A DNA stretch of 64,000 nucleotides from Candidatus Poribacteria bacterium (GTDB lineage Bacteria > Poribacteria > WGA-4E > PCPOR2b), in NCBI GenBank assembly GCA_965215015.1, contig OZ244042.1, positions 4,448,001-4,512,000 on the forward strand, in the 5' to 3' direction. Both the position numbers and the translations under genes were made by a program. The notes beneath the pieces were generated by a model that had not been told where the DNA came from, did not search any database, and was given only the letters and a program-made list of their open reading frames with translations. This document shows positions 1 to 64,000 of this stretch, piece by piece (position 1 is the first letter of the stretch; each line of letters opens with the position of its first letter).

Positions 1-881
1 TCATAGAGTCGGGCCAAATTGACCCGGGTGCCTCAATGGATATCGAGCGAGAATCCCCGTCACATGCCCTGATTAACGGCAACTGGGGATTTGGGCACGT
101 CATCGCGCAACGGTCAATGTCGTTAGCCATTCGCAAGGCAAAATCGAGTACGGTCAGTGCTGTTAGTATCTATAATTGTAATCATATTGGTAGAATCGGT
201 AGTTATTCCATGATGGCAGCGAAAGAGGGGTTGGTCGGGATAGTAATGGCGAACGCGGGAGGTGCCGCACTTTACGTCGCACCGTTTGGCGGTAGCGACG
301 GACGGCTTGCAACTAATCCAATATCAATTGCTACCCCAACACGGGGTGATGAGCCCATCGTTTTGGACATCACGAGCAGCGTGGTCGCACAAGGAAAGAT
401 TCGCGTTGCGGTGAATCGTGGCGATACTGTTCCGCTCGGTTGGTTGATTAACGGTAAAGGTGAGCCGACAACGGATCCACGTGACCTCAATGGACCACCG
501 CCCGGTGCGTTGCTACCACTCGGAGGCATTGCGGGGCACAAAGGGTTCGCGCTTGGTTTGATGATTGATGTGCTGGGAGGGGCATTGTCCGGTGCCGGCT
601 GTAGCGGTTCCGGCACAACAAAAGTCCAAAATGGGGTACTGATGATAGCAATTAACATTGCACAATTTACCCCGATGGAGGATTTCTACGGGCGAGTTGA
701 TGCACTTGTCGAGCATGTGAAAGCGTCGCCGCCTGCTCCCGGTTTTGAGGAAATCCTTGTCCCCGGCGAAATCGAGTCGTGTCAAGCGAAACGTCGAGCG
801 AGCGAGGGCATTCCAGTTGATGACGAAACGTGGAGGCAAATCCAAGAAACAGCAGCGGTAGCTGGGATTTCAGAGCTTTAG
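1..881 (+). CDS. Ldh_2 family (malate/L-lactate/sulfolactate type 2) oxidoreductase, 5'-truncated by window edge
   Basis: Frame is open upstream of ATG 36 to the window start. Motifs NHIGRIG, TNPISIA, LDITSS, HKGFAL, PGE.E are typical of Ldh_2. Confidence 0.85.
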   Translation, partial: IESGQIDPGASMDIERESPSHALINGNWGFGHVIAQRSMSLAIRKAKSSTVSAVSIYNCNHIGRIGSYSMMAAKEGLVGIVMANAGGAALYVAPFGGSDGRLATNPISIATPTRGDEPIVLDITSSVVAQGKIRVAVNRGDTVPLGWLINGKGEPTTDPRDLNGPPPGALLPLGGIAGHKGFALGLMIDVLGGALSGAGCSGSGTTKVQNGVLMIAINIAQFTPMEDFYGRVDALVEHVKASPPAPGFEEILVPGEIESCQAKRRASEGIPVDDETWRQIQETAAVAGISEL

Positions 882-1070
882 ATAACCTTTGGTGCGAGCT
901 AGCGAGGAGGTCGTTTACACATCGCTCAAACGGTAAACAGTAGGGGGGCATAGGTGCATTGCGCTATGTCTTTAGGTTTGACGCTCGGTTTTTGACCGGA
1001 GAGCATATCAACAGTTGTAAACTAGCATCATTGGTTAGATAGCATTTTGAAAGTCCAGTAGGGGGGTATT

Positions 1071-3749
1071 ATGGCGAAAAAACCGAAACGTTCCCCTTTG
1101 ATGGAACAGTACAAGCAATCAAAAAAACAATATCCGGATTCGATTCTCCTCTGTCGTGTCGGAGACTTCTACGAAGCATTTTACGAAGACGCTGAGCTGA
1201 TTGCTCGCGTCTTAGAGATTGCACTGACATCAAGGGATAAGGACAGCGCGGGCGGCGCAATCCCTATGGCAGGGGTTCCCCATCACGCGCTCGATTCGTA
1301 TCTTTACAAGCTGGTAAATTCGGGCTATAAGGTTGCAATTTTGGAACAGGTCGAAGATGCGAAAAAAGCGAGGGAGGAGAACCGGCTTGTCAAACGCAAC
1401 CTTGTTCGTATTGTAACAGCCGGCACTGTCACAGATCCAAAGGTTCTGGATGGAAAAACGAATAACTACCTCGTCAGTATTTATCCGCTCAAAGACTATT
1501 ACGGTTTGGCAGCGGTCGATCTTTCGACAGGAGAATTTACGGTAACGGAACTGGAAAACTTGGCAAAGCTCTGGTCAGAGATTCATCGGTTCGCTCCAAA
1601 AGAATGCCTTTTTTCTGAGGATTTCGATGATTCGGAGATACTAGACCAGATTCAGACGGATTTAAAGGCGGTCGTCAACTATCTCCCAGATTGGCGTTTC
1701 TCGTTTGATACGGCGCGGTCTGAGCTCGTCCAACACTTTAACACCCTTTCACTGGAGGGGTTCGGATGCGAACATTTGCCTGCTGCAATCTGTGCGGCAG
1801 GGGCGTTGGTCTACTACCTCTACGAAACCCAGAAACAGGAGGTGAAACATATTGTCTCCCTCCACACTTACACGATTTCCGACTTTATGCTTCTGGAAGC
1901 AGATACACAACGGAACTTAGAATTGACGACCTCTATCCGCGACGGTTCATCGAAGGGAACACTGCTGGAAGTGATGGACGAAACTGTGACACCGATGGGC
2001 GCGCGAAAACTCCGTCAGTGCATCTTGCAACCGCTGCTGCAGCCAGCGGAAATCAACGCCCGCTTGGACGCTGTTGATGAGTTGAAAAACCGGATTGGAT
2101 TGCAGGAGGAGTTACGGGAGCGATTAAGTAAGGTGTACGACATGGAACGGTTGATTTCTCGCATTAGCTTGGGTTCGGCGAATGCACGAGATCTCATCGC
2201 GCTGAAAGACTCGCTGCGCCTGCTTCCAGCGGTTAAGAACCAACTCAAGGATTGTGAAGCATCGCTATTGCGGACCTTGAATGAAAACCTTAATCCGCTG
2301 ACGGAATTAGCAGATCTGATTGAGACGTCCATCCATCCCGATCCGCCGGCAACGATTCGTGAAGGTAGATTAATCAACGATGGTTACAACGAACAGTTGG
2401 ATGAATTGCGCGGGATTACCAGCGAAGGAAAAAACTGGATTGCGGAACTTCAACAGAAAGAACGCGATAAGGTCAACATCCCTTCACTGAAAATCGGATT
2501 CAATCAGGTCTTCGGATACTACATTGAGGTTACCAAGCCAAATTTGCATCTTGTCCCAGAATATTATATCCGCAAACAGACGTTGACCAATGCCGAGCGA
2601 TTCATCACGCCAGAGCTCAAGGAACGAGAATCGCAGATCCTGAACGCACAAGATCAGATTCAGACGCTTGAATACGACCTCTTTTGCGAAGTGCGCACCC
2701 AAGTTGCAGGTGAAACCGAGGGGATCCAGAAAGCTGCCGCCATAGTTGCGATGATTGATGTCGCCGCTGGGCTTGCTTATATCGCCTCCAAATACGATTA
2801 CGCCAAGCCGATTATTGATGAGAGTGACGAAGTCATCATTCGGAACGGGCGACACCCCGTCGTTGAACGGCTTTTTACGCAGGAAGGGTTTGTACCCAAC
2901 GATACAGCGTTGAACTGCCGTGAGCAGCAGATGCACATTATCACCGGTCCAAATATGAGCGGCAAAAGTACATTTCTCCGTCAGACAGCACTCATCACGC
3001 TGATGGCACAGATGGGCAGCTTTGTTCCCGCGTCTGCAGCGAAGATCGGGATTGTAGACCGGATTTTCACCCGCGTTGGTGCCTCCGATAACCTTGTGAT
3101 GGGGCAGAGCACCTTCCTCGTAGAGATGAACGAAACGGCAAATATCCTGAACAACGCAACGCGCAAGAGCCTAATTATCCTTGACGAGATTGGGCGCGGC
3201 ACCAGTACATTTGATGGACTGAGTATTGCGTGGGCAGTGGTGGAATACATTTTGGACGAGAAGCGAATCGGCGCGAAGACACTGTTTGCAACCCACTATC
3301 ATGAATTAATCGAACTCGCCGGTAAATATAAGAATGTGAAAAATTACAATGTTGCTGTCCATGAGGATGGCGAAACGGTGACTTTTCTACGAAAGGTTGT
3401 AAAGGGGGGAACGGATCAGAGCTACGGGATTCATGTTGCACGTCTCGCCGGCTTGCCGCAGGTTGTCATTGAGCGGGCAAACCAAATCTTGGAAGTCCTC
3501 GAACAACACAATCTGAGCATCGAAGGCGAGCAATCGGACCAGCCTCCGCTAAAATCGGCTACGAAAGCCCCACGACCTCGCCGTCGAATATCGAAGTCTA
3601 CCTTCCAAGGAGATTCTCTACAACTCGCCCTGTTCACACCGAAAACGCACCCTATTGTTGAGGAACTTCAGAACACTGAACTTAATCAGATGACCCCGAT
3701 GGATGCGCTGAATCTCGTCTATCATCTTAAGGCGAAAGCGGAGGAATGA
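1071..3749 (+). CDS. mutS: DNA mismatch repair protein MutS
   Basis: SPLMEQY and GDFYE mismatch-binding motifs, Walker A GPNMSGKST, STFLVEM, DEIGRGTST, FATHYHEL, SYGIHVA. Confidence 0.98.
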   Translation: MAKKPKRSPLMEQYKQSKKQYPDSILLCRVGDFYEAFYEDAELIARVLEIALTSRDKDSAGGAIPMAGVPHHALDSYLYKLVNSGYKVAILEQVEDAKKAREENRLVKRNLVRIVTAGTVTDPKVLDGKTNNYLVSIYPLKDYYGLAAVDLSTGEFTVTELENLAKLWSEIHRFAPKECLFSEDFDDSEILDQIQTDLKAVVNYLPDWRFSFDTARSELVQHFNTLSLEGFGCEHLPAAICAAGALVYYLYETQKQEVKHIVSLHTYTISDFMLLEADTQRNLELTTSIRDGSSKGTLLEVMDETVTPMGARKLRQCILQPLLQPAEINARLDAVDELKNRIGLQEELRERLSKVYDMERLISRISLGSANARDLIALKDSLRLLPAVKNQLKDCEASLLRTLNENLNPLTELADLIETSIHPDPPATIREGRLINDGYNEQLDELRGITSEGKNWIAELQQKERDKVNIPSLKIGFNQVFGYYIEVTKPNLHLVPEYYIRKQTLTNAERFITPELKERESQILNAQDQIQTLEYDLFCEVRTQVAGETEGIQKAAAIVAMIDVAAGLAYIASKYDYAKPIIDESDEVIIRNGRHPVVERLFTQEGFVPNDTALNCREQQMHIITGPNMSGKSTFLRQTALITLMAQMGSFVPASAAKIGIVDRIFTRVGASDNLVMGQSTFLVEMNETANILNNATRKSLIILDEIGRGTSTFDGLSIAWAVVEYILDEKRIGAKTLFATHYHELIELAGKYKNVKNYNVAVHEDGETVTFLRKVVKGGTDQSYGIHVARLAGLPQVVIERANQILEVLEQHNLSIEGEQSDQPPLKSATKAPRPRRRISKSTFQGDSLQLALFTPKTHPIVEELQNTELNQMTPMDALNLVYHLKAKAEE

Positions 3750-3769
3750 GGCTTTAATCTTAATTGATT

Positions 3770-4020
3770 TAGGAGTTACGCATTTCAATAGGGAACCTCG
3801 ATCTGTGTTCCCTACTGACCCATTTTATGGAGCCTGTACTGTAGTTGCCCGACTCATCGGGCGTTGGGAACGGTATCCAACGGCGATAAATCGCCGAGGA
3901 TACCATGACTCTAGCGCAATAGAATACCAGACACGGTTGCGCCACACGATTGGCTCAATCGGTCCGGGACATTGCACTATAGTCCGGAGGTTTTCAACCC
4001 ACCATGACCATTTACGCATC
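3770..4020 (+). mobile_element. MITE-like element, family A (partial; right end not recognised)
   Basis: Starts TAGGAGTTACGCA. Contains the GTAGTTGCCCGACTCATCGGGC and GGCGATAAATCGCC hairpin modules shared with other copies. Confidence 0.6.
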
Positions 4021-4096
4021 ACGTTTCACTCTCAGTTTTTGACTGGGAGAGCGTATCAACAGTTGCAAACTAACATCATTGGCTAAGGAGTCAACT

Positions 4097-5107
4097 ATGT
4101 CTAAAATCCGATTAGGGATTATCGGTTGTGGCGGAAATTCGTCGGGTCATGCCCGCCGAATGAATGAAAATCCCGACGTCCAGATTGTCGGCACCTGTGA
4201 TGTGAACACCGACATTGCTAACAGTTATATCGATCGTAACCTACCAGAACTGGATCCGCGTCCAGCTGCCTTCGATAATATCCCAGAGATGCTCGATGAA
4301 ACGGCACCCGATGCTGTGGTGATTTCCACACCACACACGCTTCACTTTGAACACGGTATGCACGCCCTCAATGCGGGTTGCCATGTATTGGTGGAAAAGC
4401 CGATGGTGACAGCAGCGCAGGACGCATATACATTAGCCGAAAAAGTCAAAAAGACGGGTAAGGTGTTTACCATTGGCTATAATACCCCTTGCTCGGCGAA
4501 TTTTTACTATATCCGCGAATGCATCCGCAACCAAACACTCGGTAAGTTGGAATTGGTGATCGGCTATATTACACAGAATTGGCTTCGCGCAACGAAGGGG
4601 GCGTGGCGGCAAGTGCCAGAATTGTCTGGCGGTGGGCAAGCGTATGATAGTGGGGCGCATTTGTTCAATAGCCTGTGCTGGTCTGTTGAATCCAGCGTTG
4701 CTGAAGTCCATTCCTTCATAGACAATTGCGGCGCGGCAGTTGATATCAACAGTTCAACCAACATCCGGTTTAAAGACGGGGTTTTCGCGAGTATTGTCGT
4801 CAGCGGCAACTGCCCAAGCCCCGGTGGTACCCACATGGCTTTCATTTTTGATAACGGTCGAATCGAAGTTGACGGCTGGGGCGGCGGTTGGATTCGGGTC
4901 TATGAAGGTGGAGAACAGCTTGACCCACCACTAATTACCCAGGAGATGTCCGCGGGTTCACCAGATGACAACTTCATCGATGCCATTCTTGGCCGCGCTG
5001 AACCTCGCACCAGTCCGATGAACGGGATTATCCAGTCGGAGTTGATGGATGCTATCTACGAATCAAGTCGCACGGGGCTGCCCGCCCGACCCGTACGGCG
5101 CGACTAA
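4097..5107 (+). CDS. Gfo/Idh/MocA family oxidoreductase
   Basis: GIIGCGG Rossmann motif, VEKP motif, GGGQAYDSGAH. AAGGAG RBS before ATG 4097. Confidence 0.9.
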   Translation: MSKIRLGIIGCGGNSSGHARRMNENPDVQIVGTCDVNTDIANSYIDRNLPELDPRPAAFDNIPEMLDETAPDAVVISTPHTLHFEHGMHALNAGCHVLVEKPMVTAAQDAYTLAEKVKKTGKVFTIGYNTPCSANFYYIRECIRNQTLGKLELVIGYITQNWLRATKGAWRQVPELSGGGQAYDSGAHLFNSLCWSVESSVAEVHSFIDNCGAAVDINSSTNIRFKDGVFASIVVSGNCPSPGGTHMAFIFDNGRIEVDGWGGGWIRVYEGGEQLDPPLITQEMSAGSPDDNFIDAILGRAEPRTSPMNGIIQSELMDAIYESSRTGLPARPVRRD

Positions 5108-5185
5108 GAGTCTGTTTGAAAATCTAAGGGGCTATGATAAAAGAAGGCAAAAGAAATAGAAATACTCAATTTTTTTGACATCCGG

Positions 5186-5351
5186 TAGGAGTTACGCCCT
5201 TGAGTTTGTCGTAACGCAATTTAACCCGCGTCTTTTCTTTAAGGTAGTAACCCCACGTCCCGCTTGCGGGGAGATTAGAAGGGGACAGCACGCGGAGCGT
5301 GCCTACTACTTTGGGATTAACTGTTGCTGCTCGATGAATCGGGCAACTACA
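5186..5351 (+). mobile_element. MITE-like element, family A (partial)
   Basis: TAGGAGTTACGC start. GAGTTTGTCGTAACGCAATTTAACCCGCGTCTT and GCACGCGGAGCGTGCCTACTAC modules are shared with the 17540 and 19014 copies. Confidence 0.6.
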
Positions 5352-5442
5352 ATCTGAGGTCTGTAATCCTGTTTTTTAAGTACACAGGTTCGGACGGACA
5401 TTTACGCACTACGCTTTACGTTTTGGGGAACGGAGGATACCG

Positions 5443-6519
5443 ATGCAAACATATCGCGCGGCGGTTATCGGCTGTAGCCGAATGGGCGCATTCATCGACA
5501 ACGAAGGAGTTGGGCATCTTGCATCTGAAATAACCGACTACCTAGCGCAGAATTTCCCACGATCACATGCTGCCAGTTTTTTTGCAGAGGAGCGGATAGA
5601 CCTCATCGCTTGCTCTGATCTCCGTACCGAAGTGATGACAGCATTCGGCAAACGATACAACGTCTCGAAAGCACGGCAGTATACCGATTATCAGGAGATG
5701 CTTGAAAAGGAGCAGCCGGATATCGTTAGTGTCGCAACGCAGCCGGAACAACGTGCGGAGGTCGTTATCTATGCTGCGGAGCACGGTGTCAAAGCCATCT
5801 ATGCGGAAAAGGCGATGGCGGCATCAATGGACGAGGCGGATGCGATGGTAGAGGTGGTTGAACGCAACGGCGTCGCGTTCAATTTAGGCACCAATCGCCG
5901 TTGGGATACCGGCTTTGATAAGATGAAGGAGATTATTGATAGTGGCGAGTTGGGCGCGCTGCGGACGTTGATTATTTACGGCAACGGATCGCTTTTCAAT
6001 ACCGCTAGCCATAACTTTGATCTCATCCTACGGCTCAATAGCGATGCACCGGCGTCTTGGGTTTCAGCGCATCTTCCAGATGGAAACCAAATCATTGATG
6101 GGGATATCGTCCGAGAAGACCCAAGCGGCCAAGGCATGATCCAGTTTTCAAACGGCGTGACGGCACACGCTCTGCTGGCGCAGCTGGGGTGGGAGGCTAT
6201 CTGTGAGAAGGGAAGCATCACTAGCTCCCGAGATGGTGCGATGTGGCAAATCCGCTGTCAAAACAGGCTTCAATCCTTTCCCAGATTTGAACGTACCAGC
6301 AGCGGGGCGAATATTGTAAAAGACCTTGTTCATGCGTTGGATACGGGTGAACCGACACGCGGCGGGGTTCGTGTCGCACACGCAAGCACGGAGTTGATTT
6401 TTGCGTTTATGGAATCCCATTTACGGAACGGGGCGCGGGTGGATCTCCCACTAAAGGGAAGTAAGCTGCGTTTACAGCGAGACCGTGGGCCGAGACAACC
6501 AAGATTCAATCCACAATAA
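5443..6519 (+). CDS. Gfo/Idh/MocA family oxidoreductase
   Basis: [17 protein letters not shown]. Clearly paralogous to 30087-31196. Confidence 0.88.
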
Positions 6520-6544
6520 TCAACCGTTGCAAAGAGGAGAGCCT

Positions 6545-6895
6545 ATGGCAGAAGAAACAATTTTCAGTAAAATTATCCGCAAAGAAATACCTGCCGACAT
6601 CGTGTATCAAGATGATTTAGTAACCGCTTTTCGGGACATCAACCCCCGGGCACCCACGCATATCTTGATTATCCCGAATAATTTGATTCCTACCGTTGAT
6701 GATGTGACCCCTGAAGATGAGCAGACTTTGGGACGCTTGTTCACAGCCGCGTCGAAAATCGCGAGAGCGGAGGGGATTGCTGAGGATGGCTATCGTTTGA
6801 TCGTCAACTGTCGGCAGCATGGCGGACAGGAGGTCTATCATCTGCACATGCACCTGCTCGGGGGCCGTCTATTGGGTCGAATGATAGCGGATTAG
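6545..6895 (+). CDS. hinT: HIT-family nucleotide hydrolase (purine nucleoside phosphoramidase)
   Basis: [11 protein letters not shown] start, AFRDINP, histidine triad [17 protein letters not shown]. Confidence 0.92.
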
Positions 6896-6907
6896 TAACG
6901 CTGCGTT

Positions 6908-8131
6908 TCACAATCGTAGGTCAAAGATAGTTTTCACTGCGCCGGATCTACCGGTGGACATCGCAGATTGGACAGCTTGTCGGTAATCCTTGAGCGAGAA
7001 CCGTTTGCCGATTAAACGGAGCAGCCTATCCCCCATCTGTTCTAGCAGTCGAATCCCAAGTGCAAAGGTACGGATTTCCTCACCTGCGTAGCTTTCGACG
7101 CCGTAAGTATATGCGCCGCTGACCTTCAATTCCTTATACCAAACTGAAGTCCAATCGATGTTTTTCGGAATCGCGGGCATACCCACAAGCATGACGCGTC
7201 CTTGCGCTCGTGTAAAGCGGAGGGCGTCGTCGATTGTTGTGGCGGAGGCGACACAATCAAACGTCGCATCAACGCCGCCTAGCAAGACAGGTTTACCCAG
7301 TTCCGGCTGATGGCTTTCCGCCTCTGTTAAGTAGCAGAAATTTGTGTAGAGCGACTTATCGGAGGAAAGGATTTCATCTGCACCGAGCTCGCTTGCGAGT
7401 TGACGCTGATGGGGGTACTTGGCAACAATTAGGATGCGGTTCGATTTCCCGATTGCGCGGATCGCCGCAACGGTGAGCAGCCCAACCGTCCCCGCCCCGA
7501 TGATTAGGACTTCGTCCGCGTCTGTGAGGTCGGCTTTCAAAACACCATGTAACGCACAGGCAAACGGTTCGAGCAGCACAGCGATTTCATCGGAGAGACC
7601 TTCTGGCAAGTGGTGGATTTGATTTTTATGTGCTAGAAAGTAAGGACTCCAGCTCCCACCGGTGTCCCGACAATATCCTGTCTGAATACCTGCCGAGATA
7701 TTCCCTTTTGTAATGTTCTCACAGTTCGCAAAATGCCCTTGTCTGCACTGGTAACAGGCGGGTTCAATGCCGCGGATTTCGCACGACAGCACAGGTTCAA
7801 TGACAACGCGATCTCCGATGGTATACCCCTCAACCCCTTCCCCTATCTCTGCAATTTCTCCGACTACCTCGTGTCCAAGCACAAACGGACACGACGTGAA
7901 CGGCGAGAAGTATGGACTGCCCTTCGCCGTAATGGTCGCAAGATCTGAGCCGCAGATTCCGCTCAACCGCGTCTTGATTTTTACCCAATCCGGTGCAGGC
8001 AAATGCGGCTCATCAATCTCAGCCAAACGGATACATGAAATACTAGAGGTGTAAAGCCAATTCCAGTGTTTCCCTAGGAGGCGCACCATTAGGTAGCGTG
8101 GCACGCTTTTAATATATTGGATAGCTTGCAT
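6908..8131 (-). CDS. Zinc-binding alcohol dehydrogenase (MDR family)
   Basis: GICGSD, GHE, structural Zn Cys cluster, GAGTVG. Confidence 0.9.
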   Translation of the reverse strand: MQAIQYIKSVPRYLMVRLLGKHWNWLYTSSISCIRLAEIDEPHLPAPDWVKIKTRLSGICGSDLATITAKGSPYFSPFTSCPFVLGHEVVGEIAEIGEGVEGYTIGDRVVIEPVLSCEIRGIEPACYQCRQGHFANCENITKGNISAGIQTGYCRDTGGSWSPYFLAHKNQIHHLPEGLSDEIAVLLEPFACALHGVLKADLTDADEVLIIGAGTVGLLTVAAIRAIGKSNRILIVAKYPHQRQLASELGADEILSSDKSLYTNFCYLTEAESHQPELGKPVLLGGVDATFDCVASATTIDDALRFTRAQGRVMLVGMPAIPKNIDWTSVWYKELKVSGAYTYGVESYAGEEIRTFALGIRLLEQMGDRLLRLIGKRFSLKDYRQAVQSAMSTGRSGAVKTIFDLRL

Positions 8132-8303
8132 GGTTTCGTAAAATGATAATGGAGGGTATATTAACGGACATTGCCACCCGTTTCCACGCTGAGGCTACGG
8201 GTCGGGCAAGTTGAAAATCCCGATTTATCGGGGAGGCCCGACCTACGGGTATGTTGTGTTTGATATACATACCACCGCTTGGGGTTACTATAACCTAAGT
8301 TGC

Positions 8304-8525
8304 TAGGTTCTGTTGACATAGGTGAAGTGTGTGCGAATGAGATACACAGTACACAATGGGTTGGGAGCCCCAACCCCTACGACGTGAACCGTGCTTACAT
8401 GGCATAAAGTAAGCTTCAAAGCCAACCAGAGAAATCGTAGGGACTTGGTTCCCTCGCCCGTTCCCCACCTCTCACTCTTGTCGGTCGAGATTTATATCTT
8501 GACCTCCAAATGTCAACACGCCCTA
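8304..8525. mobile_element. MITE-like element, family B, with internal GTAG-type REP-like hairpins
   Basis: Imperfect terminal inverted repeats TAGGTTCTGTTGACAT ... ATGTCAACACGCCCTA. Internal GGGTTGGGAGCCCCAACCCCTAC and GTAGGGACTTGGTTCCCTCGCCC. Confidence 0.6.
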
Positions 8526-8756
8526 AGTATTAAAAATCTATTGATTTTCCGTTAAGGTTGAAGCATTCTACCTTCGCTCCAGAGGAGCGCAATAGATAGT
8601 AGTAGGGGTTCCAACTGCTCATAAGTCAATTACCTCTCAGGTTAGCAAACCTGCGCCACGATTGTATTGTAATTGTCAGGTGGTGACTTGAGCGAAAATG
8701 CCATGGTTATCCAACTAGCCACTTGGGTTACTATAACTTATAGGGGACTCATGGTA

Positions 8757-9731
8757 CTACTCAAACGCTACCCCCAGCTTGACGCTTTTTTCTGGATGTA
8801 GGTCCATCTCCTCGTAAGCTTGAGGCGATTCGTCGAACGGCACCACAGGTGAGACAATCTCCTCACACCGAAACCGTCCTTCGGAAAGCCACTGCCAGCA
8901 GTGGTCTGTAATGCGCCCGAAATCCCACCGTGGATGATCGCGATTGGGATCGCTGCACGCCCGCGCAAAGATTAGATTCGGGATGTCGAAATGTGCGACA
9001 GCACCGAGATCCAGGCCGCCCTTACATTCCTTCATCCAACCGACAACTGCGACGCTACCACCATACGCTAATCCTCGGATCGCGCCATCCAATGCTTGGT
9101 AATTCGCACTTGTCTCGATTGCCACATCGATTCCAAGGCCGCCAGTCGCTTTCTTCAGTTCCTCCCCTACATCAACGGTAGTTGGGTCGAGCGCGAGGTC
9201 TATCCCGACGTTTTCAACGACTGTGCGTCGTTTGGCGATCGGGTCCACGGCAGCGACAAAGGAAGCACCAGCCATCTTTGCCATCTGCACGGTCATTTGA
9301 CCAATCGCTCCGAGTCCAAAGACTGCAACCCTGTCTCCCAATCGCACCTGACCATCTCGAATGCCGGCAAGGGCAAAATGTGCAGGGTCGTAGCAGACGG
9401 CTTCTTTCCACGTCATCCGGTCGTTCATACGCAAGGCTCGTTCAGCGTTCCACGTGTGTGTTTGTCGGAGGTTTCCATATCCGGCGACCCGGTCGCCTAT
9501 TGAGAATCCCTTGACACCTTCACCAATTTCGATGACCCGACCTACACACATATTGCCCAGTCCCATCGGAAATGTTCCTCCACGAAACCCATGATACCCT
9601 GTCAATTCTGTGCCGCGTTTGGGTGCGCCGAACTCCACCTGGATGCGGATATTTCCTGCTGGCACGGGCCCTTCTTCGTAATCTTGTAAAACAGGCTGCT
9701 GCACTGCGATTGCGACTAATTCTTTTGGCAT
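8757..9731 (-). CDS. Zinc-binding dehydrogenase family protein (MDR)
   Basis: GLGAIG nucleotide-binding motif, GTE and G.V..IG GroES-like part. AAGGAG RBS before MPKELV (ATG 9731). Confidence 0.85.
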   Translation of the reverse strand: MPKELVAIAVQQPVLQDYEEGPVPAGNIRIQVEFGAPKRGTELTGYHGFRGGTFPMGLGNMCVGRVIEIGEGVKGFSIGDRVAGYGNLRQTHTWNAERALRMNDRMTWKEAVCYDPAHFALAGIRDGQVRLGDRVAVFGLGAIGQMTVQMAKMAGASFVAAVDPIAKRRTVVENVGIDLALDPTTVDVGEELKKATGGLGIDVAIETSANYQALDGAIRGLAYGGSVAVVGWMKECKGGLDLGAVAHFDIPNLIFARACSDPNRDHPRWDFGRITDHCWQWLSEGRFRCEEIVSPVVPFDESPQAYEEMDLHPEKSVKLGVAFE

Positions 9732-9901
9732 TTTGCTCTCCTTATCTTGATTTGACTCCAATCGCCCCGCTGGAGCTTTATAGATAGCAATTTGTGTTAT
9801 TGTAACATTGTGTATAAATTAAATACCAGTGAATTGTGCATAGGGGACATGAAGCTTTCAAGGCTGCCGATATCCTGTTTGCTTCATTGCATATTTCTAT
9901 G

Positions 9902-9930
9902 TTGACGTCTTGCGGAAAATCTGCTAAAAT
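9902..9930 (+). promoter_or_regulatory. Sigma70-type promoter for the RraA-like gene
   Basis: TTGACG, 17-nt spacer, TAAAAT, with a TGn extended -10. Confidence 0.6.
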
Positions 9931-10000
9931 CACATATGTGAAAAGTAGGCGTCTTATGCCGCTTTGTTTGCGCTATTTGATCCACATATTAGGAGAAATC

Positions 10001-10738
10001 ATGATAAACACGCCAGACATTGAACGCCCGCCCAAACAACTCATTGAAACCCTCTCCGCTATCAGCAGTGCCACTGCTGCTGGTGAACTTTGCCGCTTGG
10101 GTATACGGGATCCTCAAATCTTGGGACCCATTCCCCGCATCCCCGGAAAGTCAGTCGTTGGCCCGGCACTTACCTTGCAATTTATGCCCAAACGCGAAGA
10201 CATCTACGCAGTCGATGAATATAACGATCCTGAAAAACAGCTGCACCGCCACGCGCTCTATCACACCCAGCCCGGCGATATCATCGTCGTTGACGCAAGG
10301 GGAGACATGAGCAGCGGCGTTTTCGGCGAGATGATGTTGACCTTTTTTAAGGGGCGAGGCGGCATCGGCGCGATCGTAGACGGTTGCATCCGGGATTTTC
10401 CCTATGCACAAACTTTAGGGTTGGGATTGTGGTTGAAAGGGACGACTCCCAATTTCCATACGCAAACGAATATCTATCCCTTCGCGGTCAATGTTCCTAT
10501 CGCTTGTGGTGAGACTTTGGTCATGCCGGGGGATATCATTGTGGCTGACGATGATGGTGCGGTTGTGGTTCCGATTAAGCTAGCACCTCAGTTGTGTGAA
10601 ACAGCCACCGCCCACGCGGAATGGGAGGACTTCAGTCGTATGAAGCTGGCTGAGGGTGGTCATTTACGTAAATACTACCCCCTCAACGATGAGGCACGAG
10701 CCGAGTACGAGGCGTGGCGGAAAGCTCAAGAGAAATAG
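10001..10738 (+). CDS. RraA-like / HMG-CHA aldolase family protein
   Basis: GPALT, GDIIVVDA, GEMM, VDGCIRD, PGDIIVADDDGAVVVP. AGGAG RBS before ATG 10001. Confidence 0.88.
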   Translation: MINTPDIERPPKQLIETLSAISSATAAGELCRLGIRDPQILGPIPRIPGKSVVGPALTLQFMPKREDIYAVDEYNDPEKQLHRHALYHTQPGDIIVVDARGDMSSGVFGEMMLTFFKGRGGIGAIVDGCIRDFPYAQTLGLGLWLKGTTPNFHTQTNIYPFAVNVPIACGETLVMPGDIIVADDDGAVVVPIKLAPQLCETATAHAEWEDFSRMKLAEGGHLRKYYPLNDEARAEYEAWRKAQEK

Positions 10739-10841
10739 AAGGGCAAAGTATCGGTTATCAATGCTAAGCTTGAAGCTTTCGTTAATCATGAAACTCTTGT
10801 AACAGGAGACCACTACCGAGGGATAATTTAAGGAGGGAAAT

Positions 10842-11981
10842 TTGCTGATATCAACAACACAAATTCCTCCCCAGATAGGTGAGTTTTGGACATCGAAACA
10901 ACGCGCGGGACACTCTCTACATGAAATTTCATACCGTGCATGTTACAAGCCCCAGTTGCCTGCGTTTTTTATTAAACGGTTCTGCAAAATGGATGATGTT
11001 GTTTATGACCCGTTTATGGGACGCGGAACTACACTGATTGAGGCACAGCTGCATGGCTGTCGTGCCTATGGAAACGATATAAACCCTTTGTCTCAGGTCC
11101 TGACAAAGCCTCGCCTTACACCGCCAACCTTATCACAAATTGAACAACGGTTACTAGAGATAACATTACCAACAACTAAAACAATAAACCCCGACCTATT
11201 GGTATTCTTTGAAGAAGGAACCCTTCAAGAGTTGTATGGGTGGCGGACATACTTTCGGGAAAAGCAGGAGGATAACCAATTGGATCGGACTGATGCGTGG
11301 CTACAGATGGTTGCGTGTAACCGTTTAACCGGACATTCCAAGGGGTTCTTTTCGGTTTACACACTCCCGCCTAACCAAGCAACCTCAGTACAAGCACAGC
11401 AAAAGATTAATCAGAAGCGCGGTCAAAAACCGGAGTACAGAGATACAAAACAGCTTATACTCAAGAAATCCAAGCAGTTGCTTAGACATAGTATTCCTGA
11501 TCGCTTCTGGCGAGATGATGCACGCCTGTTTGCTGAATCGGCAGATCAAACAACACAGATTCGTAACGATTCCGTTAATCTTGTTGTGACCTCCCCACCG
11601 TTTCTCGATACGGTCAATTACATTCAGGATAATTGGCTGCGAATGTGGTTTTGTGATATAGAGATGGCAACCGGCAAAATATGGCAATTAAAACGTCTAA
11701 AAGATTGGATTTTGCAGATGAAGAAGGTATTTATTGAATTGCGAAGGATTCTTAAACCCCAAGGTCGAATCGCTTTTGAGGTAGGTGAGGTACGCAGTGG
11801 ATCCATATTGTTAGAAGAGGCGGTTGTCGAGGCAGCATCAGGAGCGGGGTTGATAGCGGAAGGCATACTCATCAATACCCAGCACTTTACAAAAACTGCA
11901 AACTGTTGGGGAGTTTCCAATAATAGCAAAGGCACAAATAGTAATCGCATTGTGATTCTGAAGAAGGACACACCTATTTAA
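10842..11981 (+). CDS. Orphan DNA amino-methyltransferase (N4-C/N6-A type)
   Basis: SAM-binding DPFMGRGTT and catalytic TSPPF motifs. Confidence 0.85.
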   Translation: MLISTTQIPPQIGEFWTSKQRAGHSLHEISYRACYKPQLPAFFIKRFCKMDDVVYDPFMGRGTTLIEAQLHGCRAYGNDINPLSQVLTKPRLTPPTLSQIEQRLLEITLPTTKTINPDLLVFFEEGTLQELYGWRTYFREKQEDNQLDRTDAWLQMVACNRLTGHSKGFFSVYTLPPNQATSVQAQQKINQKRGQKPEYRDTKQLILKKSKQLLRHSIPDRFWRDDARLFAESADQTTQIRNDSVNLVVTSPPFLDTVNYIQDNWLRMWFCDIEMATGKIWQLKRLKDWILQMKKVFIELRRILKPQGRIAFEVGEVRSGSILLEEAVVEAASGAGLIAEGILINTQHFTKTANCWGVSNNSKGTNSNRIVILKKDTPI

Positions 11982-12010
11982 GTTTTCATCTATTCATAAG
12001 GAGAAAGTCA

Positions 12011-13639
12011 ATGCAAGACACAAATGCTCAACAGATAGGTTGGAAGGCTGTCAGCAAGACAGGTGTTGTTGCTGCAGGCGGTGCCGGGGCTGTTGCTGCC
12101 GGGATTGAGATTCTGGAGGCAGGTGGTAATGCGGCAGATGCGGCGGCGGCTACAATTCTTGCGCTTAACGTCACAGACCATATTGCCTGTTCTATCGGTG
12201 GTGAGGTGCCGGTGCTTATTTTTGACGCGGAAAATCGGGAAGTGAAATCGCTCTCTGGTCAGGGACGCGCTCCGCTTTCACAAACAGCCATTGATTGGTA
12301 TATGAAAAACGGCATTCCAGCGAGTGACATGAAAATGGCACCTGTGCCTTCGGTTGTCGATCTGTGTATTACAACACTCCAGCGGTATGGAACTAAGACG
12401 TTTGAGGAAATCATTGCGCCCACGCTTGGTCTCTTGGACGCGGGAGACGAGGATTGGCACCCCAAACTCGCGGTTACCTTACGCCGGATGGTCGAGGAGG
12501 AGCAGATTACACCCGGGGACCGTGAAACAAAGCTGCAAGCTGCAACCGATCGCTTTTACGGACGGAACAAATTTCGCAATGATATTGCCGAAGAATTGGA
12601 AGCGTTTTACATCAAAAAGGGCGGATTCCTTCGTAAGGCGGATCTTGCCGCTCACACCACGCTAATCGAGGACCCCGTAAAAGTGGATTACCACGGATAT
12701 ACGGTGTACAAGTGCGGCACGTGGACACAGGGACCTTATCTCTGTCAGGCGTTGCGCTTGCTGGAAGGTTTTGATTTGAAAGGGATGGGGCATTTCTCAG
12801 CGGATTATGTCCATGTGGTCACGGAGGCGATTAAGTTGGCGATGGCAGATCGCGACGAATACTACGGCGACCCGGTCTTTGTGGATGTTCCGATGGAGGG
12901 GCTACTTTCCGCGGCCTACACCGAAATTCGCCGACCACTAATTGATATGCAAAAAGCCTCACTGGACGCCCGTCCGGGTGATATAAAGAACATGCAGCCG
13001 TTGAAGCCGGGTGGCGTGTTTCGGCCGGGGGTTGGGGGAACGACGACCTGTGTCGTTGCGGATCGATGGGGCAATGTAGTTGCTGCTACGCCTTCTGCCA
13101 ACGTCTACCGCGAAGAAGGTATGGGGGGATCAACAGGCGTCAGCTACGGAAACCGCCTGCGAAGTCTCAACACAGTTCCGGGGCATCCAAACTGTATCCA
13201 ACCGGGAAAGCGCCCGCGTATTACGCTGACCCCCACGCTCGTTCTGAAGAATGGGAGCCCGATTTTGGCGATTAGTGTCGCAGGCGGCGATTTGCAAGAC
13301 CAAGCAACCCTGAACTTACTTTTGGATTTCATTGAGTTTGATATGCAGCCTGAAGCTGCCGTCATCGCGCCACGCTTCGCCACGACACATCACCAAGACT
13401 CCTTTGATCCAAATCCCAACCGTGAAGAGGCATTCATTCAGGCAGGGGCGTTGACTGTCAGTGACACGGTGGATTCAGAGGTTCAACAGGAGTTGGTCCG
13501 GCGTGGACATCAGCTTGAGGCCAAGGCATCTCCAATTGCTACACCTGTTATGCTCTCTATTGACCAAGATAGTGGGATGCTCTATGCTGCGGGCGATCCG
13601 GCTGCGAATCGTCATGCGGCGGGGTTGGACGACGAATAA
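12011..13639 (+). CDS. ggt: Gamma-glutamyltransferase family protein
   Basis: GGNAADAA, ADRDEYYGDP, autoprocessing GTTTCVVADRWGN, PGKRP.TLTP, GGD.Q.Q. Confidence 0.9.
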   Translation: MQDTNAQQIGWKAVSKTGVVAAGGAGAVAAGIEILEAGGNAADAAAATILALNVTDHIACSIGGEVPVLIFDAENREVKSLSGQGRAPLSQTAIDWYMKNGIPASDMKMAPVPSVVDLCITTLQRYGTKTFEEIIAPTLGLLDAGDEDWHPKLAVTLRRMVEEEQITPGDRETKLQAATDRFYGRNKFRNDIAEELEAFYIKKGGFLRKADLAAHTTLIEDPVKVDYHGYTVYKCGTWTQGPYLCQALRLLEGFDLKGMGHFSADYVHVVTEAIKLAMADRDEYYGDPVFVDVPMEGLLSAAYTEIRRPLIDMQKASLDARPGDIKNMQPLKPGGVFRPGVGGTTTCVVADRWGNVVAATPSANVYREEGMGGSTGVSYGNRLRSLNTVPGHPNCIQPGKRPRITLTPTLVLKNGSPILAISVAGGDLQDQATLNLLLDFIEFDMQPEAAVIAPRFATTHHQDSFDPNPNREEAFIQAGALTVSDTVDSEVQQELVRRGHQLEAKASPIATPVMLSIDQDSGMLYAAGDPAANRHAAGLDDE

Positions 13640-13651
13640 GAGGAAATAGCA

Positions 13652-14635
13652 ATGGCTGAACGACTGACAGTCCTGTTTTTGCCCCATCCACTCGGCCCCC
13701 CAATGTTCAAACCGTCGGGGGAGGATGTGATAGCTGCAATCGGGGACCGCCACGATTTGCGTATTTTGGATTACAATCAACCCATCGCCCCGCAGTTTGA
13801 GCGGGTTGACGTAGTCATAGATCACGGCGGTTCAGCAGGCACCCGAGAGATGGCTGACGCAGCGGCAGGAACGGTGCGTCTCTGGCAAATTCTTGGAACA
13901 GGCTTTGACCATTTCGATTTGGAGTATTGGCAGTCCAAGAATCTGCCTGTTGCGAACTGTCCGGGGATTTTCAGTGCTGTGGCGTTGGCTGAATGTGCCA
14001 TAATGTTCATGCTGATGCTCGCACGTCAATACCCGGTTACCCAAACGAATCTGAAGCGGGGAGACCTGTATAGACCGGTTGGGATGGAGCTTGACGGATT
14101 GAGCTTGGGAATTGTCGGTTTCGGTGCGAGCGGAAAAGAGTTGGCACGTCGAGCCGCGCCTTTTGGCTTGAAAATGTCGGCGATTGATATCCGCGATGTT
14201 GGGACGGATGAAATCAACGAATTTGATTTGGAGTTTGTTGGGAAACCGAAGGATCTGGACTCAGTTATCGCTGCCTCCGATTTTTTATCGCTACATCTCC
14301 ATCTCAGCGCGGAGACGCACCACACCATTAACGCACGTCGTTTGCGCTTGATGAAACCGACAGCGTTTCTAATTAATGTCGCAAGGGGGGCATTGGTTGA
14401 TGAAGACGCCTTGATCGAGGTGTTGGCGGAGGGCAAAATCGCCGGTGCAGGGCTTGATGTCTTCGGACAGGAACCACCGGATCCAGATTCGGCTATCTTC
14501 AGTCTACCGAATGTGATTGCAACGCCTCATATCTCAGGGACAACCGATGGCACCTCACAGAAACGGGCGGGTGCGGCGGCGGAGAATGTTGATAGGATAG
14601 CAGCGGGATTGGAACCGTTGTACCTCATATCTTGA
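13652..14635 (+). CDS. D-isomer-specific 2-hydroxyacid dehydrogenase
   Basis: GIVGFGASG, LINVARG, GLDVF..EP, TPHI.G. Confidence 0.92.
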   Translation: MAERLTVLFLPHPLGPPMFKPSGEDVIAAIGDRHDLRILDYNQPIAPQFERVDVVIDHGGSAGTREMADAAAGTVRLWQILGTGFDHFDLEYWQSKNLPVANCPGIFSAVALAECAIMFMLMLARQYPVTQTNLKRGDLYRPVGMELDGLSLGIVGFGASGKELARRAAPFGLKMSAIDIRDVGTDEINEFDLEFVGKPKDLDSVIAASDFLSLHLHLSAETHHTINARRLRLMKPTAFLINVARGALVDEDALIEVLAEGKIAGAGLDVFGQEPPDPDSAIFSLPNVIATPHISGTTDGTSQKRAGAAAENVDRIAAGLEPLYLIS

Positions 14636-14669
14636 GAAATCATTATCCTCCAGTCTGTAGAAGCAAGGA

Positions 14670-14933
14670 TGGCGCAGCGGAGTGTACCTACTATTTTGGG
14701 ATGAGCTGTCGCCGCCCGATGAATCGGGCGGCGTGAGTCTTATAGACACCAATACTGTCGCTCAACATACTTGGTATTTTCAATTCACCAAACACTGTCG
14801 AGAGGCACACTTGGTATTTGATGAGTCACCGAGGATACCATGACTATTGCGCCATAATCCTGGCTCAACCAACCATAACCATTGCGCGACCTTTTTTGGT
14901 GTTGGGTTTGAACGTTCAACTGCGTAAATCCTA
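14670..14933 (+). mobile_element. MITE-like element, family A (right part)
   Basis: GCCGCCCGATGAATCGGGCGGC hairpin. About 90 nt match 33997-34088. Ends TTCAACTGCGTAAATCCTA. Confidence 0.7.
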
Positions 14934-14945
14934 AATGTCAATAAT

Positions 14946-15180
14946 TTGTAGGTTGGGCCTGCTCGCCTAACCTATAGTATAGGTCGAGATATGAATCTCG
15001 ACAAAATACCCGGCGTGTCGAGCAATAATCCGGGCAGCTTGAGCTAGGATTATCGTCCCATAGTATCTGGTACTCTATAGCGCAATGTTGTAGGTACTTT
15101 CGATTTTGGAAAATCGACCGACACATTGAAAACACTCGGAATGGAGATGGGTTCAATTTATCAAATGTCAACACGTCCTA
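14946..15180. mobile_element. MITE-like element, family B (partial)
   Basis: GTCGAGAT..ATCTCGAC module and right end AAATGTCAACACGTCCTA, as at 8525 and 24164. Confidence 0.5.
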
Positions 15181-15212
15181 GTTGGGAGGGAGGTATTTTA
15201 CAAAGGTTTTGA

Positions 15213-16562
15213 ATGTTTTTTAAGAGGAACTCACAAAATCGTAACCTGAACAAGCAGATTCTTAGCCTTGCTATCCCCAATATTATCAGCAATCTGTCGG
15301 TGCCGATGCTGAGTGTCGTGGATACCGCGTTGATGGGACGGCTAGAAAATGAACGGTATCTTGGAGCCATTGCCATCGGCGGCATCATTTTCGGTTTTGT
15401 GTACTGGGGGTTTGGATTCCTCCGAATGGGTGTCACAGGACTGACGGCACAAGCTTATGGCGCAAGAGATTCCCAGGAAAGCACGTTAATCCTGAAGCGG
15501 GCGGCGATTGTCGCACTACTGATTGGTCTGCTGCTCATTATCCTTCAACCCCTAATTGCAGCACTTAGCTTTTATCTGATGGACGCCGGCACCGAAGTTG
15601 AACAACTTGCGCGTTCCTATTTTCACATCCGTATCTATGCTGCGCCAGCTACTTTAACTCTGCATGTATTCCATGGTTGGTTCCTGGGCATGCAGAATGC
15701 CAAATATCCGATGTTCCTCACCATCGTGGTGAATCTGCTGAACCTTGCGTTGAATTTCTTTTTTGTGAAGATTCTGATGATGACCTCCGATGGGGTTGCC
15801 CTTGGAACTGTGATTGCCCAGTACCTTGGGTTGTTATGCACAATTGGACTATTTTGGAGGAGATATAGGCATCTATGGGATGGGTGGCGTCTAAAAGGGG
15901 TGCTGCATCTTCCAGCCTTGAGGCGTTTTTTCGGGATAAGCAGGGATATCTTCATCCGCACGCTGTCCGTGCTTTTCTGCCATGCGTTTTTCACATCAAA
16001 GGCCGCAGCGTTCAGTGACACAGCACTCGCCATCAATACCATCCTTTTGCAGTTTATCCATATCTTGGCTTATGGTACTGACGGTTTTGCTTTTGCGGCG
16101 GAAAGCCTTGTCGGCAGGTACAAAGGGGCACGGCAGATAACCAACTTAAAACGTTCCGTGCGATATTCGTTTTGGTGGGCGTTGTTTCTTTCGGCAGGAT
16201 TCAGTCTGGTCTTTGGATTACTTGGGACAAAATTACTGTACCTTTTCACGGACAAAACGAATCTGCTAACCGGTGCCCGCCCCTACCTAATCTGGATCGC
16301 GATAGCCCCGCCCATCAATTCTATCGCGTATATCTGGGACGGGGTGTTTATCGGTGCCACTGCCTCTGCTGCCATGCGAAACTCGATGTTGGCTTCGACG
16401 GTAGTCTTTCTATTAGCATATTTTCTATTGAGAGGATTGGGAAACCATGGGCTCTGGATGGCATTGACGCTATTTTCGATTGCACGCGGCGCAACGTTAA
16501 CCTTCTTTGCACCTAAGCACATCTTTTCATTGAGTGCGCCGCAAAATCGGTGTTTGACATGA
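15213..16562 (+). CDS. MATE family efflux transporter (DinF-like)
   Basis: About 12 hydrophobic segments. LAIP.I.SN.SVP...VVDT, FGFLRMG.TGLTAQA, DGFAFA.E.LVG. Confidence 0.92.
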   Translation: MFFKRNSQNRNLNKQILSLAIPNIISNLSVPMLSVVDTALMGRLENERYLGAIAIGGIIFGFVYWGFGFLRMGVTGLTAQAYGARDSQESTLILKRAAIVALLIGLLLIILQPLIAALSFYLMDAGTEVEQLARSYFHIRIYAAPATLTLHVFHGWFLGMQNAKYPMFLTIVVNLLNLALNFFFVKILMMTSDGVALGTVIAQYLGLLCTIGLFWRRYRHLWDGWRLKGVLHLPALRRFFGISRDIFIRTLSVLFCHAFFTSKAAAFSDTALAINTILLQFIHILAYGTDGFAFAAESLVGRYKGARQITNLKRSVRYSFWWALFLSAGFSLVFGLLGTKLLYLFTDKTNLLTGARPYLIWIAIAPPINSIAYIWDGVFIGATASAAMRNSMLASTVVFLLAYFLLRGLGNHGLWMALTLFSIARGATLTFFAPKHIFSLSAPQNRCLT

Positions 16563-16730
16563 GAATAATGTGTAAAAGCAATGCGAATGCGTAAGAGATT
16601 TTCTACACAATCACCGTCATGTTTGTAAGCATGTTTTTTTTACCCTTACGTATTATTTTTTCAGAAAACACAAAGAAGTCAGTAGTAACTTATTGCCTTA
16701 CATAACATGCATATTTGGAGGAAGTTCACG

Positions 16731-17504
16731 ATGGTATTAAAAGATCGGGTCGCCATTGTTACCGGTGCCAGTTCCGGTATCGGACGAGGAATTGCGGTCG
16801 AATTCGCCCGTGAAGGTGCTAATGTTGTCATCGCTGATATTCAAGAAGTTCCCAAACGTGGCAAGTACCATGAACAGGACGTGACACTCCCAACGGTTGA
16901 AGAGGTCGAAAAACTGGGAGCCCAAGGGCTATTCGTCCAAACCGATATGTCAGATGACTCGCAAGTCGATCGACTGATTCAGGAGGCGGTTGGACACTTT
17001 GGTGAGTTGGATATTCTTGTCAATAACGCTGGTGTCCATATCCCCGGCACTAGCCAAGAAATTACGATCGCCGATTGGGACAAGGTGGTTGGTGTGAACT
17101 TGCGTGGTATTTTTGTGGCGACAAAGCTCGCCATCCCCCACTTGACAAAATCTCAATATGGTCGTATTATCCAAATCGCTTCCGTTCACGCCTTCGGTGG
17201 TGGCGGTGGTCCCGCTTACGCTTCGGCGAAAGCTGCCCTTGTCAACATGGTGCGTGACACCGCCTTGGAAGTCGGAGGATACGGCGTCACCGTCAACGCA
17301 ATCTGCCCCGGCTATATTGAAACCGCGATCCAAGATTACCTGACGCCCAAACAGATTCAGGAAGCGAGTGAGAGAACGGTGATGCCGCGTTTCGGTTTGC
17401 CGCGGGATATTGGTCGGGCGTCGGTTTTTCTGGCATCGGATGATGCAGAGTGGATCACCGGTGCTTCGTTGCTGGTTGACGGTGGGTATATCGCTGGGCT
17501 TTAG
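16731..17504 (+). CDS. SDR family oxidoreductase
   Basis: TGASSGIG, NNAG, YASAK, VNAICPG, ITG..L.VDGG. Confidence 0.93.
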   Translation: MVLKDRVAIVTGASSGIGRGIAVEFAREGANVVIADIQEVPKRGKYHEQDVTLPTVEEVEKLGAQGLFVQTDMSDDSQVDRLIQEAVGHFGELDILVNNAGVHIPGTSQEITIADWDKVVGVNLRGIFVATKLAIPHLTKSQYGRIIQIASVHAFGGGGGPAYASAKAALVNMVRDTALEVGGYGVTVNAICPGYIETAIQDYLTPKQIQEASERTVMPRFGLPRDIGRASVFLASDDAEWITGASLLVDGGYIAGL

Positions 17505-17539
17505 TGAGGGGGTAAGGGTTACGATTTACTCAATCAGAT

Positions 17540-17832
17540 TAGGAGTTAGGGAATTGAGTTTATAGTAGCGTAATTCAACCCGCGTCTTTAGGGGACTAGG
17601 CATACGCCGTATGCCATAACCCTTGCACAAATGATGGGATAGCGGAGGTGGGCATACTCCTGTAGGATGAACTGGAGTTGCCCGATGAATCGGGCGGCGT
17701 GAGTCGTATGGATACCAACAACGTTGCGCGACAGGTCCAGGCTCAATTCACCAAACACGGTCCCACAACATACCGGGTATTTGATTCATCACCGAGCTAC
17801 GAGGGTTTGAACGTTCAACTGCGTAAGTCCTA
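17540..17832 (+). mobile_element. MITE-like element, family A (both ends)
   Basis: TAGGAGTTAGG ... TTCAACTGCGTAAGTCCTA, with internal REP-like hairpins. Confidence 0.75.
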
Positions 17833-17883
17833 TAGGTATTACACTTTATCATACTGTAAATCAGACTGAAAAAGGAGAATTTC

Positions 17884-18957
17884 ATGAGTCAGAAAACGTA
17901 TCGTGCCGCTGCGATTGGACACACCGGTGCCGGAAACTATGGACACGGACTTCATTTGCCGTTTAAGGAGTTGGAGAACATTGAATTTGTTGCCATTGCG
18001 GATCCAGACGCAGCAGGACGGCAGACGGAGATGGAAAAGACAGGCGTGCAACTTGGTTACGCCGATTACCGTGAAATGCTGGGCACAGAGAAACTGGACA
18101 TTGTCAGTGTGGGACCCCGCTGGACGAGCGATCACCTTGAGATATTACTGGCATGTCTCAACGCCGGTTGCCACGTCTACAGCGAAAAGCCGATGACAGC
18201 TACCCTCGCCGAGGGAGATCAAATCGTAGAAGCGGCAAGTCGAGCAGAAAAAAAAGTCGCGGTCGCGCATCAGGCGGTCTATCTGCCATCGGTTCAAGCG
18301 ATCAAACAGATGCTGCACGACGGGGCAATTGGGACGGTTCAAGCGATTCACGCACACGGTAAGCAGGACCGGCGCGGCGGTGGTGAGGACATGATTGTGC
18401 TTGGCACGCACCTTTTCAATATGATGCGCTTTTTCATCGGAAATGTTAAATGGATGCAGGCACATGTCACAGAAAACGGGGAAGAGGTTACAATCGACGA
18501 TGCGCGTAACGCTACCGAGCCAGTAGGCCTTGTCGCTGGTGATTGCATCAACAGCTACTTCGCTTTTGAAAGTGGTGTTTCTGGATTATTTGATTCCCGA
18601 AAGCACGAGGTGAGCGGTGATTACTACGGAATGGAGATTATCGGTAGCGAAGGCAGATTATCGATGCGAGGCGGTGGGGGGGACAGTTTGGTCATCTATC
18701 CCCATTCGTGCTGGTCACCGGCTGATACCTCTCAAAAATGGGAAGCGGTGCCGGTTGATGACACGCCTTTTTCTAGCGGGAACAACCTTGCAGTTCTTGA
18801 TCTGATTGATGCGATTGAAAACGACCGTAAGCCAATTTCCGCTGCGGAAGATGCCGTTGCGGCGTTGGAAATGATTCTCGGTGCCTACGAATCACAGCTG
18901 ACAGGAAAGCGTGTTTCGTTCCCTATCGAAAATCGAGAGCATCCACTGAAAAGATAA
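17884..18957 (+). CDS. Gfo/Idh/MocA family oxidoreductase
   Basis: AAAIGHTG.G, SEKPM, GGEDMIVLGTH. Confidence 0.9.
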   Translation: MSQKTYRAAAIGHTGAGNYGHGLHLPFKELENIEFVAIADPDAAGRQTEMEKTGVQLGYADYREMLGTEKLDIVSVGPRWTSDHLEILLACLNAGCHVYSEKPMTATLAEGDQIVEAASRAEKKVAVAHQAVYLPSVQAIKQMLHDGAIGTVQAIHAHGKQDRRGGGEDMIVLGTHLFNMMRFFIGNVKWMQAHVTENGEEVTIDDARNATEPVGLVAGDCINSYFAFESGVSGLFDSRKHEVSGDYYGMEIIGSEGRLSMRGGGGDSLVIYPHSCWSPADTSQKWEAVPVDDTPFSSGNNLAVLDLIDAIENDRKPISAAEDAVAALEMILGAYESQLTGKRVSFPIENREHPLKR

Positions 18958-19013
18958 CTGTGGACATCATTGAAAACTCCCTTTAGGTCTGAAGGCCCGG
19001 GCTGTAAACTTAA

Positions 19014-19297
19014 TAGGAGTTACGGAATTGAGTTTGTAGTCGCGCAATTCAACCTACGTCTTGAAGGGAGTAGGCATACGCCGTATGCCGTACCCCCCCT
19101 AACCCCTCCGCTTGCGAGGGGACTAAGGGGATCTTAGGGGAGGACGGCACGGCGGAGCGTGCCTATTACTGTAGAATTAACTGTAGTTGCCCGATTCATC
19201 GGACGTTAGAAAAGGTATCCAGCGGTGATAAATCGCCGAGCTACAAGTCAAAGCCTCTTGGAACGGAGGCTTCGAGCGTTCAACTGCGTAGGTCCTA
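19014..19297 (+). mobile_element. MITE-like element, family A (both ends)
   Basis: TAGGAGTTACGG ... TTCAACTGCGTAGGTCCTA. Modules GGCATACGCCGTATGCC, GGCACGGCGGAGCGTGCC, GTAGTTGCCCGATTCATCGG. Confidence 0.75.
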
Positions 19298-19325
19298 GTA
19301 AGTAGGATTTGGGCTGCGTTTGATA

Positions 19326-19354
19326 TTGACGTTACCCTTTTTTCGTGTTAAAAT
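19326..19354 (+). promoter_or_regulatory. Sigma70-type promoter for the nfeD-floA operon
   Basis: TTGACG, 17-nt spacer, TAAAAT, with a TGn extended -10. Confidence 0.65.
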
Positions 19355-19530
19355 GAAAGGGTAAGATTGTATTGTTCCTTTCAAGGGAATAGTTCCTGCA
19401 ACTTTGGTAAATAGACATGTGGATTGTCCTATTAATTTGCCAGGGTCAAGTTATTCATGGCCATACAAAATCAGCACGACTTGGTAAACAATCTGAACGC
19501 TTTAGCGGTTTCTTCAAGGGGGGAAAGCCC

Positions 19531-21048
19531 ATGAAAACCAAAAGAGGCATTTTCAGCGGTATGTTGATACTACTTGGCAGCCTACCTTGGTTGGCAGCCC
19601 TATCGTCGAATGGCGCACTTGTGTATGTTATCAACATACGAAATGAAATCGGGAATGGACTTCGCGTGTATATTGACAACGGGATTAAGCGGGCATCGGA
19701 TGCGGAGGCGGACGCGATTATTTTTGATGTTCACACACCCGGGGGTGCCGTTGGTGCCGCGCGAGATATTATTGATGCAATCCAGCGGACAGAGATTCCC
19801 ACAATCGCTTACGTCAACACGGAGGCAATCTCCGCTGGGGCAATGATTTCCTTATCGTGTGACCAGATTGTCATGAGGTATGGCGGCGCAATTGGGGATT
19901 CCGCTCCAGTTTCGATTCAAGGGGAAGAACTAAATGAAAAGGCAGTATCTTATATCCGTGGCAAGATTCGTGCTACAGCGGAACGGGGTGGCAGAAACCC
20001 TGATATCGCCGCTGCCATGGTAGACAAACGGCTCTATCTCGTCAGATTTATAGATGGCGAAATTATTACACTCAGGGAAGAAGAATATATCGAAAATAAA
20101 GAAGCTGGGGTGGAGATGGATATTATCGCCGCCGGGGGACCCGAGGGTGAATTACTGACTTTAACGACTGAAGAGGCGTTGGAGTATAATCTAGCAGATG
20201 GAGAAGCAGATTCCGTCGAAGATTTGTTGGGGTTGTATCAGATTGTCGAAGTTGATGGAAAACGCAAAGCCTTGACAGTAGCAGAGGTTGCACGAAAGCA
20301 GATAGAACTTGGCGATGATAGCGTAAAAGTGATTAAGTCACTAAAAAACGCGACACAGGAAACAGTTTTGGTAACTTTGGCAGACCGGTTTGTCTTTTTT
20401 ATTACTAGTCCCCTTATTAGTGCAACACTGCTTACATTGGGCGGGCTCGGATTATTCGTGGAAATTCGGACTCCCGGTTTCGGTTTTCCCGGTATTGCTG
20501 GGCTTATTTGTCTCGGACTGTTTTTTGGAGGACATAGGCTCCTAAATGTTAGCGCGGACTATGCAGCAATCGCATTCATCATCGGTGTAGCACTGCTTCT
20601 GATAGAGCTGTTTGTGATACCGGGGTTTGGTATTGCAGGTATCTCCGGCATTGTGCTGATGTTAGGCAGCGTCTTTTTCGTATTCCAAAACGCTTACAAA
20701 CTGGAAACAGCGGTTTTTGGACTGTCGTTCGCGATAATCCTTACCTTTGCCCTTGCAATTGCGCTTTCCTACATCGTGCCCAAAACCCGTACGTGGAACC
20801 ATCTTGTCTTGAGTGCCGCCATGGATTCAGGTATGGGATTTCACTCCGCACCACGAGAGGATTTTCAGGGGTACGTGGGTAAGACGGGGGTTGCCCTCAC
20901 GCCGTTGCGCCCTGCCGGTACTGTCCGTGTTGACGACAAACGGCTCGATGTTGTTACTGCCGGTGACTTTATCGTGCGCGAAACGCCTGTGAAAATCATC
21001 AATGTCGAAGGATCGAAAATCTTCGTCGAAGCAATTGATGAAGCGTAA
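19531..21048 (+). CDS. nfeD: Long-form NfeD (ClpP-like protease domain, membrane domain, OB-fold)
   Basis: Signal peptide, TPGG, AISAGA (Ser), EKAVS (Lys), GRNP.IAAAMV, E..TPGFG.PG membrane motif, C-terminal T.LRPAG. Confidence 0.9.
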   Translation: MKTKRGIFSGMLILLGSLPWLAALSSNGALVYVINIRNEIGNGLRVYIDNGIKRASDAEADAIIFDVHTPGGAVGAARDIIDAIQRTEIPTIAYVNTEAISAGAMISLSCDQIVMRYGGAIGDSAPVSIQGEELNEKAVSYIRGKIRATAERGGRNPDIAAAMVDKRLYLVRFIDGEIITLREEEYIENKEAGVEMDIIAAGGPEGELLTLTTEEALEYNLADGEADSVEDLLGLYQIVEVDGKRKALTVAEVARKQIELGDDSVKVIKSLKNATQETVLVTLADRFVFFITSPLISATLLTLGGLGLFVEIRTPGFGFPGIAGLICLGLFFGGHRLLNVSADYAAIAFIIGVALLLIELFVIPGFGIAGISGIVLMLGSVFFVFQNAYKLETAVFGLSFAIILTFALAIALSYIVPKTRTWNHLVLSAAMDSGMGFHSAPREDFQGYVGKTGVALTPLRPAGTVRVDDKRLDVVTAGDFIVRETPVKIINVEGSKIFVEAIDEA

Positions 21049-21064
21049 GGTATTGCCTAATCCC

Positions 21065-21547
21065 ATGTCATGGTTTCTAATTTTCATCATCGGTCTAGGG
21101 GTTTTATTACTGTTCATTGAGATTGCTTTGCTACCCGGCTTTGGGGCAGCAGGTATCCCCGGCATAGTGTTAATCATCGCAGGTATAGGACTTGTGTGGG
21201 TGAAGTTTGGATTGAGAACTAGCTTGATTTATGGAAGTGCTACGATTGCGTTTACCATCCCTGTGGCAATTTTGGGACTTTGGCTTTTTCCACGGACACG
21301 GCTCGGAAGATCGTTTATCCTCGATACTGCTGCCAATCGTGCAGAGGGCTTCCAAGCACCGCCACAAGATTTAGTCAACCTGGTTGGCAAATCAGGTAAA
21401 TCGATCACTCCCTTACGCCCTGCCGGTACTGCGTTGATTAATGATCGGCGTGTTGATGTTGTGACACTTGGCGATTTCATTGAAGCCGAAGTTGAAGTTG
21501 AGGTCGTTCTCGTTGAAGGCAGTCGTGTCGTCGTTCGGAGTTTGTGA
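21065..21547 (+). CDS. Short-form NfeD (membrane domain plus OB-fold)
   Basis: EIALLPGFG..G TM segments, G...TPLRPAG, VEGSRVVV. Alternative start at 21038. Confidence 0.85.
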   Translation: MSWFLIFIIGLGVLLLFIEIALLPGFGAAGIPGIVLIIAGIGLVWVKFGLRTSLIYGSATIAFTIPVAILGLWLFPRTRLGRSFILDTAANRAEGFQAPPQDLVNLVGKSGKSITPLRPAGTALINDRRVDVVTLGDFIEAEVEVEVVLVEGSRVVVRSL

Positions 21548-21594
21548 AAATAGATATGTGAGACCAAAAAACATATTACACAAGGAGGTCAAGA

Positions 21595-22497
21595 ATGGCA
21601 CCAGAACAGATGTCTCTCGTGTTTCTCGCTATCGTGATAATTATTGGGTTGTTAGTGCTTTTCTGGGTTGTGCCCGTTGGGTTGTGGATTGCTGCTATTT
21701 TTGCTGGCGTGCGTGTCCGCATTATCGAATTAATTGGTATGCGTCTCCGGCGGGTCAGTCCACCGGTGATTGTAAATGCACAGATTAGTGCCCATAAAGC
21801 AGGACTGACACTTGATATGGAGCGATTGGAAGCCCACTACCTCGCACGCGGAAACGTCATTCGCGTTGTCAATGCCTTGATTGCCGCCGACAAGGCAAAG
21901 ATTGATCTCAGTCTTCAACAGTCGACAGCGATTGATTTGGCTGGACGTGATGTACTTGATGCCGTTCAGGTCAGCGTTAATCCACGAGTTATTACCACAC
22001 CGAAGATTACGGCGGTCGCGCTTGATGGAGTTCAACTCATTGCTACAGTGCGGATTACCGTCAGAGCAAACATCAACCGACTTGTCGGGGGTGCCGGTGA
22101 GGAGACAATCATCGCACGGGTTGGCGAAGGAATCGTTAGTGCGATTGGTGCTTCAGAGACGTACGAGGACGTTTTGGAAAATCCCGATATCATCTCCCGA
22201 ACTGTATTGGATCGGGGACTGGATTCAGGAACAGCTTTTGATATTCTCTCCATTGATATTGCCGATGTGAATGTTGGGAAGAACATCGGAGCCGAGCTAC
22301 AAGCGGAACAAGCGGAGGCAGATCTTGTCGTTGCACAAGCGAAAGCGGAGGAACGCCGCGCTATGGCAGTTGCACGCAAACAGGAGATGACAGCAAAAGT
22401 GCAAGAGATGCGCTCTAGAGTTGTTGAAGCAGAAGCGAGCGTCCCCCGCGCAATTGCCGGCGCATTTCGAGACGGAAATCTAATTAGCCAGAATTAA
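21595..22497 (+). CDS. floA: Flotillin-like FloA (YqfA family), paralog 1
   Basis: [64 protein letters not shown]. Confidence 0.9.
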
Positions 22498-22551
22498 GGG
22501 TCGGTCCCGATAAATCGGGATTTACATTTCAACCCCAAAAGGAGATTTTAG

Positions 22552-23577
22552 ATGCCTATTCCATACGTTATTCCAGCGATTCTTGTAATTCTTTTTTTGC
22601 TTTGGTTGGCTTGGTTTGTACCGTTGGGACTCTGGATTGCTGCCCTTGCAGCAGGGGTACGCGTCCGAATTTTTGGCGATCTCGTCGCAATGCGTCTGCG
22701 CCGCGTTCCCCCTAAAGCAATAGTGGAGCCTCAAATTGAAGCGACAAAAGCCGGGCTGCGACTCAGAATTGATAACCTTGAGGCGCATTTTCTCGCCGGT
22801 GGCAATGTAACAGACGTTGTGCGGGCACTCATTGCTGCGGATAAGGCGAACATCAAGCTAGACTTTGCACAAGCTGCCGCAATTGATCTGGCAGGCAGAG
22901 ATGTGCTACAAGCCGTACAGATGAGTGTCAATCCACAGATTATTGATGTCCCTGCCAAGGGCGACGTTAGCCCCGGCATTACCGCTGTGGCACGCGACGG
23001 AATTCAACTGATTGCCAGAGCCAGAGTTACTGTGCGAGCCAACATTGATAGGCTCGTCGGGGGTGCAGGCGAAGCAACCGTCATCGCTAGAGTCGGTGAG
23101 GGGATTATTACAACGATTGGTTCGTCAGCGAGCCATAAAGCGGTCTTGGAAAATCCGGCGCAAATCTCGGAGGTTGTACTAGAAAAGGGTTTAGCGGCGG
23201 GTACTGCTTTTGAAATTCTGTCTATCGATATTGCAGACATTGACATCGGCGAAAATGTGGGTGCTAAGCTACAAACGGATCAAGCCGAGGCAGAGTTGAA
23301 AATCGCTCGTGCCAAGGCGGAAGAACGCCGCGCACTCGCGCAAGCGCAAGAAGAAGAAAATAAAGCGTTGGTCGAAGAGATGACCGTGAACCTTGTCGAG
23401 GCAGATGCCGAGGTCCCTCGCGCAATTGCAGATTCTTTCGCATCTGGCAGGATTAGTGTTATGGACTACTATAACCTGCGAAATGTGATTGCGGATACAG
23501 AAATGCGCCAATCAATTGCCTCCCCTATGGGTGATGGGGATACGACCCGTTCATCCCATGCGGTGGGTCTGTCGTAA
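22552..23577 (+). CDS. floA: Flotillin-like FloA (YqfA family), paralog 2
   Basis: Same motifs as paralog 1, plus the C-terminal MDYY.L.N..ADTEMR.SI. Confidence 0.92.
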
Positions 23578-23610
23578 GAAACCAGGGCGAATACCAACAG
23601 GAAAATACCA

Positions 23611-24006
23611 ATGGAAGAATGGATTAACCTGATTATTTTTATAATTTTTGGGGCGGTGGCACTGTTCTCAAGGATGTTGAGTCGGAGGGGCTCAAAGGAA
23701 GAGCCTGACGTTGTGCCGGAAGAGATAACTTTGCCGCCTTGGGGAAATTTGCCAATGGAGGAAGAGGCTCCGCCTCCTGAATTCATCGAGGAGGAAGCAC
23801 TTGCCGCGCCACCTGAGCCGACCCCCACCATTCAAGTTGCTTCAATACCCGACCCAGTAGAGGAGGAGACCCCAGCTCAATCTCCCGCTGACCGTACAAT
23901 GCCGACAATTGCAGGTATCCCACTGTCTCCCCAAACCTTTCGACAAGGGATTATTCTCGCCGAAATCCTGCGTCGTCCCAAATCGCTCCGGGAACCGCGT
24001 CAGTAG
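23611..24006 (+). CDS. Small membrane protein, YqfB-like (operon position)
   Basis: N-terminal TM, Pro/Glu-rich linker, C-terminal RQGIILAEIL..PKS.R. Confidence 0.7.
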   Translation: MEEWINLIIFIIFGAVALFSRMLSRRGSKEEPDVVPEEITLPPWGNLPMEEEAPPPEFIEEEALAAPPEPTPTIQVASIPDPVEEETPAQSPADRTMPTIAGIPLSPQTFRQGIILAEILRRPKSLREPRQ

Positions 24007-24049
24007 ATTCACCGAAGTTGCTAGTAGCAAGCATATTGCTTTGAATCTT

Positions 24050-24164
24050 GATTTTATCGGGACTCCGTAGGTCGGGCATCTTGCCCGACCCGCCCGGTTC
24101 AGTACTGGCAGGAAGTTTGTAAATCAAGATTCATGTCTCGACACCCAAATGTCAACGGAACCTA
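24050..24164. mobile_element. MITE-like element, family B (partial)
   Basis: GTAGGTCGGGCATCTTGCCCGACC hairpin. Ends AAATGTCAACGGAACCTA. Confidence 0.5.
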
Positions 24165-24923
24165 GTCAGTGCACAGCACTTCCCATAAGGCGCGATAGTA
24201 GTTCATCATGCACACGGGATCGGAACTCCCCGGAATTTCAGCCAATGTGTAGCCTTCATATCCAGATACCTTCAACAGCGTGAAGAACTCACGCCACGGG
24301 TATTCCCGCCGATACAGCTCGTTGATGTGCACTAACTGAATCCACTCCTTGATTAGATTGAAATTACCTTTGACAGACCCATCTTCGACTTCCCCCGGAT
24401 TGGAATTCCAGCAGACAAACACGTTATCGTGATCAGCGATTTCCATGATCGTTCGGATGTGTGGGATGTGCGATGTTTCCCTGCCGTGTACCTCAAGGCG
24501 AATTTGAACTCGCAAATTTTTGGCAAACTCCCCGCACTCGCGCAGGGCTAACCCGATTTGCGTTAGCGTTTTTTCCACAGGGATACCTTCAGGGAGACCG
24601 TTGGGTCGAACCTTCACGCCGGGTGCCCCGACATCTGCTGCAAGTTGTGCATATTCTTTCGTCCCTTCGATATTGTGGCGTACTTCCTCAGCATCTGTTG
24701 AGTGATAGTCGAAAGCACTCCCCAAGCCCGCCAATTCAATCGGCGAATCCTCAAACTGCTTCCGTACTTCCTGACGCTCGTCTGCAGAAAGATTCACCTC
24801 AACGTTATGGGCGTGAGTGGTGCGGAGTTCAACACCTTGAAAGCCCGTCGCTGCACAATTTTCGATAATCGTTGGCACGTCCCAATCCTTTGCCATGTTA
24901 TACGTGACAAGCCCCAATTTCAT
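24162..24923 (-). CDS. Sugar phosphate isomerase/epimerase (AP-endonuclease-2 TIM barrel)
   Basis: GFQGVELR, RLEVHG, WNSN, VHINE, GY.GY..AE. Confidence 0.85.
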   Translation of the reverse strand: MKLGLVTYNMAKDWDVPTIIENCAATGFQGVELRTTHAHNVEVNLSADERQEVRKQFEDSPIELAGLGSAFDYHSTDAEEVRHNIEGTKEYAQLAADVGAPGVKVRPNGLPEGIPVEKTLTQIGLALRECGEFAKNLRVQIRLEVHGRETSHIPHIRTIMEIADHDNVFVCWNSNPGEVEDGSVKGNFNLIKEWIQLVHINELYRREYPWREFFTLLKVSGYEGYTLAEIPGSSDPVCMMNYYRALWEVLCTD

Positions 24924-25235
24924 GGTATATCTCCTTCTCGGCCTCCCCTATGTAAGGCCCACTCCGATTCAGCCCAAGCATAGGCGTAGGGGTCAAACGG
25001 ATATCGTTTCATGCCATACCCCACGGCTTACAGGAGGAGAGGGAGTATAGCGCAATAGTTCTTCTGGTACAGGCTCAATATCGCCGTAGTACCAGTGGCT
25101 TCCGAAATAGCTACCCACAACAAATTAGACAGGCACCGGCGATAACTGACTTGGGAGTAAAGGTAAATTTCACAACGAAAACTCCCTTCTATGCACCTCG
25201 CCAAATCGTATTTTCTAAAGTGCCATCGCCTTGAC

Positions 25236-25256
25236 AAAAAAGCTGCTTCGGCAGCT
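25236..25256 (-). terminator. Intrinsic terminator, minus strand
   Basis: Minus strand reads AGCTGC-CGAA-GCAGC-TTTTTT. Confidence 0.65.
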
Positions 25257-25396
25257 GAGCAGCCCCCTTATCCTATCGGAAATGAGGGCAAATGGATATA
25301 CACCGTACACTATGATTGTTAGACTGGCACCTAACAATCATGAAGTAGTAGAGTGGGGACTCGGTTGCTTCGAGCCGAGCACTCGGAATACCACAA
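25236..25396 (-). ncRNA. Candidate small structured RNA or leader (about 160 nt)
   Basis: Lies between a consensus promoter and a terminator, has several hairpins, and has no credible ORF with an RBS. Confidence 0.45.
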
Positions 25397-25402
25397 TTCT
25401 TT

Positions 25403-25431
25403 ATCTTAAATCATCTTGAAAAATATGTCAA
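25403..25431 (-). promoter_or_regulatory. Sigma70-type promoter, minus strand
   Basis: TTGACA (25431-25426), 17-nt spacer, TAAGAT (25408-25403). Confidence 0.6.
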
Positions 25432-25769
25432 CAAAGGATGATGACTGCTATAAAAAAAGTGTAAAGCACCGAGAGAAACCGAAAGAGAGGTGAAAGTACC
25501 AATTTGGCCGGAGATGCTGCGGCTCTGTCTCACATTTCTCTGGGGTTACCCTGTTATCTATTCATTCGGGAAGGGGGCAGGCGGCACGAATCCATCTTCC
25601 GTGCTTCCAGTCTTGCAAATTTTGCTAAAACCTCTGTTTCTATTGCACGATTTCTTAACATAAGACAAACAAATTATGTTCTGATAACGGAAAACATTTG
25701 ATCTCGATTGGTTTTTATATTACAATACTTTTCATCAGATGCAAAGGCAAAAGAGAGGGTTGTAAACAG

Positions 25770-26858
25770 ATGGAAAGAAGATTTTATGATGAACTTGCCC
25801 AAGCAGGTTTACATGGGGAAATGCTCACCGACGAATTATGTCTGCATATATTAACTTCAGCCGCGGTTGAGCTCCTGCCGTTGCTTGATGCGGCCTATCA
25901 GGTGCGTAAAAAGTACACCGGCAAAGAAGTACAGCTACATATCATTAACAACGCCCAGAATGGCTACTGTCCTGAAGATTGTTATTATTGTGCACAGGCG
26001 AAGTCATCAAACGCGGAGATTGATGCCTACGCGATGAAGTCTGACACAGAAATGCTGGCTGAGGCGCAATCTGCTTATGAATCGGGTGCTTATCGCTATT
26101 GTATGGTCTTTGCAGGTCGAGGTCCATCAAAAAAGCGTGTTGAGCATCTTGCCCGATTGATTAGGAAAATAAAATCCCGCTACCCAATCCAAGTGTGCCT
26201 TAGTGTGGGTCTAGTCGATGATGAGAGTGCACAAACCCTCAAAGCGGCTGGGTTGGATAGACTTAATCACAATCTCAATACATCAGAAAGACACTATCCC
26301 AAAATCTGTACAACCCATACATATCAGGATCGACTGAACACATTGCACGCCGCACAAACGGCGGGTATTGAATTATGTGCTGGAATCATCGTTGGGATGG
26401 GAGAGGCGGAGAGGGATATGATAGAGGTTGCTAAGACTCTACGGGATTTAGGGGTTGAATCGATACCCGTCAATTTTTTGATTCCGATTCCGGGGAATGC
26501 CCTCTCAGAGGCACCGGATCTCAATCCGGAGTATTGTCTGCGTGTGCTGTGCCTGTATCGTTTCTTGAACCCAAAGGCGGAGATCCGAATCGCCGCAGGC
26601 AGGGAGGTGCACCTGCGAAGTATGGAGGTTATGGCACTGTATCCGGCAAATTCACTCTTTGTGGAGGGTTACTTGAATACGCGGGGAGCGTCGAGAAGAC
26701 AAACGTTACAAATGATCAAAGATGCAGGATTTACGATTAAAGCGGATCGTGCCTTGGAAGAGCTGTTGAAACAGGAAGATGAAGCCCAAAATCTACTGAC
26801 AATTGACGCCCCCAAAGCATTGCTGAAAGACGTTAAGGACCTGAGACCACAGATTTAA
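25770..26858 (+). CDS. bioB: Biotin synthase (radical SAM)
   Basis: CPEDCYYCAQ, NHNLNTS, LCAGIIVGMGE, SIPVNFL, IRIAAGRE, ANSLF. Confidence 0.95.
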   Translation: MERRFYDELAQAGLHGEMLTDELCLHILTSAAVELLPLLDAAYQVRKKYTGKEVQLHIINNAQNGYCPEDCYYCAQAKSSNAEIDAYAMKSDTEMLAEAQSAYESGAYRYCMVFAGRGPSKKRVEHLARLIRKIKSRYPIQVCLSVGLVDDESAQTLKAAGLDRLNHNLNTSERHYPKICTTHTYQDRLNTLHAAQTAGIELCAGIIVGMGEAERDMIEVAKTLRDLGVESIPVNFLIPIPGNALSEAPDLNPEYCLRVLCLYRFLNPKAEIRIAAGREVHLRSMEVMALYPANSLFVEGYLNTRGASRRQTLQMIKDAGFTIKADRALEELLKQEDEAQNLLTIDAPKALLKDVKDLRPQI

Positions 26859-26953
26859 CTTGAGGGAATATCCCCCGATGAGATCGGAGTTCACACCTAT
26901 GTTAGGGGATTGATACGCAATACTTCTCTATTAGGAATAAGGAGGATCGACCA

Positions 26954-27748
26954 ATGGTTAGATTATCTAATGAGGATATTCTGTTTTTTAAACGAGAAGG
27001 CTATCTGATTAAACGGAAAGTTCTGGATCCAGACCTGATGGCGCGGGCGAGAGATCGGTTGTGGGAAGGTGCACCGCCCTCTATCAACCGATATACCCCG
27101 GATACCTGGGTGGGCCCCATCAAAAAGGAAGAGGAATGTGAAGATACGATGAATCGGAAGGGCGGCTTCCGATGGAACTTCCGCGAACCGGGGGGCGAAG
27201 ATTGGATGATTCAGCTACTCGCCACGGACCCAAATGTGTGGGGGATGGCAGAGCAGCTTCTGGGCGAAGGAAATCTACAGATACCCGATCGGATCCGAGG
27301 AATCTACTGCACTCTCCCTTACGGTGCTGAGCCCGAAAAGCCGACCACCTGTCATGTGGATGGGCATCCTTTTCATCTAGGGGTTGTTGGATATATTGAC
27401 CACGTTCCCCCACGGGGCGGCGGATTTACAGTTTGGCCCAAAAGCCACCGGAAGTTCTATTACGAGTTTCACTCGCAATACAAGCATGAACGAACCGAGG
27501 GATACGATGACGTGCTAGGGTTGGTTAACCAGTGGGCCTATGTCGAATGTCACGGTGGACCGGGAGATATTGTCTTCTGGCATCACCGCATCGGTCATGC
27601 GGCGGGCCAAAATTTCTCCGAGCAGATTCGACAGGCGGTGCTATACGATTTCCGAAAAAAAGACCTGGAGCAGACGCAAGAGGAGCCACCGTGTGAGGAT
27701 ATGTGGCGGGATTGGCCCGGTATTCAAATGTTGAACGACGAGGATTGA
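26954..27748 (+). CDS. Phytanoyl-CoA dioxygenase family (Fe/2OG) protein
   Basis: FFKREGYL, HVD, GGFTVWPKSH, GD.VFWH....H. Confidence 0.85.
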   Translation: MVRLSNEDILFFKREGYLIKRKVLDPDLMARARDRLWEGAPPSINRYTPDTWVGPIKKEEECEDTMNRKGGFRWNFREPGGEDWMIQLLATDPNVWGMAEQLLGEGNLQIPDRIRGIYCTLPYGAEPEKPTTCHVDGHPFHLGVVGYIDHVPPRGGGFTVWPKSHRKFYYEFHSQYKHERTEGYDDVLGLVNQWAYVECHGGPGDIVFWHHRIGHAAGQNFSEQIRQAVLYDFRKKDLEQTQEEPPCEDMWRDWPGIQMLNDED

Positions 27749-27760
27749 TGAGGAGGAGAT

Positions 27761-28999
27761 ATGGACAAAATTAGACTTGGATTGGTAGGTTGTGGTGGTA
27801 TGGGGACACGACATCTCTACGGTTTGCGAGAGTTGACACAAACCCCATTCAACAACGTCGATCTGTGTGCCCTGTGTGACATTCGTCGCGAAAACGCTGA
27901 ACTCGCCGCCGCTGAAGCAGAGAAGCTGCTGGGGGTACGCCCGGCAATCTTTACCGATCTGGAAGAGATGGAGCGTCAGACCCCGGATCTCACCGCCGTA
28001 GATGTGGTAACAGATCCATCGGTACATCACACTGTCGTCTGTCAGGCACTGGACTTGGGGCTGCATGTGATGGTCGAGAAACCGATGGCAATTACAGTTG
28101 GGGCGTGTCAGAAAATGATTGACGCTGCCGAGCGGAACAACCGAAAGCTGTCGGTGGCAGAGAATTACCGACGTGACCCTTCGGCAAGGTTAGTCAACCA
28201 TCTTTTGAAAATAGGTGCAATTGGTACACCCTATATGGGGCTTTTCCACTCACTCGGCGCAGGCAATACGATTTTCATTACCCCGTGGCGACACCTCAAG
28301 GATAAGGGGGGACCCATCGTTGATATGGGGGTCCATATCGCGGATCAGATCCGTTATCAACTCGGAGACATCGCAGAAGTCTACGGCGATGTGCGGCTGG
28401 TCGAGCCGGTGAGGCGTAAGCCGGACAGCATTGGGGATACTTACACCTTCTACCAGAATCGGCATCGGGCGATGGATACTGAAGTTCCGGCGACAGCAGA
28501 GGACACCTCAATGGCGATATTCAAGATGGAGAGCGGTGTGACTGTGAACTGGTTAGTTAGCAGGGGCGGCACCGGCAGTTATGGTGGTGAACTCATTTTA
28601 GGCGATCAGGGATGCATCAACGGCTTTGGGGCGCGCGGCAGCCGGATCAGTATGAAACGGCGTGACGAGGAGGAAATGCGTCAGGAGGACCTCCTTGCCT
28701 CCGTGGACGGATTTGGTCTGGAACCCTTGGCGGAACATCTTTTTCCCAGTCGAATCACCGACAAGGATGGCAAAGTGGATTGGAAAATTATCGCTCTTGA
28801 GTATTATGAACTGGCTGAAGCTATTCTCAATGGACGAGAGATAGAGGTAGATGGGCTTGAAGGGATGAAGGATGTGGCAGCGATCTACGCCATATTTGAG
28901 TCAGCGAGGGCCGGGCGGGCAGTGAAAATGGGTGAGGTAGAGAGCTGCCAAGTTTACGACTATCAATCGGAAATTGACGAAGTGCTAGGGCTTCTGTGA
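27761..28999 (+). CDS. Gfo/Idh/MocA family oxidoreductase
   Basis: GLVGCGGMG, VEKPMA, GGPIVDMGVH. Confidence 0.9.
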   Translation: MDKIRLGLVGCGGMGTRHLYGLRELTQTPFNNVDLCALCDIRRENAELAAAEAEKLLGVRPAIFTDLEEMERQTPDLTAVDVVTDPSVHHTVVCQALDLGLHVMVEKPMAITVGACQKMIDAAERNNRKLSVAENYRRDPSARLVNHLLKIGAIGTPYMGLFHSLGAGNTIFITPWRHLKDKGGPIVDMGVHIADQIRYQLGDIAEVYGDVRLVEPVRRKPDSIGDTYTFYQNRHRAMDTEVPATAEDTSMAIFKMESGVTVNWLVSRGGTGSYGGELILGDQGCINGFGARGSRISMKRRDEEEMRQEDLLASVDGFGLEPLAEHLFPSRITDKDGKVDWKIIALEYYELAEAILNGREIEVDGLEGMKDVAAIYAIFESARAGRAVKMGEVESCQVYDYQSEIDEVLGLL

Positions 29000-29009
29000 G
29001 GGAAAAAAT

Positions 29010-29990
29010 ATGGAGTATCGAAACATAGGAAAGACCGGCGTCACGGTGTCTAGTATCTGTCTGGGGACAGCGTTCCGCGGTCAGGCGGACGAAAAGACCT
29101 GCATACGGGTGATAGATCGGGCGATTGATCTCGGGTGCAATTTTATCGACACCGCTCTCTATGGTGGGGGCCGGTCGGAGATTATTGTGGGCAAGGCGAT
29201 AAGGGAGAAACGCGACGATATTGTGCTGTGCACCAAAGTCTTTGGGTCGCTTGGGGATAGCCCGAACCACACCGGCTTATCGCGCGTAAATCTGATGCGG
29301 GCGGTCGATGCGAGCCTCGATCGGCTTCAGACCGACCATATTGACCTTTATCTGCTCCACAGCTTTGACCCCAAAACCCCGCTCGAAGAAACCGTGCGTG
29401 CGTTGGACGATATGGTACGCACAGGAAAGGTGCGCTATGTGGGTTGCAGCAATTTCCGAGCGTGGAAAGTCATGGAAGCCCTCGGAATCAGTGCGCTTCA
29501 CAACTTGGAGCCGTTTGTCTGCATCCAAAACCAGTACAACCTGTTGAACCGTTGGGAAATCGAGCCGGACCTGATGCCGTTGTGCCGCGAGCGCGGCCTG
29601 GGAATTATGACCTTCAGTCCACTCGCCATTGGATTGTTGAGCGGGCACTTCCGTCGTGGGAAGGAGCCACCGGCGAACACCCCTTGGGGGAAAGGTCCTG
29701 AATGGGGCTTGAGTCCACATAAATACAACTTTGCAGAGGCAATGACCGAGAGAGTCGATAAGATTGTACAGACGTTAATTGACATCGGCTCAGAGCACGA
29801 TCGGACGCCCGCGCAGGTAGCAGTCGCGTGGATTTTAGACCATCCAGAGATTACCGCTCCAATTCACGGAGCAGACTTCCCTGAACATGTGGATGAGGTT
29901 TTCGGTTCGGCGGACTGGCGATTAACACCGGAGGCGCGGGAGGCCTTAGATGAGGTGTCAAAGGTCGAGGAGTTAAGGCGATACGCCTGA
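29010..29990 (+). CDS. Aldo/keto reductase
   Basis: ICLGT, FIDTA.Y, LCTK, SL.RLQTDHIDLY..H, GCSNF, QNQYNL, FSPLA.GLL. Confidence 0.93.
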   Translation: MEYRNIGKTGVTVSSICLGTAFRGQADEKTCIRVIDRAIDLGCNFIDTALYGGGRSEIIVGKAIREKRDDIVLCTKVFGSLGDSPNHTGLSRVNLMRAVDASLDRLQTDHIDLYLLHSFDPKTPLEETVRALDDMVRTGKVRYVGCSNFRAWKVMEALGISALHNLEPFVCIQNQYNLLNRWEIEPDLMPLCRERGLGIMTFSPLAIGLLSGHFRRGKEPPANTPWGKGPEWGLSPHKYNFAEAMTERVDKIVQTLIDIGSEHDRTPAQVAVAWILDHPEITAPIHGADFPEHVDEVFGSADWRLTPEAREALDEVSKVEELRRYA

Positions 29991-30086
29991 GACTGGAAAT
30001 ATGCAAAACTCCTTTGAAGAAACGTCGTATGAAAATTCAGATTTCGGTTAATTGGGCGTGAACGAATATTACCGGAGGACAAATCT

Positions 30087-31196
30087 ATGTCAACCTATCG
30101 TGCCGCAGTGATCGGCCTGGGCAGAATGGGCAGCGCCTTTGACGATGAGATTACGCAGGGGGGTTCGCTTTTCCTGCCCTATTGCCATGGACCAAGCTAT
30201 AACGCAGCACCCAATGTCGAACTGGTCGCCGGTGCAGACCTCCACGAGGAGCAGGCAGCTATCTTCGGGGAACGTTGGGGTATCAATTCTGACCATCTGT
30301 ATAGTGATTATCGAGAGATGTTGGCGGAAGAACAGTTAGATCTGGTCAGCGTATGCACAACGGCACGTGTCCGCGCAGCTATCGTGCAGGACGTCGCTCG
30401 TGCGGGGGTTAAAGCCATCTGGGCGGAAAAGCCGATTGCCTTGACCCTAGAGGAAGCGGATACGATGGTGAACGTCTGTCGAGAAAATGGTGTCGCGTTG
30501 GCCGTCAACTGTGCTCGCCGTTGGAATCCGTTTTTCAGTGAAGCCCGACGACTCATCGACGCCGGTGAACTCGGCGAGCTTTTACAGGTGACTGTTTACG
30601 CGCAATGCGGCTTGTCCCATAACGGTAGCCATGCCATCGATATTTTGCGCTATATGGCTGGTGGAAATGTCGAATGGGTGTTTGGAGAGATGGAATCGGA
30701 TGAAGCCGCTGCCGGTGAAAATGACCTGATGGGCAATGGATACCTCGCTTTTGATAATGGGGTGCGTGCTTATCTTAGAAGCATGTCTTGTGGTGCTGCA
30801 TCTTGGGAGGTCGATGTGATAGGCACAGAGGGGCGTATCCGTTCCTTAAACAATGCAGAGGAGTTTGAACTTATCCACACCGTCCCCGGTGGGCGTCGGG
30901 GGCGCGGCAGACCGGCAAAGGTTCCATTTCCTTGGCCCGTACGGATGCAGGGCATGGGCTTGACAATCGTTGCGGACCTGATTAACGCAGCTGAAACAGG
31001 GCAGCCACCCAAATGTTCAGGGGATGATGGACGCGCGGCGTTGGAAACCGCGGTGGGGTTACGAGAGTCGCATCGGCGCGGTGGGGCCAAGGTCAACCTT
31101 CCGTTAGCAGACCGCAGCCTAGGCATTCAATCTATAGAGATTGCCAACGATGACGTGCCCGCACGGATTCGACGGTTGCAACTGGAACGTTCCTAG
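30087..31196 (+). CDS. Gfo/Idh/MocA family oxidoreductase
   Basis: VIGLGRMG, AEKPIA, HNGSH.ID. Confidence 0.9.
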   Translation: MSTYRAAVIGLGRMGSAFDDEITQGGSLFLPYCHGPSYNAAPNVELVAGADLHEEQAAIFGERWGINSDHLYSDYREMLAEEQLDLVSVCTTARVRAAIVQDVARAGVKAIWAEKPIALTLEEADTMVNVCRENGVALAVNCARRWNPFFSEARRLIDAGELGELLQVTVYAQCGLSHNGSHAIDILRYMAGGNVEWVFGEMESDEAAAGENDLMGNGYLAFDNGVRAYLRSMSCGAASWEVDVIGTEGRIRSLNNAEEFELIHTVPGGRRGRGRPAKVPFPWPVRMQGMGLTIVADLINAAETGQPPKCSGDDGRAALETAVGLRESHRRGGAKVNLPLADRSLGIQSIEIANDDVPARIRRLQLERS

Positions 31197-31211
31197 GTAT
31201 TCGGACGTAGG

Positions 31212-31544
31212 TAGGAGTTACGTGCTTCAGTGTGTAGTCGCGCGTTCATTGCGCGTCGGATGCCAATACCCTTGTGCTAAAGCGGACGCCCGACACTGTT
31301 GCATAATGTGCCGGGAGTGAGACATGACTGTCGCGCAACATACTTGGTATTTTCAATTCACCAGATACAGTTTCGTGATATTCCGGGCACTCGATAAATC
31401 GCCCGACTACAAACCGAAGACCCTACTGTAGTTGCCCGATTCATCGGGTGCTGGAAATTGTGACCTGCGACGATGAATCGCCGAACTATCTCCCTGATAA
31501 GGGAGGCAGGGAGTGGCTTTGAGCGTTTAACTGCATAAGTCCTA
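31212..31544 (+). mobile_element. MITE-like element, family A (both ends)
   Basis: TAGGAGTTACGT ... TTTAACTGCATAAGTCCTA. Hairpins CGCGCGTTCATTGCGCG and GTAGTTGCCCGATTCATCGGG. Confidence 0.7.
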
Positions 31545-31935
31545 AATAACTCAAACCCGATAAAAACATGGGGGTCAGCTGCAAGTTGAAATCTGTAAAA
31601 GGAAGCGGCACTCCAATTCACCGAATTTTGTTCTGAGCGGCACCGGCAGTGGATTCCGTATCACCTTGCCCATAACGCTGATGTACAGATTTTGATCTAT
31701 GACACAAAGAGGGGGTTGGTACGTCGGTTAGATTTGGGGCATCAGAAGACAGGAGATTATACAGATCGGAATCGATCTGTGTATTAGGACGGGCGTAACA
31801 AGCACGGGGAATCGGTGTCGAGTGGAGTGTGCTTCTACACACTGACGACCGATGACTACACTGAACCCCGTAGGATGCTGACTCTGAGGTAGTGGCAGGC
31901 TCGCGTGTCTGTCACTCCTATAAGGAGAAATACTG

Positions 31936-32940
31936 ATGAAAATTACGCAAGTTGATCTTTACGAGGTAGAAATCCCTCCAATTCCACCAATTGCTAAACA
32001 CATTCCCAAGATTTACGACATCACCCTCTGCCGCGTTCAGACCGACGAAGGCATAGAGGGCTGGGGCGAGTACAACGGCACACGATCTGCACATGCGGGA
32101 ACGGCCGAGGCTTACATCGGTCAAGACCTTTTGGCGTTAGACCCATTCGCACAACCCGATGCATTTACCTGTGCACTGCTGGACATCACCGGCCAGATGC
32201 ACGGCATTCCACTCCACCGCTTTTTTGGTCAGAAGGTACGCGACGAGGTGCCAGTCTCCTATTGGTCCTGTCCTATGGAGCCGCATGAGACAGCTGCACA
32301 GGCAGAGGTGGGGGCGCGTTTGGGATTTACAAACCACAAACTGAAGGCGCGTTCTTGGAACATTGTGGAAACGGTGCGCCTCATGAAGGAAGCGGCGGGA
32401 CCGGATTACACCGTCGGCGTGGATCCTAATACGGAATTCAAATATGTACATGTCGCCACGCGTCTGGCGAAACAACTTGAACCTTTCGGAACGGTCGCCA
32501 ACTTTGAGGATCCGGTTCTCAAAAGTAACTTAGATTGGTATCGCTTGTTGCGTGAGAAAACCCATATCCCTCAAGCCTTGCACTTGGGCCCACCGAGTGG
32601 GGTTCTTGCAGCACTCAAGGCAGAGTGCATCGACTACGTGAACTTGGGTGGTTCTGCCCAAAGTGTGCGAAAGTCCGCTGGATTGGCTGAAGCCGCAGAT
32701 GTGCCTTGCTGGGTACAGATGGGGGGGCTCTGTTTGAGCATTCTGGCTGCCTATTCCGTCCATGTGCAATGCACGCTACCCAACGCGACCCTGCCTTGTG
32801 ACGAGTTGCCCCACACGCGCATCGCCGACGTTGTGAAAGAGGGATTAACGATCAAGGCGGGGCATTTTCTGGTGCCGGAGGCTCCAGGGCTTGGTATCAC
32901 AGTGGACATGGGGGTCATTGAAAAGTATCGGGTAGCATAG
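31936..32940 (+). CDS. Mandelate racemase/muconate lactonizing (enolase superfamily) enzyme
   Basis: TDEGI.GWGE, ALLDI.G, KLK, D-PN, EDP, C-terminal P.APGLGI. Confidence 0.85.
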   Translation: MKITQVDLYEVEIPPIPPIAKHIPKIYDITLCRVQTDEGIEGWGEYNGTRSAHAGTAEAYIGQDLLALDPFAQPDAFTCALLDITGQMHGIPLHRFFGQKVRDEVPVSYWSCPMEPHETAAQAEVGARLGFTNHKLKARSWNIVETVRLMKEAAGPDYTVGVDPNTEFKYVHVATRLAKQLEPFGTVANFEDPVLKSNLDWYRLLREKTHIPQALHLGPPSGVLAALKAECIDYVNLGGSAQSVRKSAGLAEAADVPCWVQMGGLCLSILAAYSVHVQCTLPNATLPCDELPHTRIADVVKEGLTIKAGHFLVPEAPGLGITVDMGVIEKYRVA

Positions 32941-32998
32941 GGCGATACACCCCCAGTTCTTACACAAGGTTTCGCTATTCAAGAGAGATTATACCTGA

Positions 32999-33754
32999 AT
33001 GCCGTTAATTGAATTGGAAATCTCCAATCGGGTTGCCACGCTGACCCTGTGCCGCCCTGAAGCCCTGAATGCTATCAATCAAGCCTTATTGCGTGATTTC
33101 GAGGAGGCACTGCGTCAGGTGCGGGTAGCTTCAGAAGTGGCGGTACTTGTTACGCAAGGCAGCGGGCGAGCGTTTTCTGCGGGCAGTGACCTGAAGGAGT
33201 TGGCAGAATGTTCGCCTCAACAGGCGGCTGCGTTTGAGTATGCACACGGACAGGTTTTTACACAGCTAGAAGAACTTTCGCAGATTACCGTCGCGGCATG
33301 GGAAGGATATGTTCTGGGTGGAGGGCTTTTCTTGGGTGTTTACCACGATTTTCGCGTGGCTGCACAGGAGGCCCACATCGGTCTCCCAGAGGTGGCTCAC
33401 GGGTGGACGCCGCCTTGGGGCGTTTCACGATTGGTAGAACTGGTTGGGTATCAAGTTGCCCGAACGTTGATGCTGTGTGGTGGGCAATTTGATGGGGCAG
33501 CGGCGCAGCAGCTCGGCTTGGTCGATGAGGTATGGTCTAGTAAGGAATTTAACACCCAATTGCGTGATTGGATTAAGGAACTCGCCTCACGTCCGAAGGC
33601 TGCACTGGTTGAAACCAAAGCCTTATTGCGTGAGATGCGGGTTCTCGACCACGCCCACTGGGAGCGGCGGACGGTTGAGGCGTTTGAAAGGTGCTATGTG
33701 ACACCGGAGGCACAGCAGTCAGTGCATCAGTTCGCGCAAGTGAAAAAAGAGTAA
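32999..33754 (+). CDS. Enoyl-CoA hydratase/isomerase family
   Basis: RPEALNA, AFSAGSDL, GYVLGGG, GLPE. Confidence 0.9.
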   Translation: MPLIELEISNRVATLTLCRPEALNAINQALLRDFEEALRQVRVASEVAVLVTQGSGRAFSAGSDLKELAECSPQQAAAFEYAHGQVFTQLEELSQITVAAWEGYVLGGGLFLGVYHDFRVAAQEAHIGLPEVAHGWTPPWGVSRLVELVGYQVARTLMLCGGQFDGAAAQQLGLVDEVWSSKEFNTQLRDWIKELASRPKAALVETKALLREMRVLDHAHWERRTVEAFERCYVTPEAQQSVHQFAQVKKE

Positions 33755-33877
33755 TTGAATTCTGAAAACTAAATTTGCTTCGTTTTAACTTTCACAAATG
33801 AAGATTATCAAACTTAATTCTATGAAGCATAAAAAAATCAACTTCTTTCGTTATCCAAGTGGAAAACAAGGAATTCG

Positions 33878-34108
33878 GATGAACTGTCGCGGCCCGATTC
33901 ATCGGGCCGCGTGAGTCGTATAGATACCAACAACGCTGCGCGACAGGTCCAGGCTCAATTCACCAAACACGGTCGCACAACATACCGGGCATTTGATGAG
34001 TCACCGAGGATACCATGACTATTGCGCCATAATCCTGGCTCAACCAACCATAACCATTGCGCGACCTTTTTTGGTGTTGGGTTTGAACATTCAACTCCGT
34101 AAGTCCTA
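33878..34108 (+). mobile_element. MITE-like element, family A (right part), abutting the 12-gene block
   Basis: Mosaic of the 17700-17785 and 14822-14913 modules. Ends TTCAACTCCGTAAGTCCTA. Confidence 0.7.
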
Positions 34109-34135
34109 TTTTATTGGAACACACACAAAAAACAG

Positions 34136-35890
34136 GTGGTGATTAATATAATTGGCGAATTACTACAATATATCTTTAGTCTTGAAGACCCATTTGGTAG
34201 AAACATTGTACGGTTTATTTTCTTTGTATTTGGGCTTGGCGTTATAAACTACGCGGTTCATATACTGCGAATAGAATATGATTATTTCTGCCTCAAACGT
34301 GTTCAAAGCTATATCAAAGGCAACCATGGGCTTGATGATATTTCTCCCGGTTTACTTGACAAATTACGCGCACAGAAATTCATAGTACAGGAATACTTAG
34401 TTATAAGCAGCATTTACAAGCGAATTCGTGATTTAGTCCAGATTAAGCAGAATCACGGGAAAATTGATCATGACGTACTCGGAGACATTCATGCAGGCGC
34501 AGCCAGCAGAAAGGCTGGTTTATCGAACTATATCCTCGGCACTCTCATCATCCTCGGTTTAATTGGAACATTAGGCGGATTAATTACCGCAATTAGTGAA
34601 GTGCAGCCCCTTCTGAGAGACATTCAAGACCTTGACCAGCTCCCCGAAATTCTTGATGCCCTTCGACTTACATTGAGCGGCATGAGCACTGCATTTGTAA
34701 CAACGTTAGCCGGATTAGTAACATCACTCGGTTTAGGGTTATGTGGTTGGCTCTTTAACCTTTCAAACTCTGCTTTTCTCACTAAATTTGAAACAGTTGT
34801 ATCAACGGAAATACTTCCCCACTTCACACAAGCCCCAGAATCCGCCCTTGAATCCTCTATGGATCGACTTCAAGTGAGTGTTGACGAATTTAAATTAGCA
34901 ACGGAAGACAACGTTCGGAGGATGGAACAGGCAATTCAACAATTAACGGAAAAGTCATGGGATGCTTATCTTGAACAACAATATGTCATTACGCAAGAGT
35001 TGGGTAAAATTCCGGCAGAACTTCGGGGAAGTTTAGGAGGGATAAATGAATATCAAGTCCTGATTCAATCCACAGTGGAGTCTTCTGAGGAAACAGCAAA
35101 ACAGTTCATGAATAAAATCTCAGAATTTCAAACCGCTGTGGATACGATGATGAACGATTTTAAGCGGATGACAAAGGAGGCTATATCTCAGGTTTCAAGA
35201 GATCAGGCTACACTGCTTGAGGGTGTAGAAAATGTCGTATCGGAGCTCAGAGAAGAAAGCGCAGGATTAGAAGAGACAATTCGTGAGACTCAGCGTGAGA
35301 CTCAGAGTTCACAAGCAAGATTCGCTGACGAACTTGCTAATAACCTTGCTGACACTCTTATCAAGGGTCTTGATACACAGCTTCAATCAGTGCTTCAACC
35401 CATCACAGATAGTCAACAAGATATGATGGAAGGACTACGTGAAGTTGAGTCGAGGATTAGTTCTGGACTTGAGAATCAGAATCAAGTTTTTGAAAGAATC
35501 AGAACCGAGTTGATAACCAATCGGCAGGAAATTGGTAATAGACTATCGCAATTGATAGGTGAGCTTCAAATTAGACCTACCCTTGAGGCACAGAATCAAG
35601 TGTTTGAGCGAATTGAAGGACATCTACAAGGGCAACATGAATTGGTTGATGAACAAAGGCAAATAATGCAAACATTAGATACTAGTGTGAGGCAACTTGA
35701 ACGAACTTTTCCAAGCGCAGCATCAGATGAACAGCAACGCACAGAGGAAATGTTGAAGCAACTCTCGGCAAATTTTGAAACATTAAACGAAAAGATAGGG
35801 ACATTGAACCACACCATGAGTCAACCTGGTTTGTATCGTTGGGGGGCAGCATGTCTCCGCTGGATCCGAGGTGATCGCAAGTGGCGATAA
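34136..35890 (+). CDS. MotA/TolQ/ExbB-family channel subunit with a long helical tail (ZorA-like)
   Basis: Three TM segments with ILGLIGTLGGL and GMSTAFVTTLAGL, then roughly 350 aa of heptad-rich Q/E/L helix. Confidence 0.8.
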   Translation: MVINIIGELLQYIFSLEDPFGRNIVRFIFFVFGLGVINYAVHILRIEYDYFCLKRVQSYIKGNHGLDDISPGLLDKLRAQKFIVQEYLVISSIYKRIRDLVQIKQNHGKIDHDVLGDIHAGAASRKAGLSNYILGTLIILGLIGTLGGLITAISEVQPLLRDIQDLDQLPEILDALRLTLSGMSTAFVTTLAGLVTSLGLGLCGWLFNLSNSAFLTKFETVVSTEILPHFTQAPESALESSMDRLQVSVDEFKLATEDNVRRMEQAIQQLTEKSWDAYLEQQYVITQELGKIPAELRGSLGGINEYQVLIQSTVESSEETAKQFMNKISEFQTAVDTMMNDFKRMTKEAISQVSRDQATLLEGVENVVSELREESAGLEETIRETQRETQSSQARFADELANNLADTLIKGLDTQLQSVLQPITDSQQDMMEGLREVESRISSGLENQNQVFERIRTELITNRQEIGNRLSQLIGELQIRPTLEAQNQVFERIEGHLQGQHELVDEQRQIMQTLDTSVRQLERTFPSAASDEQQRTEEMLKQLSANFETLNEKIGTLNHTMSQPGLYRWGAACLRWIRGDRKWR

Positions 35891-35912
35891 ACACCCGTAG
35901 GAGAATGCTTCA

Positions 35913-36539
35913 ATGAACCTTCGTATGCGTCAGAACTCTGTCTTGAATATCTGGGCCGCTTTTACCGATGTATTCATAGCGATGCTGCTCATCTTTCTGT
36001 TTTTTATTTTTATTCAATTTATCTCTAACAGCAAACTATTCCTGAAAATCCGAATGGAGAAAAAGCAAGATACGATACAGGAAGCGTTTGAAAAAAGGTT
36101 TGCCAGTGAGATAAGGCAAGGTATTATCTCTATTGAGCGGGACGGCAACCTGCAACGTTTTATGTTTAGCAACCGAATCCTGTTTAGAACCGCTGAGGCA
36201 GAACTGCAGCCACTTGGACGGTCCACCTTGATCCCTGTTGGTAGATTATTACAAAAACACAAAACAGGGTCTTATCAAAGTATACAGATTGAAGGGCATA
36301 CAGACGATGTTCCTATTGTAACACCACAATTCCCATCTAACTGGGAGCTATCGGCAGCACGGGCGATTGCGGTTTTACGCCTTTTTGTTGATGACATCGG
36401 TATTAACCCGAAAATGTTGACTGCAACAGGCTACGGAAAATTCCACCCTGTCGCACCGAATACCACAGTTCACGGACGAGCGAAAAACCGCAGAATTGAG
36501 ATTGTTTTAGTCTATTCCGAAACAGAGAGAATTCAATGA
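35913..36539 (+). CDS. MotB/OmpA-family protein (ZorB-like)
   Basis: WAAFTD (conserved TM Asp) and TM segment. OmpA_C motifs EGHTD, NWELSAARA, GYG..HP, NRRIEI. Confidence 0.9.
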   Translation: MNLRMRQNSVLNIWAAFTDVFIAMLLIFLFFIFIQFISNSKLFLKIRMEKKQDTIQEAFEKRFASEIRQGIISIERDGNLQRFMFSNRILFRTAEAELQPLGRSTLIPVGRLLQKHKTGSYQSIQIEGHTDDVPIVTPQFPSNWELSAARAIAVLRLFVDDIGINPKMLTATGYGKFHPVAPNTTVHGRAKNRRIEIVLVYSETERIQ

Positions 36540-37906
36540 ACATCTGTCCCTACAAAAACGAAAGCACGACATGCGGTTTACTTTCACCAGAAGTAGAGGG
36601 AACAATCGCTTATTGTAACCAGTGTTCTCAGCTTGCTTTTCGGTGTGCTGCAGGGCATTGGAACCGTGCCTTTGCGCGTTATTGCACGCAATGTAGTATA
36701 CGACTTGAGAAGCCCACGGTATGGGACATGGCATCGGGTAATCCGCATCGCACAGCAACATCTTCCACAAACTCAGTGGATGTTAATCTTCCGTTAAATT
36801 CAGGCGTGGTGGATATACCGCCCATAGAATCGGTTGACAACTTGCCGGGACTACTCGCAATTGATGGATTGATTGTTGTGCCAAATCCGCGTCAAAGAAA
36901 GCTTGATGCCTACACGATTGAAAATATACAAAACAGCATCCGTCTAAGGAATCAATGGGAGATTGAATTTGATACACCGTTGACATACGGTTCTACCCCA
37001 ATCTATCATGGACTCCATCTATATTTGGTTGTGTCGGGTGGGATCCAAAAAACGGATATTATTAATGGAGAAACAGAACTTATTAATAATATCAATGGTG
37101 TTGATGCCGATCGGATTGAGCCGATGCCTGGGTGTGCACCACTGAAAAGTGACGTGAACGGTAAGCCGACACTGATCGCTGGCGTGAAAAATGGTATGCT
37201 GCGGTTTGACTTCGCTAACAATATCGGTGAATATATCCAACATCCCTTCTTTGACGAGGAAAAAGGACCTTTGTCGCCTACGCTGTGCGGGAGTCATATT
37301 GTTTTTACATTTAAACGGGGATGCGTATTATCGTTCAACATTGACACATATCCATTGAATAGAAAAAGTCTGTTCCTTGAAAATAGGTACTTTTCGGCAC
37401 CTGTTTCGCTCAACGGTTTGGTCTATTTTGAGGTGTTGAGCGATAGAGGTATGCGTAGCCTCGCACGTTTTGATCCGAATTCAGGACAATTGTCAAACGC
37501 AGCGGATCTGGATCTTCTGCCGAGACGCGCTTTTGAAAGTCGCCCATCCCTGTTCATACATCCGCCGCTTACTAGTGGAAAACGGGTGTTTTTATCCGAT
37601 AGATCAGGAAAGAGCGTCTATACTTACGATAGCGATAGAGGTGCTTCTTTACCGATTAGGCGGTTGCTAGGAAACGATAGTCAGTATCGATTTGTACCGC
37701 ACCAATCCATTGTGGCGAACAATCAGATTTATTCTGCACATTCTTACGGATTAACTATTCTGCCGCTTGGACAAAATAATGCCAATCAACATCATTCGTT
37801 AGCGATGGGACAACCGACCAATCCGACACCCGTTGCACGCCCTATCCGGTATGGAGATAAAATATTCATTTTGTGCAAAGATCGACTCTTATGTCGGGAC
37901 TATTAG
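36536..37906 (+). CDS. Zn-ribbon plus PQQ-type beta-propeller protein
   Basis: YCNQC...C..GH.N...RYCTQC, then WDMASGNPHRT and repeated sP.....vy blades. Confidence 0.6.
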   Translation: MNICPYKNESTTCGLLSPEVEGTIAYCNQCSQLAFRCAAGHWNRAFARYCTQCSIRLEKPTVWDMASGNPHRTATSSTNSVDVNLPLNSGVVDIPPIESVDNLPGLLAIDGLIVVPNPRQRKLDAYTIENIQNSIRLRNQWEIEFDTPLTYGSTPIYHGLHLYLVVSGGIQKTDIINGETELINNINGVDADRIEPMPGCAPLKSDVNGKPTLIAGVKNGMLRFDFANNIGEYIQHPFFDEEKGPLSPTLCGSHIVFTFKRGCVLSFNIDTYPLNRKSLFLENRYFSAPVSLNGLVYFEVLSDRGMRSLARFDPNSGQLSNAADLDLLPRRAFESRPSLFIHPPLTSGKRVFLSDRSGKSVYTYDSDRGASLPIRRLLGNDSQYRFVPHQSIVANNQIYSAHSYGLTILPLGQNNANQHHSLAMGQPTNPTPVARPIRYGDKIFILCKDRLLCRDY

Positions 37907-37920
37907 GAGGTATATTGCGT

Positions 37921-39804
37921 ATGCTCCATTTAATAAATGTTCTAAGATTCACACTCACTATTAGCATATTTCTCATTTTTATCTTATTTCCGCCTATGGC
38001 AGCTGCCAAACATATCATCATAGTTTATGATGTATCTGGTAGTATGGTGAGCCTCAGGGGTGGCGGGCGCGTAATCACATACATGGAATCCGAAGATATC
38101 CGTCGTGTCAATGAATACCTGACAGCCCTCTTATTCACAAATACTTCACAGTCTTTGCGCGATAGGGTCAACGACTCATATATCAAGGAATGTGATGCCG
38201 CGTTTGTCGGTAAACCCCTATACCAAAGTGGCGATGTCCTCACCTACGCCGAGTATGCAGAAGAGCGAACCCCAAAAATTAATAGAGCACAAGTTAGCAA
38301 AAACGAGTTGCAAGGGCAGCTGCCGAATCGGGACTCTCTCAATGGACAGGTCTCTTACTTACTGCGCGCAGAAGTTGAGGTGTATGATGTGTTATACAAT
38401 AATGCAGACGACGAAACGTATTGGGTTTTCGTAACAGATGGTGACATTGATAACAGTGGTAAAAGCGACCCAGATGTATCTAGGATTTTAAGACGACTTG
38501 CTGAAATTGAAGAGGAGTTTTTTGATCCAATGATTTATGGTGTCTTTGTCAATAACCATGTAAAAATTGAAGTCAGGCGACTCCAAAAACGGGACGACAT
38601 CGATTCAATTTTCATTGCTACATCAACGACATCGAAAGAGCCGGTGCAGGAAATTCAACTATCACTAGATGAAGAAGGAAAGTTTTTCAGCGAAACGCTA
38701 ACTATCGACACGGAGAGCTCTGAAAAAACGAAATTTAATCTCAGTAACGTCAATGTGGAGATTGTTGACCGAGATAATAGACCGCTTCAAATAACGAATG
38801 AAGACAACACAACAGGCATTCTCAGTATCGATCCTGTTGAGCTTCATGGGAATCCACCCCCGCATGAATTTCGTATCCTACTTCCCGGCAATCGTGAGAT
38901 CGCTGCACCGGACAACAGGATGAATCTTGAAGTTACCTATAGTTTCAACGGAGAAGATAAAGTTTTTACTGCACCCCAGATGAACTATACTGTGGAAATT
39001 AAAATCATCTATGTTGCCAGACTGAACGATCCCGATCGTCCTGCAAAGCAGTTAGAACTCCTGTTTTCTGACGACAAATATAGTGAATCTTTGACGATTC
39101 AGACTGAAAGTCCAAAGATAGATGCATTTCAGATTGACCAAATCCAATGTCATATTCAATACAGGGATAATCGTAAACTTAGTGATGCGGTTGTGCCAAA
39201 AAACATAAAACGTATAGATGAATCGTTTAGCGTGGAAGTGCCGAAGCAGGATCGTTTGGATTGGTATGGTAACAAGGTTGTCCTTGAAATTGACTATAAA
39301 TATAAAGAGGAAACGTTATCTAAAACAATTGAGATACCCTATAAATTGGTAGGCGGTGGCACTGGTTTCCCAATCTGGCTGCTCTGGGTGCTCCTTGTTC
39401 CAGTTTTAGGTGTAATAGTCTTTTTTCTGATTCGTAAGATAATAGGATGGATAAAAGTTGAACATCGAATTAGGTTGACCCAAGTCAACGAGGCAGGCAC
39501 GCCGTTGCATGAAACAGCGCATTTTACACTCGAAAACAAAATGACTCTTGAATTTGGGCCTCGGGGTCCCAATGAATTACGTTTTGATGTCGGAAGCGAA
39601 GCTTTTCTACATTGCGTCAAGAAAAATCTAATCCTATTTGCGGATGGTGATGATGAGGAAGGACAGATATTGGATTTGCCCGAAACATTAACATTAAGTC
39701 GTGGCGAAGATGAGGACGATGTCTGTGTCAAGTGTGAGATAACGGATGGTGCTTATGACGAACCGGAGGAAGATGATGATGATGCCAACCCACTTGATAT
39801 GTAA
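37921..39804 (+). CDS. Membrane-anchored vWA-domain protein
   Basis: Signal peptide, MIDAS DVSGS, VTDGD, beta-rich middle, TM (IWLLWVLLVPVLGVIVFFLI), acidic tail. AGGAGG RBS before ATG 37921. Confidence 0.75.
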   Translation: MLHLINVLRFTLTISIFLIFILFPPMAAAKHIIIVYDVSGSMVSLRGGGRVITYMESEDIRRVNEYLTALLFTNTSQSLRDRVNDSYIKECDAAFVGKPLYQSGDVLTYAEYAEERTPKINRAQVSKNELQGQLPNRDSLNGQVSYLLRAEVEVYDVLYNNADDETYWVFVTDGDIDNSGKSDPDVSRILRRLAEIEEEFFDPMIYGVFVNNHVKIEVRRLQKRDDIDSIFIATSTTSKEPVQEIQLSLDEEGKFFSETLTIDTESSEKTKFNLSNVNVEIVDRDNRPLQITNEDNTTGILSIDPVELHGNPPPHEFRILLPGNREIAAPDNRMNLEVTYSFNGEDKVFTAPQMNYTVEIKIIYVARLNDPDRPAKQLELLFSDDKYSESLTIQTESPKIDAFQIDQIQCHIQYRDNRKLSDAVVPKNIKRIDESFSVEVPKQDRLDWYGNKVVLEIDYKYKEETLSKTIEIPYKLVGGGTGFPIWLLWVLLVPVLGVIVFFLIRKIIGWIKVEHRIRLTQVNEAGTPLHETAHFTLENKMTLEFGPRGPNELRFDVGSEAFLHCVKKNLILFADGDDEEGQILDLPETLTLSRGEDEDDVCVKCEITDGAYDEPEEDDDDANPLDM

Positions 39805-39917
39805 AGCGCATGAAACAAAAACACACGAAGGATATTTGTTGTAAAGTATTTCTGTTCATGGTATTTTATGGACATACAATTCAGAAATTAATTAACACAT
39901 AGATAATAGGAGATTAA

Positions 39918-40316
39918 ATGGAAGGCATTGCTGATTTTTTTGGAGATCCGTTAGTATGGCCAGCAGTTGTCTACTTTATTGCTTACACTCTTGTATGGAT
40001 AATTGCATGGGCACTCGGTCAGTTGTCCAAGCAGCGAGTAAGTGTTGAACGTGCAGCAGCATTCGCCTGGGGAATTGCGCTTTTTATGCACCTACTCGGC
40101 GGAATTGTACTTATAATATGGCTGTGGGACAGAGCAAATAATCGATTCGCTGAATGGATGCATACAACCCTTTATCTATTATTCTATATAGTCATTATGA
40201 TTGTCGATGTTTGCTTGTTGTTTTCAGTACTAACCAAAAATACGAAAAAAAGAGGGACTGCCGCGCCGATGCCAAAACCAACACGTAAACCTCGTAATCC
40301 AAAAAAGAGGTCATAG
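39918..40316 (+). CDS. Small 3-TM membrane protein with basic tail
   Basis: Three hydrophobic segments, K/R-rich C-terminus, AGGAG RBS. Confidence 0.75.
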   Translation: MEGIADFFGDPLVWPAVVYFIAYTLVWIIAWALGQLSKQRVSVERAAAFAWGIALFMHLLGGIVLIIWLWDRANNRFAEWMHTTLYLLFYIVIMIVDVCLLFSVLTKNTKKRGTAAPMPKPTRKPRNPKKRS

Positions 40317-40362
40317 ACAATGATGTCGGCGAAATCTCTAACTAAATACGAAGGAGAACACG

Positions 40363-43300
40363 GTGATTACACCTACGATATTTGTTGGACTTGGAACAAC
40401 CGGAACCGATATTTTAAAAAATTTACGTGAACTTATGGCTGAAGAGTATGGGCACGCGGGGTTGCCACTTTTCCGCTATATTGCCATTGAGACAAATGGG
40501 GACGTGAATGTGCAAAATACAAACCAAATGGAGGATTATGAACGAATCAACCTTATAAGGGCAACAATTCCGAACGTTAAACCGATTGACCTTAGGTTAA
40601 CGCCTGGAGAACCACGATACAACCCACATTTGGCGGATTGGCTGGATCCTGAACTCTTGAAAATTGAAGCGGGTGGTTTTATGGCTGGGGCTTCAAATAT
40701 ACGCATGGCAGGTAGATTGTGTTTATGGGAAAACTGGGCAAACGCCCGATCTACATTCGTCAACGCAATCGGTGCTATTACGGCACCCGCTACGAAACGG
40801 AAAACAATCAATATTCTAACAGAGCGTAATAAAATTGCAGGACACCCACTCGATGATGCCGGCTTCATTAAGGTCTATGTGCTTGGATCCCTCTGTGGAG
40901 GTTCTTGTAGTGGGATGCTTATTGATGTCGGATATTTTTTTAGACATCTCCTCAGTGCATACGGCGATAAATCAAGAATTGATGGTATTTTCACAATGTT
41001 CGACGAAACCCACGCTGCGAATCCTGACGACATGTTTAACATACGTTCAGCCAATTGTCATGCAAGCCTTTCGGAGTTAAATTACTATCATGATCAGGAG
41101 ACAACTTACGATATAACTTTTCCAGATGGGCGGAAGATTGAGAATATGCGAAAAAAGCCGTTTGATTATACGCTGTTTGTATCACCCAGTGGAGAAACTG
41201 CGGGCAACCAATTCTTAACAGGAGCCGGCGACTTTGATGAAGACGGTTTGAACTTGATGGTAGCACTGAATCTTTTTGCTGAATCTGCTGCAGACACAGC
41301 CGATATAAAAAATGCAATTCGCACAAATTATATATCTCATGCAAATTTTGGGACACGAAACCCCGTGAGACAGGGTGAAATCCCCACTATGATACGCTAT
41401 ATGGCCAGTTTCGGATTAACAGCAGTATGGTATCCCAAATATCGCATCGCAAGTGCTGCTGCCTGCTCAATCAGCGATAAATTATGTGAAAATTGGTTGG
41501 GATCACACATTCCCCAAGCCACAACTGTAAGAGATGCGGAAACGGAATGGAATCAGATTCTAAAAGAGAATATCGATACATTAACTAGTCCAGAAGGACA
41601 GCTCTCAATTAGAAATCGGATTAATACGCATCTTGAAGATGCAAGGCAACAATGGCTCAATACAGAAATCTCAGCCAATCAACTAAGTCAGAATATGACG
41701 AATTTTCCAGACGGTGATTCATTCAGGAAGAAACTTGAGCAGGGTGGAGAGTATGTTGAATTGATGAAAATGCAAGTGTCTGAATGCAAAAAGGCGTTTC
41801 TCGATGCGATTGAACAAAGTTTGAGGAACCAATTAGGAAGTATTGATTTTGAGGGAACGCGAGGCCTGGAAGATGTGAAGATATTCTTTGAAACGCTCGA
41901 TAAAGGTATAGAAAGCTCTATACAAAAGTGCCCTGATCGGATGCCGCCTTTAAAGTTGGATAAATTGGATTTCTCCGCGATGGAGAGAGCAGATAATAAT
42001 CTTTGGTTGAGGCTTATTTTTCTCCGGGATGATGCTGTTCAAGCACATCGAAAAAACATGGTCGAACAATATTGCAATTTGATTACCGCACCTAGGAAAG
42101 GTTTTTATGAGTCGGTTCGGAATCATTTCATCAGACCGATATTGCAGGAAATTCGTTCCGAACTCGGTTTCGGCGTCATCCCGACAGATGAAGGTGAACC
42201 TAACCGGCGTCGAACGATTAAACAGCGATTGGATCAGATAGAAGGGAATCTAAGCCAGTGCATTCAGAAATTCAAAACCAAATATGATAAAGCTATTAAT
42301 CCACCAATATCTGAATGTGTGAAAATTGTTGCTAATAACCCAGAAAATCGAATTGATACGGATGCAATTACACTGAGCCACCAGATCTCACAATCGGATG
42401 AGGGTATTGACTTGCTTGGTGGGGAACCGATGGCTGCTTTTTTAGAAAAAGAACAGAAAGACATTATCGCTCAGATGACTGAAACTTACCGACAACTATC
42501 ATTAGATCGGATTCAAGTTGATGATGTCGTTACAAAGGCTCAGGAACTTTTGGGCTCGGGGAGTTTCGATATCCAGAATCTCGCCAGCCGCTCAAATCCA
42601 TACCAAATGTTTACCCCTACTTACGAACCGTTTGCTGTCGACGATTCACCAAATATCATCTTTGGCAACTCAGGGGAGGCTTTAACTGACTTGAATAACA
42701 GTTTGAGTGGGCAAGGATTCTCGTTTCAAGTCAGTCCCTCTTCTGTAGAGCATCTCCTTTTTTTCTATCAGGAGGAAGCAGGTTTCGCCTTAGATGACCT
42801 TGAGTCTCATGACACGCTTGCCGCTAAATACAGCCAGTCTCCAGGAGAGTATGGACATTCAACCCATAAAGATGCTGACTTTTATAACCTTGAGTTTTAC
42901 TACAAAAAGCAAGTATTGCAATACTGGTGTCTTGCTTTAGGAAGGATTGTCCCTGAAATCTGGAAGCATATCAATAGAGACGCATTTTCTGGCGTTTTTT
43001 ATCAAACTCAGACCGAAGATATTTATTATGAATATAACGTTGACGGGTTATCTGAACGACTCGGCTTACATAACGATCCAGGGGGAATTAGAAATCTATC
43101 CCAGAAGCGAAACGAAACTGAGTATAACGGATTTATGAGATTAATCCGATCGTGTTTCGCAGATCTGGATCGCGAACAGATTGAGCAGCGCATTAATTCA
43201 TTGCTGAGGGAGATTGAAGACCCCAAGGAACATAGGGATATAAGTAAATTCTTTCGTCAGTTTTTAGATGATGTCTACCCTGAAAATGCTTCGATAGATT

Positions 43301-43743
43301 ATACAGTTTATAATTCAGTGACAGGTTCTACCTTTTTCGAGAGACCACCTCAAGGACCAGACACCACACCTACACCCCCACCAAGCCAAGATCCCAGCAA
43401 TCAAATAGACCCAGACTCTTATGACGCAGTTGCTCCCGAAGAAAGTGAGATTGATGCTGGATCATCTAATCCGCCTGATAACGAACATAATGAGGTGGGG
43501 GCAACATCGCCTCAAGACACACCATCACCACCAGCTGCAACCAAAGATGAATATAAGTGGACTGAGGCAGAACCAACGCTTGACGAAGAAGCAACGGACG
43601 AAGAAGATACACCTGAACAACAATCGCAGCCTGAAACCGATGGGCAGAAAAAACAGCCACATTCTTCTAAAGCCTTCGATGTTGCTGATGTCGATATGCG
43701 GAAGGTATTGAGTCGTGATAACACACCTAAAAAAAAGGAGTAG
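40363..43743 (+). CDS. Tubulin/FtsZ-like GTPase-domain protein (Tubulin_2 / FtsZ-like 1 type)
   Basis: FVGLGTTG, GA..IR..GRL, GSLCGGSCSG signature, helical middle, acidic disordered tail. Confidence 0.85.
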   Translation: MITPTIFVGLGTTGTDILKNLRELMAEEYGHAGLPLFRYIAIETNGDVNVQNTNQMEDYERINLIRATIPNVKPIDLRLTPGEPRYNPHLADWLDPELLKIEAGGFMAGASNIRMAGRLCLWENWANARSTFVNAIGAITAPATKRKTINILTERNKIAGHPLDDAGFIKVYVLGSLCGGSCSGMLIDVGYFFRHLLSAYGDKSRIDGIFTMFDETHAANPDDMFNIRSANCHASLSELNYYHDQETTYDITFPDGRKIENMRKKPFDYTLFVSPSGETAGNQFLTGAGDFDEDGLNLMVALNLFAESAADTADIKNAIRTNYISHANFGTRNPVRQGEIPTMIRYMASFGLTAVWYPKYRIASAAACSISDKLCENWLGSHIPQATTVRDAETEWNQILKENIDTLTSPEGQLSIRNRINTHLEDARQQWLNTEISANQLSQNMTNFPDGDSFRKKLEQGGEYVELMKMQVSECKKAFLDAIEQSLRNQLGSIDFEGTRGLEDVKIFFETLDKGIESSIQKCPDRMPPLKLDKLDFSAMERADNNLWLRLIFLRDDAVQAHRKNMVEQYCNLITAPRKGFYESVRNHFIRPILQEIRSELGFGVIPTDEGEPNRRRTIKQRLDQIEGNLSQCIQKFKTKYDKAINPPISECVKIVANNPENRIDTDAITLSHQISQSDEGIDLLGGEPMAAFLEKEQKDIIAQMTETYRQLSLDRIQVDDVVTKAQELLGSGSFDIQNLASRSNPYQMFTPTYEPFAVDDSPNIIFGNSGEALTDLNNSLSGQGFSFQVSPSSVEHLLFFYQEEAGFALDDLESHDTLAAKYSQSPGEYGHSTHKDADFYNLEFYYKKQVLQYWCLALGRIVPEIWKHINRDAFSGVFYQTQTEDIYYEYNVDGLSERLGLHNDPGGIRNLSQKRNETEYNGFMRLIRSCFADLDREQIEQRINSLLREIEDPKEHRDISKFFRQFLDDVYPENASIDYTVYNSVTGSTFFERPPQGPDTTPTPPPSQDPSNQIDPDSYDAVAPEESEIDAGSSNPPDNEHNEVGATSPQDTPSPPAATKDEYKWTEAEPTLDEEATDEEDTPEQQSQPETDGQKKQPHSSKAFDVADVDMRKVLSRDNTPKKKE

Positions 43744-43749
43744 GCGGTT

Positions 43750-46440
43750 ATGGTAGATGTGGTCTGCTCAAAATGCGATGTTGGATGGGTAATACATTCG
43801 CATGATAAATACTGCGGCTATTGTGGGTGTAAAGTCTTCGATTTTTCGGTGAAATGGGAACAAGAACCGCGGATTTATGCTGGCGACGATGCGAATATCC
43901 ATGTCTTAACCATTTTCGTAGAAAACACCGGGGCGTATCCGATTACATTCCAACCGATACGAACAGGACGAGATAATACAATTCTATTTCCACAAGGGAA
44001 CGGCAGCTCATTCACAGTTAACGCAGGTCAACGGCACCCTATCCCGATTCAGGTAAATCCCGCAAACTTAGCACAATACGCTGAGACCATCACCGTGCGA
44101 GCACAAGAGGCACCGCAGAATCTTGTCAGTGAGAAATCACTGCATCTTGAAGCCTTACCCCCTCCCGACTTTAACCTGACTCCTAATCCAGTAACGGTTC
44201 GTTATCGGAAGGGCACTGAAAGGGTTGAGGAAGAACTCTACCTTGAAGTGCAGCAGAGTCAATTTTATATCAGTGATATTACAGCCACGGGAGGATCAGT
44301 CCTTCGCGTTGCCTATTCCCAACAACTCCACCAAGAAAACAGCGCATTCAAAAAAATCCTATTGAAGATTGATTGCAACCAACTCACCGATGAACCAAAT
44401 GGGGTAAGACTCAGCTTTGAACTCTGCGGCTTATCTCAACCTATTGAAAAGCGAATTGAGATTCAAAGAGAGATAGTACCAGATCCGCCAAGACTATTCG
44501 TTCCACAAATGAATCTGGACATTACACAGGAACGTGAGAGAACACATACCCTAACGCTTCAGAACAGAGGCGAACGCACGTTGACAATCCAAAATATCGC
44601 ATTCACCGATCCTTGTAATTTAATCCAAATGTTAAATGTTGAGTGTCCAATCACGGTTGAAGGAGGCGGACAACATAATGTTGAAATGCAGTTATTGGCT
44701 GTTGATGTTGAACCCGGAGATTACCCCATCAACTTCACCATCCACTCCAATTGTGAGACTCGTCCAGAATATGAAGCGGGCCTGAATGTACAGGTTAATG
44801 CACTGGAACCATATCCGCATTATCTCGCTATAGATTTCGGCACAACGAATTCGTGTTGTGCCTACCTCGGGTCTCAAGATGTTCCACAACTTATCCAATT
44901 AGACGGTCACTCGGAAATCATACCTTCCTCAATTATCTATCACAGCCAACCCCAAAATGGGGTAGAATACACAGTTGGTTATGGAGCTGAGACTTATCGT
45001 ACCAGCGAAATTGATGGACCTTACTACATCAGTTCTGTAAAAAGGTGGTTAGGATTTAACTGGAATCGCCAATTTCCTAACAATCGGAGATTGCAACCAA
45101 GCGATGTAGTTGCTGATATACTCAAACATATCATTGAGCGCGCTGAAAAACATCTTGACACGATTTCAACAAGATCAAAAATCAAAAAATGTGTGATTGC
45201 GTATCCGACGATGTTTGATACAAGAAGACGGGAAGGCATAAAACAAGCATTAAGAAGAATAGGAATTACAGATCTTAAACTTATTGATGAGGCATCCGCG
45301 GCTTCGCTCGGAGCTATCTCTCAACAGAGGCAACAAGGTGATTATAGGTTATTGGTTTATGATTTTGGCGGCGGCACGATTGATATCGTCTTATCACACG
45401 TAACAAACCACGGACAGGAAACTACAATTGAACCCCTTGCACACGGCGGAAATCCAAGATATGGTGGTGATGATGTAACACAAGCAATTGTCGACTTTGT
45501 GTTAGATGAGTTTGAAAGACGGATTCAACAAGAAAATCCAAACCTTAGTTTTAGTATCCCTTACCTGAGTCCGAGAAAAGTATGGCAGCCTTCAGGAGAT
45601 CGGGAAAGGGATAGAGCAACACTACTTAACACGCCCTTTTTGTATAATAGAGCAGAAGAATTAAAAAAAGAACTAAGCAATCAAGATACAGCAAATCATG
45701 ATTTTCCTTTGAGCGTTGTTGTTGGAGATGATGTCCGCTCTCTTGATAATCTCACACAAGGTAACATAAACGTGAGTATTTCAAGAGAAGAATTAAATTC
45801 TCTTGTGGCTCATGAATTACGCAAAACCTTTGTTGAAATTGACACCATGATTAGTAATCATGGTGGAGCCCCGCCTGATATCGTGATACTCGCAGGGCAG
45901 TCATCAAGAATGCCTATAGTCAAAGAGATGATGGCAGCCCACTTCCAAGAGGAATATCACACAAACGTTGATATCCAACTCAGTGAGCTCCCCAAAGGAT
46001 GCGTTGTAATAGGTGCAGCGCAATACGGTATGACTTACTCAATGCCGAGTCAAGTTTGGTTTGATATTAGAAGATTTCAAAGAACACACTCCAGCATCGG
46101 TATAATGCAATTTGATGGCAGCCGACAGATTTTTACAGAAATTATTCCGAGAGGGCGACTTATACCCGACGAAAGTTTCGGTAGTATGAATTTACCGCTA
46201 CGCACGGTAGAAACTAATATTGATGTCTGTGAACGTTTTGGAGAAAATGGTGAGCTCTCACCCATTGCCGAATACACCCTAGAACTACCAGAAAATATAC
46301 CAAGAGAAGCGTTAAGAAGAGCACAATTGCAAATGTCGGTTGAAGATAGCGGTGAGATTAAAGTGGTCGCCATTGTAGATGGTGAAGAATATACATTCAC
46401 AGTAAGAAGGAGAACACCAGAGTTTGTAGATGAAATCTGA
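43750..46440 (+). CDS. Hsp70-family ATPase with N-terminal Zn ribbon and Ig-like domains
   Basis: IDFGTTNS, DEASAA, YDFGGGTID, GGDD, LAGQSSRMP. N-terminal CSKC...CGYCG and .N.G...L. Ig-type strands. Confidence 0.88.
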   Translation: MVDVVCSKCDVGWVIHSHDKYCGYCGCKVFDFSVKWEQEPRIYAGDDANIHVLTIFVENTGAYPITFQPIRTGRDNTILFPQGNGSSFTVNAGQRHPIPIQVNPANLAQYAETITVRAQEAPQNLVSEKSLHLEALPPPDFNLTPNPVTVRYRKGTERVEEELYLEVQQSQFYISDITATGGSVLRVAYSQQLHQENSAFKKILLKIDCNQLTDEPNGVRLSFELCGLSQPIEKRIEIQREIVPDPPRLFVPQMNLDITQERERTHTLTLQNRGERTLTIQNIAFTDPCNLIQMLNVECPITVEGGGQHNVEMQLLAVDVEPGDYPINFTIHSNCETRPEYEAGLNVQVNALEPYPHYLAIDFGTTNSCCAYLGSQDVPQLIQLDGHSEIIPSSIIYHSQPQNGVEYTVGYGAETYRTSEIDGPYYISSVKRWLGFNWNRQFPNNRRLQPSDVVADILKHIIERAEKHLDTISTRSKIKKCVIAYPTMFDTRRREGIKQALRRIGITDLKLIDEASAASLGAISQQRQQGDYRLLVYDFGGGTIDIVLSHVTNHGQETTIEPLAHGGNPRYGGDDVTQAIVDFVLDEFERRIQQENPNLSFSIPYLSPRKVWQPSGDRERDRATLLNTPFLYNRAEELKKELSNQDTANHDFPLSVVVGDDVRSLDNLTQGNINVSISREELNSLVAHELRKTFVEIDTMISNHGGAPPDIVILAGQSSRMPIVKEMMAAHFQEEYHTNVDIQLSELPKGCVVIGAAQYGMTYSMPSQVWFDIRRFQRTHSSIGIMQFDGSRQIFTEIIPRGRLIPDESFGSMNLPLRTVETNIDVCERFGENGELSPIAEYTLELPENIPREALRRAQLQMSVEDSGEIKVVAIVDGEEYTFTVRRRTPEFVDEI

Positions 46441-46458
46441 ACTGAGAATGGAACACCA

Positions 46459-47718
46459 ATGCCAAAAAGCGTATGTATCATCAACCTTTCAGCACCTGAA
46501 ATTCAGATAACCGTTTTAGTTGACAATCAGCGACAAGACATCAATCTTCGACTGCCATGGGAGGTAGGGTTTCGGCAAGAAAATGATAACACACTAGTTC
46601 CCTGTTTCGGTGAGGCATTCAAACGTCTCAACTCAAACCATCCCGCAGAAGTGCGGTTTCCGGATTTAGATGTGAAATTCAAGGAAATCAGGGATGAAAA
46701 AACCTTGCAATGCTTGTTTCACGCTTTTTTTGAGGAGATTTTTCACCAGCAGTTACCCGAACATGGCTATCCGATAGATGCGATGTCTGTATATGCCATC
46801 ACACCGTATCACTGGACACCAACACATCGCCAACAACTCAGAAAGGCACTCAAGCGTGTAAAAAGTAGGGAGCAAGTTTCATTTCTCAAGCCATCAAAAG
46901 TAACACTTCGGGGCCTGTTCAGCCAAATTCTATGCCTCTCGGCATATTATCAGAAGGCATGGATGGATATACTCACAGCCCCAAACAACTGCCATCTATT
47001 TCTAATAGATTTCGCACGGGACGATCTTGTTGTCTATCAAATGATTTGTAGTCAGTTGGAAGACAATGTTAAGGTTGAGCTGACCGATATGCTGCGATTT
47101 ACCGAATACTCCTCGGAAATACAAAAAACGATTGCAGGTGTACAAAAGGCATTGCAAAAGGTTAAAGGTGAACAGCACGTTGTAGTCGGTTTTTCTGGCA
47201 GAATTGACGATGATGATAATGTTGCGTTAACTATTATTGAATCGTTGCGCGCACGGTGCAGGGCAACTTTTCTCGAGCCACAGCCAATCGCAACACTTTT
47301 GGGCGGCGCAGAATTGGTTCGGCAATTTGAGAAAAAAAATCTTGAAAGACCACTTCACTTTGTCTATCATTTCTGCTACGGTGTGCGGTTACCTGATGGA
47401 AAATGGGTTGAACTTGTCCCCAAAACATGGACACCCCCTTATCACCGCAAAAAGGCCTTTCGCGCCACAGAATCGCTTGAAAAATTCGATGTCCAGCTTT
47501 TCTGCGGTTTATCCTTGACAAATAACAGCGATGTCCATCATGTCGCGACGCTTGAGATTGACTATACGGAGAATAACAATTTTTCATCGCGCAATGCGAT
47601 GGAATTTATACTTTCAATTACCATGAACGCCTCTACACACGGCACATTTACTGTACATTTTCCGAATCCGCAGGAACCGAGATCTGTTGAATTCACAGTG
47701 CCAACTTTGATGGACTAA
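46459..47718 (+). CDS. Degenerate Hsp70/actin-fold protein
   Basis: ITP..WT..HRQ.LR.A, LIDF, ATLLGGA and YGV....G.W.ELVP....P echo Hsp70 segments. Phosphate motifs are absent. Confidence 0.55.
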   Translation: MPKSVCIINLSAPEIQITVLVDNQRQDINLRLPWEVGFRQENDNTLVPCFGEAFKRLNSNHPAEVRFPDLDVKFKEIRDEKTLQCLFHAFFEEIFHQQLPEHGYPIDAMSVYAITPYHWTPTHRQQLRKALKRVKSREQVSFLKPSKVTLRGLFSQILCLSAYYQKAWMDILTAPNNCHLFLIDFARDDLVVYQMICSQLEDNVKVELTDMLRFTEYSSEIQKTIAGVQKALQKVKGEQHVVVGFSGRIDDDDNVALTIIESLRARCRATFLEPQPIATLLGGAELVRQFEKKNLERPLHFVYHFCYGVRLPDGKWVELVPKTWTPPYHRKKAFRATESLEKFDVQLFCGLSLTNNSDVHHVATLEIDYTENNNFSSRNAMEFILSITMNASTHGTFTVHFPNPQEPRSVEFTVPTLMD

Positions 47719-47755
47719 AACCTTAATCACTTCAGATTATACAAGGGAAAACGCT

Positions 47756-48922
47756 ATGTCCTATTTTAGATTTATGTTATTACTCCTCGTATTAGTACTG
47801 TTTGGATTCGTTTCAATTGGGTATTCACAAGGTAACACAGAAAACCCATACGCTGATCCCATTTTTTGGAAATTTTTGTTATTCGTTGTGGTTGCAGGCG
47901 CGATTTCTACTGTGGTTATATTGTTCGTGTTTCAAATGGTTAAGTGGTGGAAATCAATGTGGCTAAGAACACAAGCATTTCTGACAGAAATGGATCGAGT
48001 TAAACAGGAATTGACGGTAAGATTGGACTCCATTCAAAAAATTAGTATAGATTCCGCCAACAAATTGGAAAAAATGACACATGAACAAACATCAATTCAA
48101 AATGAACAGAAAAATATCCTGAATGATATTGGGCAACTAAAAGACATTACTGTATCTAATACGGAAATTGAGGGGGGCGAGGAGCATACATCAATTGATT
48201 ATCGGAGGGCAGCGGCGAGTGAGGTCCAATCAGCGCAAGAGCAAGTATCGGAATTGGTTGAGGCTTACAAAGATGGAGAGCCAATTGGGTTCATTAACAT
48301 TAAAGATCCAACGCCGGGTCAAAAGGCGTTGATGATTTTAAATTGGATAGCGCACGCTATAGAGGACTGGGTAAATGAATTAGAACAGTCCCGAACAGCG
48401 AACCCAGACCTCATTCAAACGCTGAAATCTGCGAATCAGGCTATCAAAGAGAAACTAAAAAAGGCCCGTGGACAGAAACCACCTTCGCCAGAACCACTCG
48501 ATCTGGATACTGATGTCAGCACAGATGCAGCATATAACGAACTAAAAAATGAGTGTCTTGTGTATGTGTCGCGTTATGAAGCGATGCTTCGTAAGCATCA
48601 ACTGGAATGCAAAATAGCCGAAACAGAATATAACCAGTTCATTCCGAAATTTATCAAAGATAGGTTATTCAATGGTGTGGCGAGATTTATCAATTTTGAA
48701 CAATTGCCTGAACAAGTCGATAAATTTTTACAAATTGTGGATTATGAGGTGGTCCCGATTGAGATAGGAGAAACGAAAGCCGACGCGCGTTTGCATGACA
48801 TTCAAGCCTCACGGCGAATCGGTGTTGACCCTGGAACCATTATTGAGGTCGTTTTACCGGGATTGCGACGGAAAGCAGACGGTGAAATCGTGCAAAAACC
48901 TGTGGTGATTCGCGGAGAGTGA
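47756..48922 (+). CDS. Membrane-anchored coiled-coil protein with GrpE-like C-terminus
   Basis: Two N-terminal hydrophobic segments, coiled coil, C-terminal D..LHD......PGTI.EV.LPG....G.IVQKPVV resembling the GrpE head. Confidence 0.65.
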   Translation: MSYFRFMLLLLVLVLFGFVSIGYSQGNTENPYADPIFWKFLLFVVVAGAISTVVILFVFQMVKWWKSMWLRTQAFLTEMDRVKQELTVRLDSIQKISIDSANKLEKMTHEQTSIQNEQKNILNDIGQLKDITVSNTEIEGGEEHTSIDYRRAAASEVQSAQEQVSELVEAYKDGEPIGFINIKDPTPGQKALMILNWIAHAIEDWVNELEQSRTANPDLIQTLKSANQAIKEKLKKARGQKPPSPEPLDLDTDVSTDAAYNELKNECLVYVSRYEAMLRKHQLECKIAETEYNQFIPKFIKDRLFNGVARFINFEQLPEQVDKFLQIVDYEVVPIEIGETKADARLHDIQASRRIGVDPGTIIEVVLPGLRRKADGEIVQKPVVIRGE

Positions 48923-50168
48923 CTTGATGAAAGAAAAGGATACCCGACCCGCTAACATTCAAAGCAAAGAAACTGTCCGCCCCCAAAATCAAATTGGAAG
49001 CATATTGAACATATCTGTCATAACAGAATATGAAAATGGAGATGTTTATCTAATCTTGGACAATAGAGATGAAAAAGCAATATCAATTACCATTTCCTAT
49101 GCGGAATCTGATAAGTCAATCGCCAAACCATTGGAACACTTTGAGCTGTCCGGTGATAGTCAACGAAAAGTGTCATTACCAAAGGGATTTGAGAAATGGG
49201 AAGAGCTCAAATTTGATGTAAGGGAGGAAAATCCAATAAGGGAGAAAAATAGACAGATTCCTAATACTTCTCTAAAGAAACTCTCGGATGAAGCTAAACG
49301 GCAGACAAAGGGTGATCCGCCCCAACCTAAAACCGAACCTTCAATTTCTAAATCAGAACAAACGGACAACCCAATAAATATAATAGGCAAAGATCTAAAA
49401 CCTGACATAGAAACGATCAATCCGCCTGAGCGACGTTCAACTGATTATCAGCGCAAAGCAGAAACAACTGTTCAAGAGACACGGGAACAAATAACAGAAT
49501 TGGAGTGTACCTACAAGGACGGAGGGCCAATTGATTTCATTAACATTCAAGATCCAACGCCGGGTCAAAAGGCGTTGATGATTTTAAATTGGATAGCGCG
49601 CGCTATAGAGGACTGGGTAAATGAATTAGAACAGTCCCGAACAGCGAACCCAGACCTCATTCAAACGCTGGAATTTGCGAATCAGGATATCAAAGATAAA
49701 CTAAAAGAGATCCGTGGACCGAAATCACCTTCGCCAGAATCACTCGATCCGGATACTGATGTCAGCACAGATGCAGCATATAACGAATTCAAAAATGAGT
49801 GTCTTGTGTATGTGTCGCGTTATGAAGGGATGCTTAGCAATTATCAACTGGAGCGCAAAATAACCGAAATAGAATATAACCAGTTCATTCCGAAATTTAT
49901 CAAAGATAGGTTATTCAATGGTGTGGCGAGATTTATCAATTTTGAACAATTGCCTGAACAAGTCGATAAATTTTTACAAATTGTGGATTGTGAGGTGGTC
50001 CCGATTGAGATAGGAGAAACGAAAGCCGATGCGCGTTTGCATGACATTCAAGCCTCACAGCGAATCGGTGTTGATCCTGGAACCATTGTTGAGGTCGTTT
50101 TACCGGGATTGCGACGGAAAGCAGACGGTGAAATTGTGCAAAAACCTGTGGTGATTCGCGGAGAATAG
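48265..50168 (+). repeat. Direct duplication of about 650 bp (48265-48922 and 49510-50168)
   Basis: Long identical runs, e.g. AAGATCCAACGCCGGGTCAAAAGGCGTTGATGATTTTAAATTGGATAGCGC, occur in both copies. Confidence 0.95.
48924..50168 (+). CDS. Soluble paralog with GrpE-like C-terminus
   Basis: C-terminal roughly 220 aa near-identical to the preceding gene, with an unrelated hydrophilic N-terminus. Confidence 0.65.
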   Translation: MMKEKDTRPANIQSKETVRPQNQIGSILNISVITEYENGDVYLILDNRDEKAISITISYAESDKSIAKPLEHFELSGDSQRKVSLPKGFEKWEELKFDVREENPIREKNRQIPNTSLKKLSDEAKRQTKGDPPQPKTEPSISKSEQTDNPINIIGKDLKPDIETINPPERRSTDYQRKAETTVQETREQITELECTYKDGGPIDFINIQDPTPGQKALMILNWIARAIEDWVNELEQSRTANPDLIQTLEFANQDIKDKLKEIRGPKSPSPESLDPDTDVSTDAAYNEFKNECLVYVSRYEGMLSNYQLERKITEIEYNQFIPKFIKDRLFNGVARFINFEQLPEQVDKFLQIVDCEVVPIEIGETKADARLHDIQASQRIGVDPGTIVEVVLPGLRRKADGEIVQKPVVIRGE

Positions 50169-50174
50169 CACACA

Positions 50175-51149
50175 ATGTCTATCAGACTCCTTATCGTTTT
50201 GCTCTTCAACGGGCTTCTTATCAATGCGGAGGCTTTTGCACAAGATGCTCTAAGCTTTGTCCAGATTGTAGATGGAATGATTCAGCGGCGTCCGCCCAAT
50301 ACTCGGCAGACAATTGGAAGGCGATATGTGTGGAATTTTCGCGGAAGACCCTACACCATCCTAATGACAATTGGCTTGGAGCAGTATAATTCTTACTCCG
50401 GCAGAGAACGCTACGATATTCCCAAATTAGTGGAAGAAGGGAGAACAACAATCGGCAATCTGACGCGTGAGTTCCGACGTACCTTCCAACGAAATCAGAG
50501 CTGGACCAAACAGGACCGCGTTGATTTCGTTTTAAGCTTTGTCCAATCCCTGCCGTACACGCTTGATAACGTGACTACAGGCTATGATGAATTTCGACGA
50601 TACGCAATTGAAACTTTGATTGAAGGAGGCGGAGACTGCGAAGATACGACGATCCTTGTGGCGGCTATCCTGCGCGGGTTAGGAGAAAAGACCGCACTGA
50701 TTTTCACCCCGGGACACATCGCACTCGGTGTCAGCGGAGACTACACAGGTACATCGTTTACCTTCAACGGCACAAACTACTACTACTGCGAAACAACCGG
50801 AACCGGTTGGACTGTTGGCAGGCTGCCTGCATCTGTCGGCAATGTGGCTGCGATTGTCCCGTTAAGCCCCTCTACAATACCCACACCTGTGCAGCCTAGG
50901 CCGACACCGCAGGTGCCAGAGCTTACACCTACACCCGAACCGCCACCTATACAACCAGAGCCGCAACCCGATAACAGAGAATCTTCAGAAACAAATAGTG
51001 CAGCCGGTATGGTGATTGTTACGCTCTTTATTCTCATCGGTTTGGGGATACTGATCGCGTTTCTGGTCTATCGTTTCATCATTTCAGATAACGATGATGA
51101 CATAGAAGATGATGACACACACGAATCAACAAATCCGTTAGATTGGTAA
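50175..51149 (+). CDS. Membrane-anchored transglutaminase-like (Cys-His) protein
   Basis: Signal peptide, FVQSLPY, GDCED, PGHIALG, YYCETT, Pro-rich linker, TM, acidic tail. Confidence 0.8.
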   Translation: MSIRLLIVLLFNGLLINAEAFAQDALSFVQIVDGMIQRRPPNTRQTIGRRYVWNFRGRPYTILMTIGLEQYNSYSGRERYDIPKLVEEGRTTIGNLTREFRRTFQRNQSWTKQDRVDFVLSFVQSLPYTLDNVTTGYDEFRRYAIETLIEGGGDCEDTTILVAAILRGLGEKTALIFTPGHIALGVSGDYTGTSFTFNGTNYYYCETTGTGWTVGRLPASVGNVAAIVPLSPSTIPTPVQPRPTPQVPELTPTPEPPPIQPEPQPDNRESSETNSAAGMVIVTLFILIGLGILIAFLVYRFIISDNDDDIEDDDTHESTNPLDW

Positions 51150-51160
51150 CCGATTCGCCT

Positions 51161-53728
51161 ATGATTAACCACCTCAAAGAAATCTATCGCGAATTATATC
51201 TACCCCCGGCAGATTCCGCAAACCCACCGTTCAGGGTTACACAGATTAATGCCCCTTACCTTTATACCGATGCGAACCTCTATGTAGATACGTTCGATAG
51301 TCCGAACCAATCTGTAAAGTTTGAGGTATCAAATGTTGGGAGTGGAAGATTAAATGTAGAAGGGATTCGTATTCCCCGTGGGGCCAAAAGGTGGATAAGG
51401 ACAGCTGAGGGCCCACAATCTGCTACACTCACATCAAATTCGGAACCGAAAGAAATTGAGCTGAACATTCTGCTAAGAGAACTACCGAACCCTTCATCCG
51501 TGAATGTTGTAAAACTGACCGTCCTCTCCAATTCAGAACGGAAAACGTTTAGCGAGATATTGTTAGGTGTGCGTCCCCCAGAAAATCAGTCTGTGAATTT
51601 GACACTTCCCGAATATCTCAACTTTGGAGAAATAACTGTCTGTAAGGTTTTGATTGCTAATCGTCGTGAAGATGCGGCGGCACCCCCAGTCGAATTTCTA
51701 CTCATCGAAGATTTTACACTTAATCCACCAACACGTCTTGAAATAACACAAAACGATGAATCCACTTTTGACGCGTATATTTTCACTTCAAAAGGTGAAC
51801 TACATTACAAATTAGATTTACGGACACCGGGTGTCGTAATGCCACAACAGGAACAATCTGGAATTAATTTCCAACAGACTGTTCCTGTGTCAATTGTTAG
51901 TCAAATATTTTCTGAGCATGCGATAACGTCCGATTCTGACTGGTTAATTGCACCGTCTCAAATCTTTACTACTGGATCTGCTATAATCGATTTACCTGTT
52001 TCTGTAAACGTTGAAAAACTGGAACCGGGGCGAAATTGCGGCGAACTTGTTGTAGCCGATAAGAAAACACAGGTATGGGTATGGTCCAAAGTTGTTAATG
52101 AAACAGCACTGACGTTAGAGAAGGAACAACCGAATATCCGCCACGTTGAACAATTCTCAGACCAAGAAGAGCCGCTGCCAATTGAAGTTGTATCAGCAAA
52201 TGAACCTTATCAATCTCTGATGATTTTTGAAGACATAGATTTTCAATTCCCACTGGCAGGCGATCAACGGACAGGTTATCTGATGGGCGACTTTAATCAA
52301 TGGGCACCGCGCACGTTGTTCCTTGAGAAAAGAGATGATAGAGGTAGCGTCACGTTAAGTGTTTCTGAAGGAATATACTGTTATCATGCTGAAATTGACG
52401 GTGAGATGCGGCTTGACCCTGCGCGGTTATACGAAATAGTCTGCTGTCAACACGGGTTAGCGTCCAAATTACAGATCGACAGAGCTGAACAAAAGGTGAC
52501 ACTGGAAAACAGGTCGGAACAGAAGTTAAAGCTAAAACTTCAATCTGCTACCAAATGGATGCGAATTAAACCTGAGACAATTGCTCTTCCCGCCAGCAAA
52601 AGAACTGAGATAACTGCGGTATTCCACCCGGAACATCTGCTGCCGGGGCTCAATTTAGGCTGGCTCCAGATGGAAACCGTAAGAGAACCGAAAAGGTCGC
52701 TTCATACGCCAATCTATGTTATCGGTATGACAAATGGGGCTGTTCCTGTTCTCCGAACTAAAGAGTTGGATTTTCCACAAATGGAACAGGGGAAAGTAGA
52801 AGGCATTCCGCTTACGATCGATATACTCGGTGAAGGAGAACTAAAGGGGGAAATTCAGCCGTCTACAGTCTTGCGTTTTGTGGAGGGCGATCTACATGTC
52901 CGAAACACAACAGCATTTAAACCGATGGGGGTTGCCCCACTTGTCCAGGTGTTAACTGAAAGACCCTCTAACGCTTATCGTAAACAGATCTCTGCGTCTC
53001 TGCTTACGGACTGCTATCTTATGAACCACAGGATGCATCGTTTCAAAGCCAAATATGATATGATTCACCTTGTCTCAGACCCGCCCGCTCTGTGCTTTCC
53101 TAAAGTTTATCTGTTTGATGACCCACAGCACGTCGATATAACGATAAAACGCAGTGATGGTAAAGGTAATGTTGTGTGTAGCGTTGAAATACCCGATGCT
53201 TTAACAGAGGGTGGATTCTTGAAGGTTAAGAACAGTGCTGCGAAAAATAATACTGGACATTATGAATTTGTTATTAATCCACAGGCTCGCACAAATGCTG
53301 GACGAGTTTCAGATACTTTACGCTTTATGGACACAAATTCCGGAATGGTACTGCCAATTCAATTCGTGGCAGATATTGTCGGAGGTGAAGCGAAGATTGA
53401 TGTTAAGACTCAGGGACAACGTTTAAATCTATTATCTGGTGGCATACCGTTAGTGATTACCAACATCAGTAAAGCTGAATTGCGGATATTTAAGTTGCTA
53501 TTTAAATATCGGCGGTTTTCTCTCTCTCCATATCTGACCTCGCAGCAGCGCACCCTCCTTCCCGGGGAATCTATTGAGAGGTTCATTAAGATGGAAGCAA
53601 CAGTCGGCTTGTTAGGTAGAACAATAGTCAAGGATACGCTTATTATTAGACTCAATGATCCACAATTTCCCAAAGGTGTCCTTAAAAAGGAGATTGTGGC
53701 TGAAATCCAAGGCCGTTTCCTGAATTGA
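51161..53728 (+). CDS. Multi-Ig-fold protein with a CBM48/AMPK-beta-like domain
   Basis: Repeated Ig-type starts (VSNVGSGRL, LENRSEQKL, ITNISKAEL). LMGDFNQW...G.Y.Y...IDGE.RLDP matches the E-set glycogen-binding pattern. Confidence 0.6.
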   Translation: MINHLKEIYRELYLPPADSANPPFRVTQINAPYLYTDANLYVDTFDSPNQSVKFEVSNVGSGRLNVEGIRIPRGAKRWIRTAEGPQSATLTSNSEPKEIELNILLRELPNPSSVNVVKLTVLSNSERKTFSEILLGVRPPENQSVNLTLPEYLNFGEITVCKVLIANRREDAAAPPVEFLLIEDFTLNPPTRLEITQNDESTFDAYIFTSKGELHYKLDLRTPGVVMPQQEQSGINFQQTVPVSIVSQIFSEHAITSDSDWLIAPSQIFTTGSAIIDLPVSVNVEKLEPGRNCGELVVADKKTQVWVWSKVVNETALTLEKEQPNIRHVEQFSDQEEPLPIEVVSANEPYQSLMIFEDIDFQFPLAGDQRTGYLMGDFNQWAPRTLFLEKRDDRGSVTLSVSEGIYCYHAEIDGEMRLDPARLYEIVCCQHGLASKLQIDRAEQKVTLENRSEQKLKLKLQSATKWMRIKPETIALPASKRTEITAVFHPEHLLPGLNLGWLQMETVREPKRSLHTPIYVIGMTNGAVPVLRTKELDFPQMEQGKVEGIPLTIDILGEGELKGEIQPSTVLRFVEGDLHVRNTTAFKPMGVAPLVQVLTERPSNAYRKQISASLLTDCYLMNHRMHRFKAKYDMIHLVSDPPALCFPKVYLFDDPQHVDITIKRSDGKGNVVCSVEIPDALTEGGFLKVKNSAAKNNTGHYEFVINPQARTNAGRVSDTLRFMDTNSGMVLPIQFVADIVGGEAKIDVKTQGQRLNLLSGGIPLVITNISKAELRIFKLLFKYRRFSLSPYLTSQQRTLLPGESIERFIKMEATVGLLGRTIVKDTLIIRLNDPQFPKGVLKKEIVAEIQGRFLN

Positions 53729-54113
53729 TACCTTCAAGATATCTTCTGTAAGGGGTGTCCTCAGATTACGGTTGCACAGGTGCTATTGCAGCACACGAGC
53801 CATACCCGCGCATGTGTGACGGCCGCACACAAGGTTCTGTTGCGATTGAGATTGAAAAATACACTTCATTGATATCGCAGATATCGCATCCGAGGCAATA
53901 GAAATTAAAAGCTGCACCTCAGTTGGGGTCTCCTGCTAAAATGCGGGGATATGTAAATGTTTATCAAAAGCTGCTATACACCTTTCGCCTCTCTGAGGCT
54001 CGGTGCAAAATTTGTCGTGATGCTATCAACATTCCGCCCTCTGGGGCTATGACAACGCATATCTGGTAGTGTTCACTTCATGAGGAAAACATAGCTACAT
54101 AAATAGGTGCTAA

Positions 54114-55676
54114 ATGGACATCGCTGGTAATCGCACACTATCGTCTATCTTTAGCCAATTCGCAGCATATCATCCCGACAAGACATATCTGATTTTTGAG
54201 GGCTTGGAAGGGTATTGTCAACAGTGGAGCTTTGCACAGTTTGAGGCGCGGGTGAATCAGACTGCTGCGTGGTTGCTGGAGATGGGGCTCAAACGGGGAG
54301 AATCGTTCGCTTTTCACGCTCCCAACTCACCCGCTTTCGTGCTGCTTGCCATCGCTGCGAGTCGCATTGGAGCGGTTATGGTGCCGACCGACCACCGTGC
54401 TACGGTTGATGAGCTTATCTATATCCTAGACCACTCGGAGTCGCGACTCGTTATCACAGAGTTTGATCAACTGACAGTTGTACAGGCGGCATCGGCAGCG
54501 ACCTCTTGTGTGCAGGAAGTTGTGCTGTCTCAATGTGAGCATCCGAGCGGACACCCGATATTTGAGCGTGAAGTTGCACGGCAGGATACCTCCCCACCCG
54601 ATGTTGAGACTTCGCCCGACGATGTGGTGCATATGATATATACCTCTGGCACAACTAGCAAACCCAAAGGCGTACTGATGACCAACAGAGCATTGATTTA
54701 TGGGGCAGAGGTCTTCGTGCGTGCTAGTGGTCTGCGAAACGAAGATCGGCACCTCATCACACTCCCTGTTTTTCATGCGGCTGCACACTGCCACGCTTTT
54801 TGGCCCTCTCTGGTTTGTGGTGCCAGCATCGTTGTATCTCCGCGATTTAGCCCCTCCCGATTCTTCGGGTTGGCGGTTCGGCATCAATGCACGATGGCGG
54901 CGTTGTTCTCCGCGCCGCTGCGTATGTTGCTCGCCCAACCTCCCAACGAAGGCTGGAGATTCCACCGTCTGAGAAACGTTACCTTTGCCATCGCTCTAAC
55001 CGATGAACAATTTGCCGAGTGGGATACGCGCTTCGGCGCACCGCTTCAGCACCTCTGGGGGATGACCGAAACGGTTGGTCTACCCCTGATGAGCCCACTT
55101 TACGGGCCGCGCAACCTGCCCTCAATGGGACAACCTGTCTTGGGTTACGATGTGCGAATCTTTGACGACGAGGGCAACGAAGCACCCCCGGGAGAGGTTG
55201 GGCAAATTGTGGTTGGGGCAGATCCCGGCCGCACGGTGATGAAAGGATATTTTAAAAATCCAACGGCGACGAATGAGACAGTGCGGGATGGCTGGCTATA
55301 CACCGGCGACAATGCTTATTACGATGAGCAAGGATATTTCTATTTTATTGACAGGGGCAAGGATATCATCAAGCGCGGCGGGGAGAATGTTGCCCCCAGC
55401 GAAATTGAGTCGGTGATTAAGCAGGTTGATGGTATTTCTGATGTTGCGGTCGTGGGTATGCCTGACCCGATGTACGACGAGGTGCCTCAGGCGTTCGTGA
55501 TTCTCCGACCGGGCGCGGCACTCACCGAAGAGCAGATTATAGAACAGTGCAGTCAGTCACTTACGCGGTTCAAAGTGCCTGTGGCTGTCACGTTTTGCAA
55601 TGAATTTCCCAGAACCTCCGTGGGGAAGATCCAGAAACACTTGTTGCGGGAGCAGGCGTTGGAGTCAGCCGAGTAA
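54114..55676 (+). CDS. caiC: Crotonobetaine/carnitine-CoA ligase-like AMP-binding enzyme
   Basis: MDIAG start like CaiC, YTSGTTSKPKGV, WGMTET, TGD, IKRGGENV, PRTSVGK. Confidence 0.8.
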   Translation: MDIAGNRTLSSIFSQFAAYHPDKTYLIFEGLEGYCQQWSFAQFEARVNQTAAWLLEMGLKRGESFAFHAPNSPAFVLLAIAASRIGAVMVPTDHRATVDELIYILDHSESRLVITEFDQLTVVQAASAATSCVQEVVLSQCEHPSGHPIFEREVARQDTSPPDVETSPDDVVHMIYTSGTTSKPKGVLMTNRALIYGAEVFVRASGLRNEDRHLITLPVFHAAAHCHAFWPSLVCGASIVVSPRFSPSRFFGLAVRHQCTMAALFSAPLRMLLAQPPNEGWRFHRLRNVTFAIALTDEQFAEWDTRFGAPLQHLWGMTETVGLPLMSPLYGPRNLPSMGQPVLGYDVRIFDDEGNEAPPGEVGQIVVGADPGRTVMKGYFKNPTATNETVRDGWLYTGDNAYYDEQGYFYFIDRGKDIIKRGGENVAPSEIESVIKQVDGISDVAVVGMPDPMYDEVPQAFVILRPGAALTEEQIIEQCSQSLTRFKVPVAVTFCNEFPRTSVGKIQKHLLREQALESAE

Positions 55677-55710
55677 CTCTCCTGATGCGAGACAAAAAAC
55701 CTTAATAGCT

Positions 55711-55800
55711 TAGAAGTTACGCCTTGAGTTTGTCGTAATGCCATTCAACCCGCATCACCATATAAATCGCCCGATAGTAGTAGGCACACATCGTATGCTA
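55711..55800 (+). mobile_element. MITE-like element, family A (left fragment)
   Basis: TAGAAGTTACGCCTTGAGTTTGTCGTAATGCCATTCAACCCGC matches the 5186 copy. Confidence 0.55.
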
Positions 55801-55831
55801 TCCCCCTAAAGGATTTTTGATAAATTAGGTT

Positions 55832-57511
55832 TTATGTTTTACGGTTGACGTGCCCTTCAACCTGTATTGGGAAATACTTCATCAAGCTCTCGGTGATATT
55901 TGGCGCAGCGGTTCCGAGGCTACACGCGCTAGTTGCTTTCATAGTATTGCCGATATCACTGACCTCACCTCTCCACTTTGCCAGATCCCTAGGCCCTGCT
56001 TCACCGGCGAGCCGTTCGGTGAGACGTTGCGTGCCGATACGGCAGGGGAAACACTTGCCACATGACTCCTCAGCGAAGAATTCCATCGCGTTATGTGCCA
56101 TTTCGATTATGTCCCTGCTGTCGTCGAACACTATAATCCCAGCGGCACCGAGCATAGCCCCGACCTTCCCAATGCTTGGTTCATCGAGGGTCACGTCAAG
56201 GTCATCTCCAGCGAGAAAGCCGCCGGAGAGGCCCGCCATTGTGACGGCTTGAATCGAACGCCCTTTCCGTGGGCCGCCCGCCCAGTCGTAGAGCAGGGTC
56301 TTCAACGACAACCCAAACGGTACTTCGTAATTACCCGGTTTCTGTATGTCGCCGGAGAGACTGATGACCTTCGTACCCGCGTGCCCGTTCATTCCGAGAC
56401 TACTATACCAGTCCGCTCCCCGTCGCATAATCTGGGGCGCAGCCGCAAGGGTTTCGACGTTGTTGACGACCGTTGGCAGGTTGTCGTAGCCGTGGGTCAC
56501 AGGGTAAGGGGGACGATTGCGCGGGAAGGGGTGCTTCCCTTCGAGACTATTCAGAAGCGAACCTTCCTCACCACAGATGTAAGCACCGGCACCGCGTCGC
56601 AGGTAGATGTGGAAGCTAAAGTCTGTATCAAGAATCTGTTCACCAAGGAAGCCTGCTTCCTCTGCTTCGGCGATTGCTCGTTCTAAAGTGTTGAGAGTAT
56701 CGGGATATTCATATCGGAGGTAGATGAAACCGCGTGTCGCACCGGTCGCGTAGGCGGCGAGAACCATCGCCTCAATGACTGCGTGTGGGTCATGGTCGAG
56801 GATTGCGCGGTCTTTAAAACAACCGGGTTCCCCCTCGTCCGCGTTGCAGACAATAGTTTTTGGATTCCCGGAGGCTCCAGCGACTGCCTGCCACTTGAGT
56901 CCGGTGGGAAAACCTGCCCCGCCACGCCCCGCGAGCTTGCTCTCTATGATGACTTCGATAACCTCGACTGGACGCATCTCCTGCACTGCGCGCGTAAGTC
57001 CCTCGTATCCACCAGTGCGGCGGTAACCCTCAATACTAGCGCGATTCGGTTCGCGGATTGCGCCAAAAACACACTCATCAATGCCGCCCGGATTTGGCGG
57101 CGGCAAAGGGGATGGTTTAACTTCGAGCGCGTCTGGATCCACACCGATGAGCACTTGATGCCCTTTGAGAATCGGCACAAAATCATCACAGCGACCAGCA
57201 CACGGCATTGGCGTTGCACCCGATTCTTTAAGCGCAGCAAGGATTTCATTTCCACCGACCAAGCAGCAAACGGGGCCCGTACAGACGCGGGGCGCACTTT
57301 GTCCCGGTGCCGTACGCGAGAAGTGATGGTAGAACGTAACAGTGCCGAAGAGATCTGCGAGCGGAATCCTGAGGCCCACTGCGATGTCACGGAGAGTGCC
57401 CTCAGAGATAAAACCGTCTCGGTCATGGAAGGCGTGGAGCAGCGGGAGCAACGGTGCTGGCTCATTACGCCAGCACTCAATCAACTCTCGGTTCGTTGCG
57501 GATGACATCAT
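55832..57511 (-). CDS. Fused NuoE-NuoF-like NAD(P)H dehydrogenase (diaphorase) subunit
   Basis: N-terminal TFY..F, C.G..C, C.G.C [2Fe-2S] motifs, then GRGGAGFPTG.KW, CNADEGEPG, GAGAYICGEE, ESCGKC.PCR.G and a final Cys. Confidence 0.88.
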   Translation of the reverse strand: MMSSATNRELIECWRNEPAPLLPLLHAFHDRDGFISEGTLRDIAVGLRIPLADLFGTVTFYHHFSRTAPGQSAPRVCTGPVCCLVGGNEILAALKESGATPMPCAGRCDDFVPILKGHQVLIGVDPDALEVKPSPLPPPNPGGIDECVFGAIREPNRASIEGYRRTGGYEGLTRAVQEMRPVEVIEVIIESKLAGRGGAGFPTGLKWQAVAGASGNPKTIVCNADEGEPGCFKDRAILDHDPHAVIEAMVLAAYATGATRGFIYLRYEYPDTLNTLERAIAEAEEAGFLGEQILDTDFSFHIYLRRGAGAYICGEEGSLLNSLEGKHPFPRNRPPYPVTHGYDNLPTVVNNVETLAAAPQIMRRGADWYSSLGMNGHAGTKVISLSGDIQKPGNYEVPFGLSLKTLLYDWAGGPRKGRSIQAVTMAGLSGGFLAGDDLDVTLDEPSIGKVGAMLGAAGIIVFDDSRDIIEMAHNAMEFFAEESCGKCFPCRIGTQRLTERLAGEAGPRDLAKWRGEVSDIGNTMKATSACSLGTAAPNITESLMKYFPIQVEGHVNRKT

Positions 57512-57536
57512 ATCCTCCGATACATAAGCGTCTACG

Positions 57537-58331
57537 TTAATAACCTGCCAACAGTGTGCGTAGGTAGCTAGCAGCTTTCCGTACCTGATCGATACGATCT
57601 GGGTGTTCGCCTTCGTAGACAATGGAGATACAGCCGTTATAGTTAATCTTTTTCAAAATCCCTGCGATTCGCTCATAGTCCAGCCACTCCTCTGTGCCAC
57701 TCTCGACCTTGTAAAATTTTGTGCGGACATACAGGGCATAGGGCGCAGTCTGCTCCATAAACTGGTAAAAGTCAATATCCGGGTCTGTCTCTCCCTTTGG
57801 TCCGGATCCAGGCGAACCAACCCATTGACCCGTGTCCATAATAAAAGAGAAGTTCTCTCGATCTGTCTCGCGTCGGATACGCAGCATATCGTCGCCTGTA
57901 GATGGGTGATTCTGCAACCCCACAGCGATGCCTTTCGTGGCTGCATAGTCCGCAACCTCCTGATAACCCCTGATCATCGCCGGCCAAGGATTATCGCCAT
58001 CGCCGTTCTTTTCTGGTATCACAGCGCAGAACACGCGGATGAGCGGGGAACCGAGAAACGCAGCGAGGTCAACCGCATCTCTGCAATCTTGAGCGTGTTC
58101 CTCCCGTTCCGCCGCGTTCCCAACGAACAAACCACTCACACCGATGTAACCGATAGGTAAGCCGTATCTGAGGCACATCAGCTTGATATTGCCGAGATAT
58201 TCTGGATCTGTGGAAGTAAAGGCCCGGTGATGGAAGTCAACGACGTCCATTCTTAAATCGTGGGCAACTTCAATGAAGGTCTCAACATCTGTATTGTGCA
58301 GACTCAGAAAGTTACAGCCAATTTTAATCAT
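57537..58331 (-). CDS. Sugar phosphate isomerase/epimerase (AP-endonuclease-2 TIM barrel)
   Basis: IRVF, GLQNH, MDTGQ, Y.G..SI.YEG. Confidence 0.8.
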   Translation of the reverse strand: MIKIGCNFLSLHNTDVETFIEVAHDLRMDVVDFHHRAFTSTDPEYLGNIKLMCLRYGLPIGYIGVSGLFVGNAAEREEHAQDCRDAVDLAAFLGSPLIRVFCAVIPEKNGDGDNPWPAMIRGYQEVADYAATKGIAVGLQNHPSTGDDMLRIRRETDRENFSFIMDTGQWVGSPGSGPKGETDPDIDFYQFMEQTAPYALYVRTKFYKVESGTEEWLDYERIAGILKKINYNGCISIVYEGEHPDRIDQVRKAASYLRTLLAGY

Positions 58332-58474
58332 GTTGTTTATTTTCCTTTCATTTTAAGGGCCGCCATCGCAGCCGATTAAATTACAAGAGGTTATCCCAAC
58401 GTGAAGCCTGATGATGTTATCAAGGTCTCCAATCAAAAACCTATGCTACTATATATACCACAAAAAATCAACGA

Positions 58475-59983
58475 TTAATCCCTCCATGAATAACTGAACA
58501 GTTTCGCATTTTGAAGTGTAAAGCGGAGTTTTACTCGCTGACCAATTAAATCGTTGAAGGGCTTTGAGAAGGAGATGGGAGCCTCAATATGATCTCCTCG
58601 TATCACCTGGGAATGCTCGTAACCTTTCAGTGGACGTCCTCGCTCTGTCAGAACGCTCACGACCAACTCGCCATCTGTTGCATCGAGATTAACTAGCAAA
58701 CGATTATCGCTCACAGTCAGTGCTTTCGTCGTTACACGCCCGGGACGGTTGCCCGCTTCTAGAGCGATGTAACGGTCGGGCCGAAAGCGCACACAACCGA
58801 TTGTTTGGAACGGGTGTCGTTTTCCCGCTTCAATAAGCCCCCGCTGTTCATATAGCCACTGCTGATCTACAGAAGGATGCGGAAGATTACCAGAAGAGTA
58901 GTACTGGTACATCCAATCCCCCACACGTATAGGGACACTGTTGAAGTGTATCATCGCACAATCCTGTTCACCAGCTTCACCCCTTGCAATCCACGGCTGG
59001 CGGTCCCCAAGCCGATCCCAATGCACCAGATCGCGGCTATACACCAGTTGGGTCTCCATGATACCGTGCTGATTCCACATGCTATGTTTGTACATATCCA
59101 TGCTGACATCAAAGATATAAAGTGCCCCAAAAAAAACATTGCCTACCGTCCACGGCTGCATAGTATAAAATTCGCAGTGCTGGTCTACCGGATCATTGTA
59201 GTGGATAATCCCATCGGCGTAGGCGTTATCCAAGCGTTCGCGAGCCATTTCATCGTCAATCAGATCCGGCGCGAGCACGAGGCAGGAACGCGGCCAATCT
59301 AGCATCAGTCGAGCACGGTTGGGGAGAGAATTAGCGAATGTCATCCCCACAGCCCGTCGGCGGAAACGACCGACAGTTGCATGGAGCCGTGGAAAGGCAA
59401 CATAGCGGCCGGGCACATCGTCGCGCATCATTGGGAAAGCATCGTCGGCGACCAAAAAGGTGCCGGTATCGCCCACACCATCGCTGATGCCGGGCTCCGC
59501 CTCCGCATTTTCCGCTGTATGCCAAGTGAATCCGTCCGGGCTGAAGATTGGCAGGTATCGCTGGCTCCACTCGCCACCGGGAATCCACGAAACCGTTCGA
59601 TATAACGTATCTTCACCTTCAGAAAGGGTGGACTCAGGACAGTAAAAAACAGCACCGGGCCCAATGCGCCCTGGTGTCTTAACTTTGTTGTTCTCGGTAC
59701 TACCATTGATTTCCGATAGATGGAGGATGGGCTTCTCCCAGTGAAGCCCATCCTCACTGGTCGCGTAAAGGTCGTTAAGTTCGTCTTTCGAGTTCCAATA
59801 CCACATTTTGAACGTCCCCTTCGGATCACGGATAACCATAGGACAGGCACAACCAGACTTATCTTCCCATGGCTGATCCGGTTGGAGGACTGTGCCAACC
59901 TTTTCTGGTAGATAGAACCTTCGCTTGAGGTTCTGTTTGGAATCAATCTCGAAATCGTCAATAAACAGACGCTTGTTTTCCAT
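58475..59983 (-). CDS. Hypothetical protein, probable 5-bladed beta-propeller glycoside-hydrolase-like fold
   Basis: FKMWY, YATSEDG.HW.KP, SPDG.TW and YSRD..HW.R Asp-box-like repeats. C-terminal L.VN.DA..G.L.V sandwich. Confidence 0.6.
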   Translation of the reverse strand: MENKRLFIDDFEIDSKQNLKRRFYLPEKVGTVLQPDQPWEDKSGCACPMVIRDPKGTFKMWYWNSKDELNDLYATSEDGLHWEKPILHLSEINGSTENNKVKTPGRIGPGAVFYCPESTLSEGEDTLYRTVSWIPGGEWSQRYLPIFSPDGFTWHTAENAEAEPGISDGVGDTGTFLVADDAFPMMRDDVPGRYVAFPRLHATVGRFRRRAVGMTFANSLPNRARLMLDWPRSCLVLAPDLIDDEMARERLDNAYADGIIHYNDPVDQHCEFYTMQPWTVGNVFFGALYIFDVSMDMYKHSMWNQHGIMETQLVYSRDLVHWDRLGDRQPWIARGEAGEQDCAMIHFNSVPIRVGDWMYQYYSSGNLPHPSVDQQWLYEQRGLIEAGKRHPFQTIGCVRFRPDRYIALEAGNRPGRVTTKALTVSDNRLLVNLDATDGELVVSVLTERGRPLKGYEHSQVIRGDHIEAPISFSKPFNDLIGQRVKLRFTLQNAKLFSYSWRD

Positions 59984-60109
59984 GTGTTTTTTTTCGCTCC
60001 TTTACACCATATTATTATAGCATGTTTGGGTCTGGCATCTACTTCTAAAAAAATGTCTGGCATTGACACTCCAAATCGTTTATCCTCTTAATAGGAATCG
60101 TTTAAACGA

Positions 60110-60218
60110 TAGAAGTTACGCACTGTAGCCCCCCGATTCATCGGGTGTTGGAAATTGTGTTCTGCGGCGATGAATCATCGAGCTACAGGGTTTTGAGCAT
60201 TCAACTACGTAAATCCTA
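60110..60218 (+). mobile_element. Minimal family A MITE with 6-bp target-site duplication
   Basis: AAACGA|TAGAAGTTACGCA ... TACGTAAATCCTA|AAACGA. Confidence 0.75.
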
Positions 60219-60252
60219 AAACGATTTACAAATTCAAAGGCTGGAGGGAGAA

Positions 60253-61083
60253 ATGTCAGTTCAAAACGATTTGACCGAATACGCGGTCTTGACTCCAGAA
60301 CAACAGGAGTTCGTTGATGCTAATGGATATCTTGTAATCGAAAATGCACTAGAGCCAGATATAGTTGCCGAAATCAACGCAGCGATTGATGAGCTTCATG
60401 AACGCGAGGAAAAGGCTGGGCGTTTGGAAGCCGATGGAAGGCTGAATATGCGTAACTGTATCACTGAGCACGATGCCTTTTTCCAATTACTTGATTGGCC
60501 CAAAACAGCACCGCTCGCTTGGGGCATCCTGAATTGGAATATCCAGATGATTACGTCCCATCTACTTGTGCTTCCATCGAAGGACGAACCGCCACCGAAG
60601 GTCAAGGAGAGAATCGGTTTACACCGCGATGGTGGGACTTCACCGAGTGAGATGCAAGAGCCCCATCCTAGGATTTTGCTCAAGATTGCCTATGCCCTCA
60701 GCGATCAGTCAGATCCGGCTTCAGGCGCGACGGTGCTTGTCCCCGGTAGCAACCGTCTCACCGGCACCCCCCCTGTGGATACGGAAACCGGTAACGCGAG
60801 AGGGGCAATCTCTATGAATGTAAAGGCGGGAGATGCGTTCATCTTTGAGCAGCGGACTTGGCACGGTCCTGGACATAACTGGTCTGGTAAGCCGAGGAAA
60901 ACAATCTTCATGGGCTATGCTTATCGGTGGGTCAAACCGATGGATTATATCGCAATGCCCGACGAACTGATTGCTAAGTGCACAACACCTCTGCAGAAAC
61001 AGCTGCTCGGCGTGGTCAGCGATCCACTGAGTTATTATCTTCCCAAGGATGAGGATGTGCCTTTGAGAACGTTGTTGAGTTGA
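60253..61083 (+). CDS. Phytanoyl-CoA dioxygenase family (Fe/2OG) protein
   Basis: F..NGYL, HRD, G.T.LVPGSN, AGD..IF....WH. Confidence 0.85.
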   Translation: MSVQNDLTEYAVLTPEQQEFVDANGYLVIENALEPDIVAEINAAIDELHEREEKAGRLEADGRLNMRNCITEHDAFFQLLDWPKTAPLAWGILNWNIQMITSHLLVLPSKDEPPPKVKERIGLHRDGGTSPSEMQEPHPRILLKIAYALSDQSDPASGATVLVPGSNRLTGTPPVDTETGNARGAISMNVKAGDAFIFEQRTWHGPGHNWSGKPRKTIFMGYAYRWVKPMDYIAMPDELIAKCTTPLQKQLLGVVSDPLSYYLPKDEDVPLRTLLS

Positions 61084-61130
61084 ACAGGATTTACGGATAA
61101 TCGGAGAAATCTCCAAAATTCCAATCCATT

Positions 61131-63017
61131 TCATACCCGTTTCTGAATGAAATACACGATAGCAAATAATCCGAGTGCAATCACGAAAGTATAGATATTG
61201 TAGATATATGCTAGGAAAGTAGCAACTGCGAGGATAATCCATTCTATCCATGTCGTTTTTCGGAGGAAGTATCCCATCGTAACGATTGAAAAGATGAATG
61301 TGCCCGCCACAGCCGTTACAACAGACAGGACATTTTGTAACAGTGTGCCATCAAGCAGGATGTGGGTATAAGCGAACAGCAGCGGCATAATATACAGGAA
61401 CTTGGCAAATTTGAAACATGCCCAGCCGGTTTTCCACGGATCCGCACGCGCAACCGCAGCCCCGGCGTACGCGCCAAGGGCGACGGGCGGCGTGATATTG
61501 GAATCTTGACTGAGCCAGAAGACAATCAGGTGTGCTGCAATTAGGGAAATTCCCATCTGATCACTTGTGAGGATGGGGACAGCGAGTTCGGAGGTAATCA
61601 GATAGGCAGCAGTAACGGGGATGCCCATCCCCAAAATAAGGGACGCCCCAGCGAGCAATAGGATAGCGATTGCGCGACTGTCCCCAGCGACAGAGAGCAC
61701 GAGGTTAGGAAAGATTCTCCCGAGTCCGGTGAGGTCTATTACGGCAATAATGATTCCGATGCTGCCCACCGCTCCGCCGATGGCAAGAGAGTTCTTCGCA
61801 CCCCCGACCATCGCCTCCCAGAGGCGTTTGGGCGTGAGGCGTGTCTTCGGTCGAAGGTAACTAACGGCGATTGTAGTCAGGATAGCAAAGAACGCCGCTT
61901 GTGATGCGGTGTGCCCCGCGATTAGGACAGCGATTAGTACAACTAACGGAATCAAGCAGTACCATTGGCTTTTGAGAAGGGTGGACAGGTGAGGCAATTC
62001 TACTTTCGGGAGCCTCTCAATGCCCTCCTTTTTTGCCTCAAGGTGCACCATCACCCATACTGAGAAGAAATACAGCAGTGCCGGGATGAGCGATAGCAGC
62101 GCGATATGACTATACGGCAGCTCGGTGCGTTCCGCCATGATAAACGCGCCAGCACCCATCACCGGCGGTAGGAATTGTCCCCCGACCGATGCTGTCGCTT
62201 CAACGGCACCGGCGACGTGGGACCGAAAGCCAGTACGCTTCATCAACGGGATGGTAAACGCGCCGGTTGCGACCGTGTTTGCAATAGCACTCCCGGCAAC
62301 CGAGCCGAAGAATCCGGAAGCGACGACTGCTACTTTCGCGGGCCCGCCCACCAACCGTCCTGCTACCGCCATCGGGAGGTCAATGAAAAACTGTCCCACC
62401 CCTGACTTTTCCAAGAATGCGCCGAAGAAGATAAACAGTACGACATACGTCGCCATGACGTTTGCCATAATGCCGAAGATGCCAGCTTGGCTGAAGAAAC
62501 TGTATTCAAAGATTCGACGTAACGGGAATCCCTTGTGGGCGATAACGGACGGCATCGACTGACCAAACAGGGCGTACAAAATGCCAACTGTAGCGATTAT
62601 GGTCAACGCCCAACCGACTGTCCGCCGACTATATTCAAGGCTCAAGATCACCGCTACCGCTCCAACGCATACATCGAGCTGGCTGTATGCCCCCGCCCGG
62701 CCTGCTAGCGTTTTGTACTCGACAATCCAATATCCAATCACGAAAATAGTCAAGCCGACGAGTATCAGATCTACCATCGCCGGACGAGATTCGGGTGAGC
62801 TCCGCCTGAACTGATAGAACATGCCGGTCAGGATGAATGTAAGGAGCAGGTACAATCCGACGTGATACTGTTCACCTGACGTTCCAAAACCCGCACCGTA
62901 GATGTAAAAGAGTACAAAGCTGACAGCGATAATCTCAAAAATCCAATTCCATACACCTCTCAGATCTCGACCCGGGCGTTCAAATTTTTTCAATGTTCGC
63001 GCTTCTGGATCTGCCAT
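61131..63017 (-). CDS. TRAP transporter 4TM/12TM fusion permease
   Basis: GGPAKVAV, GSAIAN.V.TG.FTIPLM, ASVGGQ.LPPVMGAGAF, ITPPVAL.A. Confidence 0.93.
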   Translation of the reverse strand: MADPEARTLKKFERPGRDLRGVWNWIFEIIAVSFVLFYIYGAGFGTSGEQYHVGLYLLLTFILTGMFYQFRRSSPESRPAMVDLILVGLTIFVIGYWIVEYKTLAGRAGAYSQLDVCVGAVAVILSLEYSRRTVGWALTIIATVGILYALFGQSMPSVIAHKGFPLRRIFEYSFFSQAGIFGIMANVMATYVVLFIFFGAFLEKSGVGQFFIDLPMAVAGRLVGGPAKVAVVASGFFGSVAGSAIANTVATGAFTIPLMKRTGFRSHVAGAVEATASVGGQFLPPVMGAGAFIMAERTELPYSHIALLSLIPALLYFFSVWVMVHLEAKKEGIERLPKVELPHLSTLLKSQWYCLIPLVVLIAVLIAGHTASQAAFFAILTTIAVSYLRPKTRLTPKRLWEAMVGGAKNSLAIGGAVGSIGIIIAVIDLTGLGRIFPNLVLSVAGDSRAIAILLLAGASLILGMGIPVTAAYLITSELAVPILTSDQMGISLIAAHLIVFWLSQDSNITPPVALGAYAGAAVARADPWKTGWACFKFAKFLYIMPLLFAYTHILLDGTLLQNVLSVVTAVAGTFIFSIVTMGYFLRKTTWIEWIILAVATFLAYIYNIYTFVIALGLFAIVYFIQKRV

Positions 63018-63074
63018 CTCCTCCCATGCCTCTCAAGCCGACAGGTGCAAAAATTTGCATTGTATAACGACGAA

Positions 63075-63248
63075 TAGGACTTACGCAGTTGAACGCTCAA
63101 AGCCTCGGAGTTCCGACGTTTTATGGTTGCACACCAACGCCCGATGAATCGAGCAACTACAGTTAGGTCTGTTTGTAGTCGGGCGATTTATCGCCCACCG
63201 GGCCGGGCAATGAACTGCGCGACTAAGCGTTGAAATACACAAGTCCTA
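63075..63248 (-). mobile_element. Family A MITE, inverted, with 6-bp target-site duplication
   Basis: GACGAA|TAGGACTTACGCAGTTGAA ... AAGTCCTA|GACGAA. Confidence 0.8.
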
Positions 63249-63270
63249 GACGAATTTAACTCTACATACT

Positions 63271-64000
63271 TCACGATGTACGACGCTGCAGTTCAGTCTC
63301 AAGTTGGCGAATCCGCTCCTCTGCCTCAATGCGGGCTTGGGCTTCTTCAGTAGCGCGATTCTCTGCCTCAACACGGGCCTCGGCTTCTTCAGTAGCGCGG
63401 TTCTCTGCCTCAATGCGGGCCTCGGCTTCTTCAGCAGCGTGGTTCTCTGCCTCAATGCGGGCTTGGGCTTCTTCAGCAGCACGAGCCGACACCCTTACAT
63501 AGTCTTCTATCAGATTGCCCGTTTCATCATAACAAACGAGATTTTCGTCCTCCAAGTTCAACCAAATATTGACGGGTTCAATCCAAAGCCAGCCATCCGC
63601 ATTGAGACTCAACTCCTCATAGCCAGCCGGTGTGAGTCGGTATCCCACCAACTCTCGCACCATTACCCCCCGTCGCTTAAATCGATCTACGATGATGTAA
63701 TTCGGTACACCGACCCTCGCATAGTGGTCAACCTTCGTGACAACATCAACTGAGCGGGTTGAAGGTGAGACAATCTCGATAATCAGGCTTGGCTTGGTTT
63801 CCTCCTCTCCCTCCGAAAAGGTACTCCAATTGATGTGCCGATGGAGGTCAAAAATCACTGAAATGTCGGGACCATGCGCTCTCAGACCGGGCAGTGCCCA
63901 CGCCACGCGCACATCGTGCAAGACCACAGCATTCGGATCATCTGCAATCCGGGATGACAATACGTTGTAGAGGTAATTACAAAATTGTTCATGTTCTGCA
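63271..64000 (-). CDS. Uma2 family PD-(D/E)xK protein with repetitive coiled-coil tail, 5'-truncated by window edge
   Basis: HGPDISV, P.LIIEIVSPST, D...K...Y...GVP.Y.IVD. Frame is open to the window end. Confidence 0.88.
   Translation of the reverse strand, partial: AEHEQFCNYLYNVLSSRIADDPNAVVLHDVRVAWALPGLRAHGPDISVIFDLHRHINWSTFSEGEEETKPSLIIEIVSPSTRSVDVVTKVDHYARVGVPNYIIVDRFKRRGVMVRELVGYRLTPAGYEELSLNADGWLWIEPVNIWLNLEDENLVCYDETGNLIEDYVRVSARAAEEAQARIEAENHAAEEAEARIEAENRATEEAEARVEAENRATEEAQARIEAEERIRQLETELQRRTS
63319..63480. repeat. 42-nt coding tandem repeat, about 4 copies
   Basis: CTCTGCCTCAA recurs at 63319, 63361, 63403 and 63445, encoding A(A/T)EEA(Q/E)AR(I/V)EAEN(R/H). Confidence 0.9.

Follow-up and report, generated by a model that had tools for sequence, protein, structure and literature searches.

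Gene content of the block

The window, a 64,000-nucleotide stretch of DNA from a Candidatus Poribacteria bacterium, contains at positions 34136–53728 a block of 12 closely packed, co-directional ORFs, referred to here as g1 to g12. Their re-derived coordinates and assignments are as follows.

34136..35890, + strand: g1, ZorA-like stator A subunit, 584 aa (PADLOC ZorA3, 1.2e-15)
35913..36539, + strand: g2, ZorB/MotB-like stator B subunit, 208 aa (PADLOC ZorB3, 6.7e-29; Pfam OmpA, 3.8e-16)
36536..37906, + strand: g3, cytoplasmic, 456 aa, Cys-rich zinc-ribbon-like N-terminus, then a probable beta-propeller
37873..39804, + strand: g4, membrane vWA-like protein, 643 aa (motif, remote homology, predicted topology)
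39918..40316, + strand: g5, small membrane protein, 132 aa, three membrane helices plus a basic tail (hydropathy)
40363..43743, + strand: g6, Tubulin_2/FtsZl1 GTPase, 1126 aa (Pfam Tubulin_2, 4e-43, 148.5 bits versus a cut-off of 27)
43750..46440, + strand: g7, Hsp70-type ATPase, 896 aa (Pfam HSP70, 1.3e-34; NCBIfam DnaK, 7.5e-37; PDB DnaK NBD, 2e-28)
46459..47718, + strand: g8, Hsp70-NBD-fold candidate lacking ATPase motifs, 419 aa (ESM Atlas model of a homolog)
47756..48922, + strand: g9, coiled-coil protein, 388 aa, membrane-anchored, C-terminal domain GrpE-like (hydropathy and weak homology)
48924..50168, + strand: g10, soluble g9 paralog, 414 aa (C-terminal half as in g9, N-terminal domain different)
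50175..51149, + strand: g11, putative secreted/periplasmic transglutaminase-like thiol enzyme, 324 aa (sub-threshold Pfam Transglut_core)
51143..53728, + strand: g12, large cytoplasmic protein with Ig-like/beta-sandwich repeats, 861 aa (weak Pfam matches)

An earlier note on this DNA had described tight spacing, an ATGA overlap and an AT-rich composition, all of which were verified. The intergenic gaps from g1 to g12 are 22, -4, -34, 113, 46, 6, 18, 37, 1, 6 and -7 nt (eight of 11 junctions ≤25 nt), the g2/g3 junction is an ATGA overlap at 36536–36539, and the GC content in 2-kb windows is 0.41–0.46 within the block versus 0.50–0.55 in the adjacent flanks. Pfam, PADLOC, NCBIfam and motif scans agreed with that note in detecting no nuclease or helicase in any of the 12 proteins, nor did they detect a Walker A motif. 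No P-loop GTPase or protein kinase was found among the 12, no outer-membrane or secretion component by Pfam or NCBIfam, and no known effector (nuclease, TIR or pore former). The only PADLOC models matched were ZorA and ZorB.

Membrane and periplasmic components

Profile matches confirmed the ZorA/ZorB-like identity of g1 and g2, as the earlier note had proposed. Six additional PADLOC ZorA models matched g1 (E up to 0.0024), while Pfam returned nothing above its cut-off. By hydropathy, g1 has three membrane helices (28–46, 128–146 and 186–204) followed by a helical cytoplasmic tail of ~350 aa, and g2 has a single membrane helix bearing Asp19, which is invariant in 18/18 orthologs, and then an OmpA-type peptidoglycan-binding domain.

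The predicted layout of g4 is an N-terminal anchor, a periplasmic vWA-like domain with beta-rich repeats, a membrane helix (501–519) and a cytoplasmic domain with an acidic tail ending in NPLDM. All 11 sequences compared, from four lineages, keep the g4 DxSxS motif (D53, S55, S57) and a later Asp. Searches with jackhmmer connected g4 to three related loci (L072, L076 and L065), and hhalign related its C-terminal domain to that of the Pfam-VWA_2-positive proteins of L070 and L068 with 92% probability; g4 itself had no match in Pfam or PDB. From these sub-threshold links, g4 is probably a membrane vWA protein. The GTG start at 37873 may be too early, and the true start possibly lies downstream.

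In g11, a Pro-rich linker leads to a single membrane helix and an acidic tail with terminal NPLDW. Transglut_core matched below cut-off in 3/3 orthologs tested (15–18 bits versus 23), NCBIfam gave a LapG match (0.0013), and Cys155 and His181 were retained in 19/19 sequences, so that g11 is probably a transglutaminase-like thiol enzyme, again at sub-threshold level. By hydropathy, the vWA-like and transglutaminase-like domains follow N-terminal signal/anchor segments and lie on the outer side of the inner membrane. Each of the two proteins then has one later membrane helix and a cytoplasmic tail, and both tails end in a common motif, [ND]PL[DK]x. Weak HMM counterparts of the small membrane protein g5 immediately precede the tubulin gene in L065, L067, L068 and L076.

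Cytoplasmic components

No membrane segment was predicted by hydropathy in g3, g6, g7, g8, g10 or g12. The N-terminal Cys pairs of g3 are invariant, one ortholog gave a weak PQQ_2 match, and a PDB search with g3 returned no match. Our g3 HMM found counterparts in L065, L070, L076, L111 and L116; in Pfam, the L076 counterpart matched Zn_Ribbon/DZR and that of L070 a beta-propeller. The L068 protein at the g3 position also matched Zn_Ribbon/DZR, yet was missed by the HMM. For g12, the weak Pfam matches were to BACON_2, Cep192, AMPK1_CBM and HYDIN-type Ig domains, with AMPK1_CBM reaching 29 bits in the L004 ortholog and DUF5717_N weakly matching the g12 ORF in three genomes (E 0.02–0.23).

The tubulin-like GTPase named in the earlier note is confirmed as Tubulin_2 by the Pfam score of g6. 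Its tubulin-like N-terminal domain is followed by a long helical stretch and an acidic, disordered C-terminus. Across 30 diverse homologs, E238 and the G-box residues (G9/G11/G14 and G179/G180/G184) never vary, and a search of 1.84 billion representatives found 1733 relatives with E no higher than 0.001.

For the proposed Hsp70 pair, the g7 half held. The nucleotide-binding domain of this protein starts at residue 355, after an N-terminal Cys4 zinc ribbon and Ig-like (ASH/HYDIN-type) domains, and its ATPase motifs (D362-G-T-T-N367 and D538-F-G-G-G-T-x-D545) are invariant in 19 sequences. The g8 half is a structural lead: the ESM Atlas model (pTM 0.69) of a homolog 69% identical to g8 was nearest to a DnaK cluster (TM 0.67 over 379 residues), and its features were closest to DUF5716 (score 0.92), but sequence profiles did not support the link (hhalign against g7, 0.5%; PDB and Pfam empty; weak matches of the g8 HMM are not Hsp70). 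On the model, g8 is probably an Hsp70-fold pseudo-ATPase, below threshold. It has 188 homologs, with identity always ≥58% among the 120 listed, and the family appears to be Poribacteria-specific.

By hydropathy, g9 has two N-terminal membrane helices. Over its C-terminal 281 aa it shares 76% identity with g10, and one 300-nt stretch of the two genes is 90% identical. Both probably carry a GrpE-like C-terminal domain, at sub-threshold level (hhalign 0.3–1.2%, PDB empty). The labels 'Hsp70 pair' and 'GrpE pair' are plausible. The earlier vWA, transglutaminase, GrpE and second Hsp70 assignments are candidate ones, drawn from motifs, sub-threshold matches, ESM Atlas leads and orthologs from other phyla.

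An optional island with relatives in other phyla

The block lies in an insertion between two metabolic genes:

33755..54113, no strand assigned: inserted island, ~20.36 kb (empty-site comparison, flanking-gene spacing, low GC)

Its left neighbour is an enoyl-CoA hydratase gene (32999–33754) and its right neighbour an acyl-CoA-ligase-type gene (54114–55676). When the window is compared with three congeneric genomes that have an empty site, similarity ends at ~33732 and restarts at ~54115. Of 20 genus genomes, 14 have 39–122 nt between the flanking genes (empty sites) and four have 20.1–20.6 kb (carriers); two were uninformative. The block is a single clean insertion, optional in the genus, and its low GC suggests recent acquisition. 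No tRNA, flanking repeat or integrase was found at the island, and the window flanks hold housekeeping metabolic genes and no defence island.

The g8 marker is present in 23/176 Poribacteria species genomes and in 3/19 other genomes of the genus. Gene order is conserved in 18 orthologous loci across several genera (45–90% protein identity), which places the block beyond chance. All 12 queries matched in 15 of these loci; the other three either lack g12 or are truncated where a contig or locus ends. In the G044 variant, g8, a g9-like gene, g12 and ZorA occur in a different order, with the g12 homolog adjoining ZorA and no tubulin on the same 11.5-kb contig.

A core comprising the Zn-ribbon propeller, vWA, small membrane protein, Tubulin_2, Hsp70 and GrpE-like genes recurs, complete or partial, in several lineages that include Lentisphaerae and Desulfobacterota (L076, L072/L105, L116, L112, L111, L070 and L065). 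A ZorA plus ZorB-like pair lies beside Tubulin_2 in 13/61 other loci, including Deinococcus and Armatimonadota, and ZorA-like genes alone lie near it in three more, including L108 (vWA-tubulin-Hsp70...ZorA) and L068. Motor genes adjoin tubulin genes in at least four arrangements (window type, L059, L074/L119 and L108/L068), and a 79-sequence tubulin tree shows the pairing with ZorAB in each of its two major clades. The earlier note would have been refuted had motor and tubulin/Hsp70 genes never been neighbours elsewhere, or had the whole set matched a named system model. Neither was the case: they lie together in 17 further Poribacteria loci, in L108 and in L068, motor and tubulin genes do so in Deinococcus, Armatimonadota and others, and PADLOC gave no model match beyond ZorA/ZorB.

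In a partial scan of neighbours, conflict-type domains were seen near 6/21 related loci: TIR-NB-ARC-TPR (L076), TIR (L067), GmrSD (L102 and L103), Fic (L116) and RHS with GAP1-M (L107). These six are non-independent, as L102 and L103 are close kin, and none was seen at the other 15. No relative was found on viral contigs.

Proposed function

The block combines the multi-phylum core, including the Zn-ribbon-Ig-Hsp70 ATPase, with extra Poribacteria parts: the ZorAB-like stator pair, g8, the g11 thiol enzyme and the g12 Ig-repeat protein. We propose, with a joint probability of about 45%, that it is one accessory, horizontally acquired, operon-like island encoding a composite envelope-spanning machine around the Tubulin_2 (FtsZl1) GTPase, and infer that this acts as an envelope-triggered conflict system. 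The envelope-spanning picture of the earlier note agrees with the predicted periplasmic g4 and g11 domains, the g2 helix with Asp19 and OmpA domain, and the cytoplasmic tubulin and Hsp70. A machine of the predicted kind may guard the cell envelope. Its role would be in conflict, anti-phage or anti-invader: the periplasmic vWA and thiol-enzyme modules and the wall-bound ZorB-like plug would sense envelope disturbance, and the ZorA-like motor with its long tail, plus the cytoplasmic tails of g4 and g11, would signal inward. The tubulin-like protein might then assemble in a GTP-dependent manner on the Ig-repeat and propeller scaffolds, with the Hsp70 cycle starting, remodelling or resetting the assembly, g9/g10 being putative exchange factors and g8 a pseudo-ATPase with a regulatory role. 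Rather than cleaving nucleic acid, the system would impose a block at the physical or membrane level.

The single unit, composite make-up, patchy distribution, low GC, conflict-type neighbours in relatives, predicted topology, shared tail motif, Zorya precedent and conflict role proposed by Kaur et al. argue for this explanation, as do the intact catalytic signatures (ZorB Asp19, tubulin G-box and E238, Hsp70 phosphate motifs, g11 Cys155/His181). Against it are the metabolic flanks, the lack of a known effector, of viral-contig relatives, of integrase or repeats and of any experiment found in print on a family member, the 15/21 loci without conflict neighbours, the sub-threshold g8, g9 and g10, and the preference of Makarova and Koonin for remodelling.

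That preference points to a membrane-remodelling or envelope-morphogenesis machine with no conflict role, in which the tubulin-like polymer would give shape or movement to structures of the inner membrane or periplasm, as in vesicles, invaginations or wall remodelling. The stator pair would supply the power, and dedicated chaperones would maintain the machine. This was the hypothesis originally stated for FtsZl1 (PMC2875224), and it would suit the majority of membrane or envelope proteins, the absent nucleic-acid effector and the housekeeping flanks, with the periplasmic transglutaminase-like enzyme and peptidoglycan-binding domain suggesting wall action. We nevertheless consider it rather unlikely: the island is a clean indel found in just 23/176 species genomes and 4/20 genus genomes, and therefore does not belong to the core cell plan; the low GC is suggestive of recent acquisition; and several relatives have conflict-type neighbours.

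Stator-like motor, cytoskeletal polymer and vWA-type protein together could also form an apparatus for motor-driven transport and adhesion, at the surface or in the periplasm, that serves sponge host association, like gliding or Tol/Ton-type force transduction. Along a track of cytoplasmic filaments, the stator would then power the movement or exposure of a vWA adhesin. The Agl-Glt machine of Myxococcus, which has a vWA adhesin, is an analogue, and record titles and one run label indicate a sponge-dwelling lineage. This seems improbable, since g4 is predicted to be inner-membrane-anchored rather than surface-exposed, no outer-membrane or secretion component was seen, and the core also occurs in free-living lineages (Desulfobacterota, Lentisphaerae, Deinococcus). 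Finally, at least two independent systems might share the island, a Zorya-like motor with unknown effectors and a separate tubulin/Hsp70 system. The core does occur without ZorAB (L076, L116, L112 and L111), Tubulin_2 with ZorAB but without Hsp70 or vWA (Deinococcus, Armatimonadota), and g8, a g9-like gene, g12 and ZorA without tubulin (the G044 contig). The 12 co-directional genes with their short junctions, block inheritance in 18 loci of several genera, the repeated motor-tubulin adjacency and the absence of Zorya effector families in PADLOC make such sharing highly improbable.

Comparison with known systems

The earlier note had called the system a candidate undescribed one, which was not supported in that form. 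The core belongs to the family of FtsZl1-vWA-OmpA operons (Makarova and Koonin, 2010; PMC2875224), where the FtsZl1 gene has among its neighbours a vWA protein with intact DxSxS, an OmpA-family protein and many membrane proteins; the family was predicted, never tested, and its authors favour membrane remodelling. Unlike the operons described there, the block has no P-loop GTPase or protein kinase, and its OmpA-family gene is the B subunit of a ZorAB-like pair, 'MotA' being absent from the article text. The block also adds Hsp70, GrpE-like, Hsp70-fold, transglutaminase-like and Ig-repeat genes, some of which the article's supplementary neighbourhoods (A1-A2, B1-B9) may include.

The GAP1-N2 DO-GTPase conflict systems (Kaur, Burroughs, Iyer and Aravind, 2020; PMC7159879) have DO-GTPase and GAP1 as core genes, and two themes, tubulin + vWA and HSP70 + GrpE + 'HSP70 domain only' (NBD-only HSP70), that are described there as non-overlapping and mostly from Firmicutes and Actinobacteria. 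Together with their repeat-rich beta-sandwich proteins, Zn ribbons and membrane-proximal location, these correspond to g4/g6, g7/g8/g9/g10 and g12, and Kaur et al. proposed a conflict role for the tubulin/HSP70 systems. Unlike them, the block lacks DO-GTPase and GAP1, joins both themes and adds a ZorAB-like motor ('MotA' is absent from that text too).

In Zorya, the ZorAB motor detects invasion and signals via its tail (PMC11946911), accompanied by ZorC/D, ZorE or ZorF/G (PMC11946911, PMC11890865). Zorya shares with the block a ZorA-like protein in which three membrane helices precede a long helical tail, and a ZorB-like protein with a conserved membrane Asp and peptidoglycan-binding domain; the closest PADLOC models are type III. 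Unlike Zorya, the block has no ZorC, D, E, F or G relative in PADLOC and no nuclease, and its stator pair is accompanied by a tubulin-like GTPase and an Hsp70 set.

Both parts are also joined in the minimal triplets found here in Deinococcus and Armatimonadota, in which Tubulin_2 is directly followed by ZorA-like and ZorB-like genes (in RefSeq, 'tubulin-like domain-containing protein', 'methyl-accepting chemotaxis protein' or hypothetical, and 'OmpA family protein'). Unlike in the block, their tubulin clade is distant in the tree, and our HMMs found no Hsp70, vWA, GrpE-like, g8, g11 or g12 gene. In the literature searched, we found no published experiment on any family member and no fusion of both themes with a ZorAB-like motor in the absence of the DO-GTPase/GAP1 pair. 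By sequence comparison, the block is a composite of parts found elsewhere, extending the 2010 FtsZl1-vWA-OmpA operons and the 2020 tubulin and Hsp70/GrpE conflict systems. With core and themes already published, the system is therefore not wholly undescribed; the part with no counterpart in the literature searched is the merging of a ZorAB-like motor with the tubulin + vWA and Hsp70 + GrpE themes.

An accessory island of twelve genes

The block at 34136-53728 consists of twelve ORFs, all on the + strand as the earlier note had described them. The ATGA overlap that it placed at 36536 is real, and the eleven junctions between successive genes measure 22, -4, -34, 113, 46, 6, 18, 37, 1, 6 and -7 nt. 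The block was also said to be more AT-rich than its surroundings, and we found a GC content of 0.41-0.46 within it against 0.50-0.55 in the adjoining 2-kb windows.

Genes of the block (window positions)
34136-35890, + strand, g1, ZorA-like protein
35913-36539, + strand, g2, ZorB-like protein
36536-37906, + strand, g3, protein with N-terminal Cys pairs
37873-39804, + strand, g4, probable membrane vWA protein
39918-40316, + strand, g5, small protein with three membrane helices
40363-43743, + strand, g6, tubulin-like protein (Tubulin_2)
43750-46440, + strand, g7, divergent Hsp70 member
46459-47718, + strand, g8, putative Hsp70-like fold
47756-48922, + strand, g9, candidate GrpE-like protein
48924-50168, + strand, g10, candidate GrpE-like protein
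50175-51149, + strand, g11, probable transglutaminase-like protein
51143-53728, + strand, g12, large cytoplasmic protein with Ig-like and beta-sandwich repeats

The source genome is a Poribacteria MAG of 5.94 Mb in a single contig, in which an enoyl-CoA hydratase gene lies upstream of the block and an AMP-binding enzyme gene downstream. These two flanking genes are 39-122 nt apart in 14 of the 20 genomes of the genus (the empty arrangement) and 20.1-20.6 kb apart in four, the source genome included; the other two genomes were uninformative because the upstream ortholog is missing. Homology with three empty sites ends at about 33732 and restarts at about 54115. We saw no tRNA, integrase or flanking direct repeats at the ends of the inserted DNA and no convincing promoter at the 5' end of the block, and one weak terminator-like site is present at 53813-53831. 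The inserted DNA also holds a GC-rich hairpin (33883-33916; 16-nt arms, 2-nt loop), 130 nt past the enoyl-CoA hydratase gene. In the downstream flank, a 502-aa ORF on the - strand (58475-59983) had no Pfam match at E up to 1e-5.

Carriers of g8 make up 23 of the 176 Poribacteria species genomes (18 of the 133 good-quality ones) and 3 of the 19 other genomes of the genus. Synteny of the cluster is kept in 18 loci, 15 of which matched all twelve queries, and the DNA around these clusters varies from lineage to lineage. No relatives were found on viral contigs. The block is one accessory island, and g1-g12 are a real, conserved and mobile 12-gene system. In one metatranscriptomic run, contigs mostly 90-95% identical to the block cover 26 of its 30 bins; since they stem from a relative and DNA carry-over is possible, they do not prove transcription and are a weak hint of it at best.

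A ZorAB-like motor pair and a tubulin-like GTPase

We compared the first two proteins with PADLOC models, which come without a curated cut-off: g1 matched ZorA3 (1.2e-15, residues 129-554) and g2 matched ZorB3 (6.7e-29). Three membrane helices are predicted in g1, followed by a helical tail some 350 aa long; Pfam MotA_ExbB did not match it. The g2 protein carries a Pfam OmpA domain (3.8e-16, 59.7 bits against a cut-off of 27.2) and a single membrane helix with Asp19, a residue conserved in 18 of 18 orthologs. By PADLOC, helices, Asp19 and OmpA domain the pair fits ZorA and ZorB, in line with the ZorAB-like motor that had been proposed. Elsewhere in the source genome, a 650-aa ORF (G000:C1:1317961-1319913, - strand) is faintly g1-like (24% over 226 aa, E 1e-5). 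ORFs of 248 and 475 aa come after it, and it may represent a separate ZorA-like system.

The tubulin-like GTPase of the earlier note is a Tubulin_2/FtsZl1 protein by Pfam: g6 scored 148.5 bits against PF13809 (cut-off 27), and a set of 30 diverse homologs shows no change in the G-box glycines or in Glu238. Our searches returned 1733 Tubulin_2 relatives of g6 at E up to 0.001. To our knowledge this family is among the largest bacterial tubulin-superfamily branches without a known function. A second Tubulin_2 gene of the source genome (G000:C1:2291135-2294014) encodes 959-971 aa, with an N-terminal domain 36% identical to that of g6; a small tubulin-like fragment follows the gene (G000:C1:2294168-2294443), and none of the other eleven families lies close by.

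Hsp70-like and GrpE-like proteins

The g7 protein matched Pfam PF00012 (1.3e-34, 119.9 bits against a cut-off of 20.6) and the DnaK nucleotide-binding domain (NBD) in the PDB (2e-28). Its phosphate motifs are intact and invariant, and the NBD is preceded by a Cys4 zinc ribbon and by Ig-like domains. Because g7 missed the NCBIfam DnaK/HscA equivalog cut-offs, it is a divergent Hsp70 member and not DnaK itself. For g8, searches with Pfam, the PDB and its own HMM found no relative beyond its own family; hhalign against g7 gave 0.5%, and ATPase motifs are absent. In the ESM Atlas, a DnaK cluster comes closest to the model of a 69%-identical g8 homolog (pTM 0.69), with TM 0.67 over 379 residues. 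The proposed Hsp70 pair holds for g7 by Pfam and PDB; g8 would join it by way of this model of a homolog.

The g9 and g10 proteins are paralogs (76% identical over 281 residues), and L002, L004 and L055, three of the compared loci, appear to carry a single copy of this type. A 300-nt stretch (g9 48239-48538, g10 49485-49784) is 90% identical, well above the remainder of both genes, which suggests gene conversion between the paralogs. The earlier note's GrpE pair is two paralogs whose GrpE label draws on sub-threshold matches, and Pfam GrpE (PF01025) matched neither protein at E up to 1. Alignment to Poribacteria GrpE by hhalign gave 0.3% and then 1.2%, the latter in the expected register. An HMM of the g9/g10 C-terminal domain found 7 of 29 true GrpE proteins among its 23 weakest matches, aligned in register (36 stretches listed), and the proteins at the same position in L072 and L070 matched PF01025 at 3.8e-4 and 6.9e-4, under the cut-off. 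In the ESM Atlas, the top feature match of a g9/g10-type ortholog is a GrpE-domain cluster (0.82), which we take as a lead only. Scanning the loci with an HMM of Poribacteria GrpE gave no significant match.

As candidate identities for g8 and g12 we considered DUF5716 and DUF5717, whose genes are adjacent in both of two loci (301 genomes, phylum of the compared locus L149); hhalign gave 0.2% for g8 against DUF5716 and 1.1% for g12 against DUF5717, and we take the likeness as a lead only. PF18980 had no match in the source genome. In G044, a genome of another Poribacteria family, two Hsp70-like ORFs of 542 and 756 aa have close by them a 521-aa ORF that weakly matches DUF5717_N (1.5e-4); this region (G044:C35:6696-12694) may be a separate Hsp70-centred system. 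Several Poribacteria have second small GrpE genes, and true GrpE domains (E 1e-11 to 3e-47) occur within ORFs of 578-1153 aa.

Long GrpE-bearing ORFs in other Poribacteria genomes (genome, contig, position)
G035:C1:4357602
G026:C137:30535
G024:C1:677242
G003:C1:3612738

Envelope and scaffold proteins

By topology prediction, the domains that resemble vWA, transglutaminase and OmpA lie outside the inner membrane, in agreement with the periplasmic position proposed for all three, and the tubulin, Hsp70, g3, g8, g10 and g12 proteins lie in the cytoplasm. None of the twelve proteins has a Walker A motif, and none matched a nuclease or helicase family, which upholds the earlier remark that no such enzyme is visible. 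PDB profile searches with g3, g4, g8 and g9/g10 returned nothing meaningful.

Counterparts of g3 found by its HMM include one with Zn-ribbon matches (L076) and one with a beta-propeller match (L070); a protein at the g3 position of L068 has Zn-ribbon matches, yet the HMM missed it. In the g4 protein, an N-terminal anchor and a membrane helix (501-519) precede the cytoplasmic C-terminal domain. Its DxSxS motif does not vary among the sequences compared, and neither does an Asp further along. Neither Pfam nor the PDB gave a vWA match to g4 itself. The proteins at its position in L070 and L068 match Pfam VWA_2, and their C-termini align with the g4 C-terminal domain at an hhalign probability of 92%. 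On this comparative evidence g4 is probably a membrane vWA protein.

The g11 protein has a signal-like N-terminus, one membrane helix and a short acidic tail. Its Transglut_core match is sub-threshold (15.2-17.7 bits against a cut-off of 23) and falls in the same region in all three orthologs tested, and Cys155 and His181 are conserved in 19 of 19. We consider g11 a probable transglutaminase-like thiol enzyme, judging from these residues and matches. Both g4 and g11 are single-pass proteins with an acidic cytoplasmic tail ending in [ND]PL[DK]x, kept in most of the 18-19 orthologs. Such a common ending suggests a common cytoplasmic docking partner, for which the motif may be the docking peptide.

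Shared tails (window positions)
39658-39804, + strand, g4 tail, ends NPLDM
51075-51149, + strand, g11 tail, ends NPLDW

In some Poribacteria versions of the cluster, g11 is adjoined by a gene for a PqiA-like small membrane protein (Pfam PqiA, about 1e-11 to 1e-12), which is absent from the window.

PqiA-like genes (compared locus, position)
L002:19927-20421, between g11 and g12
L005:21193-21711, between g11 and g12
L059:9228-9722, between g11 and the tubulin gene

The Ig-like domains of the g7 N-terminus (43750-44800) and of g12 show weak matches to the HYDIN/CFA65, Cep192, ASH and MSP families, and Ig-like matches to these families pass 1e-6 in L116:3307-5733. In eukaryotes such domains are typical of microtubule- and cilium-associated proteins. 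The likeness may merely reflect a common PapD-like fold.

The same modules in other lineages

We scanned HMMs built from the orthologs across loci around Tubulin_2 relatives of other phyla. A string of genes recurs, made up of g3-like, g4-like and g5-like genes, Tubulin_2, an Hsp70-like gene (about 900-1170 aa) and a gene for a protein with the g9/g10 C-terminal domain.

Loci with the recurring string
Lentisphaerae: L076
Deltaproteobacteria: L116
Desulfomonilaceae: L072/L105
Melioribacteraceae: L111
further loci: L112, L070, L065

A ZorA-like and ZorB-like pair adjoins the tubulin gene in 13 of 61 loci, many of which are interrupted by contig ends; ZorA-like genes occur alone in three more and ZorB-like genes alone in five.

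Loci with the motor pair beside the tubulin gene
Deinococcaceae: 7 (6 Deinococcus)
Armatimonadota: 4 (L074, L118, L120, L143)
actinomycete: 1
unclassified: 1

A midpoint-rooted FastTree of 79 tubulin domains, computed without branch support, has two clades, one with motor-pair contexts and the other, which includes Poribacteria, with Hsp70/vWA contexts. In the latter clade the motor is present in Poribacteria, L108 and L068: the order in L108 is vWA, tubulin, Hsp70, three unknown genes and ZorA-like (cut), and in L068 a MotA_ExbB protein is encoded downstream of the vWA/Hsp70/tubulin set. Two Poribacteria variants are rearranged. L059 reads g9N-like, ZorA, ZorB, g11, PqiA-like, tubulin, g12, and G044 reads g8, g9-like, g12, ZorA (cut); the sole Tubulin_2 gene of G044 is a distant one and lies on another contig in a different operon. 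The earlier note would have been refuted had motor and tubulin/Hsp70 homologs never been co-located elsewhere; that objection clearly fails, because their co-location recurs in several lineages.

On the Deinococcus radiophilus plasmid pRadio2 (L154, record 94441-102193), an IS630 element cuts the triplet: its transposase comes after the tubulin-like gene, and beyond it lie a hypothetical gene, a 'methyl-accepting chemotaxis protein' gene and an OmpA family gene, which in their position resemble the ZorA-like and ZorB-like genes at the remaining Deinococcus loci. RefSeq labels for a Deinococcus plasmid copy go no further than 'tubulin-like domain-containing protein', 'methyl-accepting chemotaxis protein' and 'OmpA family protein'.

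Possible functions of the island

A role in conflict (defence) is the likeliest function of the island, at a probability of roughly 45%, because of its accessory distribution, its low GC content and conflict-type neighbours. Such neighbours turned up in 6 of the 21 related loci that were scanned in part, and comprise TIR-STAND, TIR, GmrSD twice (close kin), Fic and RHS with GAP1-M. Against this role we counted the metabolic genes that flank the island in the window, the lack of a known effector within the block and the lack of experiments in print on its family. Membrane or wall remodelling, the first proposal made for FtsZl1, we consider unlikely. A motor-driven device for adhesion or transport appears quite improbable, and least probable among these readings is that two unrelated systems stand side by side.

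If the conflict role is correct, the stator pair g1/g2 would act as sensor and transmitter, by analogy with Zorya, and the tubulin-like GTPase as an assembling output, with Hsp70 and g9/g10 (and g8) setting or resetting the assembly; the catalytic signatures are intact. We propose tentatively, as less likely than not, that mechanical or allosteric coupling of a ZorAB-like stator to a tubulin-family polymer defines a new class of machine. In it, an ion-driven 5:2 rotary motor of the inner membrane would control the assembly of a cytomotive GTPase filament, and a dedicated Hsp70/exchange-factor cycle would be the engine of assembly or disassembly. Deinococcus and Armatimonadota would then have the machine in its minimal, culturable form, as the Tubulin_2-ZorA-ZorB triplet, and the 12-gene island of Poribacteria would be the most elaborate form. 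Its action would end in a structural response, of immunity or of the envelope, that involves no nucleic-acid effector.

The main value of these results is the recurrent wiring of the orphan Tubulin_2 family to a Zorya-type proton motor and a private Hsp70 system, which gives it concrete, testable partners; a minimal form of three genes exists in culturable Deinococcus strains. Should the coupling prove real, stator motor, tubulin polymer and Hsp70, each of them a textbook machine, would be joined in one bacterial apparatus, and the known reach of ZorAB-type motors would extend past nuclease recruitment.

Comparison with known systems

In Zorya, to judge from the portion of the study considered here, a ZorA5B2 proton motor detects invasion and signals via its tail (PMC11946911). 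No PADLOC model of any kind was matched by g3-g12 at E up to 0.01, and since the subtype effectors ZorC/ZorD, ZorE or ZorF/ZorG are absent by this search, the island falls outside Zorya.

FtsZl1 operons were described with vWA, OmpA-family, GTPase and kinase genes and with unnamed families A1-A2 and B1-B9 (Makarova and Koonin, 2010; PMC2875224, in the sections considered). The island has in common with them Tubulin_2 (g6) and an OmpA-family neighbour (g2), which those operons show in several genomes. Their vWA neighbour has a MIDAS; g4 has DxSxS yet no vWA match in Pfam or the PDB. A diverged P-loop GTPase and/or a Ser/Thr kinase is, in those same sections, frequent in the operons though not universal, and the island lacks both, as judged by Walker A and Pfam. 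The word 'MotA' does not occur in the text of PMC2875224.

The DO-GTPase/GAP1-N2 systems fall, in the part of their description considered here, into three non-overlapping themes, two of which are tubulin with vWA and HSP70 with GrpE plus an extra HSP70-domain-only gene (Kaur et al., 2020; PMC7159879). The island differs in lacking a DO-GTPase of the TRAFAC P-loop type (no Walker A, no GTPase family match) and GAP1 (Pfam, E up to 0.01, twelve proteins); the Pfam library can detect GAP1-M, which it found in a gene neighbouring the tubulin gene of L107. We found no account in the literature of a ZorAB-like motor combined with Tubulin_2 or Hsp70, and a paper on stator evolution (PMC12505986), searched by term, mentions neither tubulin, vWA, FtsZ nor Hsp70. 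The earlier claim of an undescribed system must therefore be narrowed: the tubulin+vWA and Hsp70+GrpE themes are in print, but their union with a ZorAB-like motor was not found described. FtsZl1-type machines are a predicted kind, and the island is very probably a composite FtsZl1 system, uniting two themes that Kaur et al., in the part considered, held apart.

What the first reader, a model, noticed from the sequence alone, without database searches (positions are those of the whole stretch)
39750..51149. Shared C-terminal tag (acidic run plus NPLD[M/W]) on two unrelated single-pass membrane proteins of the block
Seen: the vWA protein ends ...EPEEDDDDANPLDM* (39804) and the transglutaminase-like protein ends ...DDDIEDDDTHESTNPLDW* (51149). 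Both have a signal peptide, an extracytoplasmic domain, a TM and a cytoplasmic tail. Inference: a system-specific docking peptide, analogous to EEVD-type tails, read by a cytoplasmic component such as Hsp70, the propeller or the tubulin-like protein. This is internal evidence that the genes form one machine.
Basis: partly seen in the sequence, partly recalled or inferred. Interest (0 to 1): 0.72.

Follow-up and report, generated by a model that had tools for sequence, protein, structure and literature searches.

The report
Shared C-terminal tag on two membrane proteins
Two unrelated membrane proteins of a 20-kb accessory gene cassette in a sponge-associated Poribacteria genome end in the same conserved acidic tail with a Pro-Leu-Asp motif, most likely a docking peptide for a still unidentified partner from the same cassette.

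Summary
The vWA protein (37873-39804) ends ...EEDDDDANPLDM and the LapG/transglutaminase-like protein (50175-51149) ends ...DDDTHESTNPLDW. They are the only 2 of 8,618 ORFs in the 5.94-Mb genome that end NPLDx (expected 0.07).

The tag is conserved: 116 of 120 orthologs of the transglutaminase-like protein and 114 of 120 of the vWA protein keep it, as do vWA relatives at 28-36% identity. Codons vary synonymously, and the two tails use different Leu codon families.

The conserved core is an acidic linker plus [N/D/S]-[P/A]-L-[D/K/G]-x-COOH. The last residue (M/W) is not conserved.

The genes lie in a discrete 20-kb cassette: ZorAB-like stator, Zn-ribbon protein with probable propeller, vWA-FHA protein, Tubulin_2/FtsZl1, Hsp70-like protein and others. 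It is present in 21 of 176 genomes of the phylum.

A sister cassette keeps the stator and the transglutaminase-like protein. It lacks the vWA, propeller, Hsp70-like, 419-aa and paralog genes, and there the tail is absent in 9 of 9 loci read. These form one clade, so this is one event.

The system-specific docking-peptide reading is therefore supported.

The parts
39739..39801 (+). Cytoplasmic C-terminal tail of the vWA protein (residues 623-643): acidic run, then NPLDM-COOH (motif at 39787-39801)
   Evidence: Sequence. Residues 110-124 of the AF2 model of residues 520-643 have pLDDT about 50, so they are disordered and not docked in cis. P at -4 and L/I at -3 in 114 of 120 orthologs.
51069..51146 (+). 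Cytoplasmic C-terminal tail of the LapG/transglutaminase-like protein (residues 299-324): acidic run, then NPLDW-COOH (motif at 51132-51146)
   Evidence: Sequence. [P/A]-L-D-x-COOH in 116 of 120 orthologs. L322 is invariant, and D323 and S318 are at least 90% conserved, in 44 aligned sequences.
37873..39804 (+). vWA protein: N-terminal hydrophobic segment, vWA domain (about 38008-38622), beta-rich middle, TM (39373-39429), FHA-like cytoplasmic domain (about 39457-39738), tail
   Evidence: Hydropathy. vWA fold and invariant DxSxS. FHA fold by Foldseek (all of the top 28 rows are FHA domains, E 0.017-0.23) and by VIA-align (Z 8.8 to Rad53 FHA; 39 of the top 40 rows are FHA domains or FHA-like folds).
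50175..51149 (+). LapG/transglutaminase-like protein: signal-like N-terminus, Cys-protease-like ectodomain (about 50469-50819), Pro-rich linker, TM (51012-51068), tail
   Evidence: Profile match to LapG 4fgo, E 3.7e-5. C155 and H181 invariant. Hydropathy.
34136..36539 (+). ZorA-like (34136-35890) and ZorB/OmpA-like (35913-36539) stator pair at the head of the cassette
   Evidence: PADLOC ZorA3 1.2e-15 and ZorB3 6.7e-29. Pfam OmpA 3.8e-16.
36536..37906 (+). 456-aa cytoplasmic protein: N-terminal Cys-rich Zn-ribbon-like region plus probable PQQ-like beta-propeller. Its gene overlaps the vWA gene start. Candidate reader.
   Evidence: Invariant Cys pattern and the GHWNRAFARYCTQC stretch. The propeller is only a lead from the protein atlas (scores 0.82-0.88). 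No Pfam or PDB sequence match.
39918..40316 (+). 132-aa three-TM protein with a basic C-terminal tail ending ...RNPKKRS
   Evidence: Hydropathy. An NPKK-type end in 11 of the 18 sequences compared (window plus 17 loci).
40363..43743 (+). Tubulin_2 / FtsZl1-family protein, 1126 aa, with a disordered acidic C-terminal region and a conserved basic end peptide
   Evidence: Pfam PF13809 4e-43. End peptide in 14 of 19 (window plus 18 loci).
43750..46440 (+). Zn-ribbon + Ig-like + Hsp70-like protein, 896 aa, with a substrate-binding beta domain but no lid; ends ...PEFVDEI. Candidate reader.
   Evidence: Pfam HSP70 1.3e-34. Alignment to DnaK runs through the linker into the SBD-beta.
46459..47718 (+). 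419-aa conserved protein of unknown fold with an invariant basic stretch (residues 112-151, net +9); ends ...VPTLMD. Candidate reader.
   Evidence: DUF5716-like only by the atlas (0.94). No link to the Hsp70 NBD by hhalign (prob 0.14).
47756..50168 (+). Paralogous pair (388 aa, membrane-anchored; 414 aa, soluble) sharing a C-terminal region of 281 aligned residues, 76% identical. Candidate readers.
   Evidence: No family found.
51161..53728 (+). Ig-like-repeat protein (probable ATG at 51161) directly behind the transglutaminase-like gene; its C-terminal half has net charge +13
   Evidence: Weak Ig-like Pfam hits. Charge. Start placed from the DNA behind the stop.

Best explanation
The two tails are a selected, cassette-specific short linear motif. 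It consists of a disordered acidic linker of about 20-35 residues ending in [N/D/S]-[P/A]-L-[D/K/G]-x-COOH. It sits on the cytoplasmic ends of the cassette's two single-pass membrane proteins, one with a vWA ectodomain and one with a LapG-like cysteine-protease ectodomain.

It most likely works as a docking peptide. Both envelope-facing proteins would be tethered through the same tag to one cytoplasmic partner encoded by the same 20-kb cassette. What happens at the ectodomains would thereby be coupled to the cytoplasmic Hsp70-like / tubulin-like machinery.

Shown: presence, uniqueness in the genome, deep conservation, selection at the protein level, predicted disorder of the vWA protein's tail, and loss of the tail where the vWA/propeller/Hsp70-like/419-aa/paralog module is absent.

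Inferred: cytoplasmic location, docking as the function, and a partner inside the cassette.

The partner is unidentified. By co-occurrence the candidates are the 419-aa protein, the 388/414-aa paralogs, the FHA-like domain of the vWA protein, the Hsp70-like protein and the Zn-ribbon protein with the probable propeller.
For: Uniqueness. 2 of 8,618 ORFs end NPLDx, against 0.072 expected.

Conservation.
- 116 of 120 orthologs of the transglutaminase-like protein and 114 of 120 of the vWA protein keep the core.
- In 18 syntenic loci the relaxed motif ends 32 of 430 ORFs. All 32 belong to these two families: 16 of 18 vWA (counting the separate tail fragment of the split L019 gene) and 16 of 17 transglutaminase-like.
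- vWA relatives at 28-36% identity still end DPLNR, SPLDL, SLLNR, DPLNI or RLDQI. In the representative set 15 of 58 fit [PLVAR][LI][DN]x(1-2)-COOH, against 78 of 8,618 background ORFs.

Selection on the protein.
- Pro, Asn and Asp codons vary synonymously.
- The Leu codon is CTT/CTG/CTC in one gene and TTA/TTG/CTA in the other.
- The DNA downstream is not conserved.

Disorder. Tail pLDDT is about 50 beside a confident FHA-like domain.

Link to the cassette.
- The transglutaminase-like protein occurs in 55 of 176 genomes, the vWA protein in 21 of 176.
- 25 matches in 24 genomes stop at the TM. All 9 such loci read are tail-less and lack any blastp hit to the propeller, vWA, small TM, Hsp70-like, 419-aa or paralog proteins, while keeping the ZorA/ZorB-like pair.
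- No other protein of the genome carries the tag, which argues for a reader that comes with the cassette.
Against: - No binding was tested. The co-folding tool was never available.
- The tail-less proteins form one clade (100/100 support). The correlation with the module is therefore one evolutionary event, not nine.
- A distant system (L025) has a Zn-ribbon/propeller-like, a Tubulin_2, an Hsp70-like and a vWA protein, but its vWA protein has a short basic end and no tag. The tag is thus not a general feature of such systems.
- Position -2 can be D, K or G and the last residue varies, so the specific core is only about three residues.
- A first covariation hint (R56 of the 419-aa protein) failed on a larger set.
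Confidence: 0.55

Rival explanations
1. The reader is the FHA-like cytoplasmic domain of the vWA protein itself. The tail of the transglutaminase-like protein would bind it in trans, with the vWA protein's own tail competing in cis. The tag would then pair the two membrane proteins rather than recruit a soluble hub.
For: The cytoplasmic domain has an FHA fold, and FHA domains are peptide-binding modules. A solved FHA-tail complex (6hc0, DgcB) is among the structural matches. In the loci read here the FHA-like domain occurs only with the tag, and the tag-less vWA protein of L025 lacks it. The tails are rich in Ser/Thr just before the motif.
Against: AF2 did not dock the protein's own tail on the domain (pLDDT about 50). 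None of the columns conserved at 90% or more in this domain (L34, F42, F52, D53, V54) is the Arg, Ser, His or Asn expected of phosphothreonine-binding FHA domains (that expectation is recalled knowledge). No kinase was found among the 12 cassette proteins.
Confidence: 0.12
2. The tag is a degradation or turnover signal. A housekeeping protease or adaptor such as FtsH or ClpXP would recognise the free cytoplasmic C-terminus and set the level of both membrane proteins together.
For: The tails are disordered, cytoplasmic, at least 20 residues long and end in a fixed motif. From recalled knowledge, such tails are what membrane-protein proteases start on.
Against: No other ORF of the genome carries the tag (2 of 8,618). 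That is odd for a signal read by a general protease. The tail is absent where the cassette's cytoplasmic module is absent, although housekeeping proteases would still be there.
Confidence: 0.12
3. The acidic run is the working part, as an electrostatic spacer, a cation-binding segment or a partner for the basic tails of the tubulin-like and small TM proteins. The PLD end would be only a cap.
For: Net charge is -14 and -9 in 31 and 26 residues. Two other cassette proteins carry conserved basic ends: NPKK-type in 11 of the 18 small TM sequences compared, and ...N-x-P-K-K-[E/G] in 14 of 19 tubulin-like proteins.
Against: The acidic run varies in length and sequence, while P(-4) and L(-3) are the best-kept positions. 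Some vWA orthologs have lysine-rich linkers (DTKSNDESFEGSTDRVDPLKV) yet keep the PL end.
Confidence: 0.08
4. Coincidence or hitch-hiking: the shared end has no function.
For: The specific core is short.
Against: Expected count 0.072 against 2 observed. Conservation in 230 of 240 orthologs with synonymous codon turnover. Retention at 28-36% identity.
Confidence: 0.03

Closest known systems
EEVD tails of eukaryotic Hsp70/Hsp90 read by TPR co-chaperones (recalled knowledge)
   Same: A very short acidic motif at the extreme C-terminus behind a flexible linker, shared by two otherwise different proteins so that one reader can dock on both.
   Different: Here the tag sits on membrane proteins, not on the chaperone. 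The motif is P-L-D based. No TPR domain was found in the cassette. The Hsp70-like protein of the cassette has its own conserved end...PEFVDEI.
C-terminal dilysine (KKxx) signals of type-I membrane proteins read by the COPI beta-propellers (recalled knowledge)
   Same: A motif of 4-5 residues in fixed register with the free C-terminus of a short cytoplasmic tail of single-pass membrane proteins. A probable propeller protein is encoded next door.
   Different: Acidic rather than basic. Bacterial. In some distant homologs the register shifts by one residue (DPLNQI, RLDQI). Reading by the propeller is untested.
Acidic C-terminal tip of bacterial SSB (DDDIPF) and the C-terminal peptide of FtsZ (recalled knowledge)
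   Same: A disordered linker plus a conserved terminal peptide that acts as a docking hub. For SSB, also an acidic run followed by Pro and a hydrophobic residue at the very end.
   Different: Those tails sit on the soluble hub protein. Here they sit on membrane proteins. The tubulin-family protein of the cassette carries a different, basic end peptide. One locus (L027) keeps a full-length homolog of the tubulin-like protein beside a tail-less transglutaminase-like protein.
FtsZl1 (Tubulin_2)-vWA-OmpA operons (Makarova and Koonin 2010, PMC2875224; search passages read) and tubulin/HSP70 conflict systems (Kaur et al. 2020, PMC7159879; search passages and section 29 read)
   Same: The cassette holds a Tubulin_2 protein, a membrane vWA protein with an intact DxSxS motif, an OmpA-family protein and an Hsp70-like protein.
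   Different: No GAP1-type GTPase, DnaJ or GrpE was detected. The ZorA-like partner, the LapG-like protein and the shared tag are not mentioned in the passages I read. Supplementary tables of both papers were not opened and may list such operons.
Sortase / exosortase-type C-terminal sorting signals such as LPXTG and PEP-CTERM (recalled knowledge)
   Same: A shared C-terminal signature on several proteins of one system.
   Different: Those signals run motif, then TM helix, then basic cluster, and are cleaved outside the cell. Here the order is TM helix, then acidic linker, then motif at the free cytoplasmic end.

Membership tests
FtsZl1/Tubulin_2-vWA operon (Makarova and Koonin 2010) | A Tubulin_2 (FtsZl1) family protein | tested here: met
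   Pfam PF13809 E 4e-43, 148.5 bits against a cut-off of 27.
FtsZl1/Tubulin_2-vWA operon (Makarova and Koonin 2010) | A neighbouring vWA-domain protein with an intact MIDAS DxSxS motif | tested here: met
   No Pfam hit. However, the AF2 model (pLDDT 89.1) matches vWF-A and integrin I domains (E 4.5e-4), and D14, S16 and S18 are invariant in 65 sequences.
Zorya anti-phage system | A ZorA (MotA-like with long tail) and ZorB (MotB/OmpA-like) pair | tested here: met
   PADLOC ZorA3 1.2e-15 and ZorB3 6.7e-29.
Zorya anti-phage system | A type-specific effector gene (ZorC/D, ZorE or ZorF/G) beside ZorAB | tested here: not met
   None of the other 10 cassette proteins matched any PADLOC model at E 0.01 or better.
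EEVD-type tail read by a TPR clamp | A TPR-domain reader in the system | tested here: not met
   No TPR family among the Pfam hits of the 12 proteins at E 0.01 or better.
Sortase/exosortase-type C-terminal sorting signal | The order motif, TM helix, basic cluster at the C-terminus | tested here: not met
   The order here is TM, acidic linker, motif.
Phosphothreonine-binding FHA domain | FHA beta-sandwich fold | tested here: met
   Foldseek: all of the top 28 rows are FHA domains (E 0.017-0.23, prob up to 1.0). VIA-align: Z 8.8, rmsd 3.4 over 97 residues to Rad53 FHA, and 39 of the top 40 rows are FHA domains or FHA-like folds.
Phosphothreonine-binding FHA domain | Conserved Arg/Ser/His/Asn phosphopeptide-binding residues | tested here: inconclusive
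   Only L34, F42, F52, D53 and V54 are at least 90% conserved among 77 sequences. No structure-based residue mapping was done.
LapG-like bacterial transglutaminase-like cysteine proteinase | Catalytic Cys motif and His | tested here: met
   Profile match to LapG 4fgo over ...GGGDCED... at E 3.7e-5. C155 and H181 are invariant in 44 sequences. The whole-protein NCBIfam LapG score is far below its cut-off (18 against 320 bits), so this is a relative, not an equivalog.

The most novel reading that the evidence does not exclude
The cassette may use a small code of C-terminal tails to assemble a membrane-attached machine. Acidic ...NPLDx tails on the two envelope-facing proteins, and basic NPKK-type ends on the tubulin-like and small TM proteins, would dock on dedicated cassette proteins. 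Events sensed outside by the vWA domain, the LapG-like protease and the Zor-type stator would then recruit or release a tubulin/Hsp70-based cytoplasmic assembly. That would be a bacterial counterpart of cargo-tail recognition by eukaryotic coat adaptors.
Probability: 0.12. Interest if true: 0.85.

Novelty: new variant of a known kind. Interest (0 to 1): 0.58.

Why it matters
Operons that pair FtsZl1/Tubulin_2 with a vWA protein have been known from comparative genomics since 2010, with no experimental handle on how their parts fit together. A short, conserved, cassette-specific tag on the only two proteins that span the membrane gives such a handle. Synthetic tail peptides or tail deletions could identify the cytoplasmic hub. 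They could also test whether the ZorAB-like stator, the tubulin-like protein and the Hsp70-like protein act in one complex. The natural tail-less sister cassette offers a ready comparison.

Tried and rejected
Co-folding. The queue was always full and the tool was finally declared unavailable. Nothing was folded, so no statement on binding can be made.

Genomic context of the distant tag-bearing vWA homologs.
- The metagenome scan failed with the 16-sequence alignment (error).
- It found nothing with a 4-sequence alignment or a single protein.
- A plasmid search found nothing.
- Cluster look-up named only one of 10 proteins, as Poribacteria.

Covariation between tails and candidate readers.
- A scan for substitutions specific to the loci where both tails end in R/K gave 12 columns in 11 proteins.
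- R56 of the 419-aa protein looked promising in 19 loci.

Concerted change of the last residue. The transglutaminase-like tail ends basic in 9 of 14 pairs where the vWA tail ends basic, against 8 of 38 otherwise (52 pairs). The 9 are close relatives, so this is at most one or two events.

Domain ideas not borne out.
- The 419-aa protein as an Hsp70 nucleotide-binding domain: hhalign probability 0.14, no PDB hit.
- The 388/414-aa paralogs as GrpE-like (my reading by eye): no support from a PDB profile search or Pfam.

Earlier notes of this scan. Nothing was returned. One search was a word-format error.

Literature. Searches gave no paper on this tag or on a ZorAB/tubulin/Hsp70 cassette in Poribacteria.

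Expression. Contigs of one metatranscriptome library, 85-95% alike, cover all 30 bins of 37873-47800. They come from a relative, and DNA carry-over is not excluded.
Full report
**What is there.** The window lies in a single-contig 5.94-Mb genome. Its close relatives are named Candidatus Poribacteria in public records. Between 34136 and 53728 there is a run of 12 co-directional genes with lower G+C than the flanks, 0.41-0.46 against about 0.50-0.55.

The gene products are:
- a ZorA-like protein and a ZorB/OmpA-like protein (PADLOC 1.2e-15 and 6.7e-29);
- a 456-aa protein with a Cys-rich N-terminus and a probable PQQ-like propeller (atlas lead only);
- the vWA protein;
- a 132-aa three-TM protein;
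- a Tubulin_2/FtsZl1 protein (Pfam 4e-43);
- a Zn-ribbon/Ig-like/Hsp70-like protein (Pfam 1.3e-34);
- a 419-aa protein of unknown fold;
- two paralogs of 388 and 414 aa (76% identical over 281 residues);
- the LapG/transglutaminase-like protein;
- an Ig-repeat protein.

**The observation.** Hydropathy gives each protein an N-terminal hydrophobic segment and one later TM.

The domain names hold up. Residues 40-290 of the first protein fold (pLDDT 89.1) into a vWA domain (Foldseek E 4.5e-4 to vWF A1) with an invariant DxSxS motif. The profile of the second protein matches LapG (4fgo) over the GGGDCED catalytic stretch (E 3.7e-5).

Behind its TM the vWA protein has a folded domain of about 100 residues with an FHA fold (pLDDT 81.7; Foldseek and VIA-align). 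Then comes the tail, which the model leaves disordered (pLDDT about 50).

**Chance.**
- NPLDx-COOH ends 2 of 35,711 frames of 60 aa or more and 2 of 8,618 ORFs of 100 aa or more.
- From the composition of ORF ends 0.072 are expected, so P(2 or more) = 0.0025.
- A relaxed motif hits 6 of 8,618 ORFs. Only these two also have an acidic run.

**Conservation.**
- Of 120 listed homologs of the transglutaminase-like protein (61-100% identity), 116 end [P/A]-L-D-x. The counts are NPLDW 57, NPLDR 28, SALDQ 10, with the rest spread over other variants.
- Of 120 homologs of the vWA protein (54-96% identity), 114 have P at -4 and L/I at -3. The counts are NPLDV 25, NPLDR 21, DPLK[IV] 17, NPLDI 9, DPLGV 9, NPIDV 7, with the rest spread over other variants. 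Four of the 6 misses look truncated.
- In 18 syntenic loci taken from genomes of the phylum, the relaxed motif ends 32 of 430 ORFs on both strands. All 32 are in these two families.
- In a search of 1.8 billion representatives, vWA relatives at 28-36% identity keep an acidic linker and ends such as DPLNR, SPLDL, SLLNR, DLLNR, DPLNI, DPLNQI and RLDQI. There 15 of 58 fit a loose pattern, against 78 of 8,618 background ORFs.
- The last residue is free, and position -2 is D, K or G in the vWA family.
- Codons for Pro, Asn and Asp vary synonymously among loci. The Leu codon family differs between the two genes. The DNA downstream is not conserved.

Selection therefore acts on the peptide, and the two tails are not copies of one DNA stretch.

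**The cassette.** In the same genus, the two genes that flank the block (32999-33754 and 54114-55676) lie 38-122 bp apart in 14 of the 18 genomes that hold both. They lie 20.1-20.6 kb apart in 4. The vWA protein is found in 21 of 176 genomes of the phylum. The block is thus a discrete accessory cassette.

**A natural comparison.**
- The transglutaminase-like protein is found in 55 of 176 genomes.
- 25 matches in 24 genomes stop at the end of the TM.
- I read 9 of these loci. All 9 proteins, 62.6-65.5% identical to the window's up to the TM, end 9 residues after it (...KEQREY and the like), with no acidic run and no PLD.
- Each follows a ZorA/ZorB-like pair.
- None of these cassettes has a blastp hit to the propeller, vWA, small TM, Hsp70-like, 419-aa or paralog proteins. 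Eight instead carry a short Tubulin_2 protein and other genes.
- One (L027) keeps a full-length homolog of the window's tubulin-like protein (975 aa) and remnants of the Ig-repeat gene.

So the tail goes with the vWA/propeller/Hsp70-like/419-aa/paralog module. It does not go with the stator, nor (one locus) with the tubulin-like protein.

The caveat is important. The 9 tail-less proteins form one clade (100/100 support), so this is one evolutionary event.

A distant system (L025) combines a Zn-ribbon/propeller-like, a vWA, a Tubulin_2 and an Hsp70-like protein, but its vWA protein has no FHA-like domain and a short basic end. In the loci read here, the components seen only together with the tag are the FHA-like domain, the 419-aa protein, the paralogs and the 132-aa TM protein.

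**Mechanism.** The best reading is a docking peptide that brings both envelope-facing proteins to one cassette-encoded cytoplasmic partner (confidence 0.55). The main arguments are uniqueness to the cassette, deep conservation of a terminal three-residue core behind a disordered linker, and loss of the tail together with the module.

Co-folding was unavailable throughout, and a covariation lead failed on more data.

The rivals are reading by the protein's own FHA-like domain, a degron for a housekeeping protease, a purely electrostatic role, and chance. They are listed with their evidence in the rival explanations.

**Comparison with what is known.** In working logic the tag resembles EEVD tails, COPI dilysine signals, the SSB tip and the FtsZ C-terminal peptide (all recalled knowledge). 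It is a member of none of them: no TPR reader was found, the charge is opposite to dilysine signals, and it sits on membrane proteins.

The cassette belongs to the broad class of FtsZl1-vWA operons (PMC2875224, passages read) and tubulin/HSP70 conflict systems (PMC7159879, passages and section 29 read). It has ZorAB-like genes but no known Zorya effector. I found no description of the tag in the passages read or in five literature searches. The supplementary tables of the two papers were not opened.

**Verdict.** This is a real, conserved, cassette-specific C-terminal motif. It is a new variant of a known kind of feature, of moderate to good interest because it gives an experimental handle on an uncharacterised tubulin/Hsp70/stator system.

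Noticed in passing
window 33755-54113: The 12-gene block is a discrete cassette of about 20.3 kb with lower G+C. In 14 of 18 same-genus genomes that hold both flanking genes, the flanks are 38-122 bp apart. In 4 they are 20.1-20.6 kb apart.
   Followed up: yes
window 34136-36539: A ZorA3/ZorB3-like stator pair heads the cassette. None of the other 10 proteins matches a PADLOC model. The stator appears to be combined with non-Zorya partners.
   Followed up: partly
window 40363-43743 and 39918-40316; loci L006-L023: Other cassette proteins also have conserved C-terminal ends. The tubulin-like protein ends ...F[DS]VADVDLK..L.R[DG]N.PKK[EG] in 14 of 19. The small TM protein ends NPKK-type in 11 of 18. 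The Hsp70-like protein ends ...PEFVDEI. The 419-aa protein ends ...VPVLMD in 16 of 19 and P-x-LMD in 18 of 19 (the window's own ends VPTLMD). The paralogs end ...QKPVVIRGE.
   Followed up: partly
loci L031-L038 (for example L031:2916-14804): A sister cassette, suggested by matches in 24 genomes, was read in 8 loci. It holds proteins of about 470 aa and 155 aa, a short Tubulin_2 (479 aa in L031, Pfam 8.8e-10), proteins of about 1000 aa and 340 aa, a ZorA-like and a ZorB-like protein, and a tail-less transglutaminase-like protein. Its function is unknown.
   Followed up: partly
L025:5039-17398: A distant relative of the system holds a Zn-ribbon/propeller-like protein, a 484-aa vWA protein with a basic end, a TM protein, a Tubulin_2 protein (1177 aa), a trypsin-like TM protein and a Zn-ribbon/Ig/Hsp70-like protein (989 aa). 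The last ends ...VPILDEIPEGESDDDPGF, so an acidic run sits on the chaperone-like protein instead.
   Followed up: no
own genome G000:C1:2291135-2294014 (outside the window): A second Tubulin_2 gene (959 aa) stands alone, with no vWA candidate (no DxSxS-bearing ORF) in the 32 kb inspected around it. That region was not scanned against families.
   Followed up: partly
window 47756-50168; L019 and L023: The 388- and 414-aa paralogs are 76% identical over 281 residues. In two loci this domain is fused to the Hsp70-like protein, giving 1164 and 1209 aa. This points to a functional link with the chaperone-like protein.
   Followed up: no
window 46060-46120 (Hsp70-like residues about 771-790): In the alignment to DnaK, the hydrophobic interdomain linker (DVVLLDVTPLSLGIE) corresponds to FDIRRFQRTHSSIGIM. 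The canonical VLLL linker is therefore replaced by a basic stretch.
   Followed up: no
L019 (G171:C1:5681213-5701212): In this locus the vWA gene is split into 518 aa plus a separate 159-aa fragment that carries ...DPLKV. The tubulin-like gene is in several pieces. The copy is possibly decaying.
   Followed up: no
window 37873-47800: Contigs of one metatranscriptome library, 85-95% alike, cover all 30 bins of this stretch. They belong to a relative. Transcription is not shown.
   Followed up: partly
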